A DNA stretch of 40,771 nucleotides. Source: Escherichia phage BUCT789. Every line of letters begins with the position of its first letter. The first letter of the stretch is position 1. The position numbers were made by a program, and so were the translations under genes. The DNA lies in sequence record PQ999132.1; one strand, 5' to 3'. Positions 1 through 40,771 of the stretch are shown piece by piece. The notes under the pieces are model-generated. The model had not been told where the DNA came from, made no database searches, and worked only from the letters and a program-made list of their open reading frames with translations.

Positions 1-239
1 TTCTCTTCTTCTGCCGGTTTAGTGTCAACTAGGTCTTCACCTTCGACCGTGATTTCTTTCGTTACTTCTTTTACAACAGTAGGCGTGATTGTTGCAGTTT
101 CTGCTACACCACTGTCGACGTCTTTACCATATGGCGCCGTGATAGCCTTCGGCAGTTCAGTACGGCGTGCACTGTTCGCAGCAATCAGTTCATGTGCAAC
201 TACGAAACGTTCCAGTAATACTAAGAATTTCTCTAACAT
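1..239 (-). CDS. acidic hypothetical protein, 5' part; gene wraps the window junction and continues at 40366-40644
   Basis: ATG at 239-237 preceded by GAGGAG; frame stays open through position 1 and resumes at window end; D/E-rich product (MLEKFLVLLERF...KYFEEE). The + strand ORF 22..312 is its antisense shadow. Confidence 0.6.
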   Translation of the reverse strand, partial: MLEKFLVLLERFVVAHELIAANSARRTELPKAITAPYGKDVDSGVAETATITPTVVKEVTKEITVEGEDLVDTKPAEEE

Positions 240-270
240 TATTTATTCTCCTCTCGTTTGGTATGGGCTA

Positions 271-299
271 ACTATAATAGCGAACTATTCACTTGTCAA
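271..299 (-). promoter_or_regulatory. sigma70-like promoter, TTGACA-N17-TATAGT (read on minus strand), for the leftward replication operon
   Basis: + strand tgtcaa at 294-299 and actata at 271-276 with a 17-nt spacer; same architecture at 34824-34852 and 38480-38508. Confidence 0.5.
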
Positions 300-303
300 T
301 GGG

Positions 304-332
304 CTTTTCTAAAATAATTAATATGGTACTAT
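304..332 (+). promoter_or_regulatory. weak promoter-like element, TACTAT -10 with poor -35, upstream of the HTH gene
   Basis: TACTATTCACAT at 327-338 matches the -10 and leader of the TTGCAC-N17-TACTAT family; the -35 (cttttc) is weak. Confidence 0.3.
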
Positions 333-363
333 TCACATATCAACTGACTAAGGAGTAATTGAC

Positions 364-579
364 ATGCAACCATCTGAACTAGGCATCCGTGTAGAACAGC
401 GCCGTAAAGAACTCGGTATTTCTCAGCGCCGTCTGGCTGTCCTGACCGGCGTTTCCCAGGGTGCAATTAACCAGCTTGCACTCGGGGTAACGCGGGACGT
501 CCGCCCAGCAACGCTGTTTAAACTGGCGGAAGTGCTAGAGGTAGACGCCAAGTGGCTGGCGTTCGGTGAAGGGGCTTAA
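364..579 (+). CDS. XRE-family helix-turn-helix transcriptional regulator (Cro/CI-like)
   Basis: 71 aa; RBS AAGGAG; HTH signature LGISQRRLAVLTGVSQGAINQL; divergent from the leftward operon. Confidence 0.8.
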   Translation: MQPSELGIRVEQRRKELGISQRRLAVLTGVSQGAINQLALGVTRDVRPATLFKLAEVLEVDAKWLAFGEGA

Positions 580-594
580 CGCCCCTTTCTTTTT
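571..594 (+). terminator. rho-independent terminator at the end of the HTH gene
   Basis: ggggc-ttaac-gcccc hairpin followed by tttcttttt; the stop codon sits in the loop. Confidence 0.55.
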
Positions 595-596
595 GC

Positions 597-2855
597 CTAT
601 TCCAAATCTTCCTCGGTCGCTATCAGCATCTCATTCGGTTCGTATATCGTCTTCGGTCTTAATCTGTCCCCCATCTTTTCAGGTATCCGGTATGTGCCTG
701 GTATAACTTCACCGTTAACATCGCACCCGAGCATCAACTCACCGTCTTTCAGCATCTTCTCAAGATGGTGGTTGGTGATGGCGTGGTCCCCCGAGTTCGC
801 CACTATCTGCCGTTGGGTGAAACCTCGTCCGGTGTCGTCTGACTGTTGCAGGTCTTCCAACGCGGCAAGTATTGATTCCTTACGCCCTTCATCCTTCCCA
901 CGTTTTACCGCGTTCTTTACGTTTTCTTTACCTTCTTTCGTCAGCCCTTCTTCCCGCTCTTTCTCCTCGTCAGTCTTGAACGGCTCGAAGCCCCACGGCA
1001 TCAGTACAAGCGCCTTGTGTGGTTCTGGCAGGTCGAGGTTTACGATTGTGCCATATTCCTCTGTGCTACCGAGGAACTCAACCGCGCGGTACTCTTTCGG
1101 CGGCGGCGCTTCACGGAACTGTACCGACTCCAGCACCATGCCAACCGTCTTCTGTTGAGGCCCATGCTTAAATTTCGAGTGGTATACGTTTATCTGGCGG
1201 TCGGTAGCGCGCTCAATTGTCAGCTCCACATCAACACCGGCATACAGCGCCCCGCTACCACGGGCTTTCTTTCCACCCTTAGGCGTATGGTGGACGACAC
1301 CCACAGCGGCTTTAGTTGCGTCGCGTACTTTTTTAAGGATGGCGATAACTTTACCCATGCCAATTGCAGTTGATGAACTGTTCTCGTCGAACTTGTCAAT
1401 TGTCAGGGCCAGCGTCTGGTTGAGGGTATCGAACGCGACCATACCAATAGGCTCGTCCCCTGCAGCTTCACGCATCCTGCGGATTAGCGCGGGGATTTTT
1501 TTATCACCATGCGCGGCGAGCACCTCACCCATATCAATGACATGTACGTAATCTTTACCTTCCTCGCCATATTTAGCCGCGAGTGCATCTATACGTGTGC
1601 GGGTAGCTGCGCCGCCCTCACCGTCGATATAAAAATGGTGGCAACGCTGCGTATCAGCTCCCGCAAACCGGTATCCGGCGGCGCTCAGGTACATCATCCC
1701 CAGCGTATAGAACGATTTGTACGTGCCGGATTCCCCAACAATATCCCAGATGCAATCTGACGGCATGTACCCCTCAACGACGAAATCAGCCTTTACCGGT
1801 TCAGGTAGCTCGTCCTCTTCTGAGTCATCATCGTCTTCCAGGTCGTCGAGGCTGCATGAAACAGATTCACGCACACCCCATCCGATAGCCTCGGCGACTT
1901 CACTGAACGGCAGCCCGGTCGCATCACACGCGTATTTCCACACTTCTTTCGGGGGCATTCCTTCGGTCGCGGCAATGTCGGTGTCGTGAATCATGGTTAC
2001 GTTCGGCGCTTCGTATCCCTCGCGCGGGAAACATAACAGGAAGTCGTCCGGGCGTGGTGTCGGGTCGCTGTAGTTTTCTGCGTGTTCTGGCGTAGCTGGC
2101 ATCTTAAGGCCACGCGGCGTCATGATGCCGCCGTACTCGAATGCCAGTGCTTCAAACGCATCTGTAAACGCGGTGCGCAGTTCTTCCGGTATCTGGTAAT
2201 CAGATGCGCTGCTGATGTCAACGGCTGGGACGCCTTCCAGTAACTCATCAGGGTCAATCAGGTCGTTGCGGCGCGACCAGATAACGGTAGCGCCGACAGG
2301 AGGCAAGTACATCGGCTGCGAAAGAGTGAACCCGCTGCGGTCGGCGCCCATGCCTTTGAAGAAGTGTTCCAGTAACCCATGACGAACGCGGATGATGTCA
2401 CCGCCTTCAACCGGGCTGGCCAGCGGCATGACGACACGAAAGCGCGGTGACTCATCTGTATGTGACGCCGTGGTATACAGGCACATCGCCCGGCGGCTAC
2501 GCTTAACCAGGCGCACCGCTTCTTGATACTCTTCCGGTGTTGCACTGTCGAAGTCCAGATACGCCAGCGACGATTTGCTTACAGACGCGTCACAGCGATA
2601 GAAGAAGCCTTTACGCGCTTGCTTAAAGTCACCGGTTTCCGGGTCTTTTACGGTGCTGTGCGTAGAGTCGCACGCGGCTGTGATATAGCCGGGGGCGGTC
2701 TTCGGGTTAATCCCGTCGCGAACGGCATCGAGCGGCTGAATTAACTCTTTCAGGTCGTCCAGTGTTGCCGTGTGTGTGGTTCTGACGTTTATATCCTTTT
2801 TCTCTGCCCGCGCGTTGCGACGTGACCACGAGTAGGATAAAATTACATCGGACAT
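597..2855 (-). CDS. DNA primase/helicase (RepA-like RecA-fold ATPase with N-terminal primase-like domain)
   Basis: 752 aa; Walker A GESGTYKS in the C-terminal half; large N-terminal domain; ends in EEDLE. Confidence 0.75.
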   Translation of the reverse strand: MSDVILSYSWSRRNARAEKKDINVRTTHTATLDDLKELIQPLDAVRDGINPKTAPGYITAACDSTHSTVKDPETGDFKQARKGFFYRCDASVSKSSLAYLDFDSATPEEYQEAVRLVKRSRRAMCLYTTASHTDESPRFRVVMPLASPVEGGDIIRVRHGLLEHFFKGMGADRSGFTLSQPMYLPPVGATVIWSRRNDLIDPDELLEGVPAVDISSASDYQIPEELRTAFTDAFEALAFEYGGIMTPRGLKMPATPEHAENYSDPTPRPDDFLLCFPREGYEAPNVTMIHDTDIAATEGMPPKEVWKYACDATGLPFSEVAEAIGWGVRESVSCSLDDLEDDDDSEEDELPEPVKADFVVEGYMPSDCIWDIVGESGTYKSFYTLGMMYLSAAGYRFAGADTQRCHHFYIDGEGGAATRTRIDALAAKYGEEGKDYVHVIDMGEVLAAHGDKKIPALIRRMREAAGDEPIGMVAFDTLNQTLALTIDKFDENSSSTAIGMGKVIAILKKVRDATKAAVGVVHHTPKGGKKARGSGALYAGVDVELTIERATDRQINVYHSKFKHGPQQKTVGMVLESVQFREAPPPKEYRAVEFLGSTEEYGTIVNLDLPEPHKALVLMPWGFEPFKTDEEKEREEGLTKEGKENVKNAVKRGKDEGRKESILAALEDLQQSDDTGRGFTQRQIVANSGDHAITNHHLEKMLKDGELMLGCDVNGEVIPGTYRIPEKMGDRLRPKTIYEPNEMLIATEEDLE

Positions 2856-2913
2856 GTTGTATTTCCTTCAGCAAGTAATTTGGCCTCGGCGTTCACCGCG
2901 TCGGGGCTTTCTT

Positions 2914-3147
2914 TTATTCCAGGTCTTCTAAAGTAGCGGTCATTCCGCGAACTTCAGCAACAGCACTATATTTCCCGCCAACATTCTTCACGACACCGGA
3001 TTTAACCAGTACCTTCAACGACCCTTCAATAATGGCGGAACTATAGTACCTAAAATAACTACGGCGCAAGTCCATAACGCTGCACGACCCTTTTTTACGG
3101 GTTAATGAAACGACTGCCGTAAATACGCGGGACTGGAACTCGGTCAT
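2914..3147 (-). CDS. hypothetical protein (77 aa)
   Basis: ORF overlaps the upstream gene stop by 4 nt (coupled); C-terminus LEDLE. Confidence 0.55.
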   Translation of the reverse strand: MTEFQSRVFTAVVSLTRKKGSCSVMDLRRSYFRYYSSAIIEGSLKVLVKSGVVKNVGGKYSAVAEVRGMTATLEDLE

Positions 3148-3347
3148 TTTACATTCTCCTTAATCCACGCTTCCACTTTCTCCGGGTCGAAAGTACCCGG
3201 CTGCCGGCGGCCCATAATACGGATACAACAATCCGGGAACTTCCCACTCTTTAACCAGTTATTCAGCGTGCGACGGGTAACCCCGATACGCTCGGCTACT
3301 TCATTCTGTGTCATTCTCAAATCCCCATTATCAGTTAACGAAAACAA
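3144..3347 (-). CDS. AlpA/excisionase-like HTH DNA-binding protein
   Basis: Motif MTQNEVAERIGVTRRTLNNWLKSGKFP; start may instead be the internal ATG at 3314, which has a GGGGA RBS. Confidence 0.65.
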   Translation of the reverse strand: MFSLTDNGDLRMTQNEVAERIGVTRRTLNNWLKSGKFPDCCIRIMGRRQPGTFDPEKVEAWIKENVK

Positions 3348-3748
3348 GTATACATTGCGAATAATGGGAAATCAAACATAATCGCACCTATTGACATTAT
3401 GAAAATCTTCGTTTAAGGTGCTTCTGTATCTTAGTTACTTTGATTCTTGTTCACCTTGTAAAACCCGCCGAAAACGAGCGCCCAACGCGAAGTGTTAGGC
3501 GGCAGTTTACTGAACATTCGAATTATCGTAACTTTCCTTCCTAAGTATCTCCGGTTGCCCTGGGCAAGCTCTATTCTCATCGACGGCATATCTCTTAAGT
3601 ATCTGATTTTCTTAATGTGCCGTAGATTCGCAACCGTAAAAATGTAACGATTAGTGGGCAGGCTTAAGGCCTGCCCTTTAGTTACCAAGTAATAAGAATA
3701 AAGGCACAACCCTCACTAAAGAACCACAACGGCAACGTAACTTTTCTC

Positions 3749-3777
3749 TTGCACACCCCAACATAATAGGATACTAT
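3749..3777 (+). promoter_or_regulatory. promoter, TTGCAC-N17-TACTAT with conserved spacer ATAATAGG
   Basis: TTGCAC 3749-3754, TACTAT 3772-3777; conserved leader TTATCGAAACGAG then RBS GAGGAG; near-identical copies at 5188-5216 and 22864-22892. Confidence 0.55.
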
Positions 3778-3811
3778 TCACTTATCGAAACGAGACAGAG
3801 GAGTGAGGGTT

Positions 3812-4003
3812 ATGTTTAAACGTGGTCAGTTGGCTAAAACGAAGCGAGGCGAACAGTACGTAATAGTGTTGCAGGACGAGAACGAGTATGACGAGGATAA
3901 GCTGGTTGACGTATGGGGTCTGGTAAGAAAGAAACCCGGGTTCGCCTTACGCGATAATCTGAAACTCATCGGCAACAATTTTAAATTCAAAGGGGTGAAG
4001 TGA
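3812..4003 (+). CDS. hypothetical protein
   Basis: ATG 3812 with GAGGAG RBS; track ORF 3803..4003 uses an upstream GTG. Confidence 0.6.
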   Translation: MFKRGQLAKTKRGEQYVIVLQDENEYDEDKLVDVWGLVRKKPGFALRDNLKLIGNNFKFKGVK

Positions 4004-4257
4004 TGGAAGAATTAATTTGTATTGAATCCAGCCAGGATGTGCAGGATTGGTTTGTTAAAGGTAACAGATATTCGTCCGGAGTATATTCCGACGGCCGTCG
4101 ATATGTTTTAGACGAAGACGGTGATGAATGGGATTTAAATGACGATGTAAGAGAAACTTTAACCGTTAGCAGGGTCAATGCTGTTTCTGCCTCATTCACA
4201 ACGGCATCGAATCATGATGCTCGTGCCGACGACTCTGAGGGAGGTTGCCGTGAATAA
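4003..4257 (+). CDS. acidic hypothetical protein
   Basis: ATG overlaps the upstream stop (TGATG); D/E-rich product. Confidence 0.6.
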   Translation: MEELICIESSQDVQDWFVKGNRYSSGVYSDGRRYVLDEDGDEWDLNDDVRETLTVSRVNAVSASFTTASNHDARADDSEGGCRE

Positions 4258-4305
4258 TTACCCGTTTATTTTAATAGTCAGCGCCGTTTATGTGGTGCAT
4301 GCGTT

Positions 4306-4539
4306 ATGGGGGCCGGTATGAGAAAACACATAATAAAGGTAGACCATCTGGACGGAGTTAAATTGCCGACGAATAAAGTAGAAACGTGGTGTGGGGCCAC
4401 TCCATCGTACGGTGAATGGCTGTTCCAGGATGCTCAACACGCCTTAATTGCTGTAGAAAACGGATTCAGGCAAGAGCCTTGCGCACAGTGTTTATCCGCT
4501 ATCGCCCAGATCGCAACTCAGGCGTTAAGTGAGGACTAA
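4306..4539 (+). CDS. hypothetical protein
   Basis: 77-aa ORF; alternative ATG at 4318. Confidence 0.55.
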   Translation: MGAGMRKHIIKVDHLDGVKLPTNKVETWCGATPSYGEWLFQDAQHALIAVENGFRQEPCAQCLSAIAQIATQALSED

Positions 4540-4542
4540 GTT

Positions 4543-4686
4543 ATGAGAGAAGCATTCGAACGGTGGGCCGTCGTCGAGGGTCTGCCGGTTAACAAGGGTT
4601 CGAAGAAAGAGTACCTGAACGTTAAGACGCGTCTCGCGTGGCGGGCGTGGAAAGCTGGTGTGTTGTTTATCGCGAATCGGAGGTGA
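4543..4686 (+). CDS. small hypothetical protein (47 aa)
   Basis: ATG 4543 with GAGGA RBS; fills the gap between flanking genes; stop 3 nt before the next ATG. Confidence 0.4.
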   Translation: MREAFERWAVVEGLPVNKGSKKEYLNVKTRLAWRAWKAGVLFIANRR

Positions 4687-4689
4687 TTT

Positions 4690-4875
4690 ATGGGTGAGTG
4701 GATTAAGTGTAGTGAGCGGATGCCTGAGCCTTATGAATACGTTCTTGTAACTGATTGTTTTGTTGGCTGTGAGGTTATGCGTGTTAATTCAGATGGCTAC
4801 TGGGGGCCTGCAAAGAGTTTATATCACGGTGATATAACGCACTGGATGCCGTTACCTGAGCCGCCGGAGGTGTGA
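4690..4875 (+). CDS. DUF551-like small phage protein
   Basis: 61 aa with EW...PE...VLV...HWMPLPEPPE pattern recalled for DUF551; not verified by search. Confidence 0.55.
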   Translation: MGEWIKCSERMPEPYEYVLVTDCFVGCEVMRVNSDGYWGPAKSLYHGDITHWMPLPEPPEV

Positions 4876-5009
4876 TGTTCAATAGTTTGGGATTTTACTG
4901 AGTGACTTACGCTGCTACACAGCAGCGTACAACTTTAGATTAGTGTCGTCAAAAAGCGACACTTTCACCAAACGCAACAATAGAAGCGACTATTGCAGGA
5001 GATGCAACA

Positions 5010-5180
5010 ATGAAACTGAATGACATCGTAACCTGGACTGGTAGAAACGGAGAAAAGCGATTCGGGCTTATTGTTGCGTCAGACGGCAACAAGTACCGTG
5101 TTATGCGATGGCGTCAGTGGGCACGACGCCCGAGGTACTACTGGATTCGTGGCGAACGATTATCTTTAAAACACCAATAA
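5010..5180 (+). CDS. small hypothetical protein (56 aa)
   Basis: ATG 5010 preceded by AGGAG; lies upstream of the 5188 promoter copy. Confidence 0.45.
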   Translation: MKLNDIVTWTGRNGEKRFGLIVASDGNKYRVMRWRQWARRPRYYWIRGERLSLKHQ

Positions 5181-5187
5181 AATTTAC

Positions 5188-5216
5188 TTGCACACACAGA
5201 TATAATAGACTACTAT
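5188..5216 (+). promoter_or_regulatory. promoter, TTGCAC-N17-TACTAT (second copy)
   Basis: TTGCAC 5188-5193, TACTAT 5211-5216; same spacer core and TTATCGAAACGAG leader as 3749-3777. Confidence 0.55.
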
Positions 5217-5245
5217 TCAGTTATCGAAACGAGAGGAGAGAGAAG

Positions 5246-5383
5246 ATGGGCTGGTACGGTAGCTGGGCATTAGGTGAACTGGTAGACGCTTACGAAATAA
5301 TGGGTAGCACTTCGGTATGCGACGGTGACACTAAATCGCTGCTAGTCGGGGTCGATGAGAAAAGGGGTGAAGACGATGAATAA
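5246..5383 (+). CDS. small hypothetical protein (45 aa)
   Basis: ATG 5246 after RBS GAGAGGAGAG; the upstream part of track ORF 5108..5383 is promoter sequence. Confidence 0.45.
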   Translation: MGWYGSWALGELVDAYEIMGSTSVCDGDTKSLLVGVDEKRGEDDE

Positions 5384-5531
5384 TTTCGTGGTGCAAGCAA
5401 TGTACGCTGAGGAAATGGCAAAAAGTATGTTAGAGCAAACATTACATTTCGCTAAGCTGCAAGGGTTCGACGTACAGACAGTAGGCGACGAAATAGTATT
5501 GACCGAGAAGTCGGAGAACGGCGATGAGTAA
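5376..5531 (+). CDS. small hypothetical protein (51 aa)
   Basis: ATG 5376 with AAGGGG RBS; overlaps neighbours at both ends. Confidence 0.4.
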   Translation: MNNFVVQAMYAEEMAKSMLEQTLHFAKLQGFDVQTVGDEIVLTEKSENGDE

Positions 5532-5883
5532 CAATGACGCAGTAATCGAGTTCCTGTTTAACCAACTACAGCAGCAGCTAACGAACAACCCATACAAGCA
5601 ACAGTGTGAAGACCTGGCGCATGAGGTGCAGTCACTTAAGAATCAGTTACGCGATATGTCGGAGCTGGTGGATGCGCTACCGGGGACGATAACGTTAATG
5701 AACGGGAAATCTAGTTGCCGTAAAGAAGACGCGCAGGAATGCGAGCATGATTGGTTGCATAGTAAACACAAAAGCGGCTTCGTTTGCTTTAAGTGTGGGG
5801 CGCGCGAAGAGTGTGAACACGATTGGTACTTTTACGATAAAGGCGCGTCGATGATGTGCAAGAAATGCGGGCTGAAGAAATGA
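5524..5883 (+). CDS. zinc-ribbon protein with two CEHDW...CxKCG units
   Basis: 119 aa; ECEHDW...CFKCG and ECEHDW...CKKCG repeats; paralogous unit in 8369..8608. Confidence 0.65.
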   Translation: MSNNDAVIEFLFNQLQQQLTNNPYKQQCEDLAHEVQSLKNQLRDMSELVDALPGTITLMNGKSSCRKEDAQECEHDWLHSKHKSGFVCFKCGAREECEHDWYFYDKGASMMCKKCGLKK

Positions 5884-6083
5884 CCAGCATCCTCTTTATC
5901 TGGGTACTGTCCGCAGGCCAGATGCAACTGGCGGCAGCAGAAACGTTTTATTCGATGGAGGCGTGCCAGTCAGCGGCACGCGCCGCAGAGAACGCGCACT
6001 TCCTGTTTCAGGGCGACAAGCCCAACGATTCAGAGGTACGCGCTATCTGCTCACCTAAGCGACTTGGTAAACAGGAGAGATAA
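5880..6083 (+). CDS. small protein with N-terminal hydrophobic segment
   Basis: ATG 5880 overlaps upstream stop (ATGA); N-terminus MTSILFIWVLSAG. Confidence 0.5.
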   Translation: MTSILFIWVLSAGQMQLAAAETFYSMEACQSAARAAENAHFLFQGDKPNDSEVRAICSPKRLGKQER

Positions 6084-6376
6084 TGTCTCTTGCAACTGAC
6101 ATCCTGAAACGAAGCGGCCTTGCGCCGCTGTCACCGAGAGCGAAGACACGTATACACAAGCGTCGCCGTAACGTGCTGTACCCAGAGATACAAGAACGGC
6201 GTAAAGCTATCCGCGCCTGTGGATTCCAGAACGGAAAGGCCGTGAATCTCGGTGAGTTTAAAACACAGGAACGCGCAGCTATCGCTAATCGGCTATTTAA
6301 TTACTGGAAATCGCTGGGGTACGATGATATTCCGACGAAACCGCAGAGACGGCAATACATCTGGAGACACAAATAA
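6083..6376 (+). CDS. basic hypothetical protein (97 aa)
   Basis: ORF directly after the previous stop; K/R-rich. Confidence 0.55.
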   Translation: MSLATDILKRSGLAPLSPRAKTRIHKRRRNVLYPEIQERRKAIRACGFQNGKAVNLGEFKTQERAAIANRLFNYWKSLGYDDIPTKPQRRQYIWRHK

Positions 6377-6385
6377 ACCGTTATT

Positions 6386-6446
6386 AGGATAATTCCTACC
6401 CGTGGTATCCTCCAGTTACTGCATACTTAATACGCACCTGGAGGAT
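6386..6446 (+). promoter_or_regulatory. alternative RNA hairpins over the holin ribosome-binding site
   Basis: Perfect 9-bp inverted repeat atcctccag (6407-6415) / ctggaggat (6438-6446), the latter containing the holin SD; competing aggata (6386-6391) / tatcct (6406-6411) pairing. Confidence 0.45.
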
Positions 6447-6451
6447 TCATC

Positions 6452-6760
6452 TTGGATAAATTTACTGAAACAGTGACGGGCTGGCTTCTCGCTGCCGCAC
6501 TCGCCGGAGGGGTCATCGGACTACGACAACATAAGTCCGTTATTTCTGGCCCTATCGACGGCTTCTGCTTCATCGCTACTGGTTTCGCCTGCGCCGTATT
6601 TGGCGCCCCTCTTGCAGCTCAATGGTTCGGTATCACGGGCGACCGTGAAATCGCTGGCCTGGGCTTTATCATCGCTATTCTCTGGATGCCTATTTATTCC
6701 CGTCTCTCCGGTATTGTTGCCGGAGAATACATCTCACGTCGAGGAGGCCCGGATGAATGA
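6452..6760 (+). CDS. holin (class I-like, three predicted TMDs)
   Basis: TTG start 7 nt after GGAGGA; three hydrophobic segments; directly upstream of the endolysin. Confidence 0.65.
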   Translation: MDKFTETVTGWLLAAALAGGVIGLRQHKSVISGPIDGFCFIATGFACAVFGAPLAAQWFGITGDREIAGLGFIIAILWMPIYSRLSGIVAGEYISRRGGPDE

Positions 6761-7025
6761 GTTATTCTGGTTCGGCGGTATGCTGGCAATAGGGGGTACA
6801 TCGCTGTTTAATGTGTATCACCCCAGCGTTGACGATGGGCTATTTGGTCGTGTGCTCTATATCCTGACAGCTATCGTCTGCGCCGCCGGGTGTATCCACC
6901 TGTTACAGGGCAGCATGTCGCCCACGTTGCCTGAGACATTAATCACATTAGTTGCACTGCGCCAGATTCGCCAGGCGTGGCTGTCATATGGAGGACATAA
7001 GCGTGTCTCGAAACATTTCAGATAA
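6753..7025 (+). CDS. small membrane protein (second holin or antiholin candidate)
   Basis: ATG 6753 overlaps the holin stop (ATGAATGA); two hydrophobic segments; part of track ORF 6600..7025. Confidence 0.5.
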   Translation: MNELFWFGGMLAIGGTSLFNVYHPSVDDGLFGRVLYILTAIVCAAGCIHLLQGSMSPTLPETLITLVALRQIRQAWLSYGGHKRVSKHFR

Positions 7026-7488
7026 TGGATTGCATTTTACCGCTGCGTTCGAGGGATTCCGCGGAACTGCGTATCGTGCTACGCCTAACGAGAAGTACCT
7101 TACTATAGGCTACGGGCACTATGGGCCTGACGTAACCCCGGGTAAGACCATCACACCGGGACAGGGCTTGCTGTTACTGAATCGCGATATGGCTAAGGCT
7201 GTAGCTGCTGTTGACGCAGCAGCACACCATTCACTGACACAGGCACAGTTCGATGCAGTGTGCGACCTGGTATATAACGCAGGTGCTGGTGTGATTGGGG
7301 TTACTACCGGAACCGGTAAGGCGCTACATAGCGGTGATATTTCGACGCTGCGGGCTAAACTGGCGCTGTTCATCAACCAGAACGGCAAACCGTTACTCGG
7401 CCTGCGTCGCCGTACCGCAGGCCGCCTGGCGCTGTTCGATGGCAAGCCGTGGCAAGAGGCTGAGGCTATCGGGAGGGCTGTTAAATGA
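6988..7488 (+). CDS. endolysin, GH24 lysozyme-like muramidase
   Basis: FEGFRGTAYR...LTIGYGH matches the T4/lambda lysozyme catalytic region; no N-terminal signal-anchor. Confidence 0.8.
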   Translation: MEDISVSRNISDNGLHFTAAFEGFRGTAYRATPNEKYLTIGYGHYGPDVTPGKTITPGQGLLLLNRDMAKAVAAVDAAAHHSLTQAQFDAVCDLVYNAGAGVIGVTTGTGKALHSGDISTLRAKLALFINQNGKPLLGLRRRTAGRLALFDGKPWQEAEAIGRAVK

Positions 7489-7615
7489 TGGACGAATATG
7501 AAGGCGTTTAGTAAACTTATCCCTACGCTGTTTGTGCTTGCATACTAAGCCCCGGTAAACCCGAAGCAGCAGCCCAAGCGGTGGAGACTGCGTAGGGTTC
7601 AGGGGCTTATGACCG

Positions 7616-7645
7616 AAACCCGGACCGCGAATCCGGGTTTTATTT
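7616..7645 (+). terminator. rho-independent terminator
   Basis: cccgg/ccggg stem followed by ttttatttt. Confidence 0.6.
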
Positions 7646-7651
7646 TACCAA

Positions 7652-7680
7652 TTGACACCTAAGACTAATCCGACGATACT
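7652..7680 (+). promoter_or_regulatory. sigma70-like promoter, TTGACA-N17-GATACT
   Basis: TTGACA 7652-7657, 17-nt spacer, GATACT 7675-7680; only about 45 nt upstream of a terminator. Confidence 0.4.
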
Positions 7681-7686
7681 TAAATC

Positions 7687-7750
7687 ACCTCCTGTTCCAT
7701 CCCTCTGCTCTCCAGTTTTATCCCGGCCCTGACCCAGCCGGGATTTTTTT
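7687..7750 (+). ncRNA. candidate small RNA (about 60-65 nt) between promoter and terminator
   Basis: No ORF; contains AUCACCUCCU resembling the 16S rRNA 3' end, then terminator hairpin. Confidence 0.3.
7720..7750 (+). terminator. rho-independent terminator
   Basis: atcccggc/gccgggat stem followed by a 7-T tract. Confidence 0.65.
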
Positions 7751-7772
7751 ATCTGTTTTCCACAATGACTAG

Positions 7773-7801
7773 TTGACTATTACCATCGACCCTATTATAT
7801 T
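7773..7801 (+). promoter_or_regulatory. sigma70-like promoter, TTGACT-N17-TATATT
   Basis: TTGACT 7773-7778, exact 17-nt spacer, TATATT 7796-7801; drives the 7835-9589 small-gene block. Confidence 0.55.
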
Positions 7802-7834
7802 TACTCCATCGACAACGAGAACGGAGTATAGAAG

Positions 7835-7984
7835 ATGAAAATCACAGATATCGAAGCATTCAAAGACGCACAACTGATGGCACGTATCGCCGTTAGTAAC
7901 CTTAGTAGCAGTATCCCCGCTGACGCGTTCTGGTTCGCAGCGATGCAGACCCTGAAAGCAGCTTATGCAGGAGAGAAGAAATGA
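7835..7984 (+). CDS. small hypothetical protein (49 aa)
   Basis: ATG 7835 after GGAG; ends GEKK with GGAGAGAAGAAATGA junction into the next gene. Confidence 0.45.
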   Translation: MKITDIEAFKDAQLMARIAVSNLSSSIPADAFWFAAMQTLKAAYAGEKK

Positions 7985-8133
7985 GCGAACAAGGTCAGGT
8001 AAGCCAACCGTTACGAGTAGGCCGTAAAGTCAGTCACACCCCGTTCCCTACACGCGAGGAACTGATGAAACGTAACAGTTTCCCTGGGCCGGACAAGAAC
8101 AAGTATCTCAATCGCATGTGGGGAGAGAAGAAA
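7981..8133 (+). CDS. small hypothetical protein (50 aa)
   Basis: ATGA-coupled to neighbours; the same GGAGAGAAGAAATGA junction recurs at its 3' end. Confidence 0.45.
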
Positions 8134-8369
8134 TGACTGACCGTGAATACGAAAAGATGATGGTAGAGGCTGTTAACGGCGGCATAGACATCAGCCACGT
8201 GATGCACGTCCTGAATACTAAAATCGCTGTAGCGGAGCAAATGGTTGAGTCGCTTTATGAGACGCGCCGTGAACTGATTAACCGCTTCAACCTGAACAAA
8301 CCTGCTCCTACTAACGACGATTTTGATGGCGATTACAGAAATGGTGATTTTTATGAGGGAGCAGAATAA
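8130..8369 (+). CDS. acidic hypothetical protein
   Basis: ATG 8130; track ORF 8118..8369 starts at an upstream non-ATG codon. Confidence 0.55.
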   Translation, partial: EMTDREYEKMMVEAVNGGIDISHVMHVLNTKIAVAEQMVESLYETRRELINRFNLNKPAPTNDDFDGDYRNGDFYEGAE

Positions 8370-8608
8370 TGCCTAAAATCACAATCGCATCACTCGAGCG
8401 TCGTATTCTGGTGCTTGAGTCAGAGAAACAGACGTTAGGCGGGCAACTGTCAATTAATGGTGAGTTTCAACTGGAGGCGTTTAAGTTGTTGCTTGATAAG
8501 TTGAAAGCGGACGAAAAGCCTTGCGAGCACGATTACTACCTACATGTGGTTGGTGGATTACATCGGGCCACGTGCATCAAATGCGGTAAAGCGTATGGAG
8601 TCGCCTAA
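8369..8608 (+). CDS. zinc-ribbon protein (CEHDY...CIKCG), paralog of 5524..5883
   Basis: 79 aa; N-terminal coiled-coil-like region then PCEHDYY...CIKCGK. Confidence 0.6.
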   Translation: MPKITIASLERRILVLESEKQTLGGQLSINGEFQLEAFKLLLDKLKADEKPCEHDYYLHVVGGLHRATCIKCGKAYGVA

Positions 8609-8777
8609 GCCGGTAGTTATTGAGGGCGTCCTGTGGAAACCTTACTCGGTTAACCACATCGACGCCGACGGGAAGAAGTTCAGCTTCTACATTTTTGCAA
8701 TTAGCCGGGAGCACGCCGCTTGTGTGGTAGACGATATACGAGAAACGGCGTGGCTTGGTGATGAGATAGTGGGGTGA
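8595..8777 (+). CDS. hypothetical protein
   Basis: Likely ATG at 8595 inside track ORF 8544..8777; overlaps the upstream stop. Confidence 0.45.
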   Translation: MESPKPVVIEGVLWKPYSVNHIDADGKKFSFYIFAISREHAACVVDDIRETAWLGDEIVG

Positions 8778-8781
8778 GGGT

Positions 8782-9063
8782 ATGGCGCGTACTGTTTCCG
8801 CGAGATTCACTGATATTGAATCTGCGATAGAAGAAGCCGTTTACAGTAGATTCTGTAACCCATCTGCGGTGCATAACTACGGGGTTATCATTAAATACGG
8901 CAAGTTTGAAATCAGGAGAGTGCGCGCCGGTCGTCCGCACGAGTTTTTATGGACTACAGAAAGCCTCATCCCTCGATGTCACGTTTACACAAGCGGTGCA
9001 CATACTATTTTTGTAGGCCTGGACAAGAAAGATATTACTGTCACTAAAGGAGAGACAAATTGA
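8782..9063 (+). CDS. hypothetical protein (93 aa)
   Basis: ORF with GGTGAGGG RBS-like sequence upstream. Confidence 0.55.
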   Translation: MARTVSARFTDIESAIEEAVYSRFCNPSAVHNYGVIIKYGKFEIRRVRAGRPHEFLWTTESLIPRCHVYTSGAHTIFVGLDKKDITVTKGETN

Positions 9064-9296
9064 TTACCAGCATCCCTAAACTGATCGAAGAGTACGGCAA
9101 TATGTCTGAGACATGCCGACAAACCGGCATCAGCGAAATGACGATTGCGAAGTACCGCAACGACGTGAACTGCGAGCGACATGTAATTTATAACAACCGT
9201 CTGATGACACACGTTAAGACAAGCCCGGTGTTATTCACGCGCCGTGGTATCACTAAAACAGAGCAACGTATTGCTAAAGAGGAGAGTGGGGAATGA
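9060..9296 (+). CDS. small HTH-like protein (possible regulator)
   Basis: HTH-like stretch SETCRQTGISEMTIAKYRN; TTG start at 9060 or internal ATG at 9102. Confidence 0.45.
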   Translation: MITSIPKLIEEYGNMSETCRQTGISEMTIAKYRNDVNCERHVIYNNRLMTHVKTSPVLFTRRGITKTEQRIAKEESGE

Positions 9297-9589
9297 GTGA
9301 GATGAAACCTTGCAGATGTTGTGGCATTAAACAAAGCCCGGTTGATGAAAAGAACGCTGAATACGAAACACTCGTCAGCTTAGTGCTTCAATGTGGTGAT
9401 GAGAAGCAATTATTGACTCTTATCGACATTATGCGGTCCAAGATAACAACCTGTGTATCGTCGTCTGACCCTAACAAACTGCCGTACCCTGATAAAGAGT
9501 TGTGGCACGTACGAATCATGGTTGATGCTGTTATGATTTTGCAGGATAAGTTATTAACCCGTAGTATGCGAAAGGAGGGCGGGGAATGA
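9293..9589 (+). CDS. hypothetical protein (98 aa)
   Basis: ATGA-coupled to upstream gene; Cys-rich N-terminus (CRCCG). Confidence 0.55.
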   Translation: MSEMKPCRCCGIKQSPVDEKNAEYETLVSLVLQCGDEKQLLTLIDIMRSKITTCVSSSDPNKLPYPDKELWHVRIMVDAVMILQDKLLTRSMRKEGGE

Positions 9590-9691
9590 GACTACTAATC
9601 ATCCCCAACGCATGGGCTATCGCCGTAGCTAACGACCATTACGGCGGCGATGGTAAAAGAGCACCACGACACGGCCTATATAACTGATACA

Positions 9692-9714
9692 AGCCCTCTA
9701 CGGAGGGCTTTTCT
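9692..9714 (+). terminator. rho-independent terminator separating early and morphogenesis blocks
   Basis: agccctc-tacg-gagggct hairpin followed by tttt. Confidence 0.6.
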
Positions 9715-9808
9715 GTACATCCCGCCCAATCCCCTTATATAATCCCTTTAGACGCGTAGGGCGCGTCTGGTGCGCTCTGATGGTCAGACGCATATGCAAG
9801 GGGATTTT

Positions 9809-10354
9809 ATGAAGCTGAAACTCAAGCAGCCATCGCCAGAGGTGGTGCAAGCTGCACATGAAGAAGCTGTTAGCGCAAACCGTCGACGTAATCGACCGCG
9901 TGGCAAACAGAGCCTTTATCAATCATCCCGTAATTCCGCCGCGTTGTGGGACCCGGACTATTGTGACGCGCTAATCGAGTTCTTCGATCGCACGTCATGG
10001 GAACTCGTCCCTACATCTAAGGGTGACGAACGCCCGCTGATTCAGGATAAACCCCCATCACTGGCCCGCTTCGCCTTACATATCGGCGTTACTATCCCGA
10101 TTATTAAGCTGTGGCTGCGTGAGATTCCCGCATTTGCAGAAGCCTGGGAGACCGCACAGGCACTTGAAGAGGCTTATTTCACTGAGACAGGGGCCGCAGG
10201 TATCTCTGCTACGTTCGCTGCGGCTAAGCTGGGCCTCGGCAAAGAGAAACCGGTTGAACCCACCGAAGAAACGGCACCGACTGAGATTATTTTCAGTGTT
10301 GCGGAGCCTGTAGGTAAAATTGTAACAACGAATATGGGCGAGGTAGAGGAATGA
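9809..10354 (+). CDS. terminase small subunit (putative)
   Basis: ATG 9809 with AAGGGG RBS; basic N-terminus; stop overlaps the large-subunit ATG. Confidence 0.6.
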   Translation: MKLKLKQPSPEVVQAAHEEAVSANRRRNRPRGKQSLYQSSRNSAALWDPDYCDALIEFFDRTSWELVPTSKGDERPLIQDKPPSLARFALHIGVTIPIIKLWLREIPAFAEAWETAQALEEAYFTETGAAGISATFAAAKLGLGKEKPVEPTEETAPTEIIFSVAEPVGKIVTTNMGEVEE

Positions 10355-11601
10355 GTATTCAGCTATCCGCACCGCAGGCACTGTTCCTGAATTGTGACAA
10401 TAAATATAAGGCCTATGTCGGCGGCTTCGGCAGTGGCAAGACGTTTGTCGGCTGCCTTGACCTGCTTACGTTTATGCTCAAGCACCCCGGTACGCGCCTT
10501 GGCTACTTCGGCCCGACCTATCCCGCCATCCGTGACATCTTCTACCCGACATTCGAGGAAGCGGCTAACCTGCTCGGCCTTGATGTGCTGGTTAAATCCG
10601 GAGACAAAGAGGTTGTGGTTACTCGCGGTAAGACGGTACTAGGAACTGTTATCTGCCGCTCGATGGATAACCCTGGTTCGATTGTGGGTTTCAAAATCGC
10701 CGCCGCGGTCGTGGATGAGTTGGACGTATTGAGCCGCGAGAAAGCCGAGCTGGCGTGGAACAAAATTGTGGCCCGTATGCGTCTTGTTATCCCCGGCGTA
10801 ATTAACCACATCTCCGTAACCACGACGCCAGAAGGGTTCAAGTTCGTCTACGCCAAGTTCAAAGAGAATCCGACACCGAGTTACTCGATGGTGCAGGCTT
10901 CCACACACGAGAATGCGCGTTTCCTGCCGCCGGATTACATTAGCTCGCTCACCGAGACTTACCCGGCGCAGTTGATTAACGCGTATCTGAACGGTGAGTT
11001 CGTCAACCTTACCTCCGGCAGCGTGTATTACGCATACGACCGCCGTAAGCACCGCAGCAAAGAGACAATTCAACCTGGCGACACGCTGTACATCGGGCAG
11101 GACTTCAACGTTACGAAGAACGCAAGCGCCGTGTATGTGCAGCGTAAAGACGGCTGGCACGCGGTGGCAGAACTGAAAGGCCTGTTCGATACACCGGACA
11201 CCGTGAGAGTGATTACGGAGAAGTGGAAGTCGCAGGGCCACCGCATTGTCGTTTACCCCGACGCCAGCGGCAAGAACCGCAAGACCAACTCGGCATCGAT
11301 CTCAGATATTGCATTACTCCAGCAGGCCGGGTTCGATGTTCGCGCTAAATCCGCCAACCCCCCGGTTAAAGACCGTGTTTTAGCAGTGAATACCGCGCTG
11401 GAAAAAGGTAAGCTGTGGGTTAATGACCACTTATGCCCTGAGATAGCGAAGACGCTGGAGCAGCAGGCATATGATGATAACGGAGAGCCCGCTAAAGACG
11501 GCGTCATTGACCATATGGCGGATGCTCTCGGCTATCCTGTAGTTTACGAGATGCCGGTGGTTAAACCAGTAATCAACATCCCGGTGACTTTCGCACTTTA
11601 A
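10351..11601 (+). CDS. terminase large subunit
   Basis: 416 aa; Walker A GGFGSGKTF near N-terminus; Walker B-like VVDELD; position upstream of portal. Confidence 0.85.
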   Translation: MSIQLSAPQALFLNCDNKYKAYVGGFGSGKTFVGCLDLLTFMLKHPGTRLGYFGPTYPAIRDIFYPTFEEAANLLGLDVLVKSGDKEVVVTRGKTVLGTVICRSMDNPGSIVGFKIAAAVVDELDVLSREKAELAWNKIVARMRLVIPGVINHISVTTTPEGFKFVYAKFKENPTPSYSMVQASTHENARFLPPDYISSLTETYPAQLINAYLNGEFVNLTSGSVYYAYDRRKHRSKETIQPGDTLYIGQDFNVTKNASAVYVQRKDGWHAVAELKGLFDTPDTVRVITEKWKSQGHRIVVYPDASGKNRKTNSASISDIALLQQAGFDVRAKSANPPVKDRVLAVNTALEKGKLWVNDHLCPEIAKTLEQQAYDDNGEPAKDGVIDHMADALGYPVVYEMPVVKPVINIPVTFAL

Positions 11602-11612
11602 GAGGACAACAA

Positions 11613-13106
11613 ATGGTTTCCGCAAACATTAACGCAGGGCAAGGGCAGAACGTTAAAACCCGCCACCGCCAGTACGAAGAGTATTTCCCTAAGTGGCAGA
11701 AGGTGCGACATGCGCTTTCTGGCGACCTGACATCGTATCTACGTGACGTCGGTAAGAATGAGCCGGACCCGGTTTACGGTCGCCAGCGTCAGGCTGAATA
11801 CGAAGCGGGGGCAATTTGCTACAACTTCACCAAGCGAACGCTTTCCGGCATGGTAGGCAGCGTAATGCGCAAAGACCCTGAGATGAATATTCCGTCTCAG
11901 ATGGAATACCTGACAACTAACTGCGATGGGTCTGGTGTCGGCCTGTGGCAGCACGCACAAGATACCCTGTATGAGATTGATGCCGTTGGTCGCGGTGGTT
12001 TGCTGGTGGACGCTCCCGCGGTAGAAGTCGCCACTATGGCGGAGCAAAACGAGGGCTTACTTAACCCGACAATCGCTTTCTACACCGCGGAGAACATCAT
12101 CAACTGGCGTCTTCAGCGCGTCGGTTCGGTCAATCGTGTGGTTATGGTCGTATTGCGCGAAGAATACGAGTACACCGACGGGACTGATGAGTTCAGCCCC
12201 AACTACGGCGAGCAATACCGCGTCCTTGATATTTTCGAAGGCCAGTATCGCCAGCGTCTGTACCGCTTTAACCAGAAAGGCGCACTGGTGGAAGGTGGCT
12301 ATATCGAAATATTCCCGAAACTCGGTAATATTCCGGTCGGGGTGATTCCGTTCACGTTCATCGGCGCGGGAAATAACGACTCAACCCCTGACGATGCCCC
12401 TTTGTTGCCGTTGGCTGAACTTAATATAGGGCACTTCCGTAACAGCGCAGACAATGAGGAGTCCAGCTTCGTTGTAGGCCAGCCAACTCTGTTCATCGCC
12501 CCTGGTGAGAACATGAGCATGGAGCAATGGAAAGAAGCTAACCCCCACGGCGTGCGCATGGGGTCGCGTTCGGGTCATAACATCGGCTACGGCGGCAATG
12601 CGTTTCTGGTCCAGGCAGGAGAGAACAACCTCGCCAAACAGAACATGCTGGATAAAGAGAACCAGGCAATCCAGATTGGTGCACAGCTTATTACCCCGAC
12701 GCAGCAAATCACCGCGGAATCGGCACGCCTGCAACGCGGCGCTGATACGTCTGTTATGGCAACAATCGCACGTAACGTAAGCATGGCGTATACCGATGCG
12801 CTGAAATGGGTTGCGGGGATGCTCGGACTTAGTGACGGTACTGAAATTGAGTTCAAACTGAATATGGAGTTCTTCCTGCAACCTATGACCGCCCAGGACC
12901 GCGCTCAGTGGATGGCGGATATTAACGCGGGCCTGTTACCGGCTACCGCTTACTATGCTGCGTTGCGTAAGGCGGGGGTAACTGACTGGACCGACGAGGA
13001 TATTCAGAATGCTATCGAAGATGCACCTCTGCCGTTAGGTGCTGCTTCTCAGGTAGCAGGAGAGATTCCGCAGTCGGCGCAGCAAAAAGACCCCACCCAG
13101 CAGTAA
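11613..13106 (+). CDS. portal protein
   Basis: 497 aa ORF directly after terminase and before the head morphogenesis gene. Confidence 0.8.
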   Translation: MVSANINAGQGQNVKTRHRQYEEYFPKWQKVRHALSGDLTSYLRDVGKNEPDPVYGRQRQAEYEAGAICYNFTKRTLSGMVGSVMRKDPEMNIPSQMEYLTTNCDGSGVGLWQHAQDTLYEIDAVGRGGLLVDAPAVEVATMAEQNEGLLNPTIAFYTAENIINWRLQRVGSVNRVVMVVLREEYEYTDGTDEFSPNYGEQYRVLDIFEGQYRQRLYRFNQKGALVEGGYIEIFPKLGNIPVGVIPFTFIGAGNNDSTPDDAPLLPLAELNIGHFRNSADNEESSFVVGQPTLFIAPGENMSMEQWKEANPHGVRMGSRSGHNIGYGGNAFLVQAGENNLAKQNMLDKENQAIQIGAQLITPTQQITAESARLQRGADTSVMATIARNVSMAYTDALKWVAGMLGLSDGTEIEFKLNMEFFLQPMTAQDRAQWMADINAGLLPATAYYAALRKAGVTDWTDEDIQNAIEDAPLPLGAASQVAGEIPQSAQQKDPTQQ

Positions 13107-13116
13107 GTTCACATAT

Positions 13117-13136
13117 AGCCCCGAAAGGGGCTTTCT
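13117..13136 (+). terminator. intra-operon hairpin (attenuator-like) after the portal gene
   Basis: gcccc-gaaa-ggggc followed by tttctt. Confidence 0.4.
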
Positions 13137-13142
13137 TATAGT

Positions 13143-14219
13143 ATGCTATTAACTTTAGCGCCACAGGGTTTATCTATGAGCTTACTTACATCACTAATCA
13201 GCCACCAGATATGGCTGCAACGCACCGCTTCCGGTGAGGTGAAAGACCTCGCGCCGTTCATTCAGGAAATGCGGGACGAAATCAAACGGCAGGTTCTGCT
13301 ATTCGGCGACGACGGGCGAAGCACTGCGCGACTGAATAGACTGTTACGCGACCTCGAAGAAGCACTGGCAGGACTTACAGGCGACTGGCAAACAAAGCTG
13401 ACAGAAGACCTTAAGGCGCTGGCGGCGTATGAGGCTGAGTGGAACGTAAAAACGCTGACGGCTAACGTTAACGCTGAATTTGTTACACCTACCGCCGAGC
13501 AGGTGTGGTCCGCTGCCGAGTTTCAGCCATTATCATTAAGTGATAAGCCGGTTGACTTCACTAAGCTGATGGATGGCTGGGGTGAAACAGAAGTATCGCG
13601 CCTGGTAACCGGCGTTAAGATGGGCTTTGTACAAGGCCAGACAACACGGCAGATTGTTAAGAATGTCGTTGGCGCTGGTGGGCTGGCGGACATCTCTGAG
13701 CGTAACGCGGCTACGGTAATCCGCACTGCGCTGTCTCACGTATCCAACGAAGCCCGTAACGAGACGTACCGCCAGAACGACGACATCATCGAGAAGTACG
13801 AGTGGGTGTCGACGCTGGACAGCCGTACCAGTACGATTTGCAGGGCCAGAGACGGAATGACGTGGGAAATCGGTAAAGGGCCAATGCCCCCCGCCCATCC
13901 GAACTGCCGGTCGTGTACGGCTCCGGTAATAAGTTCCGAGTTCGACTTCCTCGATAAAGGAGCGAAACGCGCGGCTAAGGGTGCAGAAGGAGGAACTCAG
14001 GTAAGCGCGGACACAACCTATTACGAGTTCCTCAGACAACAACCGGCGTGGTTTCAGGACCAGGCGCTCGGCCCTGTTCGCGGTAAGATTTTCCGTAACA
14101 GCGGTATATCGCCGGAAGAGTTTCGCGTAATATCTGTAGATGGTTTCGGGAATCCGCTCACGCTTAAGCAGATGGCGGAACTCGATAAACGTGTTGCTGA
14201 TTATCTGAAAGGGGATTAA
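13143..14219 (+). CDS. head morphogenesis protein (Mu F / SPP1 gp7-like minor head protein)
   Basis: 358 aa; conserved-looking region CRARDGMTWEIGKGPMPPAHPNCRSC; position after portal. Confidence 0.75.
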   Translation: MLLTLAPQGLSMSLLTSLISHQIWLQRTASGEVKDLAPFIQEMRDEIKRQVLLFGDDGRSTARLNRLLRDLEEALAGLTGDWQTKLTEDLKALAAYEAEWNVKTLTANVNAEFVTPTAEQVWSAAEFQPLSLSDKPVDFTKLMDGWGETEVSRLVTGVKMGFVQGQTTRQIVKNVVGAGGLADISERNAATVIRTALSHVSNEARNETYRQNDDIIEKYEWVSTLDSRTSTICRARDGMTWEIGKGPMPPAHPNCRSCTAPVISSEFDFLDKGAKRAAKGAEGGTQVSADTTYYEFLRQQPAWFQDQALGPVRGKIFRNSGISPEEFRVISVDGFGNPLTLKQMAELDKRVADYLKGD

Positions 14220-14680
14220 TGATGGGCTTTTTCAAAGTAACTGATGTACCTTCACGTCGCGTAGTCCAGTACGCCCGCGTGTCTGGCTCTGGTGAGAACG
14301 TGGTGTTTATTGATGATGAAAGTGTACTCGGTACACCCGTAGACGATATGCCGTTTGCAGATAAAACCGGTATTGCGTTACCCGCGGCGGGCATGCTTTA
14401 TGAAATTCCGTATCTGGCTGATGCTGGCGATGTGTATTTCTCGGTGCAACCGCAGGACGCTGAACTGGCAGACGGCAGCGCCACTATCACTGTCGAGGTT
14501 AAGGCGGGCAAAGCACCATACGCGCTGACCTGGTACAAAGACGGTAAGGAAGTGGTAAACGCCCCAGAAGAGGCTTTGTCTCTGACTGTTAATGCGGTGG
14601 GTGAATACTTCGTTAAAGTTACCGATGCCGATGGTGTAGAGGCGGTAAGCAAAGCGGCGAAGGTTAATAAGCCAGAATAA
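14219..14680 (+). CDS. hypothetical protein with Ig-like C-terminal region (possible capsid decoration)
   Basis: 153 aa; C-terminal TITVEVKAGKAPYALTWYKDGKEV...YFVKVTDADG; TAATG overlap with upstream gene. Confidence 0.55.
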   Translation: MMGFFKVTDVPSRRVVQYARVSGSGENVVFIDDESVLGTPVDDMPFADKTGIALPAAGMLYEIPYLADAGDVYFSVQPQDAELADGSATITVEVKAGKAPYALTWYKDGKEVVNAPEEALSLTVNAVGEYFVKVTDADGVEAVSKAAKVNKPE

Positions 14681-14686
14681 ACTGAA

Positions 14687-14705
14687 GCCCCGAAAGGGGC
14701 TTTTT
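14687..14705 (+). terminator. rho-independent terminator
   Basis: gcccc-gaaa-ggggc followed by ttttt. Confidence 0.65.
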
Positions 14706-14755
14706 AGCGCCTGCGATTATTCCAGTTATTCCACCGAATTGTAAATGTTGGAATA

Positions 14756-14771
14756 AACTATTCGAATAGTT
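14756..14771. promoter_or_regulatory. perfect 16-bp palindrome AACTATTCGAATAGTT overlapping a -35 element (operator candidate)
   Basis: Exact inverted repeat; shares the ACTATTC core found at the TACTAT promoters. Confidence 0.45.
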
Positions 14772-14798
14772 GACTTTTCACTGAAAATGTGCTAAGCT
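14770..14798 (+). promoter_or_regulatory. sigma70-like promoter, TTGACT-N17-TAAGCT
   Basis: TTGACT 14770-14775, 17-nt spacer, TAAGCT 14793-14798. Confidence 0.45.
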
Positions 14799-14804
14799 CC
14801 ACCT

Positions 14805-15005
14805 GAGCTTGTGAAGTATGAACAAGCGACCGCGGCGCGGGCAGGTAACGGAGCGGGACGTAAGTCCTGAGTGTAGTTACGCTGACGCGTTCGGAAGGGC
14901 CATACTCTATTGCTTGTGTAAAAAGTAACTGGTTTACTGAGATTACGCCGTTTCTATGTTTAAATGATAAGGACTAGCGCCCCGCTTTATGGCGGGGCTT
15001 TACTT
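14805..15005 (+). ncRNA. candidate non-coding RNA (about 200 nt) between promoter and terminator
   Basis: Only a 36-codon ORF without convincing RBS; GC-rich self-complementary stretches; ends in terminator hairpin 14979-15005. Confidence 0.3.
14979..15005 (+). terminator. terminator-like hairpin
   Basis: gccccgc-tttatg-gcggggc followed by tttactt. Confidence 0.45.
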
Positions 15006-15022
15006 ATCGAGAAAGGAGAAAC

Positions 15023-15409
15023 ATGAATCTTAAAGCAACTGTCGTAGCAGGAGCATGTTTCATCATCCTGTTATACACGCACGGCTACTATCAATACCGC
15101 AGCGGCTGGAACGGAGGCAGGGCTAATCTAGTTTCGCAGCAACAGCAGAAAGCACAGGCTGAGTTAGCGAAGAAAACACAACGGCAGCAGCAGGACGAAT
15201 CAAAGGCCGCCGCCGCTGACAGCGAAGGCAAGACGAAATCAGAGGTGATTACCCGTGAAGTCGTTAAGTACATTAAAACGCCTGGCCGCAGCGTGTGCAC
15301 TTTCGACGATGCTCGCGTCCTGCTCAAGTCCCGCGCCGTCGCAAACGCCAATTCCATCCCCGGATACGACGATGATGCAGCCGCCATGCAAACTGGCCGC
15401 GCCAAGTAG
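15023..15409 (+). CDS. Rz: Rz-like i-spanin
   Basis: 128 aa; AAGGAG RBS; N-terminal TMD then Q/A/K-rich coiled-coil region; contains the Rz1 gene in the +1 frame. Confidence 0.75.
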   Translation: MNLKATVVAGACFIILLYTHGYYQYRSGWNGGRANLVSQQQQKAQAELAKKTQRQQQDESKAAAADSEGKTKSEVITREVVKYIKTPGRSVCTFDDARVLLKSRAVANANSIPGYDDDAAAMQTGRAK

Positions 15410-15518
15410 CGATGCCGATGAGGATTTAGCCATTGACGTTCAGAACACAGAATGTGTACGGCAACTGCGTCTGAAAGTGTTCATGTTGCAGGATTACGTG
15501 AGGAATATTCTGGAATAG
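15255..15518 (+). CDS. Rz1: Rz1-like o-spanin (outer-membrane lipoprotein)
   Basis: GTG start with GAGGTGA RBS; signal peptide with lipobox LASC; Pro-rich mature part; begins inside Rz and extends past its stop. Confidence 0.7.
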   Translation: MKSLSTLKRLAAACALSTMLASCSSPAPSQTPIPSPDTTMMQPPCKLAAPSSDADEDLAIDVQNTECVRQLRLKVFMLQDYVRNILE

Positions 15519-15597
15519 TTGCCTTGTATGTTGGAATAATTTATTCTTGACATGTAAATCCGGGTGGCCCGGATTCCAACGTCCAGGGGACATACTG

Positions 15598-16224
15598 ATG
15601 AGCGAAGAAGTGAAAGACGAAACTATCGAACAACAAGAGACTAAGACCACGTTTACCAAAGAAGAAGTTGACGCGCTGGTATCCGGTCTTAAAGCTAACA
15701 ACGAGAAACTCTTGTCTGAAAAGAAAGCTGCTGCCGCTGCCGCTAAAGAAGCCGCAGATGCGAAGCTGAAAGCCGAACAGGAACGCGCAAAACAGAACGG
15801 CGAACTTGAGGCATTCGAGAAAACGTTGCGCAGTCAGTATGAGCCAGTACTCGCCGAGAAAGACGGTAAGATTAGCAAAATGGCTGAGCGTATCCTCGGC
15901 GCAGAACGTAAATCAGTTATCAGCCAGTTGTCTGGCATGTTGATTGATGAGAGCGCAGCGGATATCATCGCTATGATGGTCAAGACCGAATTTGACGGCG
16001 ATGACGTTGTGACCAAGTTCACAGGTGCAGACGGTAATGTCATCACCACCGACGCAGAGCAATTTAAAAAGTATCTGCGTGAGCACAAAGCATTTTCGCA
16101 TCTGATTAAAGCAGATGCAGCAACCGGCGGCGGGGCTTCCGGTAACAAAAATTCTACTGGCGGGGCCGGTGGTGCGGACGTAATCCAGCAAAAACTTAAC
16201 GCCAAATACGGCAAACGAGGGTAA
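15598..16224 (+). CDS. scaffolding protein (putative)
   Basis: ATG 15598; A/K/E-rich coiled-coil sequence; directly upstream of the major capsid gene. Confidence 0.6.
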   Translation: MSEEVKDETIEQQETKTTFTKEEVDALVSGLKANNEKLLSEKKAAAAAAKEAADAKLKAEQERAKQNGELEAFEKTLRSQYEPVLAEKDGKISKMAERILGAERKSVISQLSGMLIDESAADIIAMMVKTEFDGDDVVTKFTGADGNVITTDAEQFKKYLREHKAFSHLIKADAATGGGASGNKNSTGGAGGADVIQQKLNAKYGKRG

Positions 16225-16230
16225 CAGAAT

Positions 16231-17199
16231 ATGTCTCTGTCAGATATGAAGGTTTATAACGACGACATCGTCGGTACCACTATTGAACTGCTTGGCCAGA
16301 AAACTGACCAGTTTAACGCAGCCTCCGGTGGTGCAATTGTACTGTCTACCGCTTCATGGCGCGGTGACTTCTCCCGTGAGTCTTTCTTTAACCAGATTGC
16401 CTCCGCTAAACGCCGCGTTGACCGTTACGCCGCTATCGCGTCTCAGGCAGCTACCGCGCTGACTCAGGGCGAGCATGTAGGCGTTAAAGTCGCTGGCGGC
16501 TTCGGACCGGTACTGTTCGAGCCTGCGCAAATGACCTGGCTTAACGAAGACCCGGCAAGCGCGATTCGTGCTATTTCCGAAGGCTTCTCTGACGCACTGT
16601 TAGCGGACCAGCTCAACACCGCTGTTGGCGCAGCTGTTGCGGCGGTATCTGGTCAGGCCGCGCTGGTTAACGACGTATCTGCAACCGTGGGTCTGTCCCT
16701 GAACGTGCTGAACAACAGCCACGCTAAATTCGGCGACCAGTCTCAGCTGCTGATTGCCGACATCATGACTGGTGCTGCTTATCACACGCTGGTAGATAAA
16801 GCGCTGACTAACGCAAACCAGCTGTTCGTTGCTGGTAACGTTATGGTTGTCGATGTTCTCGGCAAGCGTTACGTAATCTCTGACATTCCTGCGCTGTACG
16901 AGGCCGGTACTCCGAACAAGACTAAGGTCCTATCCGTAGTTGCAAACGGCATCATCGTTGACAATGCTTCTGACATTATCAGCAACATTGACACCAGCAA
17001 CGGTAACACCCGCATTCAGACCACTTGGCAAGCGGATTACAGCTTCGGCCTGAAACTGAAAGGCTATAGCTGGGATGTTGCCAACGGCGGTAAATCTCCA
17101 CTGGACGCAGAACTGTTCACCGCGACCAACTGGGACAAAGCTGTTGCTGAGAACAAACACACCCTCGGTACTCTGGCAATCGCCGACGCGGACAAGTAA
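16231..17199 (+). CDS. major capsid protein
   Basis: 322 aa; follows scaffold; followed by a strong terminator hairpin. Confidence 0.8.
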   Translation: MSLSDMKVYNDDIVGTTIELLGQKTDQFNAASGGAIVLSTASWRGDFSRESFFNQIASAKRRVDRYAAIASQAATALTQGEHVGVKVAGGFGPVLFEPAQMTWLNEDPASAIRAISEGFSDALLADQLNTAVGAAVAAVSGQAALVNDVSATVGLSLNVLNNSHAKFGDQSQLLIADIMTGAAYHTLVDKALTNANQLFVAGNVMVVDVLGKRYVISDIPALYEAGTPNKTKVLSVVANGIIVDNASDIISNIDTSNGNTRIQTTWQADYSFGLKLKGYSWDVANGGKSPLDAELFTATNWDKAVAENKHTLGTLAIADADK

Positions 17200-17220
17200 T
17201 ACGGTTGGAGTAAAAACAAA

Positions 17221-17240
17221 GGGGCTACGGCCCCTTTTTA
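17221..17240 (+). terminator. rho-independent terminator after the major capsid gene
   Basis: ggggc-tacg-gcccc followed by ttttt. Confidence 0.65.
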
Positions 17241-17256
17241 CTAGGAGAAATTAAAG

Positions 17257-17423
17257 TGGAAATTAAATACGTACCAATGCCGATTACCGTCGAGCAGAAG
17301 CGCGAGTATAACCGTCAGGGGTTTCGTGTGGTAGATGCTCGTTTCGCACCAGAAGGCACCGTGGTAGAATCGACTAAAGAAGAGACACCACGCCGCCAGC
17401 GCCGGGCGAAATCAGAGGAATAA
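17257..17423 (+). CDS. small hypothetical protein (55 aa, GTG start; absent from the ORF track)
   Basis: AGGAG 8 nt upstream of GTG; stop 3 nt before the next ATG. Confidence 0.4.
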
Positions 17424-17426
17424 TTT

Positions 17427-17939
17427 ATGCCGCTAATCGTGGAAGATGGGTCAATAGTACCTGATGCCGACAGTTACGTTAGTCTGGCTGACGCCCGCGC
17501 GTTAGCGGCTAATTATGGTCTGGAGTTGCCCGCGGACGATACCGCCGCAGAGGTGGCCCTGCGCAACGGTGCTACTTATGTCGGGCTTGCTGAACCGCAG
17601 ATGTGTGGCCGTCGCGTATCCGCTGAACAGTCTCTGGCGTACCCCCGCACTGGTGTAACGTTGAATGGTTTCCATGTATCGAACAATGTTATTCCGTCGC
17701 AGTTAATCCGGGCGCAGGTAATCGCCGCGGCTACGTATGGCACAGGTACGGATGTTCGTGCTAACTCTGACGGGCGTTCAGTACAGACGGAGCGTGTCGA
17801 GGGCGCCGTAACAGTGACCTACTTCAACAACGGCAGCAGTGGCGCTACAACCACGATTACCGCTGCGGACGACGCTTTACGCCCGTTGCTGTGTGGCGGT
17901 CTTAACAATGGCTTCTCATTTAATGTGTACCGGGGTTAA
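17427..17939 (+). CDS. head-tail adaptor/connector protein (putative)
   Basis: 170 aa; position between capsid and neck genes. Confidence 0.5.
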   Translation: MPLIVEDGSIVPDADSYVSLADARALAANYGLELPADDTAAEVALRNGATYVGLAEPQMCGRRVSAEQSLAYPRTGVTLNGFHVSNNVIPSQLIRAQVIAAATYGTGTDVRANSDGRSVQTERVEGAVTVTYFNNGSSGATTTITAADDALRPLLCGGLNNGFSFNVYRG

Positions 17940-17941
17940 AA

Positions 17942-18559
17942 ATGGCGAAGACTAAAACAGAGATGTTTACCCTTATCGGTGCAAATCTTCCCGATAACAC
18001 TACTGGTCTTATCACCCCAGCAGCAGCATTGCGCGAGGTAATGACGCAGATGGCTGACTCACCTATTTACGCCACTCCGGGGGTGAAAGAGGTTGAAGTT
18101 CTCCGTGCCGCGTCTACCGTAATACAAGCACCAACAGCGACGAACACGGCGTTGCAGTTAACTTTTGGCTCTGCTCAGGGTAGTGCATCTGACCCGGTAA
18201 TGATTAATGCCGCGGGGCTGGTTACATTCAACACCGCTGGTAACTACGCCGTTCGCATCAAGTTACAGGCAGGGCGCACAGGGGCTAGCGGAACGTCCAT
18301 TCTGTTATCACGCATTCTTCTGAACGGCACTCAGTACGGCTCGCCAGCCGCCACGAAACTGGTAAGCGCGGATACCACAATCCCAATTGAATCGCGCGTC
18401 GTTATTAACCCAACAGCAGGACAGACGTTTGCCGTTCAGATTATGCGAGATGGCGCAGGAAGCAACTTCGGCGGCGTATATCCGCAAGCGGCTACCGTAG
18501 CCGCATGGGGTACTGCACCGTCCGCGCTACTGGTTATTTCGAGACTGGAGGCCGCCTGA
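17942..18559 (+). CDS. hypothetical virion structural protein
   Basis: 205 aa ORF tightly packed in the morphogenesis operon. Confidence 0.55.
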   Translation: MAKTKTEMFTLIGANLPDNTTGLITPAAALREVMTQMADSPIYATPGVKEVEVLRAASTVIQAPTATNTALQLTFGSAQGSASDPVMINAAGLVTFNTAGNYAVRIKLQAGRTGASGTSILLSRILLNGTQYGSPAATKLVSADTTIPIESRVVINPTAGQTFAVQIMRDGAGSNFGGVYPQAATVAAWGTAPSALLVISRLEAA

Positions 18560-18918
18560 TGAGCACCGCTTTCAGTAGACGTATGCAAGGCGTGGGCACA
18601 CGCCTGCTAACCAAATTCGGTAGTACGGTATCTCTTGTTCGCGCCGGATCAAAAGTGTGGGATGAAATCCTCGGCGAGTACGTCTGGTCTGACGATGAAG
18701 AGCTGCCGTTGAAGGCTGTTCCGGTTCCGGTAAACGCGGGACTGGTTAACGGTACGACGATTCAGGCTGGCGACATGATTGTTAAAGCGGATTGCAGTGT
18801 CGTCCCGAAAATGGAAGACAAGGTGCAATTCGGCGGCGAGCAATGGTCTGTCGTAGCCATCGAGAAGAAGATGGTTAACGATGATGTCGTGGCCTACTTT
18901 ATTCAGGTGAGAAAATGA
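18559..18918 (+). CDS. head closure / head-tail joining protein (putative)
   Basis: ATG 18559 overlaps upstream stop (TGATG); track ORF 18505..18918 uses an upstream start. Confidence 0.5.
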   Translation: MSTAFSRRMQGVGTRLLTKFGSTVSLVRAGSKVWDEILGEYVWSDDEELPLKAVPVPVNAGLVNGTTIQAGDMIVKADCSVVPKMEDKVQFGGEQWSVVAIEKKMVNDDVVAYFIQVRK

Positions 18919-19310
18919 GTTTCGCGCTTGATGTCTCTAAGTTCGTGGAAAAGGCGAAGAAGAACCCTGAGAAGGTGATGCGTCAGGTGTCTATCAAACT
19001 GTTTTCCGCTATCATAAAGGCAACGCCAGTTGATACCGGTCGTGCGAGAAATAACTGGTTTGCGTCTGGTGGTACCCCGTCACAGGAAACTACCACCTAC
19101 GGCGCACCGCAAGGAACAGCAACAATCCAGCGTGTTACTGCGGTTATAAACACCGCTACAGACTGGAGCGAGTTCACACTTACCAATAACCTGCCGTATA
19201 TACAGCGTCTGGAGTATGGCTGGTCGCAACAGGCGCCGCAAGGATTTGTCCGGGTGAATATAACGCGTTTCCAGCAACTCATTAACGAAGAAGCCAACAA
19301 GGTGAAATGA
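18915..19310 (+). CDS. tail completion/neck protein, HK97 gp10-like
   Basis: 131 aa; VDTGRARNNW resembles the DTGxLRxS motif of the HK97 gp10 family. Confidence 0.6.
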   Translation: MSFALDVSKFVEKAKKNPEKVMRQVSIKLFSAIIKATPVDTGRARNNWFASGGTPSQETTTYGAPQGTATIQRVTAVINTATDWSEFTLTNNLPYIQRLEYGWSQQAPQGFVRVNITRFQQLINEEANKVK

Positions 19311-19723
19311 TGGGCTACTTTGAGGACTTAACAAAAGCGTTCGACGTGCCGCTGGTAGCCTTCGGAACCGCCAACGGCATCAAGGTTGCGCTTGAAAATA
19401 TCGACGCGCCGACGTCAACAGATACGCCGTATCTGGCGAGCTACATGTTACTGGCTGATACGGAACAGGCTGACTTATTCTTCACCGAGCAACGCTCTGG
19501 TATTTATCAGGTCGACATTAACTACGCATCGGTGAAAGGTAGCGCGCCAATCAATAAAATGGCAGACTTACTTAACACGGCGTTTAAAGCAGGTAAGTCA
19601 TTTTCGCGTAACGACATCTGCGCCGAGGTTCAATCGGTTAGCCTGGGGCCGCTGATTGTAGAAAACGGATGGGCCAAACGGCCATTGTCAATTAACTTTA
19701 TTGCATTCACCAAGAGGCTGTGA
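19307..19723 (+). CDS. tail terminator protein (putative)
   Basis: 138 aa; directly upstream of the major tail protein; ATGA-coupled. Confidence 0.5.
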   Translation: MMGYFEDLTKAFDVPLVAFGTANGIKVALENIDAPTSTDTPYLASYMLLADTEQADLFFTEQRSGIYQVDINYASVKGSAPINKMADLLNTAFKAGKSFSRNDICAEVQSVSLGPLIVENGWAKRPLSINFIAFTKRL

Positions 19724-19725
19724 AT

Positions 19726-20892
19726 ATGGCTACAACTCCTTTTAAGGGCGCGAATACCGCGCAATTCTATGTGGCGGAAGTGACCCCGGGCGTAACACCG
19801 GCTAACCCGGTATGGTCGCCGTTGCGCAACACGGGCGGCGTTCCTGCCATTACCCGCGACACGCTGACCTCCAACGAACTTGACGGCAGCCGAGAAACCA
19901 CATCCATCCGCACCGGTAACAAGCAGGTTAGCGGAGAATACGCTATTGAGCTTAGCTCTAAAAGTCAGGACGACTGGTTAGCCGGGGCTTTAGGCTCTAC
20001 GTGGCAACCCGGCGTTTCCCTGCCAGGACTATCGATTACCGTCGCACCCGCGGGCAAGACGTTCACACGCGCTACCGGCAGTTTTATCACTGACGGAGTT
20101 GGGGTAGGCGACCTGATTGCGTTTACCGATTTAACAGGCGATAACGCAAAACCATTTATTGTTACTGCAGTAACGGCTACGGTTGTTACTGGTGCGGGCA
20201 TCCAACACACCCTGACCACCGAGACAAAAACTAGTAAGGCTAAAACTGGCGACACGTTGGAAACTGGTAACGCGTGTAAGACGTTCTCTATCCTTACCTG
20301 GTACAAAGGCCAGTGCGGCGGTACTGACGCGTACACGTTAACCAAAGGCGTGGAAGTTTCTGGTTTTACCATCGAACAGGCTGTTAACGCGATGGTAACT
20401 GGCAGCTTTCCATTCATCGGTCGCAGTCAGGAGATTCTCACTACGCCGCCGACCGGTTCCAACTTCTCATCTGTTACTTTTGGTGATGAGCCGTTCTCTT
20501 CGGTTGACGTTTCCGTGTTCGACGGCTCTACGCCGTTGCGTTGTGACAGTCTGACTATCACCAACGATAACAGCGCGTCCGCGCAGTTCGAACTTGGTAA
20601 CACTAACGTAGCGTTTGTGGAGCGTAGCCGTGCAGCTAACACCTTCTCCATCTCCGGCAAGCTGTATGACATGGCGATGATCCAGAAGTTTATCAATGAG
20701 CAACAGGTAGAGATTAACTCTATTCTGGCGGGGGTAAACGGGGCTATGTCTTTCAGTTTGAAACGAGCGGAACTTACGGCGGTCACGCCAGAAATATCTG
20801 GCCCGGAATCAATCACTCAGAGCATAGAAGGACAGTCCACAGGCAATCAATATCAATCTTCTATTGTTATCCAGCGTATCACCTACGCATAA
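19726..20892 (+). CDS. major tail protein
   Basis: ATG 19726 with AAGAGG RBS; T/G/V-rich beta-type sequence; strong terminator downstream. Confidence 0.7.
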   Translation: MATTPFKGANTAQFYVAEVTPGVTPANPVWSPLRNTGGVPAITRDTLTSNELDGSRETTSIRTGNKQVSGEYAIELSSKSQDDWLAGALGSTWQPGVSLPGLSITVAPAGKTFTRATGSFITDGVGVGDLIAFTDLTGDNAKPFIVTAVTATVVTGAGIQHTLTTETKTSKAKTGDTLETGNACKTFSILTWYKGQCGGTDAYTLTKGVEVSGFTIEQAVNAMVTGSFPFIGRSQEILTTPPTGSNFSSVTFGDEPFSSVDVSVFDGSTPLRCDSLTITNDNSASAQFELGNTNVAFVERSRAANTFSISGKLYDMAMIQKFINEQQVEINSILAGVNGAMSFSLKRAELTAVTPEISGPESITQSIEGQSTGNQYQSSIVIQRITYA

Positions 20893-20898
20893 AACTAA

Positions 20899-20918
20899 GG
20901 CCCCGAAAGGGGCCTTTT
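20899..20918. terminator. bidirectional rho-independent terminator
   Basis: ggcccc-gaaa-ggggcc with T-runs on both strands; identical 29-nt copy at 32709-32737. Confidence 0.7.
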
Positions 20919-20919
20919 A

Positions 20920-21093
20920 TTATTCTTTCAATTGCATAGGGTAGAAGTTAACGTGTTCCCCTTTATTCTGACGCAGTAAACATTCATCTAACGCATCTTC
21001 CCGACTACTTACAGCATAGATATCATTCCACTCATCCCATTCTTCGTCGAATACTCGGATTACATATATTGTTTTCATTACGGTCTCACTCAT
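20920..21093 (-). CDS. small hypothetical protein (accessory cassette)
   Basis: Minus-strand ORF; likely start at ATG 21093 overlapping the upstream stop. Confidence 0.45.
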   Translation of the reverse strand: MSETVMKTIYVIRVFDEEWDEWNDIYAVSSREDALDECLLRQNKGEHVNFYPMQLKE

Positions 21094-21316
21094 CAATGTT
21101 ACTCCGGTACTCCCGTAACTTCTCCAGGCTTTCAATTGCTTCCGCTAAGTCGGTTCCGGTGTCCTTATGCCCGCGAAGACCCATGCACAATAACTTCTTC
21201 AATGCGTGCTGTAGTGCGGGGTCACGGATGTCGAAGGCACGGAGAACATCGTAAACGTCTACGGTCATAGTGCTGCCGTGAGTGTTTGTCATTGTTCGGT
21301 TGTATTTTGAAGTCAT
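21086..21316 (-). CDS. hypothetical protein (76 aa, accessory cassette)
   Basis: ATGA-coupled to the phosphoesterase gene stop. Confidence 0.5.
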   Translation of the reverse strand: MTSKYNRTMTNTHGSTMTVDVYDVLRAFDIRDPALQHALKKLLCMGLRGHKDTGTDLAEAIESLEKLREYRSNIDE

Positions 21317-22443
21317 CCCAGCATCTCCGGTGAAATAGTTAAACGTGCGACCTCGCCATATTCGGCGCTATAAGTAATTACATTTGCACTACGGCCTGAC
21401 ATCCACCCGCCGCGGGAGGCATAGGCGTCTTTAGCCGCTAAGGTGCGGTGTTGCTCAACAATCATGTTACGGCTTTCTACAATCTTCTGGTGGTGCAGGT
21501 GGCCTACGTGGGCGTAGCTATAGACACTCTCACCGAACGCTTTGCGGAATTTGGCAATCATAACCGGTTCGATAGCATCGAATCGCGCCTTATGCCCGTG
21601 GTGAAAGAACAACGTCGTTTTTCCGTGTTGCACCATCTTGTAAACATCCGGCGACGTATCGACGAACACACGCGGCTCATTATCGTATAGCGTGCTGAAC
21701 ATCTCAGCCAACCAAATCATGCCACTCTCGTCGTGGTTCCCTTGCACAATAAGCAAGCGAACATTTTTATGCTTAACCAGCGCCATATCGACAACACGGC
21801 GGACCATGCGAATCATGTAGCGGACAAGTTTCTGGTAACGGGTGTCGGCGTCAAGGGCGTGACCGCTTGCAGGTGTAACGGCAACCAGACTATCAAAGTG
21901 TGCAAGGTCGCCCAGCAGGTTAATAACCCCTGTTCCAGCATCTGGCGCTTTCTGGAACGCAGCGTCGAACCATCGAGAGAACAGGTCTTCTGCAATCTTC
22001 ATGTCCCAGTCGTCGCCGCTCTCGTCAGCCCATGCCAGCATACCGAGATGGAAATCAGATACCGTGTAAAGATTGAGTAGTTTATCGTCCCGTTTGGCCC
22101 GGATCGCTTTAACAGGCGCGACCGGGGTAATCTCCAACTTCATGCCTTCGATTATGGCTTTCATTAACTCGACCTGACGTTCTGCGTCTGTGTCGGTCTT
22201 AACCCATTGCAACTTGGTGTTGCCAAACTCGTCCACCAGCGACGATGTGCCTTTAATCTTGTAGCCATCTGGTACAAGGTGGCTAACGTCACGCCCGTGG
22301 CCTACACCTTTCTTAGCCAGCTTCGCTTTACGGATACGAATAACTCGGTCTGAGATGCCGTATTTACGGGCGATGTCTACATTCTTCATCCCGGCGTTCA
22401 ATTCTTCCTGTAACTGTTCGTCGGTTATTTTCTTCTGGGCCAT
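21313..22443 (-). CDS. calcineurin-like metallophosphoesterase with N-terminal HTH domain
   Basis: 376 aa; HTH-like DIARKYGISDRVIRI; phosphoesterase motifs DFH, GDLAHFD, GNHDE, HHGH in order. Confidence 0.75.
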   Translation of the reverse strand: MAQKKITDEQLQEELNAGMKNVDIARKYGISDRVIRIRKAKLAKKGVGHGRDVSHLVPDGYKIKGTSSLVDEFGNTKLQWVKTDTDAERQVELMKAIIEGMKLEITPVAPVKAIRAKRDDKLLNLYTVSDFHLGMLAWADESGDDWDMKIAEDLFSRWFDAAFQKAPDAGTGVINLLGDLAHFDSLVAVTPASGHALDADTRYQKLVRYMIRMVRRVVDMALVKHKNVRLLIVQGNHDESGMIWLAEMFSTLYDNEPRVFVDTSPDVYKMVQHGKTTLFFHHGHKARFDAIEPVMIAKFRKAFGESVYSYAHVGHLHHQKIVESRNMIVEQHRTLAAKDAYASRGGWMSGRSANVITYSAEYGEVARLTISPEMLG

Positions 22444-22508
22444 GCTTACTTCCTCGTGTTTAGGATTTGTCCTATTTAACCACAGTGGATTCCTTTAAAT
22501 AAAGGCAA

Positions 22509-22835
22509 CTATTTACTTTCTGCGCCTATCGCCCACCCTGTCATTACCATTTGCAGACGGGTGGCTGTCAGTAGGCTATAGAAAGCATCTCCGTTTTTCT
22601 CTACCGAACGTATCACTGTGTAGGTTACGGCCTGCGGGGGTAGGCCCGATTTACCAACCTCCACGGCGGCCTCACACTCGCGAACTGTAGAGTCCTTGAA
22701 CGCCTTTACAATAGTAGGGTCGGCTTTCTCGAGCACACCAGAAGTCATAAGAACAGATTCACTAAATACCTGTTCGCACGGAGACCCAAAAGTAGCAAAA
22801 GACATAAAACCCAGAGCTAGTACTAATTTACGCAT
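22509..22835 (-). CDS. secreted/periplasmic small protein (signal peptide)
   Basis: 108 aa; N-terminal MRKLVLALGFMSFATFG; has its own conserved promoter. Confidence 0.6.
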   Translation of the reverse strand: MRKLVLALGFMSFATFGSPCEQVFSESVLMTSGVLEKADPTIVKAFKDSTVRECEAAVEVGKSGLPPQAVTYTVIRSVEKNGDAFYSLLTATRLQMVMTGWAIGAESK

Positions 22836-22863
22836 AATTATTTCCTCAGTAAGTTACATGTGA

Positions 22864-22892
22864 ATAGTACCCTATTATATTGGGGTGTGCAA
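22864..22892 (-). promoter_or_regulatory. promoter, TTGCAC-N17-TACTAT (minus strand), for the accessory cassette
   Basis: Reverse complement reads cTTGCACaccccaatataatagggTACTATtcacatg, near-identical to 3749-3777. Confidence 0.55.
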
Positions 22893-22999
22893 GTAGTGTG
22901 CTAGAATAAGTTTGCGCCTAGTGTCGCACACGAAAAGCGGGTGGTTCCCGCCTGGCGCATTAACCATAACCAGTAACCTCTTAACCAAAGGACTAAAGA

Positions 23000-23416
23000 A
23001 TGAAACTTTCTGATTTCTATTTTGCCGACCGCCACGCCGCCGGTACTAAAATGCCTATCCTTCTGCCCAGTGGTAAAGATTCCGGTGAATGGTTGCAGGT
23101 CATCGGCCCCGATTGTGACGCTGGTGTTCGTGCGGGCCGTGCCTACACAACGGCAATTCGACGCCTTACGGAAGAACTTGCGCCATTAGATAAAGAGTGC
23201 GAGGCGCTGAATAACTGGGCGCGCTATAATGATGAGAAGGGCTGGCGGGTGATGGACCTGAACAAGCAGCTTGCCGTGGAAATCGTCACCGGTTGGTCAT
23301 TCGACGAACCATTCAGCAAAGAGGCGCTTGCTAACCTGTTCGACCAGTACAGTGGGTTGGCAGAGGCCGTAGTTAAGCATCACACCGATAGCCGTGAGAA
23401 ACTCTCGGAAAAGTAA
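23000..23416 (+). CDS. tail assembly chaperone (lambda G-like)
   Basis: 138 aa acidic protein directly upstream of the tape-measure gene. Confidence 0.6.
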   Translation: MKLSDFYFADRHAAGTKMPILLPSGKDSGEWLQVIGPDCDAGVRAGRAYTTAIRRLTEELAPLDKECEALNNWARYNDEKGWRVMDLNKQLAVEIVTGWSFDEPFSKEALANLFDQYSGLAEAVVKHHTDSREKLSEK

Positions 23417-23778
23417 AAGCGCTGTATGAATTTGCGCAATGGTGCTTTGTCGACCGCCACAAACGTAAGCAATTCGACGACATCGCGGCGGGCCACCAGG
23501 CGGCTTTGATTGCAATGGGCGTGATTAAAGAACCGCAGATGAAAGAAGCGACGGGGCCGGAATGCCCCGTTTCTCTTATCGACGTGTTCGAGAAATACCG
23601 TGCCATTAAATTCCTACAGCGCGAAACAGATGATACTATCGTTATAATCCCGCGCGATGCGCTCAAATGGCAAGATTTGGTAGCGTTTCGTGATGTCGCC
23701 GGTTACGGCATAAGTTTGTTCGAAGCCGAGGTTATCATGGGCTTAGACGGAATATTTGAGGGCAGAGAAGATGGCTGA
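23000..23778 (+). CDS. tail assembly chaperone long form via putative -1 frameshift (lambda GT-like)
   Basis: The -1 frame is open from 23398 and runs to 23778, overlapping the last 6 codons; candidate slip site G GAA AAG at 23407-23413; the extension overlaps the tape-measure start. Confidence 0.4.
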
Positions 23779-26080
23779 TACGGCTTCCCTAATTGCCAGA
23801 GTAAAAACAGAAGGCGCTGATGTAGCCGCTAAACAGCTTGACGCTATGGCGGCATCCGCAGACCGTGCGGACACATCCGTAAACAAACTAACGCCGGATG
23901 TTAATAAAGTAAACTCCGCTACGTCTAAAGCGGCTTCTGACGGTTTCGCTAAATTCCGTAACGCCGCCGGGCAGGTAGGCTTCCAGGTGCAGGACATGGT
24001 CGTCCAGTTGCAGTCCGGCACGTCTGCATTCGTAGCAATCGGGCAACAAGGCTCTCAGCTTGCGGGTGCTTTCGGCCCTGGTGGCGCGGTGCTTGGGGCT
24101 GTAATTGCTCTCGCATCAGCAATTGGCGGTGTCCTGTATAAATCACTAACGGAGGCCGAAGGTAGCTCAAAAGACCTCGAGGCCGCGCAAAAGCAGTTAA
24201 AAGACACCTTCCAACAAACGGCATCCGGCTCTCTCGAACTGACAGACGGCCTTATCCAGCTTACCCAAATAAGCCGAGAAGCGGCGGAGACTCAACTTGC
24301 TTTGGCTAAGGCTAACGCAGACCTTATCGCGCAGCAAACAGCTAAAGCCGTTCGTGAGGACGCAGAGTCGTGGGAGACGTGGAAAGCCTCCACGGCATCA
24401 GCTATCAGCCAGTACGATGCATTGGTCTCTAAAGGTGCGGATGTAGGCGACACGTTAGAAAAACTCGGTGGCACTTACGAGGGTAACATCGTAGGCGTCA
24501 ACATGCTGGCGCAGAATATCGCAGAGCTTAGCAGTAAGTTTGGGGTTAACCGTGACCAGGCGCTGGAGATGATAGCGGCGCAGAGTGCGTTTAACAAAGA
24601 GCCAACCGCCGAGAATGCCCGTCGCATCGCCGATGTGTTTACCGACTGGCTCGGTAATACAAAACAGTTGAACCCGGAACTTATCCGCCTGACCGACAAT
24701 GCCAACAAGAACGCCACGGCACTGGAGAACGCGGAGAAGTCCGCAAACGCGGCGGCGGAGGCCCAAAAGAATCTTGGTCGTAACGTCAACTCAACAACGC
24801 AGAGATTCCAGGAACAGAACGAAGCTATCGTCAAAAACCAGCAAATCGCTATCTTAAGTGACCGCGAGCGTATCCGTGCGCAAGCTGAACTGGATAAGCA
24901 GGCGTTCGCTAAACGTGAAGCTGTCACCAAAGAACAGATCGCCGCGTATAATGCTGCGCGTGACACGGAAGCACAACAAGACATCGCTCGCATCGACGCT
25001 ACCGAAAAAGCGAAGGCCGACCGCGAGGCCAAATCGAACGAGAAACGGCTGGCGGCACAAGCCAAACGCGAAGAAACGGCGGCTGAACGACAGAAAAAAG
25101 CGGCGGAAGATTTCCTGGCTACTGTCGACCGCACAACCGGAGATGAGATTTCGCGCATTACCGCTGCGGAAGAGCAGAAACTGGCAAAACTGGAAGAGTT
25201 TAACAGAGCTGGGACTATAAGCCAGCAGCAATACGAAAACGCCAGGACGCAGATTATGCTCTCGGCCGAACAGGCCCGCCAGGAAGAACTCGCCAAGCGA
25301 GAGAAAGAACGACAGGAGAAGAACCAGAAAGGCGAAGACTTCATGGCTCAGATTATGGGCCAAAACGCCGCTGAGCTTGAGCTTCTGGAGATTCAGGAGC
25401 AACAAAAACTGGACGTTGCTGACAGGTATCGCGAACAGAATCTGATTAACGAAGAACAGTACCAGGCCGCGGTTAATGCTATAAATGACCAGTACGCGTT
25501 AAAACGTGCTAACGCAACGGGTAACGCTTTTGGCATGATGGCGGATAATATTAAATCGTCGCTTGGCGAAGCGTCTACTGCGTACAAAGCTTTCGCTATT
25601 GCGCAGGCCACTATTGCCACATACACCTCCGCTATAGAGGCTTATAAATCTGCATCGGCTATCCCTATTGTTGGATGGGTGCTCGGGCCTGTAGCCGCCG
25701 CCGCCGCCGTAGCCGCGGGGCTCGCAAACATTGGCAAAATTCGTTCGGCCCGTGAGCAGGGCGGTAACTTAGCTGCAGGTCAGTTATCTACTATCGCGGA
25801 ACGTAACAAGCCAGAAGTTATTATGCCTGCAGGGGCGTCACGCGTCCGTACCGCAGAACAGATGCGCCAGATTATGGGCGAGAACGGCAACAAGTCAGGC
25901 GGTGACAGCGTTACAATCGTCAACAACACCACCGGACGTGTTGATTCCGCCGTTACAGAGCGTGACGACGAAGGGCGGTTACGTGTTATCATCAGCGAAA
26001 CAGTATCGGCGGCGTTACAAGACAGCAACAGTGCAATCTCTAAGTCACGCCGTGCTACACGAAACCAGCCGGGGTATTAA
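23756..26080 (+). CDS. tail tape-measure protein
   Basis: 774 aa; long A/E/K/Q-rich coiled-coil; Gly/Ala-rich hydrophobic segment near C-terminus. Confidence 0.85.
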   Translation: MRAEKMADTASLIARVKTEGADVAAKQLDAMAASADRADTSVNKLTPDVNKVNSATSKAASDGFAKFRNAAGQVGFQVQDMVVQLQSGTSAFVAIGQQGSQLAGAFGPGGAVLGAVIALASAIGGVLYKSLTEAEGSSKDLEAAQKQLKDTFQQTASGSLELTDGLIQLTQISREAAETQLALAKANADLIAQQTAKAVREDAESWETWKASTASAISQYDALVSKGADVGDTLEKLGGTYEGNIVGVNMLAQNIAELSSKFGVNRDQALEMIAAQSAFNKEPTAENARRIADVFTDWLGNTKQLNPELIRLTDNANKNATALENAEKSANAAAEAQKNLGRNVNSTTQRFQEQNEAIVKNQQIAILSDRERIRAQAELDKQAFAKREAVTKEQIAAYNAARDTEAQQDIARIDATEKAKADREAKSNEKRLAAQAKREETAAERQKKAAEDFLATVDRTTGDEISRITAAEEQKLAKLEEFNRAGTISQQQYENARTQIMLSAEQARQEELAKREKERQEKNQKGEDFMAQIMGQNAAELELLEIQEQQKLDVADRYREQNLINEEQYQAAVNAINDQYALKRANATGNAFGMMADNIKSSLGEASTAYKAFAIAQATIATYTSAIEAYKSASAIPIVGWVLGPVAAAAAVAAGLANIGKIRSAREQGGNLAAGQLSTIAERNKPEVIMPAGASRVRTAEQMRQIMGENGNKSGGDSVTIVNNTTGRVDSAVTERDDEGRLRVIISETVSAALQDSNSAISKSRRATRNQPGY

Positions 26081-26083
26081 CCA

Positions 26084-27475
26084 ATGAGTGATTTGAGATT
26101 CCCTATGTCCCTTCGACCTATAGTGTCGAAGGGGTACTCCCAGACCAGGGGGAGTAATATCTGGCGCACCGAGGTTCAGGGTGGCTTACCCCGCCAGGGG
26201 CGAGACACGTACTTCGAACCGGTGCCGATTAGCGTGACGCTCGTCGTATCGTCTCTCGGTCGTCAGGCGTTTTATAGCTTCCTGAACAACATCGACGGCG
26301 GGGCGTCCTCGTTTATCATGCCCCATGATACGGGTATGGGCATCGAGGACCACCAGGTGCTCATCACCTCTACGATTAGTGACAGCACCGACGACGGTAA
26401 GAACTGGGTAATCTCGTTCACAGCAACAGCAGAACGCACAGCGATTCAGGAAGACACATGTCTTACGAAGAATCTGCCAGATTTGTTCGGTTGCTACGGC
26501 GATTATTTAGGTAGTTTTCTGAAAATATACGCGAACTACGAGACGACGTTCCCGCGCATCTGGAGCAATGAAGGGCCCGCAGGGTACCCGCCGATTAACC
26601 TTCTGGCGTCAACTCTCGATAGCCGCATTGTGTACGACGGACCGCAGGTTTATTACATCAACCGCAATGGCAATCTTGTGCAGTCCGCCGCGGGTGAATG
26701 GCCTCTTACGTTTATTGATGGGGTTGCTGTCGGGCGTGTTCCGCCGGAGTTGATGGGGGCGAATAGTGTTCTCTATTCTAGCGATATCATATCTTCTCTT
26801 TGGGTAAAAGTACGGACTGGCATAACGCTTGCTCCGGGTTACCTGACGTCTGACAATACCTTCAAATTAACACCAACCATCGTAAACGGGGCGCATTACA
26901 TACAACAAAGTATAGAGGGAGAGTTTGGTGAAGATGAATTTTACACGTTCAGTTGTTTTGCCAAATCTGACGGTTACAAATACGCAAGACTACGCGCGGC
27001 TGATGGCGCCGGTTTCATATCTGACGTCGTAGTTAATTTGGAAACTGGAGACATCTATTCCGGGCAACAGAATAGCCTAGTAACATATATCGGTGGTGGG
27101 TGGTTCAGATTTACGGAACTGATTGTCGTGCGTGGAAACGGGGCAAATAAGCTAGATATCACCATTGGGGTTAATGATAATTCAACCCAACTAACGTATC
27201 CCGGCGACGGTTCAAGTGGGATACTCGTATCATCACCTCAAATAGAAAAATCAGAATTTGCCACTTCGCCAATAGTAACCGATGCGTCACCGGTAACCAG
27301 GCACTCGGCATCGGCAAAAGTAACCATGAACGGCGCGACAAGCATCGACATTACCTATTCCGACGGCACTGTAGTAAACGTTCCATCTGTAGATGATTAC
27401 GCGACTATCCCCCAAGCGGATTCTGCGTGGGGTAGTAAATATATCACCCGTATTGATTTTAATGTGGACGGTTAA
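26084..27475 (+). CDS. minor/distal tail protein
   Basis: 463 aa ORF directly after tape measure. Confidence 0.6.
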   Translation: MSDLRFPMSLRPIVSKGYSQTRGSNIWRTEVQGGLPRQGRDTYFEPVPISVTLVVSSLGRQAFYSFLNNIDGGASSFIMPHDTGMGIEDHQVLITSTISDSTDDGKNWVISFTATAERTAIQEDTCLTKNLPDLFGCYGDYLGSFLKIYANYETTFPRIWSNEGPAGYPPINLLASTLDSRIVYDGPQVYYINRNGNLVQSAAGEWPLTFIDGVAVGRVPPELMGANSVLYSSDIISSLWVKVRTGITLAPGYLTSDNTFKLTPTIVNGAHYIQQSIEGEFGEDEFYTFSCFAKSDGYKYARLRAADGAGFISDVVVNLETGDIYSGQQNSLVTYIGGGWFRFTELIVVRGNGANKLDITIGVNDNSTQLTYPGDGSSGILVSSPQIEKSEFATSPIVTDASPVTRHSASAKVTMNGATSIDITYSDGTVVNVPSVDDYATIPQADSAWGSKYITRIDFNVDG

Positions 27476-27478
27476 CTT

Positions 27479-27994
27479 ATGAGTCAGGAATCAGTAGAAG
27501 CAGCCTATCGCCGTAAGCTGGCCTCAAATCCCGACGGCGAGATGGACTACATCACGTTGCAAATCAGCCACCCGTCGCTGTCAAAGACGTACTATCTTGT
27601 GCGTGGGACTTCCGACCTGACGGCAACGCTAGAGACAGGAGAAGTCGTAACGTTTGAGGCTACACCTATGGAGGCTAAAGGGGCCGCCAACAATAACGAC
27701 ATGGACCAGCGGGCGTCGTTCGCATTGCCTGACATTGGTAACCAGTTAGACGACGAGATGGACAGGATACCGCCTGATAATACCGTGCTACCTAAATTTA
27801 TATTCCGCCGTTTTGTTAGTACTGATTTGTCTTATCCGGCTGATGGGCCAGTTGTATACGAGTTGCAGTCGATAAACCAGGAAAAGGGGATATTCACAGC
27901 TGACGTCGGCGTCCCTATGTTGAACCAAAGAGCCACCGGTGAACTAATGACCCCTTCGGTAATCCCATTGTTGCGTGGTGTTTTGTCTACATGA
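27479..27994 (+). CDS. minor tail protein (lambda L-like position)
   Basis: 171 aa; position in the tail-tip gene series. Confidence 0.5.
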   Translation: MSQESVEAAYRRKLASNPDGEMDYITLQISHPSLSKTYYLVRGTSDLTATLETGEVVTFEATPMEAKGAANNNDMDQRASFALPDIGNQLDDEMDRIPPDNTVLPKFIFRRFVSTDLSYPADGPVVYELQSINQEKGIFTADVGVPMLNQRATGELMTPSVIPLLRGVLST

Positions 27995-28356
27995 ATATTA
28001 ATTCTTATACTGGGTTGCCGTACGATTTTCGCCGTCGTAATTGCTGGCACCACGTGCGTAACGTTCGTACCGACGCTGGTCTTTTTACGCCAGAGTTTAA
28101 CGTCGCTTCACCAACACAGATTAACGACGCCTTCGAAGAAGGCCATAAAGACACTAAAGGCCTCGTACGCGTAGAAACTCCGCAAAACTTCGATGCCGTG
28201 TTGATGGCGACACGGCACAGAAACCGTGTAATCTGGCACGCTGGAGTATACTATGACGGTATGGTAAGCCATTGCGAGCTGGCGAGTCGCCAGGTACGGT
28301 TAGACCGACTGGAAGACTTGCGCGAAACTTATGCGGAGATAGAATTTTGGCGCTGA
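27991..28356 (+). CDS. tail assembly protein (lambda K-like position, possible NlpC/P60-type)
   Basis: 121 aa; Cys/His-containing NCWHH segment; ATGA-coupled. Confidence 0.45.
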   Translation: MNINSYTGLPYDFRRRNCWHHVRNVRTDAGLFTPEFNVASPTQINDAFEEGHKDTKGLVRVETPQNFDAVLMATRHRNRVIWHAGVYYDGMVSHCELASRQVRLDRLEDLRETYAEIEFWR

Positions 28357-30899
28357 TATTACATTACACCCGTAACGAAGACGGTACTTTTGACCGCAAA
28401 CGGTATAACGTACCTCCGATGGAATACGTCGTTGCTAACATCCCAGACGGGGTACCTGTGCGTATTTACCGCGGCGAGATTGGTGATGATACAGACGTAA
28501 CGGAAAACTTCGAAGCGCTGAAAGAAGATGACGTTTTCCATATCATCGAGGGCGCTGGCGGCGGCGGTGGTTTTCTGGGTAAACTCCTGGACCCTTTGGG
28601 TGTGCTTAAATTTGTTACCAAGTTGATTTCTCCGTCGCAGAAAACGCCTAAAACGAGTTTAGCGAACCAGCAGGCGGAGTCCCCCAACAACAGCCTGACG
28701 GACCGAAACAATAAACCGCGTCCGTATGAACGGTCGTATGATATTTGCGGCAGGGTCCAGACTATCCCTAATGACCTCATGACTACGTATAAGGTCTTCA
28801 ATGACGCAGGTGCGGTAGTTGAATACGGTTACTATGACGCCGGTCGCGGGCATCTTGATATTAAGGCGGAGGACATCACAGACGGCGATACTAAAGTGCA
28901 GGAGATTACAGGAACTTCTGTAGCGGTATACGCCCCATTTACATCCCCTAACAATACAAATACGCCTCAGCTTCTGGTGGGGGACCCTATCAATCAGAAT
29001 CTGTACATAACTATCGCCTCAAACGAGGTAGACGGCGCTGTTCTGAAAGCGCAGAACGACATCAGGGTTAATCCCAGTGATACCGGGGAGATTTCATTGC
29101 AGGGGGCAACTGGTGTCGTCCGCGATAACACTGGCGACTCTGCTTTCTCTGAGATTTTATCAGTTGGGGACATAGCTGTTTTTAACCTTATTCTGGTAAA
29201 AGACGTGGCTAACGTCAGTGGTAGCTATACTGTTACATACGTAGATGACTTTGAGGTAAGAGTAGCCGCCGGAGGGATGTTGTCAGAATGGCAAAAATTG
29301 CCATCAGGATTCACTCCTTTAACGCAAGGTACCGAAGCATGGATTTCACCGTCGAACACTTACGATAAGTCGTTAACGGACTGGACTACTTTAAACCGCC
29401 TGGAAGTTGAACGCGTAGTAGCCAACATCGCGGCCGCGAATGGTATGTATAAAGACAACGGCAGTAAATTGCGCACGTCGGTAACTGTCGAGCTTCAGTA
29501 TCAACTCCTTGATGAAACTGGCGTGCCGTACGGGGATGTTTACTCAAAACAGGCCGTTATATCAGGTCGTTCTGCGGATTACACAGGTGTTACTATTTAC
29601 GCCGACTTGCCCGTGCGGTCTAAAGTTAGAGTGCGCGCCCGCCGTGTTACTAACCTTGACCTTAGTTTCGAGGGGACCGTGGTAGACGAGGTTTCCTACA
29701 TCAACCTTTATGGGCAGATCCGCGACACTACGCCGCATTATGGCAATCGTACCACAGTACACTCTGCGCGTAAGCAGACGCCGCGGGCCGCGGAGATTAA
29801 GCAGCCGCAACTACGTATGATTGCCACAGAGATGGTGTACAAATACCTCGGCAACGGCGCATTCGACCCTGTTATGACGCCGAATACTCAGGCGATTCAG
29901 TCCTTAATCCGTCTTGCCCGCGACCCGGCAGTAGGTAATCTCAACCTAACAACATCCAATATGGACAAGTTGTTAGCGACTCAGACCGAGATAGAAAACT
30001 ATTTCGGTAACGCAGAGGCCGGCCAATTCTGCTACACTTTTGACGATTATAAAATGACCATGCAGGATATCATCAGCACAATAGCTGATGCTATTTTCTG
30101 CACTCCATATCGTAAAGGGCAGGACATATTACTGGATTTCGAGCGCCCTCGTATGGGGCCGGAGATGGTATTCACCCACCGCAGTAAGACAACGGCTTCG
30201 GAAAAGTGGACGCGCACATTCAACGACGCTCAGGTATACGATAGTCTTAAGTTCTCCTATATTGACCCCGACACCAACGTAAAAGAGACTATTAGCATCC
30301 CCGCCGAAGGTGGTGTCAATACTGAAACGTATGACTCCAAAGGTATACGTAATTATCGTCAGGCGTACTGGGCGGCGTACCGTCGGTACCAGAAGAACCT
30401 GTTGAAGAAAGTCACGGTGTCCTTTACGGCGACAGAAGAAGGAGTTTTTGTGCTGCCGGGTCGCGCAATAAGCGTCGTTAAAGGTTCACGCGTAGCGCCT
30501 CAAGACGGCTATGTTGTTGCCGTTAATGGTCTTACTCTGACTTTATCACAGCCTGTCACATTTACTCCGGGTGACGACCACTCTTTAATCCTTAAGAAGC
30601 GCGACGGTGGTGTCCAGAGCGTCGCTGTAGTTCCTGGAAGTCATGACCGTGAAGTGATTATGTTATCCGCGCCTCAGGAGGCAATTTACACAGGGAATAG
30701 TGCACTAAAAACTGAGTTTTCATTCGGCAACGAAGCAAGGCATAATGCTCAGATGATTCTTGTTTCTACAGTTGACCCGGGAGACGACAGAACAGTTAAG
30801 ATTACCGGTATTAACTACGAAGCGGATTTCTACAAATACGACGGCGTCGCGCCTTTCGGTAGCGGTTTCTCCGACGGATTCAGCAATGGTTTTAATTAA
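28347..30899 (+). CDS. tail tip / central fibre protein (lambda J-like host-specificity protein)
   Basis: Very long ORF; start uncertain: TTG 28347 with GGAG 8 nt upstream, or ATG 28419 without RBS; track lists 28272. Confidence 0.7.
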   Translation: MALILHYTRNEDGTFDRKRYNVPPMEYVVANIPDGVPVRIYRGEIGDDTDVTENFEALKEDDVFHIIEGAGGGGGFLGKLLDPLGVLKFVTKLISPSQKTPKTSLANQQAESPNNSLTDRNNKPRPYERSYDICGRVQTIPNDLMTTYKVFNDAGAVVEYGYYDAGRGHLDIKAEDITDGDTKVQEITGTSVAVYAPFTSPNNTNTPQLLVGDPINQNLYITIASNEVDGAVLKAQNDIRVNPSDTGEISLQGATGVVRDNTGDSAFSEILSVGDIAVFNLILVKDVANVSGSYTVTYVDDFEVRVAAGGMLSEWQKLPSGFTPLTQGTEAWISPSNTYDKSLTDWTTLNRLEVERVVANIAAANGMYKDNGSKLRTSVTVELQYQLLDETGVPYGDVYSKQAVISGRSADYTGVTIYADLPVRSKVRVRARRVTNLDLSFEGTVVDEVSYINLYGQIRDTTPHYGNRTTVHSARKQTPRAAEIKQPQLRMIATEMVYKYLGNGAFDPVMTPNTQAIQSLIRLARDPAVGNLNLTTSNMDKLLATQTEIENYFGNAEAGQFCYTFDDYKMTMQDIISTIADAIFCTPYRKGQDILLDFERPRMGPEMVFTHRSKTTASEKWTRTFNDAQVYDSLKFSYIDPDTNVKETISIPAEGGVNTETYDSKGIRNYRQAYWAAYRRYQKNLLKKVTVSFTATEEGVFVLPGRAISVVKGSRVAPQDGYVVAVNGLTLTLSQPVTFTPGDDHSLILKKRDGGVQSVAVVPGSHDREVIMLSAPQEAIYTGNSALKTEFSFGNEARHNAQMILVSTVDPGDDRTVKITGINYEADFYKYDGVAPFGSGFSDGFSNGFN

Positions 30900-30911
30900 A
30901 GAGGACTCTAT

Positions 30912-32711
30912 ATGTCAAGCGGATGCGGTGACGTTTTAAGCCTGGTGGATTTACAAACCGCCAAGAAACACCAGATTTTCGAAGCTGAGGTAATTACCGG
31001 GAAACAAGGTGGTGTCGCTGGTGGTGCTGATATTGATTACGCGACCAATCAGGTAACCGGGCAGACGCAGAAGACGCTCCCAGCCGTGTTGCGTGACGCG
31101 GGCTTTTCTCCTGTGTCGTGGGATTTCTCCACGGGCGGCACGTTAACTGTTGACGACCGCGACAAAGTTGTCTATGACCCTGTAAGTAAAACGTGGTATT
31201 CGTACGCGGGTACGTTGCCTGTTGTGGTTCCTGCATCCTTTAACCCGGTTGGTAACGCTAACTGGAAACCGCAGACAGACCCGGACTTACGTAGCGATTT
31301 AGAAACAATGTGGGCAGACGGCAGTTTCCCGGAAGCCGTTAGATATAAATACGGGCTGCCAACTGTAGTTGACGGCGCTGTATATAGAACTGTTCAAGAT
31401 AAGCTGGATGATTTTGTATGTCTAGAGGATTTTGGCGGAAAAGACGATGAGGGCGTTACCGACAATTCTTTAGCATTCCAGAAAGCATTCGCGGCGGGCG
31501 CTAAGAAAATTTATCTTAAAGGTTCTGGTGTTTATGGAATGGCAACCAGAGACATTGAGCTTCCCGCAAAATATGAAATTATTGGTAACGCAAAAAATCC
31601 AGAGATTAAGTATTTGGGGTCGGACACGTCATTCACAATGTTTACACTTACCGGAACCGGGCCAGAATCTGGCAATTGGAAACAGGGAGGCACATTCCGA
31701 GATGTAGTAATATCATCTGACGTGCAGATTAACTGGATTCTTTGCCGTCATGTTCAAAACTTAGAATTTGATAGGGTTTTCTTCTATAACGCGCAAACTG
31801 TTATGAACAACTACCACTACGTTAACTTCTTCCGGTGTGAACGTTGGGGAAGTCCATTCATTGGGCGTGCGGATTTAAATACCGTACAGTTTATAAGTGA
31901 ATCACCTAAGTTTCTTATGTGTTTCAGCTCTAACTCTCCGATTGACGTGTGGGATACCGCCGATTTATATATCAGCCAGTGTACGATGTTTGCGGGAGAA
32001 TACGCGGTAAGAACACGCACAACACTTGGTGGAATGGGTGGGACAGACCAATTTGCTGGCTACCCTGTTTTAATTTCGAATAGCGTTTTTGATGCCATCA
32101 ACGGCTCAGCTTTCGATATGGAGGACCTCGCATATTCCTCAATAAACGGCAACATTATTAGCGCAGGGAGGGTGAACAATGTCCGTGGAATTAATATTAA
32201 AGGTGCCAGAAACCTGGCGTTTACCGGAAACACTATCACTTACTGTGGTGATTTTGGCATGGTATTAGAAAATGCTGAACAATGTTCTTTGTCAAATAAT
32301 ATATTCAACGGAAATAAGACTGGGGGCCTCTCATTGGTAAACTGCAAGGAGATATCTGTCATTGGCGGAGCTATGGGTACGTCTTACATCAAAGGTGGGT
32401 ACTACGTGCAACCACTTGGCATAACAGACCCCGCCGATAACTGTAACGGCATAACCATCAATGGCGTTTCTTTCGATAGCGATATGACGAACAAGATTAT
32501 CCTCAACACTTCTGAGGCGCGTAAAAACCGTATTATAGCCTGCCTTGGCGTCAACGATACTCAGACGACTTATCAGAACAGGGGGTCTACAGCGCAACGC
32601 CCTTCAGCACCTGTAAGTGGTCAGCAGTATTACGATGCGTCCCTGGGGATTCCTATCTGGTGGAACTCAGTTAGTGGTACATGGAAAAACGCAGCAGGTG
32701 CTAACGTATAA
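30912..32711 (+). CDS. tailspike / receptor-binding protein with predicted right-handed beta-helix (depolymerase-type)
   Basis: 599 aa; repeated beta-helix-like units (NGNIISAG..., GNTITYCGDFG..., NNIFNGNKTGG...); last structural gene. Confidence 0.7.
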   Translation: MSSGCGDVLSLVDLQTAKKHQIFEAEVITGKQGGVAGGADIDYATNQVTGQTQKTLPAVLRDAGFSPVSWDFSTGGTLTVDDRDKVVYDPVSKTWYSYAGTLPVVVPASFNPVGNANWKPQTDPDLRSDLETMWADGSFPEAVRYKYGLPTVVDGAVYRTVQDKLDDFVCLEDFGGKDDEGVTDNSLAFQKAFAAGAKKIYLKGSGVYGMATRDIELPAKYEIIGNAKNPEIKYLGSDTSFTMFTLTGTGPESGNWKQGGTFRDVVISSDVQINWILCRHVQNLEFDRVFFYNAQTVMNNYHYVNFFRCERWGSPFIGRADLNTVQFISESPKFLMCFSSNSPIDVWDTADLYISQCTMFAGEYAVRTRTTLGGMGGTDQFAGYPVLISNSVFDAINGSAFDMEDLAYSSINGNIISAGRVNNVRGINIKGARNLAFTGNTITYCGDFGMVLENAEQCSLSNNIFNGNKTGGLSLVNCKEISVIGGAMGTSYIKGGYYVQPLGITDPADNCNGITINGVSFDSDMTNKIILNTSEARKNRIIACLGVNDTQTTYQNRGSTAQRPSAPVSGQQYYDASLGIPIWWNSVSGTWKNAAGANV

Positions 32712-32717
32712 AACTAA

Positions 32718-32737
32718 GGCCCCGAAAGGGGCCTTTT
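32718..32737. terminator. bidirectional rho-independent terminator
   Basis: ggcccc-gaaa-ggggcc with T-runs on both strands; ends both convergent operons. Confidence 0.7.
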
Positions 32738-32739
32738 CT

Positions 32740-32877
32740 CTACTCGTCTGATAACTTCTCCAGTACAAACGCCAGTTGCGCATTAGCGGCGTCTCTCTGT
32801 TGCCGTAGTCTTAGGACTTCCTCTTCGAGTTCCTTGATACGTTTTTGCAATGCCGGAATTGGGGCTATGATGTTCAT
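32740..32877 (-). CDS. small coiled-coil protein (45 aa; absent from the ORF track)
   Basis: Minus ATG 32877 overlaps the helicase stop (ATGA); product MNIIAPIPALQKRIKELEEEVLRLRQQRDAANAQLAFVLEKLSDE. Confidence 0.4.
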   Translation of the reverse strand: MNIIAPIPALQKRIKELEEEVLRLRQQRDAANAQLAFVLEKLSDE

Positions 32878-34304
32878 TTCTTACCTCGTCTCTTCATGTA
32901 ATTAAGCAACTCTTCCTGTACAGATTTCTTCTCGTCCGTACGCGCGGCAACAACCTCATCCAGCGTGTCTTTGGCAACGATATGATAGAGGAACACTGGG
33001 CGCTCGTGGCCTGCCTGTTTCTGGCGGACCGGGCCTATACGCTCGACAACCTGCAAATAGTGCTCAAGGTTCCAGCCTTGCGAGATGAATGCCAGATGAT
33101 GTCCGCCGTCCTGTAAATTCAAACCATGACCGGCTGACGCAGGGTGGACACATAAGATTTCGATTTCCCCGCGGTTCCACGCTTCCATCTGCTTATTACC
33201 CTTGGCGCCTTTTGCAAACGCCTGTGCCTGCGGGAATCGCTTAAGGATGCGCTCCAGTTCATGCTTAAACTGATAAGCCACAAGCAACGGTGCGCCCTGT
33301 AACTCCTCAACGATAGACTCCAGCGCATCCAGTTTCGTGTCGTGCACTTTCTCCCAGTCTTTGGTTGCCTCACCGTCTGGCCCCGACACATATACGGCAC
33401 CGGAGGCAATCTGCAAACACTTTGACGTCTTCGCCGCCGCGTTAGCCGCTTCAACTTCTCCGCTCTCCAGTTCCGCGAATAACTTCTCCTCCATATCGAT
33501 GTACGCCTGACGCGCCTTCTTCGGCAGGTCGATTTCAACCGGAACAATAATCGGCGCTTCGCAACCGAACCACTCTGCGGCGTCAATAGTGAGACTGATG
33601 TCCTTCATCTTCTGGTGAATTTCATTATCCGCGCCAGGGCGCGCATGATACTCACGCGCCATCGCGGATTTGCCTTTCTGTACCGAGTTAAACCAGCGGT
33701 CGGTGAATGCGGTGTATGAAGAACCGAGCCGCTCGCCCGCGTCGATAAACCAGTTCTGACCCCACAGGTCCTTGAGTCCGTTTGGCGACGGTGTGCCCGT
33801 CAGGTTAATGAAACGCTTAACTTTACCGAACGCAACCTTGCTGAGGGCCTTAGCCCTTTTGCTACCACCTGAACGGCTGCGGAACGATTTCAGCTTCGTG
33901 CTCTCATCAGCAACAATAACCGTAAAAGGCCAGTCGTCTTTGCCGTAGTAGTCAATAAGCCATTCGATAACTTCGTAGTTCGTGCAAACCACGTTAGCAT
34001 CCGACTCCAGCGCCGCGATGCGGCGCTTCTCTGAACCAGTCGCATCGACGACACGCAGACAAGGGAAGTTCCAACGTGCCTGTTCCGCGGGCCACGTACC
34101 TGACGCAACACGTAAAGGGGCAAGAATTAACACTCGGTCGTCGTCATTAAGTTGCCCATTACGGAACAGTCGATTGAGAACCCACAACGTTGACCCCGAC
34201 TTGCCGCTGCCCATCGAAGCCCAAATATTACAGCGAGGGTGCCGCAGCATGAACGAAGTCATGAGCTTTTGGTACTCTCGACGGATAAATTTAGACATAA
34301 TCAA
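32874..34304 (-). CDS. SNF2-family (DEAD-like) helicase/ATPase
   Basis: 476 aa; Walker A GSGKSG, DExx-type VIVADEST, LTGTPSPN (SNF2 motif III), HGLNLQ. Confidence 0.8.
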   Translation of the reverse strand: MIMSKFIRREYQKLMTSFMLRHPRCNIWASMGSGKSGSTLWVLNRLFRNGQLNDDDRVLILAPLRVASGTWPAEQARWNFPCLRVVDATGSEKRRIAALESDANVVCTNYEVIEWLIDYYGKDDWPFTVIVADESTKLKSFRSRSGGSKRAKALSKVAFGKVKRFINLTGTPSPNGLKDLWGQNWFIDAGERLGSSYTAFTDRWFNSVQKGKSAMAREYHARPGADNEIHQKMKDISLTIDAAEWFGCEAPIIVPVEIDLPKKARQAYIDMEEKLFAELESGEVEAANAAAKTSKCLQIASGAVYVSGPDGEATKDWEKVHDTKLDALESIVEELQGAPLLVAYQFKHELERILKRFPQAQAFAKGAKGNKQMEAWNRGEIEILCVHPASAGHGLNLQDGGHHLAFISQGWNLEHYLQVVERIGPVRQKQAGHERPVFLYHIVAKDTLDEVVAARTDEKKSVQEELLNYMKRRGKK

Positions 34305-34495
34305 CCCTTAACGTAGAGCACCAGCTCTTTACGCCCGAACGCCGTAACGTTACCCGTTACATCTTCGATAACCAGTTTACCGTTCGACTCGACGAACACC
34401 GTATCAACGGCAACCGGACGTCGGGTCTTAACGTTGAAAATCATGTCGCCCGGTACGATGTCACGTGCGGGTTTGCGGTCATATTCGTGTTTCAT
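34301..34495 (-). CDS. hypothetical protein (64 aa)
   Basis: Stop overlaps the helicase ATG (ATGA). Confidence 0.5.
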   Translation of the reverse strand: MKHEYDRKPARDIVPGDMIFNVKTRRPVAVDTVFVESNGKLVIEDVTGNVTAFGRKELVLYVKG

Positions 34496-34516
34496 TTCTC
34501 AATTCCTTATAGTTAA

Positions 34517-34530
34517 GGCCCCGAAGGGCC
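34517..34530 (-). terminator. intra-operon hairpin (attenuator-like)
   Basis: ggccc-cgaa-gggcc; moderately T-rich downstream on the minus strand. Confidence 0.35.
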
Positions 34531-34534
34531 TGTA

Positions 34535-34789
34535 TTAGTTAGATAATTCGCCTTGAACTTGCTTAATAAGTTCTCTGGCCGTTGTGAAGTCTACGGACAG
34601 CCCTTTAGCGACGTCTTCCGCAAGCACCTTGTGGCCAACTGACCCGAAGCCCAGGATACGGTTTACTTCCGAAACCTTCATATACCATGAGTAATTAACT
34701 GACGCCCCTGTGTATTTACCGATACGAACAGATGAATCGATTGAACCAATAATCATGGTGTTTACTGACAGTTGAAGTTCGATAGCCAT
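34535..34789 (-). CDS. hypothetical protein (84 aa)
   Basis: ATG 34789 immediately follows the VRR-NUC stop. Confidence 0.5.
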   Translation of the reverse strand: MAIELQLSVNTMIIGSIDSSVRIGKYTGASVNYSWYMKVSEVNRILGFGSVGHKVLAEDVAKGLSVDFTTARELIKQVQGELSN

Positions 34790-34790
34790 T

Positions 34791-35105
34791 TTATAATTCC
34801 TTATATTGTTGGGGTATGTGCTTACTATAATAGTCTGCTATTAGGGTGTCAATCTGTTTTATCGAACCAACGACAAAAACATTTGCGCCACGTTTGCGCA
34901 TCCGCTCATGCTCACGTAGCTGGTGGGGGTCAGGCTTCGTGTTTTCGTCTTTCTTAACCTCGACGAACCAGACGACGCCGCCGGGGAGAATTGCCAGCAG
35001 GTCGGGGGCGCCGGAACGCCCCTCGTAGGAAAGTTTACGAACGAGGCCACCAAGGGCCTCGAATCGCTCCTTTGCATATTTCTGTATTTTGCCTTCCGGG
35101 GTCAT
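34791..35105 (-). CDS. VRR-NUC domain nuclease
   Basis: Motif GAPDLLAILPGGVVWFVEVK; start taken as ATG 35105 overlapping the upstream small ORF stop; track lists TTG 35120. Confidence 0.7.
   Translation of the reverse strand: MTPEGKIQKYAKERFEALGGLVRKLSYEGRSGAPDLLAILPGGVVWFVEVKKDENTKPDPHQLREHERMRKRGANVFVVGSIKQIDTLIADYYSKHIPQQYKEL
34824..34852 (-). promoter_or_regulatory. sigma70-like promoter, TTGACA-N17-TATAGT (minus strand), inside the 3' end of the VRR-NUC gene
   Basis: + strand tgtcaa 34847-34852 and actata 34824-34829, 17-nt spacer. Confidence 0.45.
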
Positions 35106-35254
35106 GAGCGCAGAACCCAAGTAAGGAAAGCCCCGCCCAGAACGGCAACACCGACAAAATTAAAGAACAGGCCATAGCAGAACATCGCGGCTATTCCCGC
35201 ACCGAGTAGAAGTGCGAGCATGGTTACTATCGTCCAAAATACAAACATTGTCAT
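35102..35254 (-). CDS. small hydrophobic membrane protein (50 aa; absent from the ORF track)
   Basis: GAGGGG RBS; product MTMFVFWTIVTMLALLLGAGIAAMFCYGLFFNFVGVAVLGGAFLTWVLRS; stop overlaps the VRR-NUC ATG. Confidence 0.45.
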   Translation of the reverse strand: MTMFVFWTIVTMLALLLGAGIAAMFCYGLFFNFVGVAVLGGAFLTWVLRS

Positions 35255-35336
35255 AATACGCACCCCTCACGTTTCGTGTGCTCAATCCCGCAGCGCGGAC
35301 AGATTCGACAGTCTTCTTCATAGAACCAGTAGATTT

Positions 35337-35468
35337 TCATTCCAGCACCCACAGATAAATTGCGATGAACATACCTAATACGGCTACAATCATGCCGTAT
35401 TGGCCCTCGTGACAGTAGACACCGGCGGCAAATCCCGCCAGTACTGCGATAATCAGTTTACTTAGCAT
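35337..35468 (-). CDS. small hydrophobic membrane peptide (43 aa; absent from the ORF track)
   Basis: ATG 35468 overlaps the 3' end of the polymerase gene; product MLSKLIIAVLAGFAAGVYCHEGQYGMIVAVLGMFIAIYLWVLE. Confidence 0.4.
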   Translation of the reverse strand: MLSKLIIAVLAGFAAGVYCHEGQYGMIVAVLGMFIAIYLWVLE

Positions 35469-37731
35469 AACGGTACACCTCTTCCCCAGCCCATGTTAAC
35501 GGGAACCCTTCGGCCCACTCAGGTAATGAGCATAGCAGGTCACCCATCTCTTTAACCGTGTACTCTGGCGTGTCTGGCGTTTCGGCAACACATTCGTCAT
35601 GTACGTGGAGTACAATTGGGTAGCCCGCCGCCTCGACCGTCAGGAGTCCGTTAACCAGTAAATCACGGCACAACGCCTGGATGATGTTTTCACACAATTT
35701 TCCGCCGTGGGTGTACAAAGTTGTCCACTGGCGGGTGGTCTGATTTTCACCCTGATACTTAATGCGGACGTTAGTAGTAACGCGCCCATCCTCGTCAGTC
35801 TCTTTAGTGACGCTTAAGCCTATGCCAGGGTAGGACATGATGCGCCCAGACGGCAGTTCCACGCACAACCACCAACCCGGAACCGGATTACCGTGGTTGT
35901 CTTTTTCTTTGGTACGCCAGATGCGGATGGCTCTGTCGCCGTTAAGGCGTACTCGGGCCCCCGCCCAAAACTCTCGTCCCGGATTTCTGATGGCGGCTAT
36001 CACCGAATCCTTAAGGTCATTCCAGAATTTCACTGTTTCCGGATGGGCTTCCCGCCACATGCGCTTAATGGCGTCACAGGTGCGCCAGACTTCTTTAGGC
36101 AGCACATAAGAGGCCCGTTCATCTTTTTTACCAGGCTTTGGCGGGCGTTTAGCCTCCTGAATTCTGGCCCATTCGTAGCCACGGGCGGTAGCCGCCCAAA
36201 TGTGGTCGGGGAACGTGCCCCGCATTGTCTCTGTCATTTTAAAGAGGTCCAGCCCGTAAGTTTTAGCCATAGTCATAAAAGCCCCTACGCCCCCCTCGTA
36301 GCCGAGGCCGAGTTCGCAACATTTCCCGACCTGACGTAGGTCCTTACGGGTGGCTTTTAGTTCTACGGGGTCCATGCCAAACATCTTGCCCGCGGTGGCG
36401 CAATAAATATCAATCCCTGCGCGGAAGGTCTCAAGCGCGGATGTCTCCCCCGCGGTCCAGGCCAACCCGCGCCCTTCTACGTTTGAGTAGTCGGCAACGA
36501 GCAACTTATTACCCTTTTCAGGGATGATGCAACTGCGAACAGTCGAGGCTGTCAGCTTGGATACGTCGAAACGACGGTGCGCCCGACCCTTTAGCAGCAG
36601 ATTGATGCCGAACGATAGGGGGTTGAGACGACGGTTCCAGTCTTCGTCGGACTCCCACGGCTGGCGTACAAGTTTCTTCTCCTCGTTAGTCGGGTCATCA
36701 TGATAGTACCCGCGCGACAGGTTCTGCGGCTGGAACCCTTTACCCGCAAATCGTAAAGTGCGCTTTGCCCCACCGTACTGGATGCAACCGCGGCGGCGGC
36801 CGTCTTTGGACCGTCCTAGCAGGAGCGGTTTGTATTTTGTCGACGCCGTGGAGGCCGCGCCGAGGCGCATCTCAATGATTGTGCGCGCATCGTCAGGTAA
36901 GTCGTCGTCCTCTAGCAAACCTTCGAGCGTTGCTTTCTGCGCATTATAGATATTGTAGGCCGGTGCCAGCTCCCGAAGGATTGGCAGGAAGTCTTTACCC
37001 GTTAGCTTCCCGCCAAATTTAGCCCTGGCCTCGTTTTTTAGCTCTTGCTTGTGGCGTTCAACTGCTGCTACCGCCGCCTCAGCAAGAGCCGCATCAACAA
37101 AGAAGCCTCGGTCGTTGATTAACTGGTCAAGTTCAAGTACACGGTCCTCGAAATCGGAGTTACCCCAACGTGGCAGCTTATGGAAGACTTCACGCATCGC
37201 TGTGATGTCGCTCACGGCGTACTTGATGAACAGCGCCCATTCGTCCGGGTGCGTTTCGGCGGTGTAGCGGCGGATTTTATAGTTCTTCGGGGTTGGTTTG
37301 GAGAAACGCTGAATCAGAGCCTTGCCACGTTTATCTTTCGCGTTGTCGGCGGATACGCCCAGCACTTCGCATAATGCGTCAAGTGAACCCGGCAGCGCGT
37401 GGCGAAACGCCCAAATCATAGTGTCAATGGTGTTGCTGACCGGAATATCGAAGCCCCAGCAGTTCTTCATGATGAGCCTATCGAAAAGTCCACCGTTATG
37501 CCACACCATCTTAATGCGACTGTTTGGCTTCACCAGACGGCGTAACGCGCGGTGTAAATCTCCCGGCATGTCGCTGCCGTCAGTGCAGTCCCATACCTGA
37601 ACAGGCTCGTCATCAAAAGCATAGGTGCAGATGAGCACTTCGGTAGTCGGGTGTTCGGCGTAAGCATAGGAGCCGACTTTCTTCAAATCGGCTTCGGAGA
37701 AGGTTTCAAAGTCTAAGAACAGATAACTCAT
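35458..37731 (-). CDS. family A DNA polymerase with N-terminal 3'-5' exonuclease domain
   Basis: 757 aa; exo motif LDFETFSE; motif A DYSNVEGRGLAW, motif B RQVGKCCELGLGYEGG, motif C LHVHDE. Confidence 0.9.
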   Translation of the reverse strand: MSYLFLDFETFSEADLKKVGSYAYAEHPTTEVLICTYAFDDEPVQVWDCTDGSDMPGDLHRALRRLVKPNSRIKMVWHNGGLFDRLIMKNCWGFDIPVSNTIDTMIWAFRHALPGSLDALCEVLGVSADNAKDKRGKALIQRFSKPTPKNYKIRRYTAETHPDEWALFIKYAVSDITAMREVFHKLPRWGNSDFEDRVLELDQLINDRGFFVDAALAEAAVAAVERHKQELKNEARAKFGGKLTGKDFLPILRELAPAYNIYNAQKATLEGLLEDDDLPDDARTIIEMRLGAASTASTKYKPLLLGRSKDGRRRGCIQYGGAKRTLRFAGKGFQPQNLSRGYYHDDPTNEEKKLVRQPWESDEDWNRRLNPLSFGINLLLKGRAHRRFDVSKLTASTVRSCIIPEKGNKLLVADYSNVEGRGLAWTAGETSALETFRAGIDIYCATAGKMFGMDPVELKATRKDLRQVGKCCELGLGYEGGVGAFMTMAKTYGLDLFKMTETMRGTFPDHIWAATARGYEWARIQEAKRPPKPGKKDERASYVLPKEVWRTCDAIKRMWREAHPETVKFWNDLKDSVIAAIRNPGREFWAGARVRLNGDRAIRIWRTKEKDNHGNPVPGWWLCVELPSGRIMSYPGIGLSVTKETDEDGRVTTNVRIKYQGENQTTRQWTTLYTHGGKLCENIIQALCRDLLVNGLLTVEAAGYPIVLHVHDECVAETPDTPEYTVKEMGDLLCSLPEWAEGFPLTWAGEEVYRYAK

Positions 37732-37751
37732 TATTTTGACCCTTAGTAAAA

Positions 37752-37769
37752 AGGCCCAATAAAGGGCCT
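37752..37769 (-). terminator. rho-independent terminator/attenuator between SSB-like and polymerase genes
   Basis: aggccc-aataaa-gggcct; minus strand continues with TTTTTACT. Confidence 0.5.
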
Positions 37770-37789
37770 TAATTAAACAGATTCAGATA

Positions 37790-38422
37790 TTAACCACGGC
37801 GACGACGTTCGCGGCGCGGTGCTTCATCTTCTTCGTCGTCTTCCAGGTCGTCGGTGCTCGCTACTACACTGGAGCCGCCGAAGCGTTTACCTTCGCCCAT
37901 ATACTTGATGCCGAGGATGGTAGCGCACAGGTTTTTCCAATCTTTGTGCCACCATAATTCTACAGATACGTTTGCGATACATCCGCTATATACCTGCTCG
38001 CCTTCTATTTCTTTCCCGTCGATGTTGAAATCAGGCTCGGTTTGTTTTTCACCTTTAGCCGATGTCATAATCACCGGTTGGCGGTTGTTTGTAGCGCGGA
38101 AATACAGACCTTCTTCAAAATCCTCAATCGGATTATCTCGCATTGCCAGGTCACGGACGCAGCATTTGTCTGCGTGGTGGTCTGCACCGTAGTTGGCCTT
38201 CATCCATTTCTCGGCAGCAGCGGCCCCGATTGCATCTGTTACAACTTCCAACGCGGTGTCGTAAAGCGCATCAATTTGAGGATGGTCAGGCTGCATAAGA
38301 ACAGTAACCTGATACTTACCCTTAATCAGTTTACCGGTTTTCTTGTCCTCAGAGTCGGCAGCACGTTCAAATACGTTAACCCATGCAGTGTTTACTTTAC
38401 GCAGATTCAGTTTAATACCCAT
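37790..38422 (-). CDS. single-strand DNA-binding protein candidate (DUF2815-like) with acidic C-terminal tail
   Basis: 210 aa; C-terminus STDDLEDDEEDEAPRRERRRRG; sits next to the Cas4-like nuclease. Confidence 0.5.
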   Translation of the reverse strand: MGIKLNLRKVNTAWVNVFERAADSEDKKTGKLIKGKYQVTVLMQPDHPQIDALYDTALEVVTDAIGAAAAEKWMKANYGADHHADKCCVRDLAMRDNPIEDFEEGLYFRATNNRQPVIMTSAKGEKQTEPDFNIDGKEIEGEQVYSGCIANVSVELWWHKDWKNLCATILGIKYMGEGKRFGGSSVVASTDDLEDDEEDEAPRRERRRRG

Positions 38423-38479
38423 CGTGATTTCTCGCTTTTCAGTTTCGTTTACTCCGGGAGCTGCCCGGCCAGTGATTTA

Positions 38480-38508
38480 ACTATAATAGTTAGCTATTCA
38501 GGAGTCAA
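38480..38508 (-). promoter_or_regulatory. sigma70-like promoter, TTGACT-N17-TATAGT (minus strand)
   Basis: + strand agtcaa 38503-38508 and actata 38480-38485, 17-nt spacer. Confidence 0.5.
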
Positions 38509-38512
38509 CACT

Positions 38513-39754
38513 TTATTCTAAATCTTCTTCACTAACCTGATTCCACCCAGGCCGTTTGTCGTCTGCCGTTGCGACACATGGTGCGCCGGGCTTACGGGTA
38601 ATGAAGTCTTTCAGTTCTTCCTCCGGTATTACTTTAACCGCTTCGGCCGGCGTCATAAGAACTACCTTTTGCAGCATAGTGCCGTACTTCTCAAATACTG
38701 CATCGGTATCTTTCCACGCACGATTACCAGGACGACCTTCAACCAGCTTATACCCCGGCACTTTCTTACCGGAATGCAAAGCGGCTGCCATAGCTTTCTC
38801 AACCTTGTCGATGTGCTGGCGCAACAACGGCAACTTCTCGTACTCAGCTACGAGTTGCTCTGGTGTCAGTTCCAGTGCAAAGTCGCCCTCCAGTTCTTCC
38901 GCCAGTACCGAGTTAACGGTTTTTGTACGCGTGGCGCACTGTTCCGAGAACCGACACCACTGACATCCATCGACCGACGGCCTGAAGTCCGACGCTTTCA
39001 GGTTCTTTTTACCACGGAAATACGCATCAAGCGCCAACAGAGCTCGTTTCTGCGCGAACTTAGCGAACAGTTCCAGACCCTCGACCGAGATGTCCCATTC
39101 CGAAGCACCCCCGGCGTACGGCTGGAAAATAACCAGACGAACAACTGTGATGTTATAACGTCTCTTGAGTCGTCGATAAACACCGAGAGCGTAAAGCATA
39201 AGCTGCTTGTTTTCTTTCGCTTCAACACGATGTCGTCCTGTTTTAAGGTCGCCGATAATGAGCATGTGCTCGTCGGTGTTAACCAGTTCCTGTACGGCAA
39301 CAAGGTCGGCGGTTCCGAACGTCTCGACACCTTCATAACCTGGATGCAATACCTCAGTAAGATTGACGCGCATTTCCAGCTTGGCGTAAGTAGCTACGTC
39401 GATAATCGGTTTGCTGTAGTCGGTGTACTTGCGCACCTGCTCAATCATGTCGGCCGTAATCAGTACCGCCCCTTTCATCGGGCTGATTAGCGCCTTAATC
39501 TGGCCTTTACCCTCATCCAGCACATAAGCACCGACTTCGCGCTCTAACGGCAACGCAGTTCCGCGAATATAAGCGTTGAGATGTACCTCAGCTATGGTGT
39601 GGCACGCAGTACCTGTAACAGCCGCTTTACCTGACGTGTTAGGAATATCTTTTTCACAGGCCAGTGACGCCGCGCAGCTTAGCCACTTTTTAGCTCCCGA
39701 CGGTGACAGTAAGGCGTGTACATCGTTATTTCCGCCGCGTTCTTTTAGTTTCAT
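38513..39754 (-). CDS. Cas4/RecB-like PD-(D/E)XK exonuclease with Fe-S cysteines (DUF2800-like)
   Basis: N-terminal Cys plus C-terminal CQWCRFSEQC; IGDLKTGR...EAK nuclease core; ends SEEDLE; start ATG 39754 (track lists 39775). Confidence 0.7.
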   Translation of the reverse strand: MKLKERGGNNDVHALLSPSGAKKWLSCAASLACEKDIPNTSGKAAVTGTACHTIAEVHLNAYIRGTALPLEREVGAYVLDEGKGQIKALISPMKGAVLITADMIEQVRKYTDYSKPIIDVATYAKLEMRVNLTEVLHPGYEGVETFGTADLVAVQELVNTDEHMLIIGDLKTGRHRVEAKENKQLMLYALGVYRRLKRRYNITVVRLVIFQPYAGGASEWDISVEGLELFAKFAQKRALLALDAYFRGKKNLKASDFRPSVDGCQWCRFSEQCATRTKTVNSVLAEELEGDFALELTPEQLVAEYEKLPLLRQHIDKVEKAMAAALHSGKKVPGYKLVEGRPGNRAWKDTDAVFEKYGTMLQKVVLMTPAEAVKVIPEEELKDFITRKPGAPCVATADDKRPGWNQVSEEDLE

Positions 39755-39909
39755 GCTCTTAAACTCCCGCCCCATTTAACTTTACGCGTTTTGCGTTTAT
39801 AGGCGCACGTGTCGCCGCTACGGTTGAAGATGATCAGCCAAGTCGAGTTGCTTACTCGAAAAGGCTGGTGACGTTTAATAAAGATAAGTCGCGCTTTACG
39901 GTTCGTCAT
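39751..39909 (-). CDS. small basic hypothetical protein (about 52 aa; absent from the ORF track)
   Basis: ATGA-coupled at both ends within the leftward operon. Confidence 0.35.
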   Translation of the reverse strand: MTNRKARLIFIKRHQPFRVSNSTWLIIFNRSGDTCAYKRKTRKVKWGGSLRA

Positions 39910-40052
39910 TCTTCTACCCTCTCCACCCAAGCATCGTCAAAAGTATCAAAATCAAGATTATCGTATGCTGCGTATGCGGCAGGTACATCCAGGTATCGGC
40001 TGTGCTCTGTAGCCACGCCGTTAGTGTAAGTAAATATCGCCCAGTAAATCAT
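39907..40052 (-). CDS. small acidic hypothetical protein (about 48 aa; absent from the ORF track)
   Basis: ATG 40052 overlaps the upstream stop; own stop overlaps the next ATG. Confidence 0.35.
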
Positions 40053-40321
40053 GCTCTGCTCTCCCACTGGTCAATTAAATGTCTTGTCTTATAGTCACAG
40101 TGCATGGCCCAGCTGTACATCGACTCAAAGACATAAAAGTCAGGTTTGGCGAATGTCGTGCGCTTAATCTGTGACACGTGTCGGCCTATATCTTTAGGCC
40201 GAGGTACTTTGCCTAAGTACGCCATCTCTTCCATCTGGTGCGCACCTGACGGCGCACGTAGCAGCCATAGCGCCTCTGTGCCATCCCGTCTGTCTACGGC
40301 GCGGTAGAGTTGGTAAATCAT
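40049..40321 (-). CDS. hypothetical protein (90 aa)
   Basis: RBS GAGGGT upstream on the minus strand. Confidence 0.55.
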   Translation of the reverse strand: MIYQLYRAVDRRDGTEALWLLRAPSGAHQMEEMAYLGKVPRPKDIGRHVSQIKRTTFAKPDFYVFESMYSWAMHCDYKTRHLIDQWESRA

Positions 40322-40365
40322 AATTCCGACCCTCAGTTAAAGCGGCCAGAAGGCCGCGAGATAGT

Positions 40366-40771
40366 TATTCTTCTTCGAAGTACTTGTTCTTGATTGCCGT
40401 CAGGCGTTTCAGGTATTCGGCCAGGTCTTCGTCTTTAATCGCGGCAATCTTCATCTTCTTACCGGTGAACTCTTCCAGCAGTTCATCGGAATCATCACAC
40501 GCGGCATCGCTCGGACCTTCGTTAATCGCATCGTCGATAGCCTGAATCTGGTCACGCAGAGACTGGTAGTCGACTTCTTGTTTCTCTTCTTCCGGTTCTG
40601 GCGTATGTTCCTCTACTTTAGCTTTACGAGGTTTGCGTTTCGGCTTCTCTTCTTCTGCCGGTTTAGTGTCAACTAGGTCTTCACCTTCGACCGTGATTTC
40701 TTTCGTTACTTCTTTTACAACAGTAGGCGTGATTGTTGCAGTTTCTGCTACACCACTGTCGACGTCTTTAC
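40366..40771 (-). CDS. acidic hypothetical protein, 3' part (same gene as 1..239)
   Basis: Stop TAA at 40366-40368; frame continuous with 1..239 once the 127-bp duplicated end is collapsed. Confidence 0.6.
40645..40771. repeat. 127-bp terminal duplication of positions 1-127
   Basis: Exact identity by direct comparison; it lies inside a coding sequence, so most simply an assembly overlap of a circular or circularly permuted genome. Confidence 0.9.

Follow-up and report, generated by a model that had tools for sequence, protein, structure and literature searches.

The identical 127-nt ends of the Escherichia phage BUCT789 record (PQ999132.1; 40,771 nt, the whole of which is referred to below as the window) are almost certainly a k-mer overlap left routinely by the short-read assembler on a complete genome of 40,644 bp. 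By sequence comparison, the phage is a Kagunavirus (Guernseyvirinae) siphophage: each half of the window, used as a query, matched Escherichia coli Kagunavirus phages at 91–99% nucleotide identity over 60–98% of its length, the ICTV genus criterion being a nucleotide identity of about 70% or more. On the same kind of evidence, the genome belongs to an E. coli phage species already represented by phage Henuyfy11N (PV696613.1, 41,103 bp), because the two share approximately 97% identity over approximately 98–99% of their lengths and exceed the 95% threshold for a species. The terminase, portal, capsid, tail, tailspike, replication and lysis modules are all present.

Positions 1–127 and 40645–40771 of the window are identical at 127 of 127 nucleotides, and 127 nt is also the longest prefix that recurs as a suffix. 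The original prediction had reported this identity, together with a unique length of 40,644 bp after one copy is collapsed, and both were reproduced on recomputation. Within the unique genome the next longest exact direct repeat is 30 nt, corresponding to a shared terminator stem-loop, so a chance origin of the 127-nt identity is ruled out; the remaining repeat families in the window are imperfect and no longer than 48 nt. The features at and around the joined ends are as follows.

1..40644: complete non-redundant Kagunavirus genome, a circular map with an arbitrary linearization, collinear as a circle with Henuyfy11N
1..127: terminal overlap, copy to be kept, inside a 519-nt open reading frame and encoding residues 38–80 of the minus-strand gene that crosses the junction
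40645..40771: terminal overlap, redundant copy to be trimmed as a probable assembler k-mer overlap, exactly identical to 1–127
1..239, minus strand: 5′ part of the junction gene (codons 1–80), with its ATG at 239–237
40365..40644, minus strand: 3′ part of the junction gene (codons 80–172 and the stop codon), PHROG 3127, function unknown
271..299, minus strand: predicted near-consensus sigma-70-like promoter (TTGACA-17-TATAGT, 11/12) upstream of the junction gene

Collapsing one copy of the overlap restores a single minus-strand gene, complement(40365..40644,1..239), of 519 nt including the stop codon and 172 amino acids, with the junction splitting codon 80. Among the long open reading frames that run across the collapsed junction, it is the only one with homologues. 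The protein it encodes matches XVC02714.1, from the Henuyfy11N CDS 25542..26060(−), at 100% identity and aligns over its full length with five orthologues, including those of K1H, Shashou, hz69 and EF2-1; relatives carry the annotation '13.88 kDa late protein'. The C-terminal half is almost invariant in the six phages compared, and in the orthologue alignment the junction codon sits in the invariant motif EEEKPKRKPRK. The duplicated segment had been placed within a coding sequence that becomes one continuous gene upon collapse, and this holds for the 519-nt frame; the coordinates proposed for it (40366..40644 plus 1..239) do not, as 279 and 239 nt do not add up to a multiple of three. The low coordinate is 40365, and the strand, previously unstated, is minus. 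Transcription from the predicted promoter at 271..299 would cross the window ends. The predicted promoter also overlaps a copy of a repeated motif at 274–291.

The collapsed sequence is contiguous in independently determined genomes. A single high-scoring segment pair (HSP) to Henuyfy11N runs from window position 40046 through the junction 40644|1 to 6078, and the junction itself aligns gap-free over 1,199 nt at 98.1% identity. In addition, a 700-nt sequence spanning the collapsed junction is matched in one place, over 80% or more of its length, by 343 phage records. As circles, the window and Henuyfy11N are collinear, the aligned portion being 99.3% for the window and 98.1% for Henuyfy11N. 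The ends of the Henuyfy11N record fall on the adjacent window bases 15022|15023, and the window junction is internal in Henuyfy11N; because the ends of each record are thus internal in the other, closure is reciprocal. The genome had been called complete, and collinearity and reciprocal closure bear this out. Gene order round the circle also matches in the Kagunavirus phages K1H, hz69, Shashou and EF2-1, whereas the linearization points differ: Henuyfy11N opens at window position 15023, K1H at the gene for the large terminase subunit (TerL), and Shashou before that for the small subunit (TerS). Segment by segment, identity to Henuyfy11N ranges from 94 to 99.7%, with greater divergence in the replication module (94.2%) than in the structural module (99.7%). 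The two genomes are further distinguished by three indels of about 260–510 nt, none of them at the junction: the window lacks Henuyfy11N Gp23 (approximately 510 nt) and Gp41 (approximately 260 nt) and has an extra segment of approximately 300 nt at 39747–40046, which is absent from Henuyfy11N and shared with hz69.

The length of the overlap points to its origin. It is odd and equals the end-overlap length reported for SPAdes, in which 127 is the largest permitted k. Artificial end overlaps of 127 bp produced by SPAdes have been documented for phages (PMC5923482, PMC8104045), and the CheckV study found terminal repeats to be concentrated at lengths equal to an assembler k, at 55, 77 and 99 bp across metagenomes (PMC8116208). 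In a salmophage study that included a Guernseyvirinae phage, most contigs had identical 77-bp ends, which were attributed to SPAdes and circularly permuted genomes (PMC9409062). Uncultivated relatives in IMG/VR have end overlaps of 55, 55, 55, 55, 89, 119 and 141 nt, which lie at different places in the genome and in one case within the helicase-primase gene. Among 24 near-complete contigs whose TerL is at least 98% identical, the break points lie 0–73% of the genome length upstream of TerL, and the identical TerL protein recurs on many metagenome contigs (96 blocks) with varied break points. A 40-mer taken from the repeat had no exact counterpart in the viral, metagenome or genome contig collections, and no identical entry was found for the tailspike protein. 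The cut in the window is similarly arbitrary, falling within codon 80 of a conserved gene at a site not kept among relatives. In its exact prefix–suffix identity, k-mer length and arbitrary intragenic cut, the window does not differ in kind from the circular contigs of SPAdes and metaSPAdes that CheckV classes as 'DTR contigs' (DTR, direct terminal repeat). We suggest that the contig closed on itself in a de Bruijn-graph assembler, which left a k-mer overlap; judged from the overlap length alone, the program was most probably SPAdes or metaSPAdes run at k = 127. The cycle would have been cut at an arbitrary point, here within a gene, and the shared 127-mer written at both ends. Removal of one copy yields the complete, non-redundant genome of 40,644 bp.

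A circular assembly graph is what headful packaging would be expected to produce, and the packaging genes of the phage are of a kind associated with it.

9770..10354, plus strand: small terminase subunit TerS (phrog_3064 'terminase', E = 8e-72; 179/194 residues identical to Shashou TerS)
10351..11601, plus strand: large terminase subunit TerL (Pfam Terminase_6N and Terminase_6C; 411/416 residues identical to Shashou TerL)
11613..13106, plus strand: portal protein (DUF4055, phrog_145)

The three genes are adjacent and TerL is of a headful-associated type, although the Pfam assignment does not by itself indicate headful packaging. PhageTerm predicts pac for Shashou, the contig ends of which were joined by PCR and Sanger sequencing, and calls Sciku headful; the Guernseyvirinae phage Se_F1 was called redundant, random and permuted (PMC9409062). 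For clade placement we relied on a published phylogeny, in which TerL proteins of the K1G/K1H type group with those of headful phages and not with the short-DTR clade (PMC5582158). The annotators of Shashou reported HHpred similarity of its TerS and portal proteins to P22 gp3 and gp1, respectively; searches of solved structures by sequence with TerL and TerS of the window returned no match, for TerS even at E ≤ 10. The open-library literature on Guernseyvirinae ends yielded PhageTerm calls and TerL phylogeny, and no restriction or Bal31 mapping. The virion ends are probably of the headful (pac) type, terminally redundant and circularly permuted, an assignment carried over from relatives and from read-statistics software rather than from physical mapping. 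Headful packaging from concatemers would give linear, terminally redundant, circularly permuted molecules, and reads from such molecules would tile a circle, making the assembly graph circular. The window ends would not be physical ends, because the assembly circle would arise from permuted headful DNA. The resemblance to P22-type headful packaging lies in the same TerS–TerL–portal order, a Terminase_6N/6C TerL and the pac or headful PhageTerm calls in close relatives; in contrast to P22, no mapped pac site is known from the Kagunavirus group. If the system is P22-like, the pac site would be expected in or near the TerS gene (9770..10354). We know of no validated pac motif for the Kagunavirus/Guernseyvirinae group. 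The original prediction had held that packaging ends are not defined by the sequence, which agrees with the pac and headful calls in relatives with a 99%-identical terminase. Its description of the genome as circularly closed applies to the assembly map and need not extend to the virion DNA, probably a linear molecule with circular permutation.

The overlap could be an artefact and the virion could nevertheless have fixed cos ends elsewhere, the circle then arising from ligated or concatemeric cos junctions. Circular assemblies in which genes run across the contig ends are likewise obtained from cos phages, such as the Chi-like Se_F2 and Se_F6b (PMC9409062), and the sequence by itself is compatible with a cos site. 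We nevertheless consider this arrangement very unlikely: PhageTerm made pac or headful calls for Shashou, Sciku and Se_F1, all of the same subfamily, and the Terminase_6N/6C TerL, 99% identical to that of Shashou, groups with headful phages.

It is extremely improbable that the 127 nt represent a true direct terminal repeat in the style of T7 or SP6, in which the terminase cuts at fixed sites and the repeat is duplicated. Such a repeat would likewise give exact terminal identity, and its length falls within the range seen in short DTRs, such as those of 165–289 bp in K1E/K1F-like podophages (PMC5582158). The short DTRs of T7, SP6 and K1E are similar in length (about 150–290 bp) but lie at fixed, conserved genome ends and belong to a different terminase clade (PMC5582158), whereas the repeat in the window is intragenic and common to no relative. 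The reading frame and operon that contain it are conserved and the junction falls within an invariant motif, whereas a true DTR would be expected at a conserved, normally non-coding position that forms the genome ends. No relative ends there, the 343 records having the site internal and in single copy, and the overlaps of relatives vary in both length and place. TerL falls outside the short-DTR clade, with its close identity to the pac-called Shashou protein and a type that clusters with headful phages, and SPAdes is documented to leave artefacts of just this length. An assembly overlap and not a terminal repeat was also the reading put forward originally, and the length of 127, the site in a conserved gene and operon, and the differing overlaps of relatives all favour it. 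A particular form of the fixed-end reading, in which this Kagunavirus strain gave up headful packaging for fixed ends located inside a replication-module gene, is next to negligible in probability; were it true, every virion would carry a split gene, restored only after circularization or concatemer formation.

We give hardly any weight to false circularization, in which an internal repeat of at least 127 nt closed an incomplete or chimeric contig and 40,644 bp would fall short of the full genome. Assemblers are known to close contigs wrongly at repeats, a fault that CheckV filters out, and at 40.6 kb the genome lies towards the lower end of the size range of the genus (relatives, 40.6–45.6 kb). 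However, it is fully collinear with the independent Henuyfy11N, with indels away from the junction, closure is reciprocal, no module is missing, and BUCT823 (40,637 bp) and ULINTec2 (40,815 bp) are of like size. A real tandem 127-nt duplication was rejected, as it frameshifts a conserved gene and is found in no relative: with both copies retained in tandem, the junction gene meets a stop at codon 81, and this two-copy junction is not collinear with Henuyfy11N.

The 127-bp repeat is an ordinary assembly artefact without biological meaning, and the contig should not be recorded as bearing a biological direct terminal repeat. The matter is one of bookkeeping only, in that trimming 127 nt corrects the genome length (to 40,644 bp), the gene count and the split junction gene. 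The sequence brings no new biology and is usable as the complete genome of a known species for completeness benchmarks.

The first and last 127 nt of the window (1–127 and 40645–40771) are identical, and no longer prefix of the window recurs as its suffix; removal of one copy leaves 40,644 nt of unique sequence. Both the 127-bp identical ends and this unique length agree with the original prediction, and the identity is real and far above chance level. The second-longest exact direct repeat in the genome is 30 nt, and the other repeat families in the window are at most 48 nt long and imperfect. The 30 nt are shared by two copies of a common terminator-like stem-loop found at module boundaries, GGCCCCGAAAGGGGCC followed by a T-run, with near-identical copies at 14672–14705, 20885–20918 and 32704–32737 and a weaker copy at 37739–37772.

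Three ORFs cross the collapsed junction (40644|1), only one of which has homologues:

complement(40365..40644,1..239), minus strand, junction gene, 519 nt including stop, 172 aa

The repeat had been predicted to lie within a coding sequence, and it encodes residues 38–80 of this gene, with the junction at codon 80. The predicted continuity across the junction also stands; the boundary should read 40365 instead of 40366, and the strand, omitted in the prediction, is minus. The product is assigned to PHROG 3127, a family without known function, matches XVC02714.1 of Escherichia phage Henuyfy11N (PV696613.1) at 100% identity and aligns over its full length with orthologues of the Kagunavirus phages K1H, Shashou, hz69 and EF2-1, in which an invariant EEEKPKRKPRK motif contains the junction codon. 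Retention of both 127-nt copies in tandem would shift the frame (127 = 3 × 42 + 1) to a stop at codon 81, and thus delete the near-invariant C-terminal half of the protein. The annotation of XVC02714.1 as '13.88 kDa late protein' is at odds with a 172-aa acidic product and looks like a carry-over; by gene order, the junction gene is part of the replication-gene cluster and follows a sigma-70-like promoter.

This predicted near-consensus promoter (TTGACA-17-TATAGT, 299→271, minus strand) is directly upstream of the junction gene, so the window ends also cut a predicted transcription unit. An 18-nt dyad, ATAATAG-N4-CTATTCA, occurs eight times in the window (0.23 expected), nested in longer repeats of 34–48 nt (families D3, D5, I1 and I5):

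274–291, dyad; on the minus strand, this copy reads as the TTGACA-17-TATAGT promoter
318–335, dyad
3763–3780, dyad
5202–5219, dyad
7766–7783, minus strand, dyad
22861–22878, minus strand, dyad
34827–34844, dyad, like the promoter layout by eye
38483–38500, dyad, like the promoter layout by eye

The overlap of the dyad with the –10 box suggests a putative operator, perhaps the target of a cro-like HTH protein encoded at 364–579.

Closure was assessed against the independent Henuyfy11N genome (41,103 bp); when both are treated as circles, they are collinear over four blocks:

block 1, 17.9 kb, structural genes (15023–32877), 99.7% identity
block 2, 6.9 kb, replication genes (32874–39747), 94.2% identity
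block 3, 6.7 kb, across the junction, 97.4% identity
block 4, 8.9 kb, 99.4% identity

A single HSP runs from window position 40046 through 40644|1 to 6078, and the two terminal bases of the Henuyfy11N record, first and last, fall on the neighbouring window positions 15023 and 15022, respectively. Each record's ends are therefore internal and contiguous in the other, which makes the two records different linearisations of one circular map and bears out the prediction of a complete, circularly closed genome. Alignment coverage is 99.3% for the window and 98.1% for Henuyfy11N, and the layouts differ only by three indels of approximately 260–510 nt, none at the junction. A 700-nt collapsed junction sequence is present in one place in 343 phage records, at internal coordinates among the records listed. 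The indels lie at window positions 32877, 39747–40046 and 6078–6083: Henuyfy11N Gp23 ('DNA primase', ~510 nt) and Gp41 (~260 nt) are absent from the window, whereas ~300 nt at 39747–40046, common to hz69, phage 26 and Bas73, are absent from Henuyfy11N. Together with the mosaic identity, these sequence differences suggest recent module exchange.

Hundreds of Guernseyvirinae phages match both window halves, the top matches being E. coli Kagunavirus phages at 91–99% nucleotide identity; the window is a complete strain of an already known Kagunavirus species. A search of the window for tRNA genes found none, and its packaging and head genes are the standard set:

9770–10354, small terminase subunit (TerS)
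10351–11601, large terminase subunit (TerL), Terminase_6N/6C
11613–13106, portal
13143–14219, Mu-F-like head protein, 358 aa, without intein
16231–17199, major capsid protein

Some relatives with identical TerL (L012–L014) carry an intein (PF14890) in a 619-aa Mu-F-like head morphogenesis protein (gene at approximately 12815–14674), and the Shashou helicase likewise holds an intein. Long antisense ORFs lie on the minus strand within the tape-measure gene (24475–25344, 289 aa) and the tail-tube gene (19965–20417, 150 aa); their counterparts are annotated CDSs in Henuyfy11N (Gp17 and Gp910), probably spurious calls.

The 127-nt repeat is a well-known assembly artefact and no biological feature. 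Phage U136B is reported to have had 127-bp terminal repeats after SPAdes assembly, which were then trimmed (PMC8104045). The CheckV survey of 751,567 repeat-ended contigs found repeat lengths concentrated at the k values of assemblers and attributed this to random breakage of circular templates during assembly (PMC8116208, Extended Data Fig. 3). Genes that span some of the contig extremities have been described in a phage set that includes the Guernseyvirinae member Se_F1 (PMC9409062). Among IMG/VR relatives whose TerL shares 98% or more identity with that of the window, we recovered both ends of ten contigs (eight metagenomic, from sample 3300045988, and two IMG isolate-genome entries). Six of the eight metagenomic relatives have exact terminal overlaps (55, 55, 55, 89, 119 and 141 nt) at differing genome positions. 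The seventh, L114 (IMGVR_UViG_3300045988_018079), breaks inside the helicase-primase gene and begins with 63 nt of unrelated leader sequence (1–63), directly after which its 55-nt overlap lies; the start of this contig is probably a small chimera formed during assembly. The eighth has no end overlap, nor do the isolate-derived genomes, both opened at the TerL start. The overlap lengths are all odd, like assembler k-mer sizes, and vary among near-identical phages, unlike a conserved biological terminal repeat. The distance from contig 5′ end to TerL ranges over 0–31.6 kb (0–73% of the genome; 24 near-complete contigs), and many further metagenome contigs, one of them a SPAdes-named NODE contig, carry the exact window TerL and have break points at scattered positions. 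The window's own contig had no match in the contig collections searched. More than 20 different near-complete Kagunavirus contigs (41–45 kb, TerL identity at least 99%) come from sample 3300045988 (L018–L043, L097–L137); several of them share variable regions as break sites (window ~7.5–7.7 kb and ~4.0–4.7 kb) with unequal overlaps (for example, 119 versus 89 nt), and the breaks seem to follow accessory regions that vary among strains. The original prediction had favoured an assembly overlap over a true terminal repeat, as do the interrupted conserved gene and the variable length and position of relatives' overlaps.

As to the real virion ends, TerL and TerS are identical to their Shashou counterparts at 411/416 and 179/194 residues; searches of solved structures by sequence matched neither. 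The Shashou genome, a SPAdes assembly whose contig ends were joined by PCR with Sanger sequencing, received a pac call from PhageTerm (PMC6776780). The calls were headful for Sciku, its sister phage (PMC6753286), and 'redundant, random, permuted' for Se_F1 (PMC9409062). K1G/K1H-type large terminases group with headful phages, not with the short direct terminal repeat (DTR) clade (PMC5582158). Searches of the open literature turned up no study that maps the DNA ends of this phage group physically. Cos ends on the virion DNA have a low probability beside these calls. That the window ends are true 127-bp DTR ends is very unlikely: the exact end match fits them, but they would cut a conserved gene. 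Judging from relatives, P22-style headful packaging from concatemers is most likely; each virion would then hold a linear molecule of a little over 40.6 kb, with terminal redundancy and circular permutation, and the reads would close into a circle because of this proposed redundancy and permutation.

Follow-up and report, generated by a model that had tools for sequence, protein, structure and literature searches.

Three leftward promoters in the window (the whole 40,771-nt stretch analysed, which is the complete genome, circularly permuted, of a virulent E. coli phage of the genus Kagunavirus) carry the same short core, and a sequence-only reading of this DNA had suggested that the core might be the target of a single factor. 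Are these promoters of the host type, is the core something apart from them, and what might bind it? Read on the minus strand, the promoter at 299..271 (A1) is TTGACA AGTGAATAGTTCGCTAT TATAGT, that at 34852..34824 (A2) is TTGACA CCCTAATAGCAGACTAT TATAGT and that at 38508..38480 (A3) is TTGACT CCTGAATAGCTAACTAT TATAGT. The exact 17-nt spacing and the TATAGT reported earlier are thus present in all three, and the reported common -35 holds for A1 and A2 but not for A3. The description of TATAGT as unusual does not stand, as it matches TATAAT at five of six positions and swaps with TATATT in relatives. The plus strand has ACTATAATAG in each of the three, and the pattern TTGAC-N5-AATAG-N4-CTATTATAGT has three exact matches in the window, with no match within 3 mismatches in any of 100 shuffles.

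A1, A2 and A3 all have the features by which we recognised sigma-70 promoters (-35 near TTGACA, -10 near TATAAT, A at -11, T at -7 and a spacing of 17 ± 1 nt), and they are the best three in a sigma-70 scan of the window, scoring 11, 11 and 10 of 12 positions, respectively. Their -10 elements end 33, 35 and 58 nt from the ATGs at 239, 34789 and 38422, and the genes downstream are leftward replication or recombination genes in the same orientation. The predicted targets are, for A1, the leftward gene from ATG 239 (which wraps round the window end), a 90-aa protein and a PD-(D/E)XK nuclease; for A2, an 84-aa gene (ATG 34789), a 64-aa gene and a SNF2-type helicase; and for A3, the ssDNA-binding protein gene (ATG 38422) and DNA polymerase I. 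A3 lies 5 nt past the nuclease stop codon. A2 sits, as had been noticed, within the 3' end of the VRR-NUC gene 34791..35105(-), in its last ~20 codons (this ORF has a match to PDB 4QBN at E=2e-51 and a weaker one to 4QBL, an entry named VRR-NUC). Because their hexamers are near consensus and lie in the right orientation at the right distance from leftward starts, A1-A3 behave as real promoters, and we infer that they are very probably host sigma-70 promoters.

The core is a 14-bp palindrome, AATAG-N4-CTATT, with six perfect copies in the window against 0.03 ± 0.17 expected, and 11 copies with at most one mismatch against 1.12 expected. Three of the perfect copies are the candidate operators in A1 (276..289, AATAG-CGAA-CTATT), A2 (34829..34842, AATAG-TCTG-CTATT) and A3 (38485..38498, AATAG-TTAG-CTATT), hereafter type A promoters. 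The remaining three all lie in putative promoters of the form TTGCAC-N17-TACTAT (type B): B1 at 3749..3777(+) with its operator at 3765-3778 covering the -10, B2 at 5188..5216(+) with its operator at 5204-5217, and B3 at 22864..22892(-) with its operator at 22863-22876. These are predicted to serve, respectively, rightward small genes from ATG 3813, rightward genes from ATG 5247, and a 108-aa gene (ATG 22835) together with a phosphoesterase and a DUF3310 gene. The earlier statement that the core recurs in a rightward promoter family is borne out by 3765-3778, 5204-5217 and a degenerate copy at 320-333, but the copy at 22863-22876 belongs to leftward B3; with TTGCAC-N17-TACTAT thus present on the minus strand too (22892..22864), the promoter families cannot be told apart by strand, and the division into a leftward and a rightward one has to be given up. 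The two families are instead the same palindrome set at two registers with respect to the hexamers: 4 nt separate it from the -35 in type A and 10 nt in type B, a shift of 6 bp that places its center near -18.5 in the former (span ~-25 to -12) and near -12.5 in the latter (span ~-19 to -6), overlapping core promoter elements in both. A further imperfect copy, ACTAG-TTGA-CTATT at 7768..7781, lies over the -35 of a putative promoter at 7773-7801(+), TTGACT-N17-TATATT, downstream of the lysis genes and upstream of the packaging genes; in Jerseyvirus it is kept as a 9/10 palindrome with the mismatch on the opposite arm.

Could these simply be plain strong host promoters, whose 29-nt likeness reflects common descent or selection for strength and whose palindrome is functionless? 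The right arm CTATT does overlap the -10 in both promoter types (it shares bases with TACTAT in type B and includes the first T of TATAGT in type A), so that part of its conservation is promoter constraint, and Cornellvirus-type phages have homologous, palindrome-free promoters for the same gene arrays, so the palindrome is not needed for transcription. Plain promoters do not account, however, for the excess of perfect palindromes over chance, nor for the occurrence of one dyad in both orientations and in three registers relative to the -35 (the third is a distance of 7 nt in one Jerseyvirus promoter). They also leave the left arm unexplained: sigma-70 reads no bases in the spacer that contains this arm, yet the arm varies no more than the -10 does, and the intervening N4 is the most variable part. 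In relatives' loci that were picked independently of the motif, arm entropy is 0-0.11 bit and N4 entropy 0.59-1.08 bit, with 7-10 variants. We therefore consider the plain-promoter explanation unlikely.

The distribution of the palindrome among relatives is as follows. It is perfect at 34 of 34 Kagunavirus-type and 12 of 12 Jerseyvirus-type loci and at none of 29 other loci that carry Cro homologues, and it is absent anywhere in Cornellvirus-type phages, which have kept at least the SSB and gp32-like (site 1) homologous promoters. Thirty-one Kagunavirus intergenic variants have A1 conserved. Relatives have 4 or 5 nt between the -35 and the palindrome at site 1, and a fixed distance from the palindrome to the -10; the homologue of this site keeps its position with weaker hexamers, TTGCAT-N17-TACAGT in Jerseyvirus and TTGCAC/TTGCAT-N18-TATAGT in Cornellvirus types. 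Site 2 (A2) is kept in Kagunavirus and is TTGATA-N17-TATATT in Jerseyvirus, and site 3 (A3) has TTGACA with TATAGT or TATATT across all three genera (also TATCTT in Cornellvirus types) below differing upstream sequences. The promoter flanks diverge among relatives while the hexamers of sites 2 and 3 stay. At arm position 4, C is tolerated in Jerseyvirus operators (AATCG) and never seen in those of Kagunavirus. All such correlations are confounded by phylogeny, with essentially two clades that have the motif and one that does not. Because its register varies and Cornellvirus-type phages keep at least two of the promoters without it, the palindrome is separable from the hexamers and probably constitutes a protein-binding operator distinct from them; its nearly invariant arms and variable N4 fit the earlier proposal of one factor for the shared core.

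The motif is already present in two published genome papers, and what is put forward here is its reading as a host-type promoter with a dyad operator. The PHIRE 'phage-specific promoters' of Kagunavirus fBC-Eco01 (PMC9825357) and of VB_EcoS-Golestan, tgAATAGTa-ccTATTat-T at 7 sites per genome, are the same motif and include homologues of 276-289, 320-333, 3765-3778 and 5204-5217; a homologue of A3 is absent from the readable published entries (7/7 for Golestan, 6/7 for fBC-Eco01). Both papers give 20-mers without -35/-10 context and leave the dyad unremarked, and one credits a phage RNA polymerase. That the motif is a promoter for a phage-encoded enzyme, as stated for fBC-Eco01, agrees with its recovery by PHIRE as a repeated element, seven copies of which are labelled 'phage RNAP promoters' (PMC9825357). 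We nevertheless regard this as almost certainly wrong: no RNA polymerase gene is present among the window ORFs or in the annotations of the related records examined, every large ORF has another function to account for it, and the motif is a dyad, used in both orientations, that lies between or over good -35 and -10 hexamers at 17-nt spacing. The host-promoter-plus-operator reading would thus correct the published attribution. Salmonella phage vB_SenS_PVP-SE2 (Jerseyvirus, MF431252) has phiSITE-predicted promoters at homologous places, namely before the SSB gene, inside the nuclease gene 3' end, and, facing both ways, in the Cro/gp32-like intergenic region; these are predictions only, with the shared operator unnoted. 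In Jerseyvirus the promoter sequences are TTGACA/TTGATA/TTGCAT-N17-TATATT/TACAGT, and the arms are TAATAG or TAATCG.

Which protein might occupy the palindrome? The gene at 364..579(+) encodes a 71-aa HTH_3 protein (PF01381, E=6.5e-13) that resembles 434 Cro, also 71 aa, at E=1.7e-6 over residues 6-68 and is alignable with it over the whole length. It is monocistronic, is followed by a terminator at 568-588, and diverges from A1, with two operators between them: 276-289 and, 44 bp away center to center, the imperfect AATAT-GGTA-CTATT at 320..333 in the Cro-like gene's promoter region. HTH_3 dimers bind the operators of 434 Cro and repressor and those of the P22 c2 repressor. The sites of 434 are 14 bp long, ACAAx-N4-xTTGT, with contacts to the outer 5+5 bases and none to the inner 4 (PMC1636474), and in P22 repressor sites the central 4 bp are likewise uncontacted and non-conserved (PMC4267663); the palindrome here has the same length as the 434 operators, the same conserved outer 5+5 and the same variable inner 4. 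In both systems, as here, operators are found over the -10 or spacer of sigma-70 promoters, and a region of divergent promoters contains the regulator gene. Unlike 434 and P22, single operators are dispersed over at least six promoters of a virulent genome: a three-operator cluster of the OR/OL kind was not found at the regulator gene, where there are only the two sites, and the annotations of the related records examined include neither a cI-like gene nor an integrase gene. Where 434 has the half-site ACAAG, the palindrome has AATAG, and the recognition helix is SQGAINQ instead of QQSIQL.

Across all Kagunavirus loci that helix hardly varies, with a single G-to-S variant, even though identity of the Cro-like protein falls to 77-80% at some of them, and Cornellvirus has a different recognition helix and no palindrome. 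The comparison with Jerseyvirus is less simple: its Cro-like proteins are ~50% identical to those of Kagunavirus, 4 of 8 recognition-helix positions differ (one of them, the position of 434 Gln33, has H in place of Q) and yet the operator core hardly differs, and the Jerseyvirus helix is closer to that of Cornellvirus, which has no such palindrome. Weighing these sequence comparisons, we give the 364-579 product an even chance of being the binder.

The sequence-only reading had put forward both XRE and AlpA-like proteins as binders, and the two fare differently. The 'AlpA family' protein at 4306-4539 (so labelled in the closest record) has no DNA-binding domain match and is absent from a relative that keeps the motif. 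The other AlpA-like candidate is a 56-aa HTH_17 (excisionase/AlpA-like) protein encoded at 3144..3314(-). Its identity across Kagunavirus and Jerseyvirus is 71-100%, and Cornellvirus-type genomes lack it, a distribution that fits the motif better than that of the ~50%-identical Cro-like proteins; by gene order and domain names, its gene may also be among only four early-class genes of a Kagunavirus transcriptome (PMC12645636). Two Kagunavirus contigs (L143 and L170), however, have replaced the gene with unrelated 149-aa and 47-aa genes and yet have perfect palindromes at every promoter within the stretch compared; moreover, the protein has no evident dimerisation part, and its gene's own promoter (3375..3347) is palindrome-free. 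We think it improbable that this protein binds the palindrome, and the XRE/Cro-like protein is the better candidate because both AlpA-like proteins are missing from motif-keeping relatives.

The position of the palindrome in the type A spacer also brings to mind loading sites for antiterminators of the Q/AlpA type, since the lambda Q-binding element lies between -35 and -10. The element bound by Pseudomonas aeruginosa AlpA lies there as well (PMC9371919), and the 'AlpA family' label occurs in the closest record. AlpA binds a 6-bp site as a single molecule through DNA-contact residues 128-142, has a ring-forming N-terminal part, and requires a downstream -10-like pause element (PMC9371919). It is far larger than the candidates here (56-77 aa, little more than DNA-binding domains), the site here is a dyad that in type B covers the -10 itself, and no -10-like pause element was seen in the leaders of A1-A3. 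An antiterminator loading site is accordingly very improbable. If the binder were a transcription factor shared by the hosts E. coli and Salmonella, coupling early transcription to host physiology, that would explain why phages of both have the motif, and the 7768-7781 variant ACTAGTTGACTATT bears some resemblance to the TrpR operator core, ACTAGTTAACTAGT. The palindrome arms are AATAG, though, unlike the CTAG that is critical for TrpR; we know of no E. coli factor with an AATAG-N4-CTATT consensus, and Cornellvirus-type phages also infect Salmonella, yet lack the motif. This explanation appears to us quite unlikely.

On balance we favor host promoters in which an operator for a dimeric repressor of the phage is embedded, the repressor being most plausibly the Cro-like 364-579 product; repression is here inferred from the placement of the sites. 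Host RNA polymerase would re-initiate leftward transcription at three points of the replication/recombination gene array, where the type A operator sits in the spacer and touches the -10, and the type B operator would cover the -10 of promoters for other early genes, with weaker copies in the promoter of the regulator gene itself and across the -35 of the promoter that precedes the packaging genes. These operators would be occupied by a phage helix-turn-helix protein acting as a dimer and blocking RNA polymerase, and as it accumulated, early and middle transcription would be turned down together. Cro acts comparably in lytic growth, and repression from an operator within a promoter by Cro-like proteins is textbook biology, so that the control proposed is of an ordinary kind and changes no general concept. 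At the type B promoters, which match the consensus at only ~7 of 12 positions, the factor could conceivably act positively. The proposed control would provide a model of early-gene shut-off in which one small protein acts through one 14-bp site at at least six promoters, in a subfamily (Guernseyvirinae, with Kagunavirus and Jerseyvirus) whose members are widely isolated as agents of therapy and biocontrol against E. coli K1 and Salmonella, and it could yield natural repressible promoters of graded strength.

More tentatively, and with rather less confidence, a lone 434-Cro-type protein without a CI partner might serve as a genome-wide timer in this strictly virulent siphovirus subfamily. One 14-bp operator would lie in two registers inside every early and middle promoter, with deliberately imperfect copies at the promoter for this protein and across the -35 of the one ahead of the packaging genes, and rising Cro would shut the promoters in order of operator quality. 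In the timer scheme a single operator would also control divergent transcription at two sites. The reverse face of the B1 operator (3790..3762, TCGATA-N17-TATGTT) is promoter-like in the leftward direction, and that of the B3 operator (22853..22881(+), GTTACA-N17-TATATT), whose homologue is annotated in the + direction in MF431252, is likely the promoter of the tail assembly/tail operon that starts at 23000.

The sequence-only reading had described three leftward promoters with one common -35 hexamer, an exact 17-nt spacing and the -10 hexamer TATAGT, and this observation is confirmed. Read on the minus strand, the three type A promoters are as follows: TTGACA-AGTGAATAGTTCGCTAT-TATAGT (A1, 299..271), TTGACA-CCCTAATAGCAGACTAT-TATAGT (A2, 34852..34824) and TTGACT-CCTGAATAGCTAACTAT-TATAGT (A3, 38508..38480), and ACTATAATAG is the plus-strand reading common to all three. 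The 17-nt spacing is exact in each, and the sole error in the reading of the sites is the single -35, since A3 carries TTGACT. The 29-nt type A pattern has three exact matches in the window, none of 100 shuffles contained a match with three or fewer mismatches, and a sigma-70 scan ranked these sites as its three best matches genome-wide. Each is followed within 33-58 nt by a leftward ATG: ATG 239(-) after A1 starts a gene that wraps around the window end and is followed by a 90-aa gene and a PD-(D/E)XK nuclease, ATG 34789(-) after A2 an 84-aa gene followed by a 64-aa gene and an SNF2 helicase, and ATG 38422(-) after A3 the ssDNA-binding protein (SSB) followed by DNA polymerase I. This placement before three leftward gene sets suggests that transcription is re-initiated along a single long replication/recombination array. 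A2 indeed lies within the nuclease gene in which a copy had been reported (ORF 34791..35105); this ORF matches PDB 4QBN (E=2e-51), and PDB 4QBL, the entry named VRR-NUC, is a weaker match.

The genome that carries these sites is complete and circularly permuted. It belongs to a virulent E. coli siphovirus of the genus Kagunavirus (Guernseyvirinae) that is 98-99% identical to Escherichia phage Henuyfy11N across most of its length and has about 500 related Kagunavirus and Jerseyvirus records. Its bases 1-128 are repeated exactly at 40644-40771, and the repeat is either an assembly overlap or a terminal redundancy; the gene that begins at ATG 239(-) spans this junction. The first gene after A1 varies in relatives (loci L009-L126), with at least six unrelated N-termini behind an unchanged promoter and leader, so this promoter marks a mosaic junction. 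The leaders of A1 (248-259(-)) and of the B1 and B2 promoters below (3789-3806(+) and 5227-5240(+)) share AAACGAGA(CA)GAGGAG right before the start codon, a conserved ribosome-binding context ahead of otherwise unrelated first genes. The SSB gene leader (38447-38474(-)) has the form CACTGGCCGGGCAG-loop-CCCGGAGTAAAC with a variable loop, and is kept not only in Kagunavirus- and Jerseyvirus-type phages but even in Cornellvirus-type ones; the predicted stability of this hairpin is not unusual (z = 0.56), and it may act as a translational operator or mark a processing site.

The 14-bp palindrome AATAG-N4-CTATT is present in six perfect copies in the window (0.03 expected) and in 11 copies with at most one mismatch (1.1 expected). 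Perfect copies at 3765-3778, 5204-5217 and 22863-22876 cover the -10 of TTGCAC-N17-TACTAT (type B) promoters B1, B2 and B3, respectively. The core had been said to recur in a rightward promoter family, and it does recur in type B, but the 22863 copy serves a minus-strand gene, so leftward and rightward labels do not define the families; with such corrections the earlier interpretation is largely right. The two types differ in register: the palindrome starts 4 nt past the -35 in type A (about -25 to -12) and 10 nt past it in type B (about -19 to -6). An imperfect copy at 320-333 belongs to the promoter region of the Cro-like gene, and another, at 7768-7781, overlies the -35 of the promoter at 7773-7801. 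Type B sites read in reverse resemble weak type A promoters, and one such reverse face, 22853-22881(+), is the sole candidate promoter for the tail operon; its homologue is annotated in the same direction in Jerseyvirus PVP-SE2. A short-word self-BLAST recovered only terminators and one operator and is too insensitive as a self-similarity scan.

Predicted promoters are annotated at homologous positions, including one within the nuclease gene, in the Jerseyvirus GenBank record MF431252 (about 70% DNA identity). The motif itself has been described before: a PHIRE analysis of the Kagunavirus fBC-Eco01 reported seven copies as 'phage RNA polymerase promoters' with the consensus tgAATAGTa-ccTATTat-T (PMC9825357), and PHIRE detected it in VB_EcoS-Golestan as well (PMC7203180). 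The attribution to a phage RNA polymerase conflicts with the gene content, as the annotations of close relatives include no such gene and all large ORFs of the window have other assignments. The dyad, its -35/-10 context, the two registers and the link to a Cro-like protein are not noted in the papers found in the literature searchable here, and the published Kagunavirus transcriptome gives coarse early, middle and late classes only, with no start sites (PMC12645636).

Is the palindrome part of the promoter, or is it a site for something else? We compared two IMG/VR locus sets that were chosen independently of the motif, one by the conserved leader downstream of A3 and the other by the Cro-like protein. 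In these loci the arms are near-invariant (entropy 0-0.11 bit), the four central bp have 7-10 variants per site (0.59-1.08 bit), and the DNA upstream of the -35 drifts freely. At site 1 of many relatives the -35 is shifted by 1 nt relative to the palindrome, and the distance from palindrome to -10 is constant. The left arm falls within the spacer, a region in which no bases are read by RNA polymerase. Perfect palindromes occur in every Kagunavirus-type (34/34) and Jerseyvirus-type (12/12) locus and in none of 29 other loci with a Cro homologue, four of them Cornellvirus-type; two complete Cornellvirus-type genomes also lack the palindrome. Cornellvirus types nevertheless retain homologous promoters (e.g., TTGACA-CTGAATTATTAAACTAT-TATATT before the SSB gene), so the palindrome is dispensable for promoter activity. 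This conservation pattern is the one that would be expected from the binding site of a symmetric protein dimer.

Several other roles were rejected. Antitermination of the Q/AlpA-like kind involves the wrong protein size and a single-molecule 6-bp site, and the pause element is missing. If the palindrome arose from overlapping divergent -10 elements, there should be a divergent gene at A2 and A3, and there is none; moreover, symmetric bidirectional promoters have starts 18 bp apart, and the starts implied here are about 28-31 bp apart. An RNA or DNA hairpin is disfavored because the palindrome is upstream of the predicted starts and its 5-bp A/T-rich stem is too weak. An Rfam search of the whole window gave no family match.

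The window has two helix-turn-helix candidates for the binder, the Cro-like product of 364-579(+) and the HTH_17 product of 3144-3314(-). The former matches HTH_3 (E=6.5e-13) and, over residues 6-68, 434 Cro (E=1.7e-6), which is likewise 71 aa long; its monocistronic gene diverges from A1 across an interval that holds two operators. The 434 sites are 14 bp long, with the outer 5+5 bp contacted and the inner 4 not (PMC1636474), and the inner 4 are likewise uncontacted by P22 repressor (PMC4267663); this is exactly the geometry of AATAG-N4-CTATT. The recognition helix, GVSQGAINQLALG, is essentially invariant in all Kagunavirus loci (one G-to-S variant, L159), even where identity of the Cro-like protein falls to 77-80%. 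Against this candidate, Kagunavirus and Jerseyvirus proteins are only about 50% identical and their helices differ (SQGAINQ and SQSLITH, respectively), yet the operator core is the same, and the Jerseyvirus helix is nearer to that of Cornellvirus. A host or unknown factor might bind the shared core instead, which we consider quite improbable. The discrepancy in the helices is partly offset by differences in the operators: those of Jerseyvirus have T rather than G as the outer base and tolerate C at arm position 4, with AATCG fixed at the site 1 homologue in 11/11 variants. Arm position 4 is presumably the base that Gln33 reads in the 434 co-crystal papers, and at the residue that corresponds to Gln33 Kagunavirus has Q and Jerseyvirus has H. 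A protein search for independent lineages with the same recognition helix gave only Kagunavirus-like contigs with the same palindromes, so the link between helix and operator is still confounded by phylogeny.

The 56-aa HTH_17 protein has a phylogenetic profile that fits the motif distribution well: Cornellvirus types lack it, and in Kagunavirus and Jerseyvirus it is 71-100% conserved. Its gene is missing, however, from two Kagunavirus contigs (L143 and L170) in which every promoter of the stretch retrieved keeps its palindrome, and we think this protein unlikely to be the binder. In these contigs (L143 3551-4209, L170 12559-13144) the HTH_17 gene and a 77-aa gene upstream of the primase-helicase are replaced by genes for two other proteins, one of 149 aa whose C-terminus is winged-helix-like and one of 47 aa that is Cys-rich. 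The 'AlpA family' protein of the nearest record (4306-4539) was also rejected: it has no Pfam or DNA-binding domain match, its PHROG has no known function, and phage Snoke, with seven palindromes, does not encode it. The Cro-like protein is our candidate, and from the sequence comparisons we judge the chance that it is the binder to be evenly balanced.

Sites centered near -18.5 or -12.5 would exclude RNA polymerase, and since the promoters (at least type A) should be strong unaided, repression is the natural reading. An early-made dimer of the Cro-like protein would jointly lower the activity of the replication/recombination and small early-gene promoters, with a weaker effect expected at its own promoter and the 7773 promoter, whose operators are imperfect. 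Cro has the same role in the lytic growth of lambdoid phages; here there is no CI partner and no lysogeny module. We propose that the system is an ordinary 434/P22-type operator-in-promoter arrangement in a virulent phage.

Within the Cro/gp32-like intergenic region (window 276-333), one operator position is 44-45 bp from the other in Kagunavirus and 55 bp from it in Jerseyvirus (L173-L197), a difference close to one helical turn that may be a coincidence, since the second Jerseyvirus site is merely a half-site. In Cornellvirus-type genomes, dyad counts, intergenic k-mer enrichment and promoter inspection gave no replacement dyad of 434-like geometry; their intergenic DNA is enriched in words such as ACTAATC/GATTAGT and TAATATA. 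Words like TCTCCCCC/GGGGGAGA are also over-represented between the genes of both Cornellvirus-type genomes, and non-coding DNA of Salmonella phage vB_STM-ZS (L006 4023-4385) has many TCTCCCCC/GGGGGAGA repeats, which could be iterons of an origin.

Within the window, a near-palindrome, TATAG-TATG-CTATT (13137-13150), lies between a terminator (13117-13132) and the start of the head-morphogenesis gene, with no good -35; the Golestan paper (PMC7203180) lists an identical 20-mer as a PHIRE 'promoter'. At 14755-14797, which is upstream of genes for spanin, scaffold and capsid, the arms are in inverse order (CTATT-CG-AATAG); directly after them, AATAG-TTGA-CTTTT overlaps the -35 of a promoter-like, TG-extended site (TTGACT...TGCTAAGCT). 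This palindrome is not conserved in Jerseyvirus. Finally, 3353-3760 is about 400 nt without a convincing ORF (a listed 92-aa TTG ORF is conserved over 29 aa only, in one relative) and has hairpins at 3656-3676 and 3501-3479. Because this stretch is situated leftward of operator 3765-3778, whose reverse face is promoter-like, a non-coding transcript could arise from it.

Follow-up and report, generated by a model that had tools for sequence, protein, structure and literature searches.

The C-terminal tip of Escherichia coli SSB (...DDDIPF) is an interaction hub, in which an acidic run with hydrophobic residues makes up a portable docking peptide used in DNA metabolism. In phage T7, the tail of gp2.5 interacts with gp5 and with the helicase and is required to stimulate gp6 (PMC4124056), and the tails of gp4 bind basic patches of gp5 (PMC12593628). 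Crystal structures of gp2.5 and DUF2815 proteins show the C-terminus placed in the concave sheet (seven-stranded in DUF2815) of a neighboring molecule (PMC5686142). The genes for a resection nuclease and an ssDNA-annealing SSB are adjacent in what has been called the "duf2800-gp2.5-polA module" (PMC8093625).

The window analyzed here (40,771 nucleotides, Escherichia phage BUCT789) is a Kagunavirus-like (Guernseyvirinae) siphophage genome. As in T7, a gp2.5-class SSB and a primase-helicase accompany a family-A polymerase, there is an acidic tail with one key hydrophobic residue, and the polymerase lacks it (Table 1). The nuclease matches Pfam DUF2800 (PF10926) with 223 bits (cutoff, 21) as well as PDDEXK_1, and residues C27, C264, C267, and C273 are invariant in both of our alignments (A1 and A2); by this profile and the four cysteines, it is a predicted DUF2800/Cas4-like nuclease. 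The SSB lies above the gathering score of PF10991 (44.3 bits against a cutoff of 26, residues 5-199) and matches PHROG 112 ("Gp2.5-like ssDNA binding and annealing protein") at 3.8e-32, but it is too divergent for a direct sequence match to the PDB. The primase-helicase was identified by Pfam AAA_25 (5e-20) and PHROG 3228, "replicative helicase-primase" (2e-300). No Pfam match was found for the 77-aa protein, for which AlphaFold2 predicts a winged helix-turn-helix in residues 1-62 (pLDDT above 90); its top fold matches are winged-helix domains such as those of MotA, LexA, IclR, and RPA32C, all of them weak (E>1e-3).

Table 1. Coordinates of the replication genes and motif copies in the window
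Feature	Position	Strand	Basis or remark
Primase-helicase gene, 752 aa	597..2855	-	Translation; AAA_25 helicase domain at aa 349-528
ATEEDLE C-terminal tail of primase-helicase	600..620 (EDLE = 600..611)	-	Translation
Internal motif copy CSLDDLEDDDDSEEDE, aa 334-349	1809..1856	-	Acidic linker just before helicase domain
77-aa winged-helix protein (predicted fold), PHROG 5169	2914..3147	-	Translation; immediately upstream of primase-helicase
EDLE tail of 77-aa protein	2917..2928	-	On an 11-residue linker predicted to be disordered
Family-A DNA polymerase, candidate receptor without tail	35458..37731	-	Pfam DNA_pol_A
gp2.5-like ssDNA-binding/annealing protein (DUF2815 / Enc34_ssDNA-bd)	37790..38422	-	Pfam, PHROG
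Arg-rich extreme C-terminus of SSB (RRERRRRG)	37793..37816	-	Translation; motif followed by APRRERRRRG
SSB motif copy STDDLEDDEEDE, aa 189-200	37823..37858	-	Just after OB fold
DUF2800 / Cas4-like PD-(D/E)XK nuclease (predicted), 413 aa, four invariant Cys	38513..39754	-	Pfam
EDLE tail of nuclease	38516..38527	-	Translation

A sequence-only reading of this DNA had pointed out that the primase-helicase, the 77-aa protein, and the Cas4-like nuclease all terminate in EDLE, and the translations agree (...IATEEDLE, ...TATLEDLE, and ...VSEEDLE, respectively). EDLE is the sole C-terminal tetrapeptide common to three ORFs in the six-frame set. The nuclease tail falls outside the Pfam model, since the latter stops at residue 402. 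AlphaFold2 does not clearly call it disordered (residues 401-410 have a pLDDT of 77 and residues 411-413 one of 63, and a short helix is predicted at 409-412), unlike the tail of the 77-aa protein, where residues 67-77 fall below 50. The span of 597-39754 given in that reading takes in nearly the whole window only because the genome is permuted; in phage hz69 (97% identical) the four genes are packed in ~6 kb. Several other proteins of the window have acidic C-terminal residues without the motif.

Composition predicts 1.4e-5 triples with any C-terminal 4-mer in common among 70 gene-like ORFs, and sampling the 4-mers of the proteome itself gives P=5e-4. There are exactly five [DE]DL[DE] sites in the proteome against about one expected (P=0.002), all of them confined to four replication proteins: three are the tails, one follows directly on the OB fold of the SSB, and one lies in the linker of the primase-helicase. 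The first four had been listed before, while the linker copy (CSLDDLEDDDD, aa 334-344) had been overlooked. At the DNA level, the degenerate pattern GARGAYYTNGARTAR has three matches and none in 100 shuffles. These figures bear on the view that the tails have no common function, being the product of chance, paralogous C-terminal segments, or a DNA element (recombination boundary, terminator, promoter, or the like) located where genes end. Recombination at gene ends is indeed frequent here, given that close phages exchange the N-terminal part of the helicase and have a mosaic slot upstream of it. Chance, however, has a probability of at most 5e-4, and the EDLE codons differ from tail to tail (gaa gat ttg gaa, gaa gac ctg gaa, and gaa gat tta gaa), so that the tails are not a DNA repeat. 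The three stop codons are followed by unrelated sequences, namely a hairpin terminator in one case, an intergenic spacer in another, and a promoter-like site in the third, and BLASTP detected no similarity between the 77-aa protein and the C-terminal region of the helicase. In addition, homologs vary synonymously while the residues stay fixed, and the tail is conserved between lineages at 26-45% protein identity. We regard this explanation as very improbable, and the codon and conservation data already contradict it.

Conservation was followed in 80 related loci, with nucleases 43-96% identical and helicases down to 26%. In both of these proteins, the tail retains [VA][ST][DE][DE]-D-L plus 0-3 residues; the Asp and Leu are unchanged despite synonymous codon changes, and the linkers are variable. 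Positions -1 to -4 are constrained, with S/T preferred at -3, and the entropy at -5 to -8 is at least 2 bits. Helicases end in [ST][DE][DE/G]DL plus one or two residues, their invariant D and L being spelled by two Asp and six Leu codons, and in the nucleases the same pair is fixed through GAT/GAC and TTA/TTG/CTG/CTA. It is the D-L core that is conserved rather than the EDLE tetrapeptide originally proposed: sister lineages swap the final Glu for S, A, KD, NS, SNE, and others, and the real unit is [VA]-[ST]-[DE]-[DE]-D-L with 0-3 further residues.

Close homologs retain the tail, whereas its absence from them would have spoken against the sequence-only reading. EEDLE is present in 118 of 120 nucleases that are 93-97% identical (the exceptions being one EDDLE and one ending in EEDL), among which the three preceding residues vary, and none of 13 representatives at 40-58% identity departs from D411 or L412. 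The 77-aa protein ends in EDLE in 27 of 30 full-length close homologs (EELE in two, EDLA in one), in ..ATPEDLE in Jersey-type homologs (68-73% identical), and in RDLE/HDLE in a divergent 91/106-aa homolog with a longer linker. A scan for [DE]DL.{0,3}$ over the 10,542 six-frame ORFs of 84 loci and the window (85 sources in all) retrieved 74 nucleases, 64 helicases, and the 77-aa protein 25 times, with only 10 further hits, seven of which are a further small protein encoded between SSB and Pol and ending in TATDEDLE. The motif is kept at all five positions in lineages whose carriers are only 26-50% identical. It has the attributes of a short linear motif, i.e., a conserved core, variable flanks, and recurrence in carriers with unrelated folds, and it is nonrandom and under purifying selection at the protein level.

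The SSB copy was first described as an internal acidic stretch with DDLE near the C-terminus. It is indeed a true copy, located at the family-wide tail position of DUF2815, but the extreme C-terminus is poly-Arg and not acidic. At the same position, sister lineages have ATDSDLDD, CSDEDLDN, ATDDDLGD, or ANDDDLDD, and distant DUF2815 members with solved structures have D[DE]FxD[LI]. The Arg-rich end is conserved in the clade and expanded to alternating acidic and basic blocks in sister lineages. With poly-Arg behind the motif, this SSB does not literally fit the acidic extreme C-terminus known from T7; on the helicase, in contrast, a net-acidic extreme C-terminus of the T7 type is found (...ATEEDLE). 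Leu followed by 0-3 residues takes the place of the terminal Phe of T7. In T7, the rule is an aromatic residue with a free carboxylate at the C-terminus; this does not carry over directly to the present clade, in which the hydrophobic position is not the last one and the SSB has its copy inside the chain. The helicase linker copy is retained in helicases that are only 26-33% identical (CTLEDLEDE, CDEEDLDDE, CTDEDLDDD, CQDEDLMDE, and CTDADLDNE), although it could have a structural role instead of docking.

Over the DUF2800-DUF2815-PolA module at large, the tail differs from lineage to lineage and is common to several proteins of a genome: DEV, DEL, W-containing, DDFxDL, DYPD, or, in T7, DF (gp2.5 ...EDGDF and gp4 ...NDTDF). 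In Chi-like phages, DEV ends the primase, the nuclease, the SSB, and the small terminase (TerS) alike, and in the relatives L174 and L175 all four proteins end in D[DE]L. A W-containing tail is found on all carriers of L181, DYPD is common to the nuclease and SSB of L184 and L186, and AEDDFD[KE]L occurs in both proteins of a Staphylococcus phage. In one related contig (L186), a DUF2815 SSB ends literally in DIPF. In the distant module, the nuclease and SSB of one genome both carry D[DE]FxD[IVL]...[ED]DL[VL], and there are pairs, for instance, that both end in AEAFV or both in EGLV; the permutation p for this covariation is <=1e-3, a value inflated by relatedness, as the statistics ignore shared ancestry. 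The nuclease-SSB pair is the universal core of tail sharing across the surveyed lineages. Carriers number at least four different proteins in this genome and up to six in Chi-like phages, where, as in some environmental phages, the same tail is also on the small terminase and a Dcm methylase. PolA had no tail in any of the loci in which its C-terminus was inspected (Guernseyvirinae, Dhillonvirus, L057, Staphylococcus phiSa2wa, APSE-7, Klebsiella phage Soft, and T7), the C-termini being ...RYAK/RYRK/RYKK.

Judging from these sequence patterns, the EDLE ends are probably one short linear motif copied from the tail of the gp2.5-like SSB and acting as a common docking handle. Selection and sharing, as supposed by analogy with T7 gp2.5 and gp4, are borne out by the conservation in homologs and the covariation within genomes, while binding is what we infer. 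The motif core would be small-[S/T]-acid-acid-Asp-Leu(-x0-3) on flexible acidic segments. Because the SSB has this motif right behind its OB fold, an SSB-tail look-alike would be displayed by the nuclease, by the winged-helix protein, and by the primase-helicase, the last of which has it twice, at its C-terminal end and in the linker. All these peptides may dock into a single phage-encoded acceptor site, which would tether the enzymes to SSB-coated DNA and/or the polymerase, so that they compete, or hand over, at the fork and at resected ends. One candidate acceptor is the DUF2815 SSB itself, since in crystals of this family the concave ssDNA-binding sheet takes the family's C-terminal segment in trans; another is the family-A polymerase, through basic patches, by analogy with T7 gp5, to which the gp4 and gp2.5 tails bind. 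Both could operate together.

The acceptor might instead be a host protein, for example a processivity factor, a protein that binds the tip of the host SSB, or a protease or chaperone adaptor reading a C-terminal degron. Acidic-plus-hydrophobic ends do resemble the bacterial SSB tip, DIPF itself being found in the DUF2815 SSB of the related contig L186, and the T7 polymerase recruits the host factor thioredoxin (PMC12593628). However, phages of the same hosts differ (DF in T7, DEV in Chi-like phages, and DL(E) in Kaguna/Jersey types), so that the tail tracks the phage lineage and not the host, which favors a phage-encoded acceptor, and a C-terminal degron could not be internal, as the copies in the SSB and the helicase linker are. 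Host docking thus seems quite unlikely.

A different proposal would make the acidic tail a DNA mimic acting in cis, folded onto the DNA-binding surface of its own protein and suppressing nonspecific or dsDNA binding; a common sequence would then reflect a common physical job and not a common partner. Such a role is conceivable because every carrier is a DNA-binding protein (nuclease, helicase, SSB, and winged-helix protein here, TerS and Dcm in other lineages), and the tails of T7 gp2.5 and Enc34 ORF6 compete with DNA or tune ssDNA/dsDNA discrimination (PMC5686142; PMC10359462). A generic polyanion, however, has no need of an invariant Asp-Leu with S/T preferred at -3, nor would it be expected that unrelated folds in one genome switch their hydrophobic residue together (V, L, W, F, or Y) from one lineage to another, and the acidic C-termini in the window that lack the motif also speak against it. 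We consider this mimicry unlikely.

A docking handle limited to the replisome leaves TerS and the Dcm methylase unexplained, as both bear the same tail. A tentative extension, for which we would claim rather less than even chances, is a lineage "tail code," in which one phage-encoded pocket, most simply the ssDNA groove of the SSB, reads the peptide on all enzymes working on SSB-coated DNA. These would comprise the nuclease, the primase-helicase, origin/regulatory winged-helix proteins, and, in some lineages, TerS and the methylase, and peptide and pocket would coevolve (DLE, DEV, DEL, W-type, DDFxDL, DYPD, and DF). If true, the replication-recombination-packaging interactome could be read from sequence and would be orthogonal between coinfecting phages.

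The docking reading departs from each of the described systems. Relative to T7, the motif is also on the Cas4-like nuclease, the small winged-helix protein, and the helicase linker, it has more sequence definition through the S/T preference at -3, and in the SSB it lies inside the chain, with a poly-Arg end behind it. The Enc34 ORF6-type SSBs (PDB 5ODJ, 4JG2, and 4KLK) belong to the same Pfam family as the window SSB, and the solved members have an acidic-hydrophobic segment after the OB fold (..ADDFTTI, ..ESDFGDL); their contacts, however, are SSB-to-SSB in crystals and of unproven physiological role, whereas nuclease and helicase tails in the groove are our proposal. In the bacterial case, the SSB alone bears the peptide and many partners bear pockets, while here the arrangement is inverted, and so many carriers in one genome would imply a single acceptor. 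The neighboring genes for a resection nuclease and an annealing SSB recall the SynExo pairs (lambda Exo-Red beta, T7 gp6-gp2.5), but the nucleases of the known pairs have no copy of the annealase tail; here, both partners show the same peptide, which would imply that they compete for one site or hand over to each other there.

Guernseyvirinae, Dhillonvirus, and Chi-like phages are common phages of E. coli and Salmonella used in therapy and biocontrol, and to our knowledge their replication machinery is uncharacterized. A handle readable from sequence could map the binding partners in a replisome unlike that of T7, and it would extend the acidic-tail principle of T7 to a resection nuclease, small DNA-binding proteins, and, in some lineages, the terminase, hinting at a physical link among replication, recombination, and packaging. 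The lineage-specific covariation is, moreover, a natural data set on the coevolution of docking peptide and pocket. Finally, the DUF2800 nuclease and phage SSBs have both been reported as triggers of retron defense (bioRxiv 10.64898/2026.07.14.737667), and hence coupling between the two may matter for immune sensing.

The window is a nearly complete, permuted Kagunavirus-like siphophage genome of 40.8 kb (Guernseyvirinae), with several hundred Escherichia and Salmonella phages as relatives. Its tail sites are spread over positions 597 to 39754 because of the permutation; in Escherichia phage hz69, which is 97% identical to it over the replication genes, the primase-helicase, the small upstream gene, the nuclease, the gp2.5-like protein (SSB) and the polymerase all lie inside ~8 kb. 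A C-terminal EDLE common to three proteins had been proposed from a sequence-only reading, together with an internal acidic motif in the SSB, and the translations bear both out: the primase-helicase ends IATEEDLE, the 77-aa protein TATLEDLE and the nuclease VSEEDLE, and the SSB contains STDDLEDDEEDE followed by APRRERRRRG. In the window's six-frame ORFs, no C-terminal tetrapeptide other than EDLE is common to three of them; composition predicts 1.4e-5 such triples among 70 gene-like ORFs, and sampling tetrapeptides of the window's own proteome gives P=5e-4. A degenerate DNA pattern for E-D-L-E-stop matched three times in the window vs. none in 100 shuffles. Since the three copies use different codons (gat/gac for Asp, ttg/ctg/tta for Leu) and the sequences 3' of their stop codons are mutually unrelated, the repeat is at the protein level, and a repeated or regulatory DNA element at the gene ends was rejected. 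Two other elements adjoining these genes were read by eye, a sigma-70-like site, at a position matching an annotated promoter in phage Jersey, and a terminator-like hairpin.

Coordinates of tail-carrying genes and associated features
Feature	Source	Position	Strand	Remarks
Helicase-primase	window	597..2855	-	PHROG 3228; AAA_25 domain aa 349-528
Nuclease	window	38513..39754	-	DUF2800 / PD-(D/E)XK; four invariant cysteines
ssDNA-binding and annealing protein (SSB)	window	37790..38422	-	DUF2815 / Enc34-type, gp2.5-like
Polymerase	window	35458..37731	-	family-A
77-aa protein	window	2914..3147	-	PHROG 5169 (function unassigned); without Pfam family
Poly-Arg stretch of SSB	window	37793..37816	-	directly after acidic motif
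Sigma-70-like site	window	38470..38512	-	TTGACT, 17 nt, TATAGT; directly 3' of nuclease stop, before SSB gene
Terminator-like hairpin	window	560..596	-	GGGGC-GTTAA-GCCCC, after helicase stop codon
Small terminase (TerS)	window	9770..10354		without tail; ends GEVEE
62-67-aa protein	contigs L057-L066	~12400-12740	+	ends TATDEDLE; overlaps polymerase start
Tailed TerS	contig L165	10581-11150
Tailed TerS	contig L168	10970-11539
Tailed TerS	contig L174	12689-13357
Tailed TerS	contig L179	18274-18834
DUF2815 SSB	metagenomic contig L186	1477-2151		ends ...DGEDIPF

EEDLE is kept in 118 of 120 close nuclease homologues (93-97% identical), the exceptions being one EDDLE and one protein ending EEDL, while the three residues before it vary. 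Among 13 more distant representatives (40-58% identity), whose tails were taken from a 50%-cluster search, D411 and L412 are invariant and the last residue is not. The same core was found in 80 related viral contigs, in which nuclease identity ranges from 43 to 96% and helicase identity falls to 26%: all 80 nucleases and all 80 helicases with anchorable tails have Asp-Leu within their last few residues; among the matched ORFs, it is missing from one nuclease, which ends EEDSE, and from ORFs that are truncated or fragments. (The related-locus searches used two narrower alignments, split from one of 42 sequences in which no stretch was sufficiently conserved.) The consensus in relatives is [VA]-[ST]-[DE]-[DE]-D-L, after which come E, S, A, KD, NS, SNE, AN and others; variability is high at positions -5 to -8, and the core is written with two codons for Asp and four to six for Leu, from both codon families. 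The exact tetrapeptide EDLE is thus one local form of a wider motif. The pattern [DE]DL.{0,3}$ is very specific: in 85 sources (the window and 84 loci) with 10,542 six-frame ORFs, its matches were 74 nucleases, 64 helicases, the 77-aa protein in 25 copies and ten further ORFs, of which seven are a different protein of 62-67 aa and unknown family, encoded between the SSB and the polymerase in one sub-lineage.

Proteome-wide, there are exactly five [DE]DL[DE] sites in the window vs. ~1 expected (P=0.002), namely, the three tails, the SSB site and a copy overlooked by the first reading, CSLDDLEDDDDSEEDE, at aa 334-349 of the primase-helicase, in the acidic linker directly before the helicase domain. 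Both internal copies are still in place where lineages share 26-50% identity. The copy in the SSB reads ATDSDLDD, CSDEDLDN, ATDDDLGD or ANDDDLDD in sister lineages and the linker copy CTLEDLEDE, CDEEDLDDE, CTDEDLDDD, CQDEDLMDE or CTDADLDNE; the latter may be structural and not a docking site. In the same protein, the best BLASTP match to the window primase-helicase falls to 27% identity in six close Kagunavirus genomes (L007, L019, L024, L027, L032 and L037), despite which the C-terminal dozen residues NEMLTVTEEDLE are unchanged. Close Kagunavirus genomes may thus have exchanged the N-terminal (primase) part of this protein.

The slot upstream of the primase-helicase is mosaic, with at least six unrelated small genes in close relatives (contigs L005-L084). 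Within it, the DLE tail is restricted to the 77-aa protein and a divergent 91/106-aa homologue that has a longer linker and still ends RDLE or HDLE. The 77-aa protein occurs in 25 of the 80 loci, every copy ending EDLE, and 27 of its 30 close database homologues do so too (two end EELE and one EDLA). In the AlphaFold2 prediction, residues 1-62 form a winged helix-turn-helix (pLDDT >90) and the tail, residues 67-77, is disordered (pLDDT <50); a fold search with this model returned only generic winged-helix domains (E>1e-3). The last 13 residues of the nuclease have intermediate AlphaFold2 confidence, without a clear disorder signal. A common origin of the 77-aa protein and the C-terminal region of the helicase by paralogy was rejected for want of support, BLASTP giving only a 7-residue chance match (E=0.26).

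The nuclease, SSB and polymerase belong to a module already named in the literature, duf2800-gp2.5-polA (PMC8093625), and acidic-hydrophobic ends, such as DDFEDL...DLI, are common among DUF2800 cluster representatives. In 80 distant loci, 45 ORFs have an acidic tail that ends D-[LIVMF], and 32 of them encode the nuclease or the DUF2815 SSB beside it. Tails of the two proteins are alike within a genome (DEFADVTDTGEDLV vs. DEFDDIAEGATADDLV; other pairs are both AEAFV or both EGLV), with p<=1e-3 against permuted genome pairings, a statistic that ignores kinship. A tail motif is shared by the nuclease and SSB in a Staphylococcus phage (AEDDFD[KE]L), APSE-7 ([DE]FDD[VL]) and contigs L184/L186 (DYPD), and by more proteins in others: the primase, nuclease, SSB and TerS of the Chi-like phage SeWh-1 (…DDEDEV, …DDEDDDEV, …DWEDEV and …VDDDEV, respectively), five proteins of Klebsiella phage Soft (DDEV, DDDV or EDDV), the helicase-primase, nuclease, SSB and TerS of L174/L175 (D[DE]L) and the primase, nuclease and SSB of L181 (a W-containing end); in T7, gp2.5 and gp4 both end DF. 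The polymerase had no tail at its C terminus wherever it was read. Tail-less DUF2800 proteins, considered as a natural control for the acceptor, are too few for a decision: one with a basic end and a radical-SAM gene adjoining in place of the SSB (its contig is only 3 kb long), two supposedly tail-less ones that turned out to have an internal DYPD matching their own SSB, and that of L185, which has a long non-acidic extension; the L185 SSB nevertheless ends DDDLL. The L186 SSB, with an internal DYPD in common with the adjoining nuclease, has a tip identical to that of bacterial SSB.

In Chi-like and related phages, the primase, nuclease and SSB have their lineage tail (DEV, DEL or DDGxDL[VL]) in common with the TerS of the same genome. 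In some contigs, a Dcm methylase has the end DYDLI; the contigs behind the TerS and Dcm observations include L106, L115 and L117. These ends hint that packaging may be linked to replication and recombination proteins.

Judged from sequence and structural models, the tail is a short linear motif: its two-residue core is invariant and its flanks vary, it recurs on unrelated folds, and its surroundings are predicted to be flexible. That several proteins per genome switch their hydrophobic residue together is hard to explain without one co-evolving acceptor. T7, Chi-like and Kaguna/Jersey phages have common hosts and different tails (DF, DEV and DL(E), respectively); an acceptor encoded by the phage is therefore more likely than one from the host. 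Crystal structures of Enc34 ORF6, of two other DUF2815 proteins and of T7 gp2.5 show the C-terminal segment of one molecule in the concave sheet of the next (PMC5686142). In T7, gp4 tails bind two basic patches of gp5 (PMC12593628), and the gp2.5 tail contacts gp5 and the helicase and is required for stimulation of the gp6 exonuclease (PMC4124056). On these precedents, we favour the tails as an SSB-tail look-alike that would serve several proteins as one docking handle; the candidate acceptors are the SSB groove and/or the polymerase. In one attractive version, the nuclease and helicase would grip an SSB at its DNA groove and unload it onto the ssDNA that they produce.

The window SSB itself differs from T7 gp2.5 and Enc34 ORF6, which end acidic: its acidic motif is followed directly by poly-Arg, expanded in sister lineages (L003, L004, L057, L065 and L084) to alternating acidic/basic blocks such as DDDDEDDKPRKSKKSKRRDDDDDEEDEKPRKRRKPRDDEDEDDDEDEAPRKRRRR. 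A PDB sequence search with the window SSB found no match; a less divergent family member from L110 matched 4JG2, 5ODJ and 4KLK. Solved DUF2815 proteins have ..ADDFTTI and ..ESDFGDL where the window SSB has STDDLEDD.

Acidic docking tails have long been known from T7, T4 and bacterial SSB. In the open-access papers and preprints searched, we found no description of a shared tail in the duf2800-gp2.5-polA module, of the defined (S/T)-acid-acid-D-L motif and its internal copies, of this motif on the Cas4-like nuclease and small winged-helix proteins, or of lineage-specific concerted tail variation across the module. The kind of element is already known; the motif, its carriers, the internal copies and the concerted variation appear to be new to the searchable literature, and the shared-tail proposal is directly testable. 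According to a 2026 preprint, a type IX retron is triggered by a DUF2800 nuclease of a BASEL phage, B14T (bioRxiv 10.64898/2026.07.14.737667), and phage SSBs have been reported in other papers as triggers of Retron-Eco8; thus, both universal tail-sharing proteins are known immune triggers.

Follow-up and report, generated by a model that had tools for sequence, protein, structure and literature searches.

A conserved, folded non-coding RNA predicted in the divergent early control region of Escherichia phage BUCT789

We analyzed a 40,771-nt stretch of DNA from Escherichia phage BUCT789 (PQ999132.1), hereafter the window, with a focus on the gap between its leftward replication genes and its first rightward gene. 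The source genome of the window is a Kagunavirus of the subfamily Guernseyvirinae. A 1-kb stretch around the gap has 98.3% identity with Escherichia phage Henuyfy11N, and the same stretch has 383 matching records, nearly all of them Kagunavirus or Jerseyvirus (Guernseyvirinae). The gap extends from the ATG of an HTH gene (3314, minus strand) to the ATG of the first rightward gene (3812, plus strand); a mechanical TTG-start ORF call for the HTH gene reaches 3347, hence a gap of 464–497 nt. The original prediction had described it as the largest non-coding, divergent gap, and this holds once the minus-strand ORF 3431..3709 is discounted, with the next ORF-free stretches measuring 342 nt (14681–15022) and 333 nt (7502–7834). 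On the leftward side, the HTH gene encodes a 56-aa HTH_17/excisionase-like DNA binder (3147–3314, minus strand), and the primase-helicase is a 752-aa protein (597–2855, minus strand) with an AAA_25 (RepA-like) helicase domain, annotated in relatives as a replicative helicase-primase. Two HTH genes are found near the gap, and a Pfam scan of 45 window ORFs identified NinH, HTH_3, and HTH_17.

Conservation across related phages had been proposed as a check, and the gap is indeed matched by 449 phage records (Guernseyvirinae), 298 of which cover at least 80% of it. Most relatives have no annotated gene in the gap, and a few records put short "hypothetical proteins" there. Between this E. coli phage and Salmonella Jerseyviruses, DNA identity is ~60% in the primase gene and ~85% in the HTH gene, drops to 42–64% over 3400–3550, and reaches its maximum (82–96%) over 3550–3750; the primase proteins are ~64% identical. 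The locus is a mosaic among relatives, which we sorted into types A, B, C, and D, with the window belonging to type A. Type D (SETP7-like) relatives have 3315–3606 in common with the window and type C relatives 3594–3815, and in type B relatives the common sequence is limited to the last 100 nt. The layout is nonetheless constant in types A to D: a rightward promoter 75–120 nt from the HTH start is followed by 200–300 ORF-free nt that open with a long hairpin, then by another GC-rich hairpin, and finally by a repeated phage promoter that precedes the first early gene. Folding of the plus strand gave a z-score of −3.35 over 3348–3811 and of −4.7 over 3426–3683, with values of −2.0 to −7.0 across types A, C, and D. 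The possibility that physical genome ends are marked by the S4lw 'terminal repeat' or by the ends of the 'pink' and 'demigod' records was rejected, as these are arbitrary openings or assembly overlap.

Two putative sigma-70-type promoters stand back to back next to the HTH gene. The leftward one, P_L (3347..3375, minus strand), consists of TTGATT (3375–3370), a 17-nt spacer, and TATACT (3352–3347); it has 9/12 consensus matches in the promoter scan, both of its hexamers are kept in type A and D relatives, and it would serve the leftward operon of the HTH, 77-aa, and primase-helicase genes. The rightward one, P_R (3391..3419, plus strand), consists of TTGACA (3391–3396), 17 nt, and TAAGGT (3414–3419). 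The original prediction had recognized this TTGACA element and placed it at about 3401, ~10 nt from its actual position. The −35 hexamer of P_R is perfect, and the −10 hexamer retains the A at position 2 and the T at position 6; P_R was not called by the promoter consensus scan because this −10 hexamer matches the consensus at only 3/6 positions. P_R is found in all type A and D relatives, with its −10 as TAAGGT or TAAGTT, and types B and C have an equivalent rightward promoter in its place. Exact matches to TTGACW-N17-TAAGNT occur at two sites only in the 40.8 kb (3391–3419 and 14770–14798), against a chance expectation of ~0.04 by our own estimate, and both copies sit in ORF-free gaps and are aimed at downstream genes.

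Transcription from P_R is expected to start at about G3426. From this position, an operator-like palindrome, GTATCT-T-AGTTAC, can be read from the sequence (3426..3438; +1 to +13 of P_R). At the palindrome site, Jerseyviruses carry a perfect 7-1-7 version (GTAACTT-C-AAGTTAC), and type B phages have the motif reversed, between P_L and P_R. AGTTAC/GTAACT is present in four copies in the gap (uncorrected p = 1.5e-4), and the palindrome is a candidate operator to which a protein may bind. ACGGCA repeats were also considered as binding sites and were rejected, as this hexamer is not enriched in the gap because it is common genome-wide.

At the other end of the gap, an A+T-rich region (3686..3748, plus strand; AAGAATAAAGGCAC ... 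CAACGGCAACGTAACT) is near-invariant in types A and C, and AAGAATAAA(A)AGGCAC is found again in SETP7-type phages, where it precedes the corresponding promoter cassette. This region probably functions as the upstream region of the repeated phage promoter that follows it (3749..3777, plus strand), which is composed of TTGCAC (3749–3754), 17 nt, and TACTAT (3772–3777) and overlaps the palindromic core AATAGgataCTATT. A conserved promoter had been predicted at exactly these positions, and the count agrees with it, as the core ATAATAGnnTACTATT has nine copies in the window vs. 0.2 expected. The repeated promoter is the PHIRE 'phage promoter' annotated in published Kagunavirus genomes (PMC9825357). 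It is followed by the 5' UTR and ribosome-binding site (GAGGAGTGAGGG) of the first early gene (3778..3811, plus strand; ATG 3812), and this 5' UTR is kept as far away as Serratia phage Tsm2.

Between the start of P_R and the A+T-rich region, the plus strand can be divided into three parts. The first, SL1, is a 100-nt irregular hairpin (3433..3533) delineated by folding and covariation, with the helices P1 (3433–3438/3528–3533), P2 (3441–3446/3520–3525), P3 (3448–3453/3511–3516), P4 (3458–3462/3506–3510), and P5 (3465–3469/3498–3502), beyond which lies a variable apical stem-loop. The SL1 fold was recovered in every type A and D variant, and its apical 40–50 nt come in at least six unrelated-looking sequence versions. 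To evaluate the pairing, we aligned 32 distinct sequences manually, fitting them to the structure, and then processed the result with MAFFT (alignment A2). In this alignment, 99.2% of the 736 cells of P1–P4 were paired, compared with 25–48% in controls where the 3' partner was slid by 1–3 columns. Seven of the 23 pairs in P1–P4 were altered on both sides and 0/500 shuffles reached the covariation score, a result to be interpreted with caution considering that much of the SL1 covariation tracks a single Kagunavirus/Jerseyvirus split. Each of the five pairs of P5 showed two to three pair types. With regard to the strand, the 28 pairs in 32 distinct sequences included 49 G.T cells vs. 3 A.C cells, which favors a single-stranded form of the plus strand. 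Folding energy and z-score leave the strand of SL1 undecided, as in several Jerseyvirus variants the minus-strand fold equals or surpasses that of the plus strand.

The central part (3534..3643) includes a C/U-rich stretch (TTCCTTCCTAAGTATCTCC, 3534–3552), a small hairpin (3555–3567), the heptamer CTCTATT (3569–3575), an imperfect inverted repeat (3579–3591/3615–3627), and the motif TAAGTATCTGATTT (3596–3609), all on the plus strand. Identity between Kagunavirus and Jerseyvirus is 82–96% here, compared with ~60% (DNA) in the neighboring primase gene, and CTCTATT and WAAGTAWCTGRWWT are found again in types B and D and in a leader at the late operon (see below). We detected no helix with covariation support over 3534–3643. 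A helix formed by the inverted repeat (3579–3591/3615–3627) was rejected, as it showed no covariation and a G-to-A change at 3585 gives an A.C mismatch in many sequences.

The third part, SL3, is an extended terminator-like 3' hairpin (3644..3685, plus strand) with an outer helix (GTAAC 3644–3648/GTTAC 3681–3685), an inner GC stem (3656–3676), and the tail TTTAGTTAC (3677–3685). The GC-rich hairpin at 3656–3676 followed by TTTAGTT, as originally predicted, was thus found exactly, and the terminator scan classed it as terminator-like, with nine pairs (seven of them G-C) in the inner stem and a loop of three. Six terminator-like sites, including SL3, were called in 2800–4300 vs. 1.7 expected. 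Among relatives, the pair 3663/3669 shows a C-G to T-A compensation, the loop varies freely, and the tail UUUAGUUAC is invariant among types A and C. The tail UUUAGUUACC passes the terminator scan with U at five of eight positions, and this interrupted U-tract is weaker than the U5–U7 tails at 7620–7647, 7722–7751, and 14690–14708. The place of SL3 is taken by a different GC-rich hairpin, with a UAAC, UUCG, or UUAC tetraloop and without a clear U-tract, in L019-type, B, and D variants. An attenuator-type alternative pairing of 3562–3570 with 3668–3676 was also rejected, since the only informative substitution (3669) supports the terminator pairing.

A similar arrangement is found upstream of the spanin-scaffold-capsid genes (late leader, 14770..15008, plus strand; ATG 15023), where the genes directly downstream encode the i-spanin, o-spanin, scaffold, and major capsid proteins. 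It comprises the promoter TTGACT-17-TAAGCT (14770–14798), a long GC-rich hairpin domain (14803–14912), a central motif (AAAGTAACTGGTTT) that resembles 3596–3609 and its type B and D counterparts, and an SL3 homologue (14966–15008) with flanks like those of SL3. Specifically, the flanks AAATG(A)TAA(C/G)GAYTAGY (5') and CTTTA(G/C)TTAYC (3') are common to SL3 and 14962–15008. The inner stem of the late homologue is wholly different in sequence from that of SL3 with the pairing kept, and the late-locus hairpin shows a C-G to A-T compensation among relatives. The late leader was matched by 180 records at 82–100% identity (169 of them at ≥95%), Salmonella phages included, and against Jerseyvirus ER15 it is a local conservation maximum (94–100% identity). 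Its folding energy is −74.2 kcal/mol on the plus strand vs. −56.6 kcal/mol on the minus strand (a difference of 17.6 kcal/mol). Using RNAalifold and a covariance model (R1, 46 sources), we found 98% of cells paired across 27 distinct sequences, with five pairs altered on both sides and two invariant G.U pairs, compared with 29–40% pairing in slid controls.

The early and late elements also replace one another. In other Kagunaviruses, early elements of type B show 77–88% identity to the late leader, and ~43 phage records as well as several viral contigs contain two copies. The promoter class, the order of short motifs, SL3, and this mutual replacement at the early site suggest that the early type A element is related to the late leader. 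The early (type A) element of the window was detected neither by a profile HMM nor by the covariance model built for the late-type family, and these searches gave no third copy. At the late locus, there is no promoter between the SL3 homologue and the genes.

Our searches beyond this phage group returned no match to a described element. The whole window had no match in Rfam 15 at gathering thresholds, and a permissive search of 3300–3850 gave chance-level hits only, the best being ctRNA_p42d (19.6 bits; threshold 50) and Hrs12 (17.9 bits; threshold 70). No homologue of the gap element was found in the E. coli genomes and plasmids searched. A metagenome scan with a gapped SL1 pattern, which proved too loose, returned 120 loci that were all chance matches, and scans of viral contigs with SL1 patterns returned contigs that were already known, chance matches, and nothing further. 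Our literature search found no paper on the gap element and, for this phage group, only PHIRE/ARNold promoter and terminator lists. The best-supported description is that of a structured leader or non-coding RNA of ~260 nt driven by P_R, present in no annotation so far, in a Guernseyvirinae-specific family that also heads the late operon and would be new within a known class of elements.

In our best reading, the gap serves a virulent siphophage as its divergent early control region, with back-to-back host-type promoters. We consider it likely that an element acting at the RNA level exists in the gap, and the most probable product of P_R is a folded, conserved non-coding RNA of ~260 nt (about 3426–3685, plus strand). 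The original prediction had named an origin or a regulatory RNA as alternatives. The RNA part is favored by the promoter, the covarying 100-nt hairpin, and the terminator-like hairpin; the origin part found no such backing, as there are no iterons and no DnaA-box cluster and a relative heads the late operon. The proposed sequence of events would be as follows: P_L would drive the HTH/primase-helicase operon leftward, and P_R would fire rightward into ~260 nt without a protein, yielding an RNA (about 3426–3685, plus strand) made up of SL1, the C/U-rich conserved middle, and SL3. SL3 with its UUUAGUUAC tail should halt part of the polymerases just ahead of the separate promoter of the first early gene, by a logic as in lambda P_R'-6S RNA-t_R' or the HK022 put sites, and the 260-nt RNA set free in this way would be either a by-product or a further product that acts in trans.

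The similar kit before the late operon and the interchangeable kits at the early site suggest that the element belongs to a phage-specific family of structured leader RNAs located close to promoters and is likely a cis-acting checkpoint of termination or read-through, a proposal for which we see the chances as evenly balanced. The cis role in termination/read-through control would be the most economical mechanism but, taken alone, is put forward more tentatively. The separate promoter after SL3 at the early site speaks against the checkpoint proposal, as it makes read-through unnecessary for the expression of the early genes. In addition, the Pfam scan of the 45 window ORFs identified no Q- or N-type antiterminator.

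The leader kits resemble several known systems in part. The late leader of lambda consists of P_R', qut, 6S RNA, and t_R'. Like it, the late copy (14770–15008) has a constitutive-looking sigma-70 promoter, a ~200-nt non-coding leader, an intrinsic-terminator-like hairpin, and lysis/head genes directly downstream. Unlike lambda, no Q homologue was detected among the 45 ORFs, the leader is dominated by a long covarying hairpin, and a second copy of the kit stands at the early promoter with its own promoter after it. The small hairpin at 3555–3567, followed by GCUCUAUUC (3568–3576), recalls lambda nut and rrn boxA-boxB, where boxA reads CGCUCUUA/GCUCUUUA. The CTCTATT core is present in all variants and in the late leader. 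However, the boxA resemblance covers ~6/8 positions without statistical support, and unlike lambda nut there is no N homologue among the 45 ORFs, which makes this likeness a lead only.

With regard to HK022, putL and putR are cis-acting antiterminator RNAs, with sites of ~70 nt and two stem-loops. The phage element is similar, judged from layout only, in that related structured RNAs occur after different promoters of one phage; structure is likewise conserved above sequence, and no dedicated protein is evident. It differs in that SL1 is a single 100-nt hairpin with ~150 nt more after it. It is conceivable, if rather unlikely, that the elements form a put-like RNA family that acts on the host polymerase protein-free or via a small phage protein and gates both the early and the late operons, with the fast-evolving SL1 apex as a specificity module swapped between phages like an immunity region.

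Alternatively, the region from P_R to SL3 could encode a stand-alone trans-acting sRNA of ~260 nt that pairs with or titrates host or phage RNAs or proteins and has no cis role, for example through the C/U-rich, anti-Shine-Dalgarno-like stretch at 3534–3552. The discrete promoter-to-terminator unit upstream of an independent promoter is in line with such an RNA, as are the middle part, strongly conserved in sequence and apparently unpaired, and the similar layout at 7653–7800 (promoter, short CU-rich RNA, terminator, promoter). However, complementarity to the phage genome was at the level of chance (10–11-nt matches equal the shuffled expectation), and duplex energies at phage ribosome-binding sites were no better than those of shuffled queries. 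Moreover, the relative at the late locus must be a leader RNA because no promoter lies between the late SL3 and the genes, and variants without a U-tract would release no discrete RNA. We give an exclusively trans-acting sRNA a modest chance of being right.

We also considered an RNA-processing or mRNA-stability element, in which RNase III would cleave the long imperfect duplexes of SL1 and SL3, or the two would act as protective 5'/3' hairpins. RNase III sites in T7 and in the lambda N leader are ~50–60 nt long, lie between genes, and lack invariant flanking motifs. SL1 resembles the T7 early RNase III hairpins and the lambda N-leader site in being a long, imperfect, untranslated hairpin with the pairing kept and the sequence free to drift (a ~30-bp duplex with internal loops), and such hairpins head two major operons. 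The phage element differs from these sites in its invariant flanking motifs, and processing alone leaves both the near-invariant middle (3550–3650) and the conserved SL3 flanks unexplained, which renders this reading improbable.

Another reading places a replication origin in the gap, perhaps one that the P_R transcript primes or activates, with SL1 as a single-strand hairpin recognized by the primase-helicase; this is modeled on RSF1010 ssi sites, ColE1 RNA II, and the promoter-dependent origins of T7/T4. Several features would fit: the gap adjoins the primase-helicase operon, whose helicase has the AAA_25 (RepA-like) domain, the cumulative GC-skew minimum is at ~3600–3800, G+C in the gap is low (0.38–0.44, only moderately so), and the hairpins are conserved. 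As in ColE1 and T7/T4, the replication genes have a promoter and a predicted structured transcript as neighbors. Unlike those origins, the gap has neither an A+T-rich unwinding element nor iterons, a related element stands at the late operon, and nothing ties the 3' end of the RNA to DNA synthesis. In the gap, we found two-copy short repeats only, with no 6-mer enriched after correction, and instead of a DnaA-box cluster a single one-mismatch DnaA box (3356–3364) with no enrichment across the window. The GC-skew switch is uninformative, because the minimum coincides with the switch in gene orientation and does not discriminate. The octamer TGTTCACC, which we take to be the P4-type iteron sequence, occurred as one copy without clustering and was dropped as a candidate. 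A search for direct repeats in 40200–40771 and 1–700 returned no better origin candidate.

The relatives point away from an origin as well. The related element heads the late spanin-scaffold-capsid operon, far from replication genes, and in some relatives a late-type element takes the place of the early one, which argues that the element tracks transcription units and not the primase gene. Cornellvirus FSL SP-031 and Serratia phage Tsm2 have their primase gene in the reverse direction, with repeat clusters (GGGGGAGA; CCGCACA) immediately behind it, and neither phage shows the leader by sequence: in the gap region, Tsm2 has just the repeated promoter and 5' UTR in common with the window, and FSL SP-031 gave no significant match. 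The conserved bulges and one-strand G.T pairs of SL1 also suit an RNA better than a cruciform. The replication-origin reading of the gap is not supported, and we regard it as quite improbable.

With regard to DNA-level control, the gap might be solely a dense array of operators for phage HTH regulators, with the hairpins as by-products of inverted half-sites. The palindrome GTATCT-T-AGTTAC at the P_R start, the four AGTTAC/GTAACT half-sites in the gap, the reversal of the motif in type B, and the two HTH genes nearby are all consistent with such an array, and operators at the DNA level probably coexist with the RNA. As the only function of the gap, however, an array is very unlikely, given that it predicts neither the compensatory changes in at least 12 pairs of P2–P5 and in the SL3 stems nor the 17.6 kcal/mol by which the two strands of the late leader differ.

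That the minus-strand ORF (3431..3709; TTG start, 92 aa, a mechanical ORF call) or another small ORF of the gap encodes a protein, as its presence and the few records with short hypothetical proteins might suggest, has a negligible probability, because in relatives the minus ORF has 68, 85, or 115 aa, is broken, or is absent, with start, end, and frame not kept (the original prediction had rightly called it likely spurious), all ORFs of ≥25 aa in the gap, those on the plus strand included, shift in start, stop, or frame or are lost among close relatives, and the SL1 apex has indels that are not multiples of three. As no ORF is kept across the variants, we consider the region non-coding.

Jersey- and Kagunaviruses rank among the Salmonella and E. 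coli phages isolated most frequently, and they are used in biocontrol and therapy. To our knowledge, how they regulate their genes has hardly been studied. If the early and the late operons both begin with a conserved structured RNA, this would give a first handle on the timing of expression in these phages, which do not have an RNA polymerase of their own, and the element would add a new RNA family to the databases. The gap is better annotated as a non-coding control sequence than as a "hypothetical protein", and it is unsuitable as a neutral site for genome opening or engineering.

The element of the divergent early region has a relative elsewhere in the genome. At window positions 14770-15008 we located a second promoter of the TTGACW-17-TAAGNT class, followed by a strongly structured leader with a terminator-like 3′ hairpin and, directly downstream, the spanin, scaffold and major capsid genes. 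This late-operon leader is 94-100% conserved between genera and is related to the early-region element.

Candidate regulatory sites were also found in the early region itself. The palindrome GTATCT-T-AGTTAC (3426-3438) lies at the predicted start of P_R, the rightward early promoter, and resembles a site to which a dimeric HTH regulator would bind. There are four AGTTAC/GTAACT half-sites (3426-3438, and also 3528, 3680 and 3737), all of them invariant. In Jerseyviruses the palindrome at the P_R start is a perfect 7-1-7, and in phages with the type B variant of the early locus it is found in reversed orientation between P_R and the leftward promoter P_L. A further motif, ATAATAGnnTACTATT, occurs in nine copies in the window (274, 318, 3763, 5202, 13137(-), 22863(-), 34827, 34829(-) and 38483; (-) marks a minus-strand copy) vs. 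0.2 expected. This motif may additionally serve as an operator, since it is an inverted repeat in its own right (AATAG...CTATT) that overlaps the repeated phage promoter at its -10 region. The hexamer ACGGCA/TGCCGT was counted 76 times on both strands of the whole window, where by our estimate ~20 occurrences would be expected by chance.

A 13-nt inverted repeat joins 3705-3717 with 3802-3814 (complementary at 12 of 13 positions), through which CACAACCCTCACT could base-pair with the first early gene at its ribosome-binding site and start ATG (3812). Most relatives have the repeat in a weaker form. In type B leaders there is a (CTCA)n microsatellite that differs in copy number (L027, ~2156-2184, minus strand of the locus) and is also complementary to GAGTGAG of the ribosome-binding site of the first early gene.

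Outside the early region, 7620-7800 appears sRNA-like, with a terminator at ~7620-7647, then a promoter (TTGACA at 7653, 17-nt spacer, TACTTA) and a strong terminator (7722-7751) at the 3′ end of a C/U-rich transcript. The transcript predicted from this promoter is ~70 nt long and includes CACCUCCU, which is similar to the anti-Shine-Dalgarno end of 16S rRNA. TTGACT at 7773 ... TATATT forms an additional promoter, for the gene at 7835. Upstream of the unit, a GC-rich hairpin (~7550-7608) bears an apical loop, CCCAA, similar to that of SL1, a hairpin of the early leader.

The scanned window ORFs encode a family A DNA polymerase, an SNF2-type helicase and an Enc34-type ssDNA-binding protein, as well as a PD-(D/E)XK nuclease and a NinH-like protein beside the primase-helicase; known antiterminator families were not found among them. 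In the more distant Guernseyvirinae Salmonella phage FSL SP-031 (L204) and Serratia phage Tsm2 (L205), the primase-helicase gene is directed towards the early genes, with short repeats clustered after it (4709-5000 and 4712-4800, respectively). The clusters include GGGGGAGA several times and CCGCACA in direct and inverted copies, and look like origin iterons.

Comparison of Kenya-K3 with SETP7 over the interval from the HTH gene to the first early gene revealed a stretch of ~200 nt that behaves as a cassette, present in the former and absent in the latter, with junctions at AAGTA|TCTGA and TCGAA|ATGCC. It comprises the leader 3′ module and the repeated promoter, equivalent to 3604-3790 of the window. 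Some Jerseyviruses therefore have a tandem pair of hairpin-plus-promoter cassettes.

Follow-up and report, generated by a model that had tools for sequence, protein, structure and literature searches.

The closest described parallels to the control elements reported here come from the phages 434 and P22. The 434 operator is 14 bp long and has a 5+4+5 layout, the same geometry as the dyad core described below, and the operators of P22 Cro/C2 span 18 bp. In phage phi29, a single regulator, p4, which is not an XRE protein, acts on several promoters in different registers and activates a late promoter from an upstream position. Another relevant precedent is found in T4-like and lambdoid phages, whose promoter-early stem-loop (PeSL) and "moron" cassettes are conserved promoter units, sometimes accompanied by a terminator, that bound variable accessory genes. 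The motif analyzed here has itself been reported before, at orthologous positions in the Kagunavirus phages fBC-Eco01 (PMC9825357) and VB_EcoS-Golestan (PMC7203180), as conserved or phage promoters predicted by PHIRE, and in the fBC-Eco01 paper it is called a "phage RNAP promoter" (PMC9825357). Both papers give lists of 20-mers, in which neither the dyad nor the sigma70 hexamers are pointed out and no mention is made of the sites facing in different directions (PMC9825357, PMC7203180).

The window that we analyzed is the whole stretch of 40,771 nucleotides of Escherichia phage BUCT789 (PQ999132.1), a Kagunavirus genome (Guernseyvirinae) with a relative, phage Henuyfy11N, at 98.6% identity. A first-pass annotation had drawn attention to three similar elements with -35 TTGCAC, a 17-bp spacer and -10 TACTAT, and all three are located where it placed them. 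They share the 32-bp pattern TTGCACAC-N6-ATAATAG-N2-TACTATTCA, in which 24 bases are specified and which is matched exactly at 3749-3780 (+), 5188-5219 (+) and 22892-22861 (-). Scanning the whole genome with up to three mismatches allowed yielded no fourth match. By the annotation's own standard, a similar frequency in shuffled sequence would have counted against the family; the pattern is found in 0 of 100 dinucleotide-preserving shuffles. The two hexamers and their spacing are present in all three copies (7 of the 12 sigma70 consensus positions), each of which has a Shine-Dalgarno sequence and a start codon downstream (ATG at 3812, 5246 and, on the minus strand, 22835), and the leader TTATCGAAACGAG is, as had been claimed, identical between copies 1 and 2. 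The spacer core that was said to be shared by all, CCCAA-ATAATAGG, is present in copies 1 and 3 only, copy 2 reading ACAGATATAATAGAC. The published PHIRE consensus, tgAATAGTa-ccTATTat-T, is the reverse complement of ATAATAGG-TACTATTCA. By their hexamers and spacing, the three elements read as genuine host-type (sigma70) promoters of a lytic E. coli phage.

The conserved core of the three copies is an 18-bp dyad, ATAATAG-N4-CTATTCA, with AATAG-N4-CTATT as its inner core. Searched with up to three mismatches, the 18-mer has eight matches in the genome against 0.27 expected, and when all 5-mer dyads with spacers of 0-10 are counted without bias, AATAG-N4-CTATT ranks first (six exact occurrences against 0.03 expected), above the terminator hairpins. 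Six further sites, at 274, 318, 7766, 14763, 34827 and 38483, are promoter-like as well; the first-pass family of three, exact as its copies are, was thus drawn too narrowly and the dyad was missed. In all, the dyad family comprises about nine promoters of three architectural classes, which differ in the position of the dyad relative to the predicted start, and the hexamers and 17-bp spacing of classes A, B and C make them sigma70-like promoters.

The class A dyad has its centre near -12.5, the -10 element being part of its right half-site. Promoter A1 (3749..3811, +) has its -35 TTGCAC at 3749-3754, the dyad at 3763-3780 and the -10 TACTAT at 3772-3777, inside the right half-site; its leader, TTATCGAAACGAG...GGAG, extends to the ATG at 3812, and a terminator is located 73 bp upstream of the promoter. 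A T3-promoter-like 14-mer at 3708-3721, which at first hinted at a T7-like phage, is present in a single copy, is missing even from the 98.6% identical relative and was rejected as a chance match. In A2 (5188..5245, +), the -35 lies at 5188-5193, the dyad at 5202-5219 and the -10 at 5211-5216, and in A3 (22836..22892, -) the corresponding positions are 22892-22887, 22878-22861 and 22869-22864, the leaders running to the respective start codons. A3 is the head of a minus-strand accessory cassette (22835-20920) that lies within the tail gene block. A class A-like site, TTAATATGGTACTATTCA (318..335, +), is found upstream of the regulator gene discussed below; it has a weak left half-site, which is still more degenerate in Jerseyvirus, and its -10 TACTAT (327-332) is preceded by TGg, giving an extended -10.

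The dyad of class B is centred near -18.5, within the spacer, and has the opposite orientation to that of class A. The class consists of B1 (271..299, -; TTGACA-17-TATAGT, 11/12 sigma70 positions; dyad 274-291), B2 (34824..34852, -; TTGACA-17-TATAGT, 11/12; dyad 34827-34844) and B3 (38480..38508, -; TTGACT-17-TATAGT, 10/12; dyad 38483-38500). These are the three sequences in the genome that come closest to the sigma70 consensus, and each has the dyad in its spacer. B1, whose leader contains AAACGAGAGGAG, drives the leftward replication and recombination operon.

In class C (TTGACT-17-TATATT), the dyad is centred near -33.5 and covers the -35, an overlap that is seen at two sites (7766 and 14763). 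The dyad of C1 (7766..7801, +), TGACTAGTTGACTATTAC at 7766-7783, has one core mismatch and contains the -35 TTGACT (7773-7778), with the -10 TATATT following at 7796-7801; the leader ATCGACAACGAGAACGGAG extends to a start codon (ATG, 7835), genes for the terminase and the head lie downstream, and the site is kept in both Kagunavirus and Jerseyvirus. The class C-like promoter C2 (14763..14798, +) has a dyad-like sequence, CGAATAGTTGACTTTTCA, at 14763-14780, again with one core mismatch and with a -35 TTGACT (14770-14775) inside it, and an extended -10, TGcTAAGCT (14790-14798). A candidate sRNA at 14806-15006 folds mildly better than shuffles (z = -1.9), and Rfam has no match anywhere in the window. 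A possible further site, CTTATAGTATGCTATTAA (13135..13152, +), with one core mismatch, directly follows a terminator and runs across the start codon annotated at 13143, with no convincing promoter alongside; its ortholog is included in the PHIRE listing for phage Golestan (PMC7203180).

We read the promoters of classes A to C as sigma70 promoters equipped with an 18-bp operator, most likely one for the 434-Cro-like protein encoded at 364-579, and we would give this reading a probability of roughly 0.6. It has to be weighed against the published interpretation, according to which the motif is the promoter for a phage-encoded or phage-modified RNA polymerase. The motif was reported seven times each in fBC-Eco01 (PMC9825357) and Golestan (PMC7203180), which speaks for such a promoter. 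However, (i) the annotation of the 98.6% identical genome contains no RNA polymerase gene, and a scan of 10 large ORFs gave no match to an RNA polymerase family, although three of these ORFs (among them the 774-aa and 875-aa ones of the tail module) matched nothing in Pfam; (ii) all sites are embedded in sigma70-like hexamers with a 17-bp spacing; and (iii) relative to these hexamers, the motif is placed in three registers and may face either way. We consider a dedicated polymerase extremely improbable. For the same reasons (sigma70-like hexamers and spacing, no recognisable phage RNA polymerase, no single orientation), the phage-specific promoter class that the first-pass annotation had offered as one option is not sustained. 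Its other option, an added regulator-binding site, is supported by the recurrence of the 18-bp dyad in other promoters, where its register differs and, in class B, its orientation is reversed.

The dyad is conserved among relatives. Exact copies number six to eight in six Kagunavirus genomes and three to five in four Jerseyvirus genomes, against about 0.03 in shuffles, and there are none in two Cornellvirus-type genomes or in the Klebsiella phage klb_E. Among distinct sites selected for the exact 5+5 core (24 from Kagunavirus and nine from Jerseyvirus), two flanking positions per half-site are strongly conserved. In a footprint-like pattern, the central N4 varies, whereas the arms are invariant across the two genera, and N4 changes between unchanged arms even where class B sites are orthologous. 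All Kagunavirus sites have CTATTCA as their right half-site and all Jerseyvirus sites CTATTA(A/T/C), and the Kagunavirus sites are consistently asymmetric, with ATAATAG on the left versus TGAATAG, the reverse complement of the right half. One Jerseyvirus site adds a fourth register, that of a symmetric divergent promoter pair. The exact 18-mer in IMG/VR viral contigs gave mostly single chance matches together with Kagunavirus-sized contigs, and revealed no new lineage.

The class A units also behave as mosaic elements. In a comparison of homology breakpoints covering seven genomes, the stretch containing A2 (5169-5248) aligns with BEU33 and BEU35 as an isolated homology island, its immediate flanks being unaligned. 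The interval 22860-23021 is another island, the homology of the same two genomes resuming exactly at 22860, at A3. At A1, homology with Jerseyvirus K55 stops at 3790, and that with BEU33 and LM08P2 begins at 3715. Promoter-leader cassettes appear to be retained as homology islands at places where the genes beside them have been exchanged, and the breakpoints suggest that recombination takes place at the promoter units. The likeness of A1 to A3, which encompasses the -35, the spacer and the leader through the start codon, may reflect the common descent of a portable promoter-operator-leader cassette that would head variable accessory gene blocks. The link to the accessory cassette made in the first-pass annotation holds: copy 3 drives 22835-20920 (-), and promoter-leader islands survive at mosaic junctions. 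Like PeSL and moron units, the BUCT789 promoter units appear to be homology islands at exchanged genes, with a terminator near A1 and an opposite-strand cassette headed by A3; unlike them, the cassette would also comprise an operator and a leader conserved through the start codon.

The behaviour of the promoter-leader units as recombination islands raises the question of whether any trans-acting factor is needed, since a single promoter cassette might have been copied and inverted, with the palindrome consisting merely of AT-rich, -10-like hexamers that serve both directions. Class A opposite strands do have promoter-like hexamers in the class B register (TCGATA-17-TATGTT at A1, and a possible promoter, GTTACA-17-TATATT, at 22853-22881 at A3), the TATCGA of the class A leader occupies the exact position of the class B opposite-strand -35, TGTCAA, and the symmetric divergent pair of Jerseyvirus would also suit such an origin. 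Against this, the dyad alone is common to class A and classes B and C, and at orthologous sites of the two genera the arms are fixed even though the N4 and the flanking bases have diverged freely. Moreover, the class A left arm and both class B arms belong to the spacer, a region that sigma70 does not contact in a base-specific manner, and hence promoter function alone does not explain the invariance of the arms. Nor would it be expected from paralogy that the outer position switches together at all sites of a genus. We regard paralogy as an unlikely explanation for the dyad, and favour an operator that is recognized in trans.

The protein most likely to recognize this operator is the 71-aa XRE/HTH_3 protein encoded at 364..579 (+), which the first-pass annotation had already singled out as a candidate regulator and which is borne out as such by its likeness to 434 Cro and by the two dyad sites that adjoin its gene. 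It matches Pfam HTH_3 with 49 bits (cut-off 23) and is similar to 434 Cro over its full length (phmmer E = 1.7e-6), and the top Foldseek match of its AlphaFold2 model (pLDDT 81) is 2cro (TM 0.74-0.80); 434 Cro, of the same size (71 aa) and the same fold, is thus its best relative both by sequence and by structure. The two dyad sites, 274-291 (exact) and 318-335, lie 44 bp apart in the 123-bp divergent region beside the gene, as is the case for 434, where the sites are in a divergent promoter region next to the regulator gene. The operator also resembles those of 434 and P22 in having a 5+4+5 core within an 18-bp conserved unit that overlaps core promoter elements. The half-site AATAG and the recognition helix SQGAINQ differ from those of 434. 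This helix is SQSLITH in Jerseyvirus, a change that parallels that in the right half-site. The homologue in klb_E provides a positive control: it has a 434-like helix, KQQTIQQ, and 434-type operators (ACAA-N6-TTGT) are present directly upstream of its gene. A coarse and loosely annotated RNA-seq time course of a Kagunavirus distinguished four early genes, the sole annotated one of which codes for an HTH domain (PMC12645636).

A second small DNA-binding protein of the phage, HTH_17 (excisionase/MerR-like; Pfam 31 bits, cut-off 27), encoded at 3314-3144 (-) at the head of the helicase-primase operon, could instead be the one to which the dyad belongs. The exact dyad and this protein have the same distribution: 442 Kagunavirus and Jerseyvirus records contain the protein, which was found nowhere else when sought outside these genera and is absent, as is the dyad, from the Cornellvirus-type genomes and klb_E. 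In addition, it is 84-89% identical between the two genera, which fits the unchanged AATAG core better than does the XRE protein, whose identity is only 49%. However, no dyad is found near the promoter of the HTH_17 gene itself (TTGATT-17-TATACT, 3375-3347), the classic autoregulatory arrangement belonging to the XRE gene. Proteins of the HTH_17/excisionase type usually act on direct repeats or as monomers, targets that are unlike a 14-18-bp palindrome. There are also weak signs that a related element persists in Cornellvirus, which lacks the HTH_17 protein: the variant A[AT]TAC-N4-CTAAT has five matches against 2.3 expected, an excess that is not statistically significant alone, and a de novo search for repeated 14-mers in the Cornellvirus HTH control region gave nothing clear. 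Taken together, we find it rather improbable that HTH_17 is the binder.

The identical core in phages of two host genera could also point to a protein of E. coli or Salmonella that is exploited by the phage. Some host operators have 5-bp arms and a 4-bp spacer, such as the trp operator, ACTAG-N4-CTAGT, and one half of the class C dyads contains CTAG. We know of no host factor, though, with the consensus AATAG-N4-CTATT, and a host factor would leave unexplained the genus-specific change at the outer positions, the clustering of sites beside a phage HTH gene and the absence of the dyad from the related Cornellvirus-type phages of Salmonella. This makes a host protein a very unlikely candidate.

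Returning to the 434-Cro-like protein, we infer from the sequences that the dyad is bound, that this protein is the binder and that the effect is repression. The operator would be bound by a dimer of the 71-aa HTH protein, and the bound operator would occlude RNA polymerase, as should be the case given that the site overlaps a core promoter element in every class. Transcription would then be turned down as the protein accumulates, and the regulator would also autoregulate its own divergent control region. As with phi29 p4, several promoters would be under one small DNA-binding protein of the phage, whose effect would depend on where its site lies; unlike for p4, only repression is expected, because every dyad site overlaps core elements. 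The asymmetry of the Kagunavirus sites and the degenerate left half of the site before the regulator's own gene speak against the model, as does the AATAG core, which is unchanged despite the 49% identity of the XRE protein between the two genera. It should be noted that nearly all recognisable promoters, including C1, carry the dyad, and a simple "early shut-off" model is therefore incomplete.

The circuit differs from that of 434 in other respects. Published descriptions call these phages lytic, and the annotation of the 98.6% identical relative includes no CI-like repressor, integrase or immunity region. Together with the fact that the genes divergent from 364-579 belong to the replication and recombination operon, this suggests a Cro-like mode of working rather than a lambdoid immunity switch. 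Furthermore, the operators are not clustered as in OL and OR of 434, but spread over about nine promoters around the genome. A putative operator combined with a Cro-like repressor is most likely an ordinary kind of control circuit that does not represent a new class of mechanism.

In a wider view, which we put forward tentatively and consider doubtful in its full extent, a single operator used in three or four registers, in one of which the same six base pairs form both the -10 and a half-operator, would put nearly all transcription units of a strictly lytic siphophage under one 434-Cro-like protein, and a portable cassette of about 60 bp would place new accessory genes under the temporal programme across Kagunavirus and Jerseyvirus. 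The label of "phage RNA polymerase promoters", which is spreading in genome papers on therapeutic-candidate phages, is better read as host-type promoters with an operator. The present analysis offers a concrete and cheaply testable regulatory model for the Guernseyvirinae, a group that comprises many phages of E. coli and Salmonella and whose programme of transcription has hardly been studied. If this model is true, the operator and its 71-aa regulator would constitute a compact, orthogonal repressor-promoter set, and the cassette structure would explain how these phages swap accessory genes without loss of regulation.

A scan of the window for the composite pattern TTGCACAC-N6-ATAATAG-N2-TACTATTCA returned exact matches at 3749-3780 (+), 5188-5219 (+) and 22892-22861 (-), and no others even when up to three mismatches were allowed. 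None of 100 shuffled sequences contained a match, which confirms the three near-identical elements of the first-pass annotation. These copies, the class A promoters A1, A2 and A3, all contain TTGCAC-17-TACTAT, and downstream of each come a ribosome-binding site rich in purines and then an ATG (at 3812, 5246 and, on the minus strand, 22835, respectively). The identical leader attributed to two of them is indeed present in A1 and A2, as TTATCGAAACGAG, whereas the spacer core 'CCCAA', thought to be common to all three, is shared by A1 and A3 but not by A2.

In the window, ATAATAG-N2-TACTATTCA alone has 8 matches with up to three mismatches, against 0.27 expected, and the sites share the core AATAG-N4-CTATT of an 18-bp dyad. 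This core tops a census of all 5-mer inverted repeats in the window (every 5-mer, spacers of 0-10), with 6 exact copies against 0.03 expected. Exact copies number 6-8 in six Kagunavirus genomes, 3-5 in four Jerseyvirus genomes, 0 in two Cornellvirus-type genomes and Klebsiella phage klb_E, and about 0.03 in shuffles. In class A (dyads at 3763, 5202 and 22878 (minus strand), and a weaker one at 318), the dyad is centred at about -12.5 in the order -35, N8, dyad, and its right half-site plus two spacer bases forms the -10 TACTAT. In class B (B1, B2 and B3; dyads at 274, 34827 and 38483; centre about -18.5), it lies, inverted with respect to class A, within the spacer of minus-strand TTGACA/TTGACT-17-TATAGT promoters, which are the three best sigma70 matches of the genome (11/12, 11/12 and 10/12 positions). 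In class C (C1 and C2; dyads at 7766 and 14763; centre about -33.5), N4 is TTGA, hence the -35 TTGACT falls inside the dyad, and each site has one core mismatch. A fourth register occurs at a Jerseyvirus site, where one dyad is common to a symmetric divergent promoter pair. Since the sequence is kept while its position and orientation change relative to the hexamers contacted by the polymerase, the dyad does not belong to the promoter itself.

By gene order, the window corresponds to a circular permutation of the 41.1-kb genome of Escherichia phage Henuyfy11N. Its 3000-9000 segment is 98.6% identical to that phage and matches 439 phage records, nearly all of them Kagunavirus or Jerseyvirus (subfamily Guernseyvirinae). 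The replication and recombination genes occupy the minus strand, and the small early-type, lysis, packaging, head and tail genes the plus strand, with the accessory cassette (22835-20920, minus strand) inside the tail block. The 91-aa 'lactocepin' of Henuyfy11N (window 5108-5383 (+)) has its annotated start upstream of A2. Judging by the ribosome-binding site and the in-frame ATG at 5246, the true gene appears to be 5246-5383 (+), encoding 45 aa. In the same record, several further product names, including 'glycoprotein precursor' and 'cell division protein', look unreliable. Integrase, CI-type repressor and RNA polymerase are all absent from its annotation, and none of the 10 large ORFs scanned matches an RNA polymerase family, three of them being without any Pfam match. 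Of the two explanations initially offered for the shared elements, a regulator-binding site is supported by sequence and comparative evidence; a phage-specific promoter class is not supported, given that no RNA polymerase was recognised, the hexamers are of the sigma70 type and the orientation is mixed.

The motif itself has already been published. The genome paper of fBC-Eco01 reports the PHIRE consensus tgAATAGTa-ccTATTat-T at seven sites, labelled phage RNA polymerase promoters (PMC9825357), and that of Golestan reports seven 'conserved promoter sequences', also based on PHIRE (PMC7203180). Both papers leave unremarked the dyad and its mixed orientation, the sigma70 hexamers and the adjacent Cro-like gene. 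No experimental work on the motif was found in the literature searched.

Among 24 distinct Kagunavirus and 9 distinct Jerseyvirus sites, all chosen because their 5+5 core is exact, the two positions flanking each half-site are strongly conserved, in contrast to the variable central four bases. Orthologous class B sites have constant arms and a changing N4, which at B3 is TTAG, CTAA or AGTA. The outer right-half position is genus-specific at all sites (Kagunavirus CTATTCA, Jerseyvirus CTATTA(A/T/C)), a switch suggesting co-evolution with a trans-acting reader. A possible variant element was seen at promoter-like sites of Cornellvirus-type genomes, with counts that are not significant.

Gene 364-579 (+) is separated from the leftward replication operon by a divergent region of 123 bp, in which the sites 274-291 and 318-335 are found. 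The 71-aa product of this gene, the XRE protein, matches Pfam HTH_3 (49 bits; cut-off 23). Among PDB sequences it is closest to phage 434 Cro, likewise of 71 aa (E = 1.7e-6, full length), and 434 Cro is again the top Foldseek match (TM 0.74-0.80) of the AlphaFold2 model of the XRE protein (single-sequence, pLDDT 81, five helices). The 434 operators are 14 bp long with a 5+4+5 layout, which is that of the dyad core. XRE homologues and their likely sites vary together: the recognition helix SQGAINQ accompanies CTATTCA-type dyads in Kagunavirus, SQSLITH accompanies CTATTA-type dyads in Jerseyvirus (49% identical), and the 434-like KQQTIQQ of klb_E (44% identical) accompanies a pair of 434-type operators, ACAA-N6-TTGT, placed immediately before its gene. 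The homologues of Cornellvirus-type genomes are 41-43% identical. The klb_E operators, ACAAGGTTATTTGT and ACAAACTTGTTTGT, lie at 34284-34324, a segment that looks like a 434-like control region within an otherwise unrelated phage; a third 434-type operator is located at 35673. In the 2004-era record of Salmonella phage SS3e, the XRE gene (about 21300-21340) appears frameshifted, probably through a sequencing error, since other Jerseyviruses have an identical downstream frame. A Kagunavirus RNA-seq study reported four early genes, the sole annotated one being an HTH-domain gene (PMC12645636).

The dyad might instead be read by a second small DNA-binding protein, the HTH_17 protein (3314-3144, minus strand), which is 84-89% identical between Kagunavirus and Jerseyvirus and confined to these genera, a distribution that fits the exact dyad as well as that of the XRE protein does. 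However, the dyad is absent near the HTH_17 gene's own promoter, palindromes are generally not typical targets of this family, and it is the XRE gene that has the classic autoregulatory arrangement. We therefore regard HTH_17 as the less likely binder and the XRE protein as clearly the more likely one.

Comparison with relatives suggests that the promoter-leader unit behaves as a module, which would explain why A1, A2 and A3 are so similar. The segment from A2 through the start codon (5169-5248) is an isolated homology island in BEU33 and BEU35, and homology with both restarts exactly at 22860 (A3), the first gene of the cassette being replaced. Homology with LM08P2 and BEU33 starts at 3715, and that with Jerseyvirus K55 stops at 3790, where the A1 leader ends. 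Ahead of the genes downstream of B1 and C1, and of the gene at 15023, related leaders (AAACGAGAGGAG, ATCGACAACGAGAACGGAG and TTATCGAGAAAGGAG) are found as well, which makes the 'leader' a shared translation-initiation context, not one specific to class A. The class A TATCGA occupies the place of the opposite-strand -35 of class B, TGTCAA, which may point to a common origin of both classes or to weak divergent promoters. At 22853-22881 (+), a possible promoter, GTTACA-17-TATATT, shares its dyad with A3, in the register of class B, and would restart transcription of the tail genes (23000 onward) past the opposite-strand cassette; in Jerseyvirus, the orthologue (L004 5211-5228) consists of two promoters arranged symmetrically and divergently. 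Other Kagunaviruses have a fourth class A promoter (BEU33 4340-4380 (-), equivalent to window about 14690-14745), with a terminator within about 35 nt and no ORF. The window has just a promoter-like TTTACA-18-AATAAT there, running directly into the terminator 14702-14685, which looks like the vestige of a lost cassette.

A candidate small RNA is located at 14770-15005 (+), where about 200 ORF-free nt separate a good extended -10 promoter (TTGACT-17-TGcTAAGCT) from a strong downstream terminator (14979-14998). It has no Rfam match, and its fold is only mildly better than those of shuffles (z = -1.9). In other Kagunaviruses, a second copy of its 14770-14912 part lies upstream of an A1-type promoter (BEU33 37402-37459; L133 36084-36227). 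At 7652-7750 (+), the promoter TTGACA-17-GATACT has a terminator (7725-7750) about 45 nt further on, shortly before the class C promoter; a very short transcript may be made here, or the region may be regulatory, and the non-coding island 7652-7838 is conserved in both Kagunavirus and Jerseyvirus. The sequence AACCCTCACTAAAG at 3708-3721 (+), 27 bp upstream of A1, shares a 14-nt identity with the core of the T3 RNA polymerase promoter. This is probably due to chance, as it is single-copy and missing even in the 98.6% identical relative.

At every site the dyad overlaps a core element of the promoter, and a bound protein should therefore keep RNA polymerase off. The XRE protein, as the proposed regulator, would be produced early from its own class A-type promoter and would turn down the strong replication promoters of class B, the class A promoters heading the small-gene and accessory blocks and, via 274-291 and possibly 318-335, its own control region, much as Cro does at PL and PR. 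Binding may be weaker at the class C sites, which are imperfect; of these, C1 (7773-7801) is upstream of the block running into the terminase and head genes. We infer both the sign of regulation and any hierarchy of affinities. The proposed system would resemble a Cro-operator circuit in its mode of working, but would differ from the lambdoid immunity switch in lacking a CI partner and in having its sites scattered over the whole genome.

Follow-up and report, generated by a model that had tools for sequence, protein, structure and literature searches.

Zinc-ribbon-like CHCC units on small accessory genes of Escherichia phage BUCT789

Two accessory genes of a Kagunavirus

Two small genes of Escherichia phage BUCT789, gene A (5524..5883) and gene B (8369..8608), both on the + strand, encode proteins in which a helical N-terminal part is followed by a short pattern of cysteine and histidine residues. 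Are these proteins paralogues in which a compact unit has been duplicated within the early region, as a preliminary description of the sequence proposed, or does the unit alone connect them, and what might such a unit do? The window (the whole stretch of 40,771 nucleotides that was analysed, record PQ999132.1) belongs to Kagunavirus (Guernseyvirinae) and shares 98% identity with Escherichia phage Henuyfy11N. The 119-residue product of gene A, a coiled-coil stalk with two CHCC units, is identical to Henuyfy11N Gp39 and falls in phrog_6094 (E 3.7e-30), and the 79-residue product of gene B, a helical hairpin with one CHCC unit, is identical to Gp46 and falls in phrog_9023 (E 7.8e-41); PHROG labels both families as function unknown.

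Homologues of genes A and B form 764 and 284 clusters, and the genes are carried by 253 and 115 GenBank phage records, respectively, all from Salmonella/Escherichia Guernseyvirinae-type phages. Each gene has a GGAG-type ribosome-binding site 7 nt 5' of its ATG and a start that overlaps the stop codon of the preceding open reading frame. The number of homologue clusters and phage records, the ribosome-binding sites and this translational coupling identify both as real genes, and as 397 phage records match the BUCT789 query region, compared with the 253 and 115 that carry A and B, the two are accessory. Genes A and B are thus genuine, widely conserved, non-essential accessory genes of Kagunavirus. 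They lie upstream of the lysis, terminase and structural genes on the same strand, in two small-gene clusters flanking the lysis cassette. A sigma-70-like promoter match at 7773..7801 (+ strand; TTGACT-17-TATATT, 10/12) occupies the only sizeable intergenic gap, 5' of the small-gene cluster that contains gene B and its neighbour, gene C; it is a consensus match only, and the total number of promoter matches is no higher than the shuffle expectation.

The CHCC unit and its predicted fold

All three units anticipated in the preliminary description are present, two in A and one in B, both on the + strand. Unit 1 of A, type 'a' (5740..5799), reads ECEHDWLHSKHKSGFVCFKCG (listed as CEHDWLHSKHKSGFVCFKCG) with putative ligands C73, H75, C88 and C91; unit 2, type 'b' (5812..5871), reads ECEHDWYFYDKGASMMCKKCG (listed as CEHDWYFYDKGASMMCKKCG) with putative ligands C97, H99, C112 and C115; and the unit of B (8522..8587) reads PCEHDYYLHVVGGLHRATCIKCGK (listed as CEHDYYLHVVGGLHRATCIKCG) with putative ligands C52, H54, C69 and C72. 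The spacer of eleven residues first given after CEHDYY in B is correct, and those of eleven and twelve given after CEHDW in A are both ten. The strict pattern C.H[DE][WYF]-x8-16-C.KCG occurs three times in the six-frame translation of the window, compared with none in 100 shuffled sequences. Across homologues the signature of the unit is C-x-H-[DEN]-[WYF]-x10-16-C-x-x-C-G, in 25-30 residues.

The earlier proposal of a compact module had been made to depend on conservation of the motif in homologues, and the motif is conserved. An HMM detected 316 units in 240 homologues; in these, the putative ligands are retained at 95-99% (C 311/316, H 313/316, C 301/316 and C 303/316, in order), as is the final glycine (300/316), and the loop between the ligand pairs is highly variable. 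A ligand has been lost in a few units of homologues, for example through C to R changes in P0006, P0060 and P0249. Net charge of the unit ranges from -5 to +5 across homologues, and the three BUCT789 units are mildly basic, at +1 to +2. The shared motif is written with different synonymous codons in the two units of A (tgc gag cat gat tgg in unit 1 and tgt gaa cac gat tgg in unit 2), so the similarity between them is maintained at the protein level; as codon usage differs and there is no DNA repeat, a recent DNA duplication of the units was rejected.

AlphaFold2 predicts a helical part followed by small beta-hairpins, with the ligand pairs flanking a hairpin in all three units, at moderate confidence over the units (pLDDT about 65-84). 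In A, helices at residues 3-20 and 23-60 precede hairpins at 77-79/86-88 (unit 1) and 101-103/110-112 (unit 2); in B, helices at 6-22 and 29-47 precede a hairpin at 56-61/64-69. These helices bear out the helical nature of the N-termini, which the preliminary description called coiled-coil-like. Residues 1-64 of A (5524..5715, + strand) form a predicted acidic helical stalk (pI 4.5) that has no membrane segment and is the best-conserved part of family A; within it, residues 24-60 make an unbroken heptad series with L, I, V, M or F at 9 of 11 a/d positions, compared with 8% elsewhere. Residues 1-47 of B (8369..8509, + strand) form a predicted helical hairpin with a mean pairwise identity of 88%, compared with 62% for its unit when the ligands are left out, so the head of B evolves faster than its N-terminus.

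Both the predicted models and the conserved pattern place four Cys/His residues in two knuckles that flank a beta-hairpin, the arrangement by which zinc ribbons are structurally defined, and the unit is very probably a zinc ribbon, one in which the first knuckle, C-x-H, is unusual. All of the weak local matches were to proteins or domains of the zinc-finger or zinc-ribbon kind (TFIIB, NudC, ribosomal zinc ribbons, A2L and Zn_Ribbon_TF), and the unit escapes every curated Pfam and NCBIfam model. The best Pfam match of A was A2L_zn_ribbon at 11.6 bits (E 0.23), below the gathering threshold of 22.9, and B had no Pfam match; none of PF08271, PF08792, PF12773, PF13240 or other curated zinc-ribbon families reached its gathering threshold, and the NCBIfam scan returned nothing relevant to the unit. 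A precomputed match to PF08271 exists for homologue P0076. No significant family emerged when A, B, C and numerous homologues were scanned with Pfam, NCBIfam and PADLOC, the only PADLOC defence model being LmuB for A at the coiled-coil level (E 0.01), with none for B, C or the fourth unit-bearing family, D. A PDB sequence profile search with family A returned coiled-coil noise and a weak match to Gp5.9 only; Foldseek gave no PDB match to the A and B models at E <= 0.001, and against BFVD it found uncharacterised Guernseyvirinae homologues only. Across Pfam, NCBIfam, PADLOC, PDB (sequence and fold) and BFVD, nothing significant was found beyond such uncharacterised relatives, and a literature search on small zinc proteins of Kagunavirus, Guernseyvirinae and Jerseyvirus and on zinc-ribbon anti-defence proteins found nothing relevant.

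Within the fold group, the unit comes closest to the TFIIB/TFB-type zinc ribbon (PF08271, Zn_Ribbon_TF), which likewise has four ligands in two short knuckles, with a beta-hairpin of about 12-17 residues between them, and which the CHCC unit resembles in its C-x-x-C-G second knuckle and its length. The ligands of human TFIIB are themselves Cys-His-Cys-Cys. The CHCC unit differs in its first knuckle, where C-x-H precedes an acidic residue and, after it, an aromatic one, instead of C-P-x-C/H, and in that the units occur as shuffled tandem cassettes on the coiled-coil stalks of tiny phage proteins.

Spread of the unit over unrelated gene families

In a profile-profile comparison of families A and B, the alignment was confined to the unit (29 columns; probability 69%, E 4e-5), and with no relation between their N-termini, paralogy of A and B as whole proteins was rejected. 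The unit recurs in two further families. Gene C (8133..8369, + strand; 78 residues from MTDREYEK; phrog_1402) ends in an acidic tail in BUCT789 (DDFDGDYRNGDFYEGAE), and in 9 of 120 homologue clusters a CHCC unit (CEHEFDYNPKDMCGQCIKCG) stands at the same point after INRFNLNK, the remaining clusters having other tails; ORF41 of K1ind2 is listed as evidence for the unit-bearing form. Family D carries the unit in sister phages, AV104 and others. The N-terminal helical domain of B is likewise joined to other C-terminal tails in homologues, with acidic tails replacing the unit in 51 of 120 clusters, and the alternatives to the unit in families B and C are acidic/aromatic. In family A, all 120 representatives examined retain at least one intact unit, with one to four units of about nine types arranged in 41 orders.

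Unit 1 of A is preceded by a conserved linker, S-C-R-K-E-D-A-Q-E (5713..5739, + strand), over which a 38-nt sequence is 84-95% identical in 145 phage records. In phage AV104, genes A and D share an identical 19-nt core of this linker between flanks that otherwise have nothing in common, and linker and unit together are also found on other N-termini; an exact search of IMG/VR with the 19-mer gave no match. Unrelated metagenomic proteins contain the unit as well. A search of 1.84 billion representative proteins gave 87 significant unit matches, some in arrays of five to six units. A tblastn search of GenBank phages with one five-unit metagenomic protein (P0293) gave no match, and the clusters of ten distant proteins with the unit contained metagenomic sequences only. 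In Guernseyvirinae the unit is a cassette that at least four families of small genes carry and that is combinatorially shuffled within family A; rather than having been duplicated within the BUCT789 genome, as first suggested, it has spread over families.

Possible roles of heads and stalks

With about even odds, we read the units as exchangeable zinc-ribbon heads on oligomeric helical stalks, aimed at host factors. On the pattern of the sequence, the four invariant residues would bind one Zn(II) and rigidify the hairpin as a zinc ribbon with a C-x-H knuckle, and the stalk would oligomerise and display two or more variable hairpin heads. As the exposed hairpin evolves fast with ligands and stalks fixed, the heads would most likely be protein-recognition surfaces for variable host factors, serving host take-over or counter-defence. 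The neighbourhood agrees with such a role, as the region in relatives holds other small host-directed genes, an example being a T7 Gp2-like RNA polymerase inhibitor in fEg-Eco06. Against this reading, fast evolution and shuffling may simply result from weak constraint on a tail that can be dispensed with. A catalytic or a uniform nucleic-acid-binding role is less likely, the latter being disfavoured by the span of unit charge, and BUCT789's own mildly basic units may nonetheless bind nucleic acid.

The proteins could instead be zinc-finger regulators of phage gene expression that bind DNA, RNA or RNA polymerase and control the downstream lysis and morphogenesis genes, like P2 Ogr/P4 Delta or Mu Com. 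The position of A and B upstream of the lysis, terminase and structural genes on the same strand, the tandem putative zinc units, their charge of +1 to +2 in BUCT789 and the TFIIB/A2L-type transcription-factor ribbons among the weak nearest matches are all consistent with such a role. P4 Delta is a tandem duplication of an Ogr-like zinc unit, and the late activators are, like A and B (in which zinc is putative), small phage zinc-binding proteins; however, Ogr/Delta have the ligand pattern C-x2-C-x22-C-x4-C and no coiled-coil stalk. Neither A nor B matches Ogr/Delta (PF04606, no Pfam match at E <= 1) or any regulator family in Pfam or NCBIfam, and many Guernseyvirinae have neither gene. A conserved regulatory target is also hard to reconcile with free variation in the number, type and charge (-5 to +5) of the units and with their replacement by acidic tails in B and C, and we regard regulation as unlikely.

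We assign similarly little probability to the view that the Cys/His pattern is a mere structural staple or functionless, the C-terminal tails being weakly constrained junk from gene-junction recombination and the function residing wholly in the helical N-termini. Full replacement of the unit in families B and C and the occasional C to R loss of a ligand agree with this, but at least one intact unit in every family A representative, ligands conserved at 95-99% across very divergent loops and with synonymous codon differences, and recurrence of the module in the 87 significant matches, including the five- to six-unit arrays, argue against it.

It is also conceivable, if quite improbable, that family A is a DNA mimic like T7 Gp5.9, which is a dimer forming an acidic, parallel coiled coil (PMC9836394). 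A parallel acidic coiled coil in family A would fill the DNA-binding site of RecBCD (or of MukBEF or another DNA-end-binding defence enzyme) and shield the phage's linear genome, and the zinc units would contribute affinity or specificity. When PDB sequences were searched with the family A profile, Gp5.9, an inhibitor of RecBCD/MukBEF (PDB 8b1r, 9gmb; phrog_9014), ranked near the top (E 0.16-0.19; profile 27-56 aligned with Gp5.9 19-48). Pairwise hhalign of the two proteins gave a probability of 82% over 28 columns with 39% identity, including an identical SLKNQL, BLASTP gave E 0.002, and homologue P0252 matches phrog_9014, 'Gp5.9-like inhibitor of recBCD', at E 6e-4. Like Gp5.9, A is a small phage accessory protein with a (predicted) acidic coiled coil, which in A may be parallel, its residues 1-64 combining a pI of 4.5 with perfect heptads. 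However, the match falls short of significance PDB-wide and covers a short coiled-coil segment, where chance likeness is frequent; BUCT789 A has no match to phrog_9014 at E <= 0.1, nor does any of 49 family A members at E <= 0.01. Of the Gp5.9 acidic residues that contact Arg and Lys of RecB/RecC (D4, D11, D15, D21, E24, E36, D38, E39 and E45; Table 1, PMC9836394), six lie in the aligned part (D21, E24, E36, D38, E39 and E45), and only D21, E36 and E39 have acidic equivalents in A; E24 is replaced by A, D38 by S and E45 by P, and D4, D11 and D15 have no counterpart. Gp5.9 lacks zinc units and is more acidic, with a net charge of -7 over the aligned segment compared with about -3 in A (-4 with His33 uncharged). 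The weak resemblance of the stalk leaves a role as RecBCD inhibitor unproven.

The top Foldseek PDB match of the A model, Rip1, a prophage pore-forming sensor of the small terminase (9oox; E 0.66, TM 0.30, rmsd 11.6 A), resembles A in being encoded by a phage, in its length of about 120 residues and in having a helix at the N-terminus and a small domain at the C-terminus, but was rejected as noise after follow-up in the literature and the HK446 genome, as Rip1 was missing from the PDB profile matches of family A at E <= 10 and the polar, acidic A stalk (maximum 19-residue hydropathy 0.36) is unlike its membrane-active amphipathic helix.

Under the favoured reading of exchangeable heads, a more elaborate version, to which we give a low probability, is a combinatorial binder cassette in which zinc-stabilised heads are swapped by recombination at the linker or junction, each type neutralising a different host defence or factor, perhaps with Gp5.9-like DNA mimicry in the stalk of family A. 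If true, this would amount to a modular set of counter-defence tools without a described precedent. Most functions in host take-over and counter-defence still await discovery, and they are to be sought in small phage ORFans. What were two 'hypothetical proteins' can now be tested as a well-delimited object: a probable zinc-ribbon variant that curated databases lack, with its own clear signature, a catalogue of head types and natural domain-swap variants in hundreds of sequenced phages of Salmonella and E. coli, among which are many therapy candidates. Should the heads recognise targets, specificity could be read directly from these natural chimeras; otherwise the unit is one more zinc ribbon, of annotation value only as a new Pfam/PHROGs domain model.

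Genes A and B are genuine genes

Gene A (5524-5883, plus strand, 119 aa) carries two copies and gene B (8369-8608, plus strand, 79 aa) one copy of a 25-30-residue C-x-H...C-x-x-C-G segment, referred to here as the CHCC unit, with its four Cys/His residues as ligands. The two open reading frames and three motifs of the preliminary description were all found as reported, with a correction to the spacers counted there as x11 and x12, which are x10 and x10. Six-frame translation gave three occurrences of the strict motif, and 100 shuffles gave none. Both genes overlap the stop codon of the ORF before them and are preceded, 7 nt 5' of the ATG, by a GGAG-type Shine-Dalgarno sequence; both are annotated as CDSs in the sister phage Henuyfy11N (A as Gp39, automatically named "cell division protein", and B as Gp46). 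A belongs to phrog_6094 (E 4e-30) and B to phrog_9023 (E 8e-41), both PHROGs without assigned function, and a collection of 5.8 billion proteins yielded 764 homologue clusters for A and 284 for B. These translation signals and overlaps, the sister-phage CDSs, the PHROG memberships and the homologue counts show that A and B are genuine genes.

The 3.5-kb query region around the two genes shares 98.3% identity with Escherichia phage Henuyfy11N and 95.9% with phage AV104, and matches 397 GenBank phage records, nearly all of them Salmonella or Escherichia Guernseyvirinae (Kagunavirus, Jerseyvirus). Since 253 phage records match A and 115 match B, compared to these 397, both are accessory genes.

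The CHCC unit as a putative metal site

A unit HMM built from 37 diverse units was used to scan 240 retrieved A and B homologues, with no ligand demanded of a match. It detected 316 units. The four ligands, in the order Cys, His, Cys, Cys, were present in 311, 313, 301 and 303 of them and the Gly after the last ligand in 300, with most misses falling in truncated sequences; the 10-16 residues separating the ligand pairs were highly variable. This ligand conservation upholds the earlier proposal of a conserved compact module. AlphaFold2 models with family alignments place helices at residues 3-20, 23-60 and 67-72 of A, followed by beta-hairpins at 77-79/86-88 and 101-103/110-112 (mean pLDDT 74). 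In B (mean pLDDT 80), a helical hairpin formed by 6-22 and 29-47 leads into a beta-hairpin at 56-61/64-69. In every modelled unit, C-x-H immediately precedes strand 1 and C-x-x-C lies at the end of strand 2, a predicted layout that is that of a zinc ribbon. Sequence and fold searches gave weak, non-significant matches to the A2L and TFIIB zinc ribbons, the NudC zinc ribbon, ribosomal zinc-ribbon proteins and C2H2 fingers, and in Pfam and NCBIfam scans no model reached its threshold. As the weak matches agree but none is significant, and no such threshold was reached, we strongly infer, rather than demonstrate, that the unit binds zinc. The unit is very probably a zinc ribbon whose first knuckle is C-x-H, a novel variation on an established fold, and metal binding, as first suggested for these proteins, is probably a property of the conserved module.

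A search with a 30-position unit profile against 1.84 billion representative proteins returned 87 matches at E <= 0.001, Guernseyvirinae proteins included. The remainder, all metagenomic sequences, comprised small proteins consisting almost entirely of three to five tandem CxHxW...CxxCG units (homologues P0293, P0278, P0260, P0269 and P0271), proteins of 2,600-4,500 residues with N-terminal CEHEWVTDPET..CSKC arrays, and secreted lipoprotein-like proteins with related (G)HxWxxAxCxxPxTCxxCG repeats. No curated domain was found to match these non-Guernseyvirinae unit proteins. With carriers this diverse and no curated match, the module is a widespread but uncurated zinc-ribbon variant.

A cassette shared among protein families

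A and B had been described as paralogous, a claim that does not extend to the whole proteins, since only the unit aligns: the BLASTP alignment is confined to it (E 9e-5), profile-profile comparison aligned 29 unit columns (probability 69%, E 4e-5), and the N-termini gave no profile-profile alignment. The two units of A use different synonymous codons for their shared CEHDW and no DNA-level repeat was found between them; their similarity is therefore kept by selection on the protein, and the local duplication suggested earlier was judged wrong. The unit is instead a cassette shuffled among small helical phage proteins, here grouped into families A to D. Unit types are mostly specific to one family, but a few have been exchanged; one phrog_18511 scaffold, for instance, bears a b-type unit.

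Family A proteins begin with a conserved N-terminal stalk (MSNKNEVFEYLIDQLRQQ...QCEDLAHEVQSLKNQLRD). A middle part that varies leads to a conserved linker with the pattern (E)QSGCRKEDxxE, and one to four units follow. About nine unit types can be recognised, two of which are present in the window protein ("a", LHSKHKSGF, and "b", YFYDKGASM). At least one unit is kept in all 120 cluster representatives, in 41 distinct orders: a and c take the leading position, b, d, g and h the final one, and e and f are invariably paired. Most family A proteins are less than 60% identical overall, and despite this divergence 145 phage records match the 38-nt linker at 84-95% identity. Members P0056, P0096, P0242 and P0276 have a domain of about 60 residues inserted between stalk and units, with the pattern ..W.EH.GACPVP.D..V.I.F.NG......A..W.W.....YEIVAYR, matching phrog_9174, phrog_26870 and phrog_16943, all three without assigned function.

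In family B the N-terminus (residues 1-47) is very conserved, with a pairwise identity of 88% compared to 62% for the unit, ligands excluded; the tail is a unit in 69 of 120 clusters and acidic/aromatic (...EEEQKLLLSPEFDYGVDDESA or ...DEEDWEHSLQDLWQY) in 51. Gene C (8133-8369, plus strand, 78 aa, phrog_1402), directly upstream of B, was reached through a cross-hit. Its family continues after a conserved INRFNLNK with the acidic DDFDGDYRNGDFYEGAE (as in the window), a short tail, GDTNAIDAGKISGVKLED, or a CHCC unit, CEHEFDYNPKDMCGQCIKCG, the last in 9/120 clusters, one of them with 344 member sequences; K1ind2 ORF41 is a unit-bearing example. Family D (MVQRY... N-terminus, phrog_29624) combines an A-type linker with the unit; it is found in AV104, where it lies near gene A, and about 100 further phage records contain it. 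The AV104 family D gene (2293-2664 of the AV104 sequence), two genes downstream of A, is missing from the window. At this locus the small ORFs of the window and Henuyfy11N are not those of AV104, which makes the region downstream of A a hotspot for gene replacement. The linkers of AV104 genes A and D have 19 identical nucleotides in common, with unrelated flanks. Unit-bearing genes are A, C and B in K1ind2, A, D and B in AV104, and only A and B in the window; the set thus varies per genome.

Proposed role and genomic setting

Residues 24-60 of the A stalk have L/I/V/M/F at 9 of 11 a/d positions compared to 8% of other positions, making it a textbook coiled coil; it is acidic (pI 4.5), and no membrane segment was found in any of the proteins checked. 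The net charge across unit types ranges from -5 to +5, which counts against one common nucleic-acid target. Relatives' versions of the small-gene clusters include further genes directed at the host, among them one for a T7 Gp2-like RNA polymerase inhibitor. Given the coiled coil, the variable unit, the charge range, the accessory status and these neighbours, the mechanism that we infer, in all its parts, is one in which oligomeric stalks would carry interchangeable heads, each a hairpin stiffened by zinc that binds host, or possibly phage, proteins. On this reading A and B would act in host take-over or counter-defence.

A relationship of family A to T7 Gp5.9, a coiled-coil DNA mimic that blocks RecBCD (PMC9836394), appears unlikely. 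A PDB sequence search with the family A profile listed Gp5.9 among its top matches (E 0.16), pairwise hhalign aligned it to the A stalk over 28 columns (39% identity, probability 82%), and one homologue matched the Gp5.9 PHROG (E 6e-4); however, neither the window protein nor any of 49 family members did so, A is acidic at only three of the six aligned positions where Gp5.9 contacts RecBCD through an acidic residue, and coiled coils frequently match through chance. Rip1 was the top Foldseek PDB match of A, at a level of noise (E 0.66, TM 0.30), and A and B matched neither Ogr/Delta nor defence proteins.

Replication genes are on the minus strand, with an AAA_25 primase-helicase at 597-2855 and a SNF2 helicase, DNA polymerase A, Enc34-type SSB and PD-(D/E)XK nuclease at 32874-39775. 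A long plus-strand array starting at about 3800 runs from small ORFs, with A in this first cluster, through the holin-endolysin cassette (6452-7488) and a second small-gene cluster holding B to the terminase (9770-11601) and structural genes. The sole sizeable non-coding gap of the small-gene region, 7489-7834, contains two sigma-70-like promoter matches (7652-7680 and 7773-7801, each 10/12), which suggests that the cluster holding C and B has a candidate host-type promoter of its own. Near-identical junction sequences occur in two copies each, GGAGAGAAGAAATGA at 7970-7984 and 8122-8136 and AGGAGnGnGGGGAATGAG at 9280-9297 and 9573-9590; both pair a ribosome-binding site with an ATGA/ATGAG start/stop overlap where one small gene meets the next, and may serve as boundaries in mosaic recombination.

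Downstream of B, ORF 8544-8777 (plus strand) overlaps its 3' end; as the phrog_10509 match begins only at residue 18, the true start is probably the ATG at 8595, with an overlap of 14 nt. A 98-aa ORF (9293-9589, plus strand; beginning MSEMKPCRCCGIKQSP) adjoins the small terminase gene on its 5' side and had no significant match to PHROG or Pfam; it is annotated as a "zinc finger protein" in Henuyfy11N, and its cysteine pattern is unlike the CHCC unit. A 61-aa ORF at 4690-4875 (plus strand; MGEWIKCSERMPEPYEYVLV...ITHWMPLPEPPEV) presumably resembles a DUF551-type phage protein.

Follow-up and report, generated by a model that had tools for sequence, protein, structure and literature searches.

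The stretch of DNA analyzed here, hereafter the window, comprises 40,771 nucleotides of Escherichia phage BUCT789 (PQ999132.1), a Kagunavirus of the subfamily Guernseyvirinae. Positions 6000-7500 share 96% identity with Escherichia phage Henuyfy11N and are matched at 80-95% by approximately 120 Kagunavirus genomes. This region carries a lysis cassette, at the head of which stands a predicted RNA hairpin (6407-6446); the genes neighbouring the hairpin lie on the plus strand throughout approximately 4300-32700. Holin-like gene 1 (6452-6760, plus strand) encodes 102 amino acids from a TTG start codon and matches phrog_2359 (‘holin’, E value 2.9e-29, residues 1-93), with no match in Pfam. Its counterpart in phage Snoke, which likewise starts with TTG, is labelled holin/antiholin with 3 TMDs by the CPT annotators. 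Holin-like gene 2 (6753-7025, plus strand, 90 amino acids) matches a second holin family, phrog_2508 (E value 1.9e-33); its ATG overlaps the gene 1 stop codon (ATGAATGA), and a separate Shine-Dalgarno (SD) sequence, GAGGAGG (6741-6747), precedes it. Both PHROGs also include the holins of Jerseyvirus (PMC9409062). The cassette ends with an endolysin gene (6988-7488, plus strand), with matches to PF00959 (Phage_lysozyme, E value 3.8e-26) and to the endolysin families phrog_33703 and phrog_7. A terminator-like hairpin that would end the lysis transcription unit lies 3' of the cassette (7616-7648, plus strand), where an inverted repeat, AAACCCGGA/TCCGGGTTT, followed by TATTTT was recognized by eye; the pattern scan for terminators did not call it.

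Upstream of the cassette, the gene content is less constant. In some relatives, an HslV-like protease replaces the neighbouring 97-aa ORF, and a conserved non-coding block of approximately 25-50 nt accompanies the lysis module also where another gene lies upstream. The terminator scan called nothing between the same-strand upstream ORFs and the 6407-6446 hairpin. The closest GenBank record does not annotate the TTG holin gene. No sequence in the lysis region is more conserved than the hairpin element, which is unannotated as well.

The hairpin had been noticed in an earlier reading of the window (the original prediction), and its coordinates proved correct throughout on re-reading. The 5' arm, ATCCTCCAG (6407-6415, plus strand), is 100% complementary to the 3' arm, CTGGAGGAT (6438-6446, plus strand), giving a stem of 9 bp, including 5 G-C pairs, around a loop of 22 nt (6416-6437, plus strand). 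The SD sequence of the holin gene, GGAGGA (6440-6445), sits within the 3' arm as proposed, 6 nt from the TTG at 6452, and a pyrimidine-rich spacer of 5 nt (TCATC, 6447-6451, plus strand) separates the stem from the start codon. This TTG, also part of the original prediction, is the first and only possible start past an in-frame TAA (6428-6430). Its counterpart in the Dhillonvirus homologue is an ATG at the aligned position, and both proteins begin M-D-K.

A perfect inverted repeat of this size is not rare in itself: seven 9-bp repeats with loops of 3-30 nt occur in the window, compared with 4.55 ± 2.9 expected from Markov simulations. The case for the hairpin therefore rests on other evidence. 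In the folding check that the original prediction had called for, positions 6377-6475 reached a minimum free energy (MFE) of -25.5 kcal/mol (z -3.25), which none of 200 dinucleotide shuffles equalled, and the 49-nt hairpin core reached a z of -4.71 against shuffles. The nine stem pairs have pair probabilities of 0.86-1.0, and the SD hairpin by itself is worth -14.2 kcal/mol. Within a crude set of 92 ORF starts from this window, the holin SD has the lowest predicted accessibility (0.04; median 0.49). In long RNAs, the SD region is unpaired with a probability of 0.07, which rises to 0.41-0.44 in RNAs starting at 6416-6420; the truncated RNAs reach no more than about 0.4 because the SD can also pair with CTTCTC at 6485-6490. 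Searches with the Rfam 15 covariance models returned nothing at gathering score across the whole window, and a single chance-level match (E value 3.5) in 6250-6600.

Sequence diversity around the hairpin was calculated from 41 unique Kagunavirus sequences, namely 40 IMG/VR loci and phage Snoke. Nucleotide diversity is 0.005 in the 5' arm and 0.000 in the 3' arm, and it ranges from 0.01 to 0.05 across 6392-6451; the holin coding sequence reaches 0.156 and its third codon positions 0.35. The 22-nt loop, at 0.022, is less diverse than the second codon positions of the holin gene (0.034), which argues that the loop sequence itself is constrained. Metagenomes were searched with a pattern made up of the 3' arm and start region, so that the 5' arm was not part of the query; it was nonetheless intact in 35/35 metagenomic relatives in which it could be read, and these contributed almost no further variation. 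Stem-breaking variants were found neither among the 41 IMG/VR-derived sequences nor among the 35 metagenomic loci. A 99-nt element spanning the region has matches in 120 phage records, of which 111 are at least 95% identical, counted as matches only. The few substitutions observed in the stem preserve it. A6414G (L039) converts a pair to G·U, and C6413T with A6414G give U·G and G·U pairs in L059, a divergent Kagunavirus-like locus whose holin is 68% identical and keeps the TTG start. As G·U pairs hold only in sense-strand RNA, these changes are evidence against a palindrome acting at the DNA level. Other variants lengthen the stem, namely T6416G (L025) and C6435T with C6437A (L029). In a covariation test confined to Kagunavirus, 10/13 pairs never vary and 415/500 shuffles reach the observed score; variation within the genus is too low for a formal test, and the covariation evidence consequently comes from comparisons between genera. 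Overall, folding, accessibility rank and arm conservation support the original proposal that sequestration of the ribosome-binding site would limit holin translation.

Homologous holins in Dhillonvirus, Jerseyvirus, the FSL SP-038-like phages, Scappvirus and Serratia phages are also preceded by hairpins, which differ in sequence and hold the SD in their 3' arm. In Dhillonvirus (HK578, SO-1, LM40P1), where the holin is 45-50% identical to that of the window, the arms are AGUCCCAGUGAG and CUUACUGGGACU, followed by U6 and an ATG start. Jerseyvirus carries AAUCUCCGAAGGU and ACUUUCGGAGAUU with a U-run tail and a GTG start, the FSL SP-038/SenTO17-like phages carry CUCCGUAUGG and CUAUACGGAG with an ATG start, and the Guernseyvirinae of Serratia (Otaku, Smarc3) carry GCCUCGG and CUGAGGC, also with ATG. 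The Scappvirus holin, 27% identical to the FSL SP-038-like one, starts with TTG. Predicted energies of the Kagunavirus, Dhillonvirus, Jerseyvirus and FSL SP-038-like hairpins are -14 to -22 kcal/mol (z -3.0 to -7.7); in Scapp and the Serratia Guernseyvirinae, the SD-pairing stems are shorter and appear in whole-region folds only. Non-ATG starts recur among the holin homologues, with TTG in Kagunavirus, L059 and Scapp and GTG in Jerseyvirus.

The stems of these lineages can be compared pair by pair when the MFE folds are indexed on the T at position -7. Nine stem positions then carry two to five standard pair types between lineages, for example C-G versus G-C at -8 and C-G, U-A or A-U at -9; G·U, U-A and G-C all occur inside the FSL SP-038-like group. 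By construction, this tabulation lists canonical pairs only, and its weight comes from 7-17 predicted pairs having persisted through sequence turnover. MAFFT misaligns the 3' arms between lineages, so pair counting based on alignments was confined to Kagunavirus. A covariance model built from Kagunavirus and run with default filters recovered only Kagunavirus and L059. With filters off, its best match, a weak one, fell precisely on the pre-holin element in Jerseyvirus (E value 0.02-0.04) and in HK578 (E value 0.15), and the FSL SP-038-like phages and Scapp were not reached. The hairpin is absent at the distant holin homologues in Pantoea phage Nafs113, Salmonella phage PCSE1 and Pectobacterium phage Wc4-1; as these unrelated phage types lack it, the hairpin belongs to this phage group rather than to the holin family. 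Protein alignments of the distant holin homologues were too divergent to drive a locus search, and viral-contig searches with P0019 and P0020 yielded no matches. Taken with the folding results, the comparisons indicate that the 6407-6446 hairpin is a real, selected structure of the sense-strand RNA. The property common to the hairpins of all lineages is the predicted masking of the holin SD.

Some of the hairpins also resemble intrinsic terminators. The elements of Dhillonvirus, Jerseyvirus and L059 combine a GC-containing stem with a loop of 6-9 nt and a U-tract or T-rich tail. The pattern scan classed those of HK578 (12 pairs, loop of 6, T-run) and L059 (13 pairs, loop of 7) as terminator-like, and Jerseyvirus has a similar appearance, with a 13-bp stem followed by U6 (tail U6AUU). 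In these three lineages, the hairpin probably also terminates read-through transcription. The window hairpin was not called by the scan, its loop being 22 nt compared with a terminator criterion of 3-8 nt, and its tail, TTCATCTT (UUCAUCUU as RNA), is an interrupted U-tract with 5 T in 8. Since the loop has grown to this size in the window lineage, termination is doubtful there and SD masking would be the retained activity. The FSL SP-038-like copies keep the SD hairpin and have no U-tract. From these patterns, termination appears to have been added in particular lineages, and SD masking to be the function common to all. A comparable arrangement is an intrinsic terminator that overlaps the next promoter, and a 2026 preprint reports that promoter-terminator coupling is widespread in bacteria. 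The Dhillonvirus, Jerseyvirus and L059 elements share with this arrangement the stem, short loop and U-tract. The window, with its 22-nt loop and interrupted U-tract, and the FSL SP-038-like phages, with no U-tract, depart from it, and SD pairing is the sole feature common to all lineages here.

Beside the anti-SD arm lies an extended -10-like motif that the original prediction had missed. The motif, TGnTAnnnT, reads TGGTATCCT in the window (6403-6411, plus strand), with the TG at 6403-6404 and the hexamer TATCCT at 6406-6411. In five lineages, a sequence of the form TGnTA(T/A)nnT abuts or overlaps the anti-SD arm: it is TGgTATCCT in the window, TGaTATAGT in Dhillonvirus, TGtTAATCT in Jerseyvirus, and TGaTAATCT or TGcTAACCT in the FSL SP-038-like phages. 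In Scapp (CGcTAATCT) and the Serratia phages (AGtTATACT), the hexamer and G-14 are present and the T of the TG is lacking. Positions G-14, T-12, A-11 and T-7 are invariant in 7/7 lineages; T-15 is kept in 5/7 and replaced by C in Scapp and by A in the Serratia Guernseyvirinae. All four bases occur at position -13, and there is also variation from -10 to -8. At the level of sequence, information is distributed over these positions as in an extended -10 element. The TG and T-12 (T6406) lie outside the 9-bp stem, and pairing therefore cannot account for their conservation. Five of the nine motif bases are within the anti-SD arm, so that their conservation is confounded with that of the stem. The hexamer TATCCT matches the consensus at 4/6 positions (3/6 in Jerseyvirus), the -35 region is poor, and the degenerate motif by itself is frequent, with 31 occurrences in the window compared with 36.8 expected.

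A transcript initiated from the motif would lack the 5' arm. The predicted start, 7 nt past the hexamer, is A6418 in the window, and in every lineage it falls at the end of the 5' arm or at most 3 nt from it. The predicted leaders measure 24-34 nt across lineages and do not contain the anti-SD. Truncating the leader in this way raises predicted SD accessibility, from 0.07 to 0.44 for the window and, for HK578, from 0.10 to 0.75. In Scapp, both the hexamer and the SD hairpin are retained even though another terminator is annotated 60 nt upstream. On the basis of this positional and evolutionary evidence, we infer that TGGTATCCT (6403-6411) is a putative promoter of the lysis cassette. A sigma-70 promoter alone would give insulation, without late timing. 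The literature on these genera yielded no transcriptome, RNA-seq or start-site study.

A different promoter was called by scanning at 6364-6393 (GAGACA-18-GATAAT). It was rejected as the conserved promoter because relatives have GATAAA, GATACC or GATGAT in place of its -10 hexamer, and also because its -35 falls in the gene that is swapped out in other phages.

These observations are best accommodated by a promoter-in-hairpin design resembling that of T4 gene e. In T4, the gene e promoter lies within the 5' strand of an inhibitory structure (PMC3014915), and soc, 49 and I-TevI share the design (McPheeters et al. 1986, reviewed in PMC3014915). Applied to the window, any RNA arriving from the same-strand upstream genes and containing the 5' arm would have its holin SD buried, and the hairpin and weak TTG start would together keep a lethal membrane protein unmade from upstream-derived RNA. 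The holin's own promoter would be TGGTATCCT, overlapping the anti-SD arm. Polymerase starting near A6418 would produce an mRNA with a 34-nt leader, no anti-SD and a far more open ribosome site. Read-through RNA would be silenced, and in sister genera probably terminated too, while the holin's own mRNA would escape; expression of the lysis genes would be set by a weak dedicated promoter, insulated from upstream transcription. Under the internal-promoter model, the loop (6416-6437) would be the 5' end of the holin mRNA, and its conservation, similar to that of coding sequence, is as expected for such an end. The model would also account for the non-coding block that moves with the lysis module. 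We regard the SD-masking part of the model, taken alone, as very likely. The whole model at the holin gene is held with moderate confidence.

The likeness to T4 gene e is that the SD and/or start of a lysis gene is sequestered by a hairpin on long upstream transcripts, and that in these phages a -10-like hexamer adjoins or overlaps the anti-SD arm, with the predicted start at the arm end. The sequestration is supported by folding and comparative analysis, and promoter use and temporal switching are predicted. Likewise, a translation advantage of the short transcript, as for T4 gene e, is predicted from the modelled change in SD unpaired probability (0.07 to 0.41-0.44). There are also clear differences. 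The regulated gene is a holin here and an endolysin in T4, and the candidate promoter is of the host sigma-70 extended -10 type, in contrast to the gp55 late type of T4 (TATAAATA). In addition, the hairpins of the sister genera also resemble intrinsic terminators, and T4 has no sequence homology with the window element.

Other explanations of the hairpin were weighed against this model. A chance inverted repeat without function would fit the count of such repeats (approximately 4.6 expected in the window, 7 seen), but the arms hardly vary in otherwise diverse surroundings, the SD ranks last in accessibility among the 92 starts, substitutions preserve the structure, and hairpins of unlike sequence occupy the same place in six other lineages. 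The comparative data effectively refute this reading, which we find scarcely credible. The original prediction had instead proposed a two-state switch that would time lysis much as lambda sdi does: pairing of AGGATA (6386-6391) with TATCCT (6406-6411) would release the SD. The 6-bp complementarity is real and, being transcribed first, the pairing could form transiently; its ensemble probability, however, is approximately 0. Forcing the competing hairpin costs 12.3 kcal/mol (from -25.5 to -13.2), and alone it is worth -5.4 kcal/mol, compared with -14.2 kcal/mol for the SD hairpin. It is broken without compensation by G6387A (approximately half of the relatives), by A6386C and by the L059 sequence, and the common variant fails to form it. 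As the pairing is both negligible and broken by variants, a two-state switch made from those arms is unsupported. The comparison with lambda holds insofar as a stem-loop just before the holin gene occludes the SD and would affect the amount of holin. In lambda, sdi controls access to the Met1 SD, and the partition of initiation between Met1 and Met3 gives antiholin and holin (bioRxiv 10.1101/2025.05.14.654169). It thereby sets the ratio of S107 antiholin to S105 holin through a dual-start motif, whereas the window holin has one start and no Met-Lys-Met-type motif; the next in-frame candidate, a GTG at codon 8, has no SD and is absent from homologues. The lambda stem also differs in having no internal promoter. 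Without a dual start there is nothing to partition, the sdi analogy fails, and lysis timing by such a switch is very improbable.

Two further alternatives were considered. In one, the hairpin would be a static throttle: with no internal promoter, all holin mRNA would bear the hairpin, low and constant translation would proceed through hairpin breathing and the TTG start, and slow build-up of holin to a threshold would set the lysis time. The masked SD and non-ATG start are read directly, weak starts (TTG, GTG) recur in homologues, the candidate -10 has low predicted strength and its conservation is not separable from that of the stem, and less holin translation postpones lysis in lambda (bioRxiv 10.1101/2025.05.14.654169). 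A throttle does not, however, explain why G-14 and T-12, both outside the stem, are invariant in seven lineages, with the full TG in five, while their neighbours vary. Nor does it explain why the 22-nt loop is conserved to a degree comparable to second codon positions. Furthermore, the Dhillonvirus and Jerseyvirus hairpins look like full terminators 5-7 nt before the start codon, which would leave little holin mRNA unless transcription restarts. We therefore consider a throttle of this kind rather unlikely. The other alternative makes the hairpin an intrinsic terminator or attenuator that ends the upstream operon, with late read-through enabled by a Q-, N- or AlpA-like phage antiterminator, and makes TGnTAnnnT a sigma-dependent pause or loading site instead of a promoter. 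The terminator-like scan calls in HK578 and L059, the 13-bp stem with U6 in Jerseyvirus and the window tail with 5 T in 8 are in its favour. A precedent exists in AlpA, which PMC7969949 describes as an antiterminator of a lysis operon, and one related record gives a small ORF nearby the label ‘alpa family’. Against this, the window loop of 22 nt draws no terminator call, the FSL SP-038-like phages keep the SD hairpin without a U-tract, and the gene directly upstream is not constant among relatives. Pfam searches of ten small ORFs flanking the cassette, including the one labelled ‘alpa family’, gave no AlpA- or Q-like match, and the ORF adjoining the hairpin had no Pfam match. Control by termination and antitermination thus appears improbable.

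The rate of holin synthesis determines lysis time, a central fitness trait, and phages of Kagunavirus, Jerseyvirus and Dhillonvirus are widely isolated for therapy and biocontrol. If the promoter-in-hairpin model is true, it would provide a simple rule for silencing a lethal gene on read-through RNA in virulent siphophages. It would also offer a handle for engineering lysis timing, with the TG and T-12 available for promoter strength and the arm for masking. A wider reading extends the model to a self-insulating lysis promoter across the siphophages of Guernseyvirinae, Dhillonvirus and Scappvirus, which number hundreds of sequenced phages; we regard this as plausible and a little short of probable. 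On this wider reading, the -10 and discriminator of the holin promoter would encode the anti-SD arm and also, for some genera, the 5' arm of a terminator. Translation or escape from termination would be reserved for RNA begun at that promoter, and lysis timing would become independent of strong upstream transcription. The device would be a host-polymerase version of that of T4 gene e, placed on holins. As the principle is known from T4, the novelty would lie in the phage groups, the holin target and the host-type promoter, not in the mechanism. The geometry of the element is also partly shared, with the spacing of 5 nt from stem end to start codon being common to the window, L059, Dhillonvirus and the Serratia Guernseyvirinae.

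In the predicted short mRNA, a putative transcript that starts near A6418 and lacks the 5' arm of the hairpin, folding leaves the holin Shine-Dalgarno (SD) sequence only ~0.4 open, because it finds another pairing partner in CTTCTC (6485-6490) within the holin coding region. This motif may act as a second, weaker brake. The second holin-like gene opens with an ATG at 6753, inside ATGAATGA, where it overlaps the stop codon of the first. Its SD, GAGGAGG (within 6741-6760), is strong and accessible, with a predicted unpaired probability of 0.43. As a result, the two membrane proteins are likely to be produced at very different rates, unless their translation is coupled.

Start codons of the homologous holin differ by lineage. 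TTG is used in Kagunavirus, in the divergent Kagunavirus-like locus L059 and in Serratia phage Scapp, GTG in Jerseyvirus, and ATG in Dhillonvirus and the FSL SP-038-like phages; non-ATG codons thus recur across lineages (loci L059, L102, and L118). In the closest record, Henuyfy11N (L041, PV696613.1; 3622-3999), the TTG-initiated holin is unannotated and a gap of 376 nt stands in its place. The class I and class II labels of the two holin genes also vary from record to record.

Immediately 5' of the hairpin, the Kagunaviruses carry a mosaic gene (6083-6392 in the window; loci L004, L006, L043, and others). Some of these phages have a 97-aa ORF of unknown function (phrog_9632) at this position, and others an HslV-like protease. 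The switch point lies at ~6377-6392, adjoining the 5' edge of the conserved non-coding block. Also upstream of the hairpin is a near-palindrome, GGATAA(A/T)TCC (6387-6396), which is conserved in Kagunavirus, Jerseyvirus, and the FSL SP-038-like phages. It is found ~65-75 nt upstream of the holin start in loci L102-L117, and its spacing to the hairpin differs among groups (6 nt versus ~30 nt). In many relatives, the stop codon of the upstream gene falls within the near-palindrome, whichever gene is present. The element could mark a junction between modules or serve as a binding site for a protein.

Downstream of the endolysin, the region 7616-7801 looks like a tiny promoter-to-terminator unit, which would encode a small RNA or a leader resembling lambda PR'-6S. 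A terminator-like hairpin read from the sequence (7616-7648) is followed by a near-consensus promoter, TTGACA-17-GATACT (7652-7680), and a short stretch that opens with ATCACCTCCT (from ~7684). This opening sequence exactly matches the 16S rRNA 3' terminus, which makes it a mimic of the anti-SD. Next, at 7720-7750, comes another terminator-like hairpin, with arms ATCCCGGC and GCCGGGAT and a T-run after it. Neither hairpin was called by the pattern scan of the window, and Rfam returned no match for the unit. A further promoter, TTGACT-17-TATATT (7773-7801), lies upstream of the ORF at 7835.
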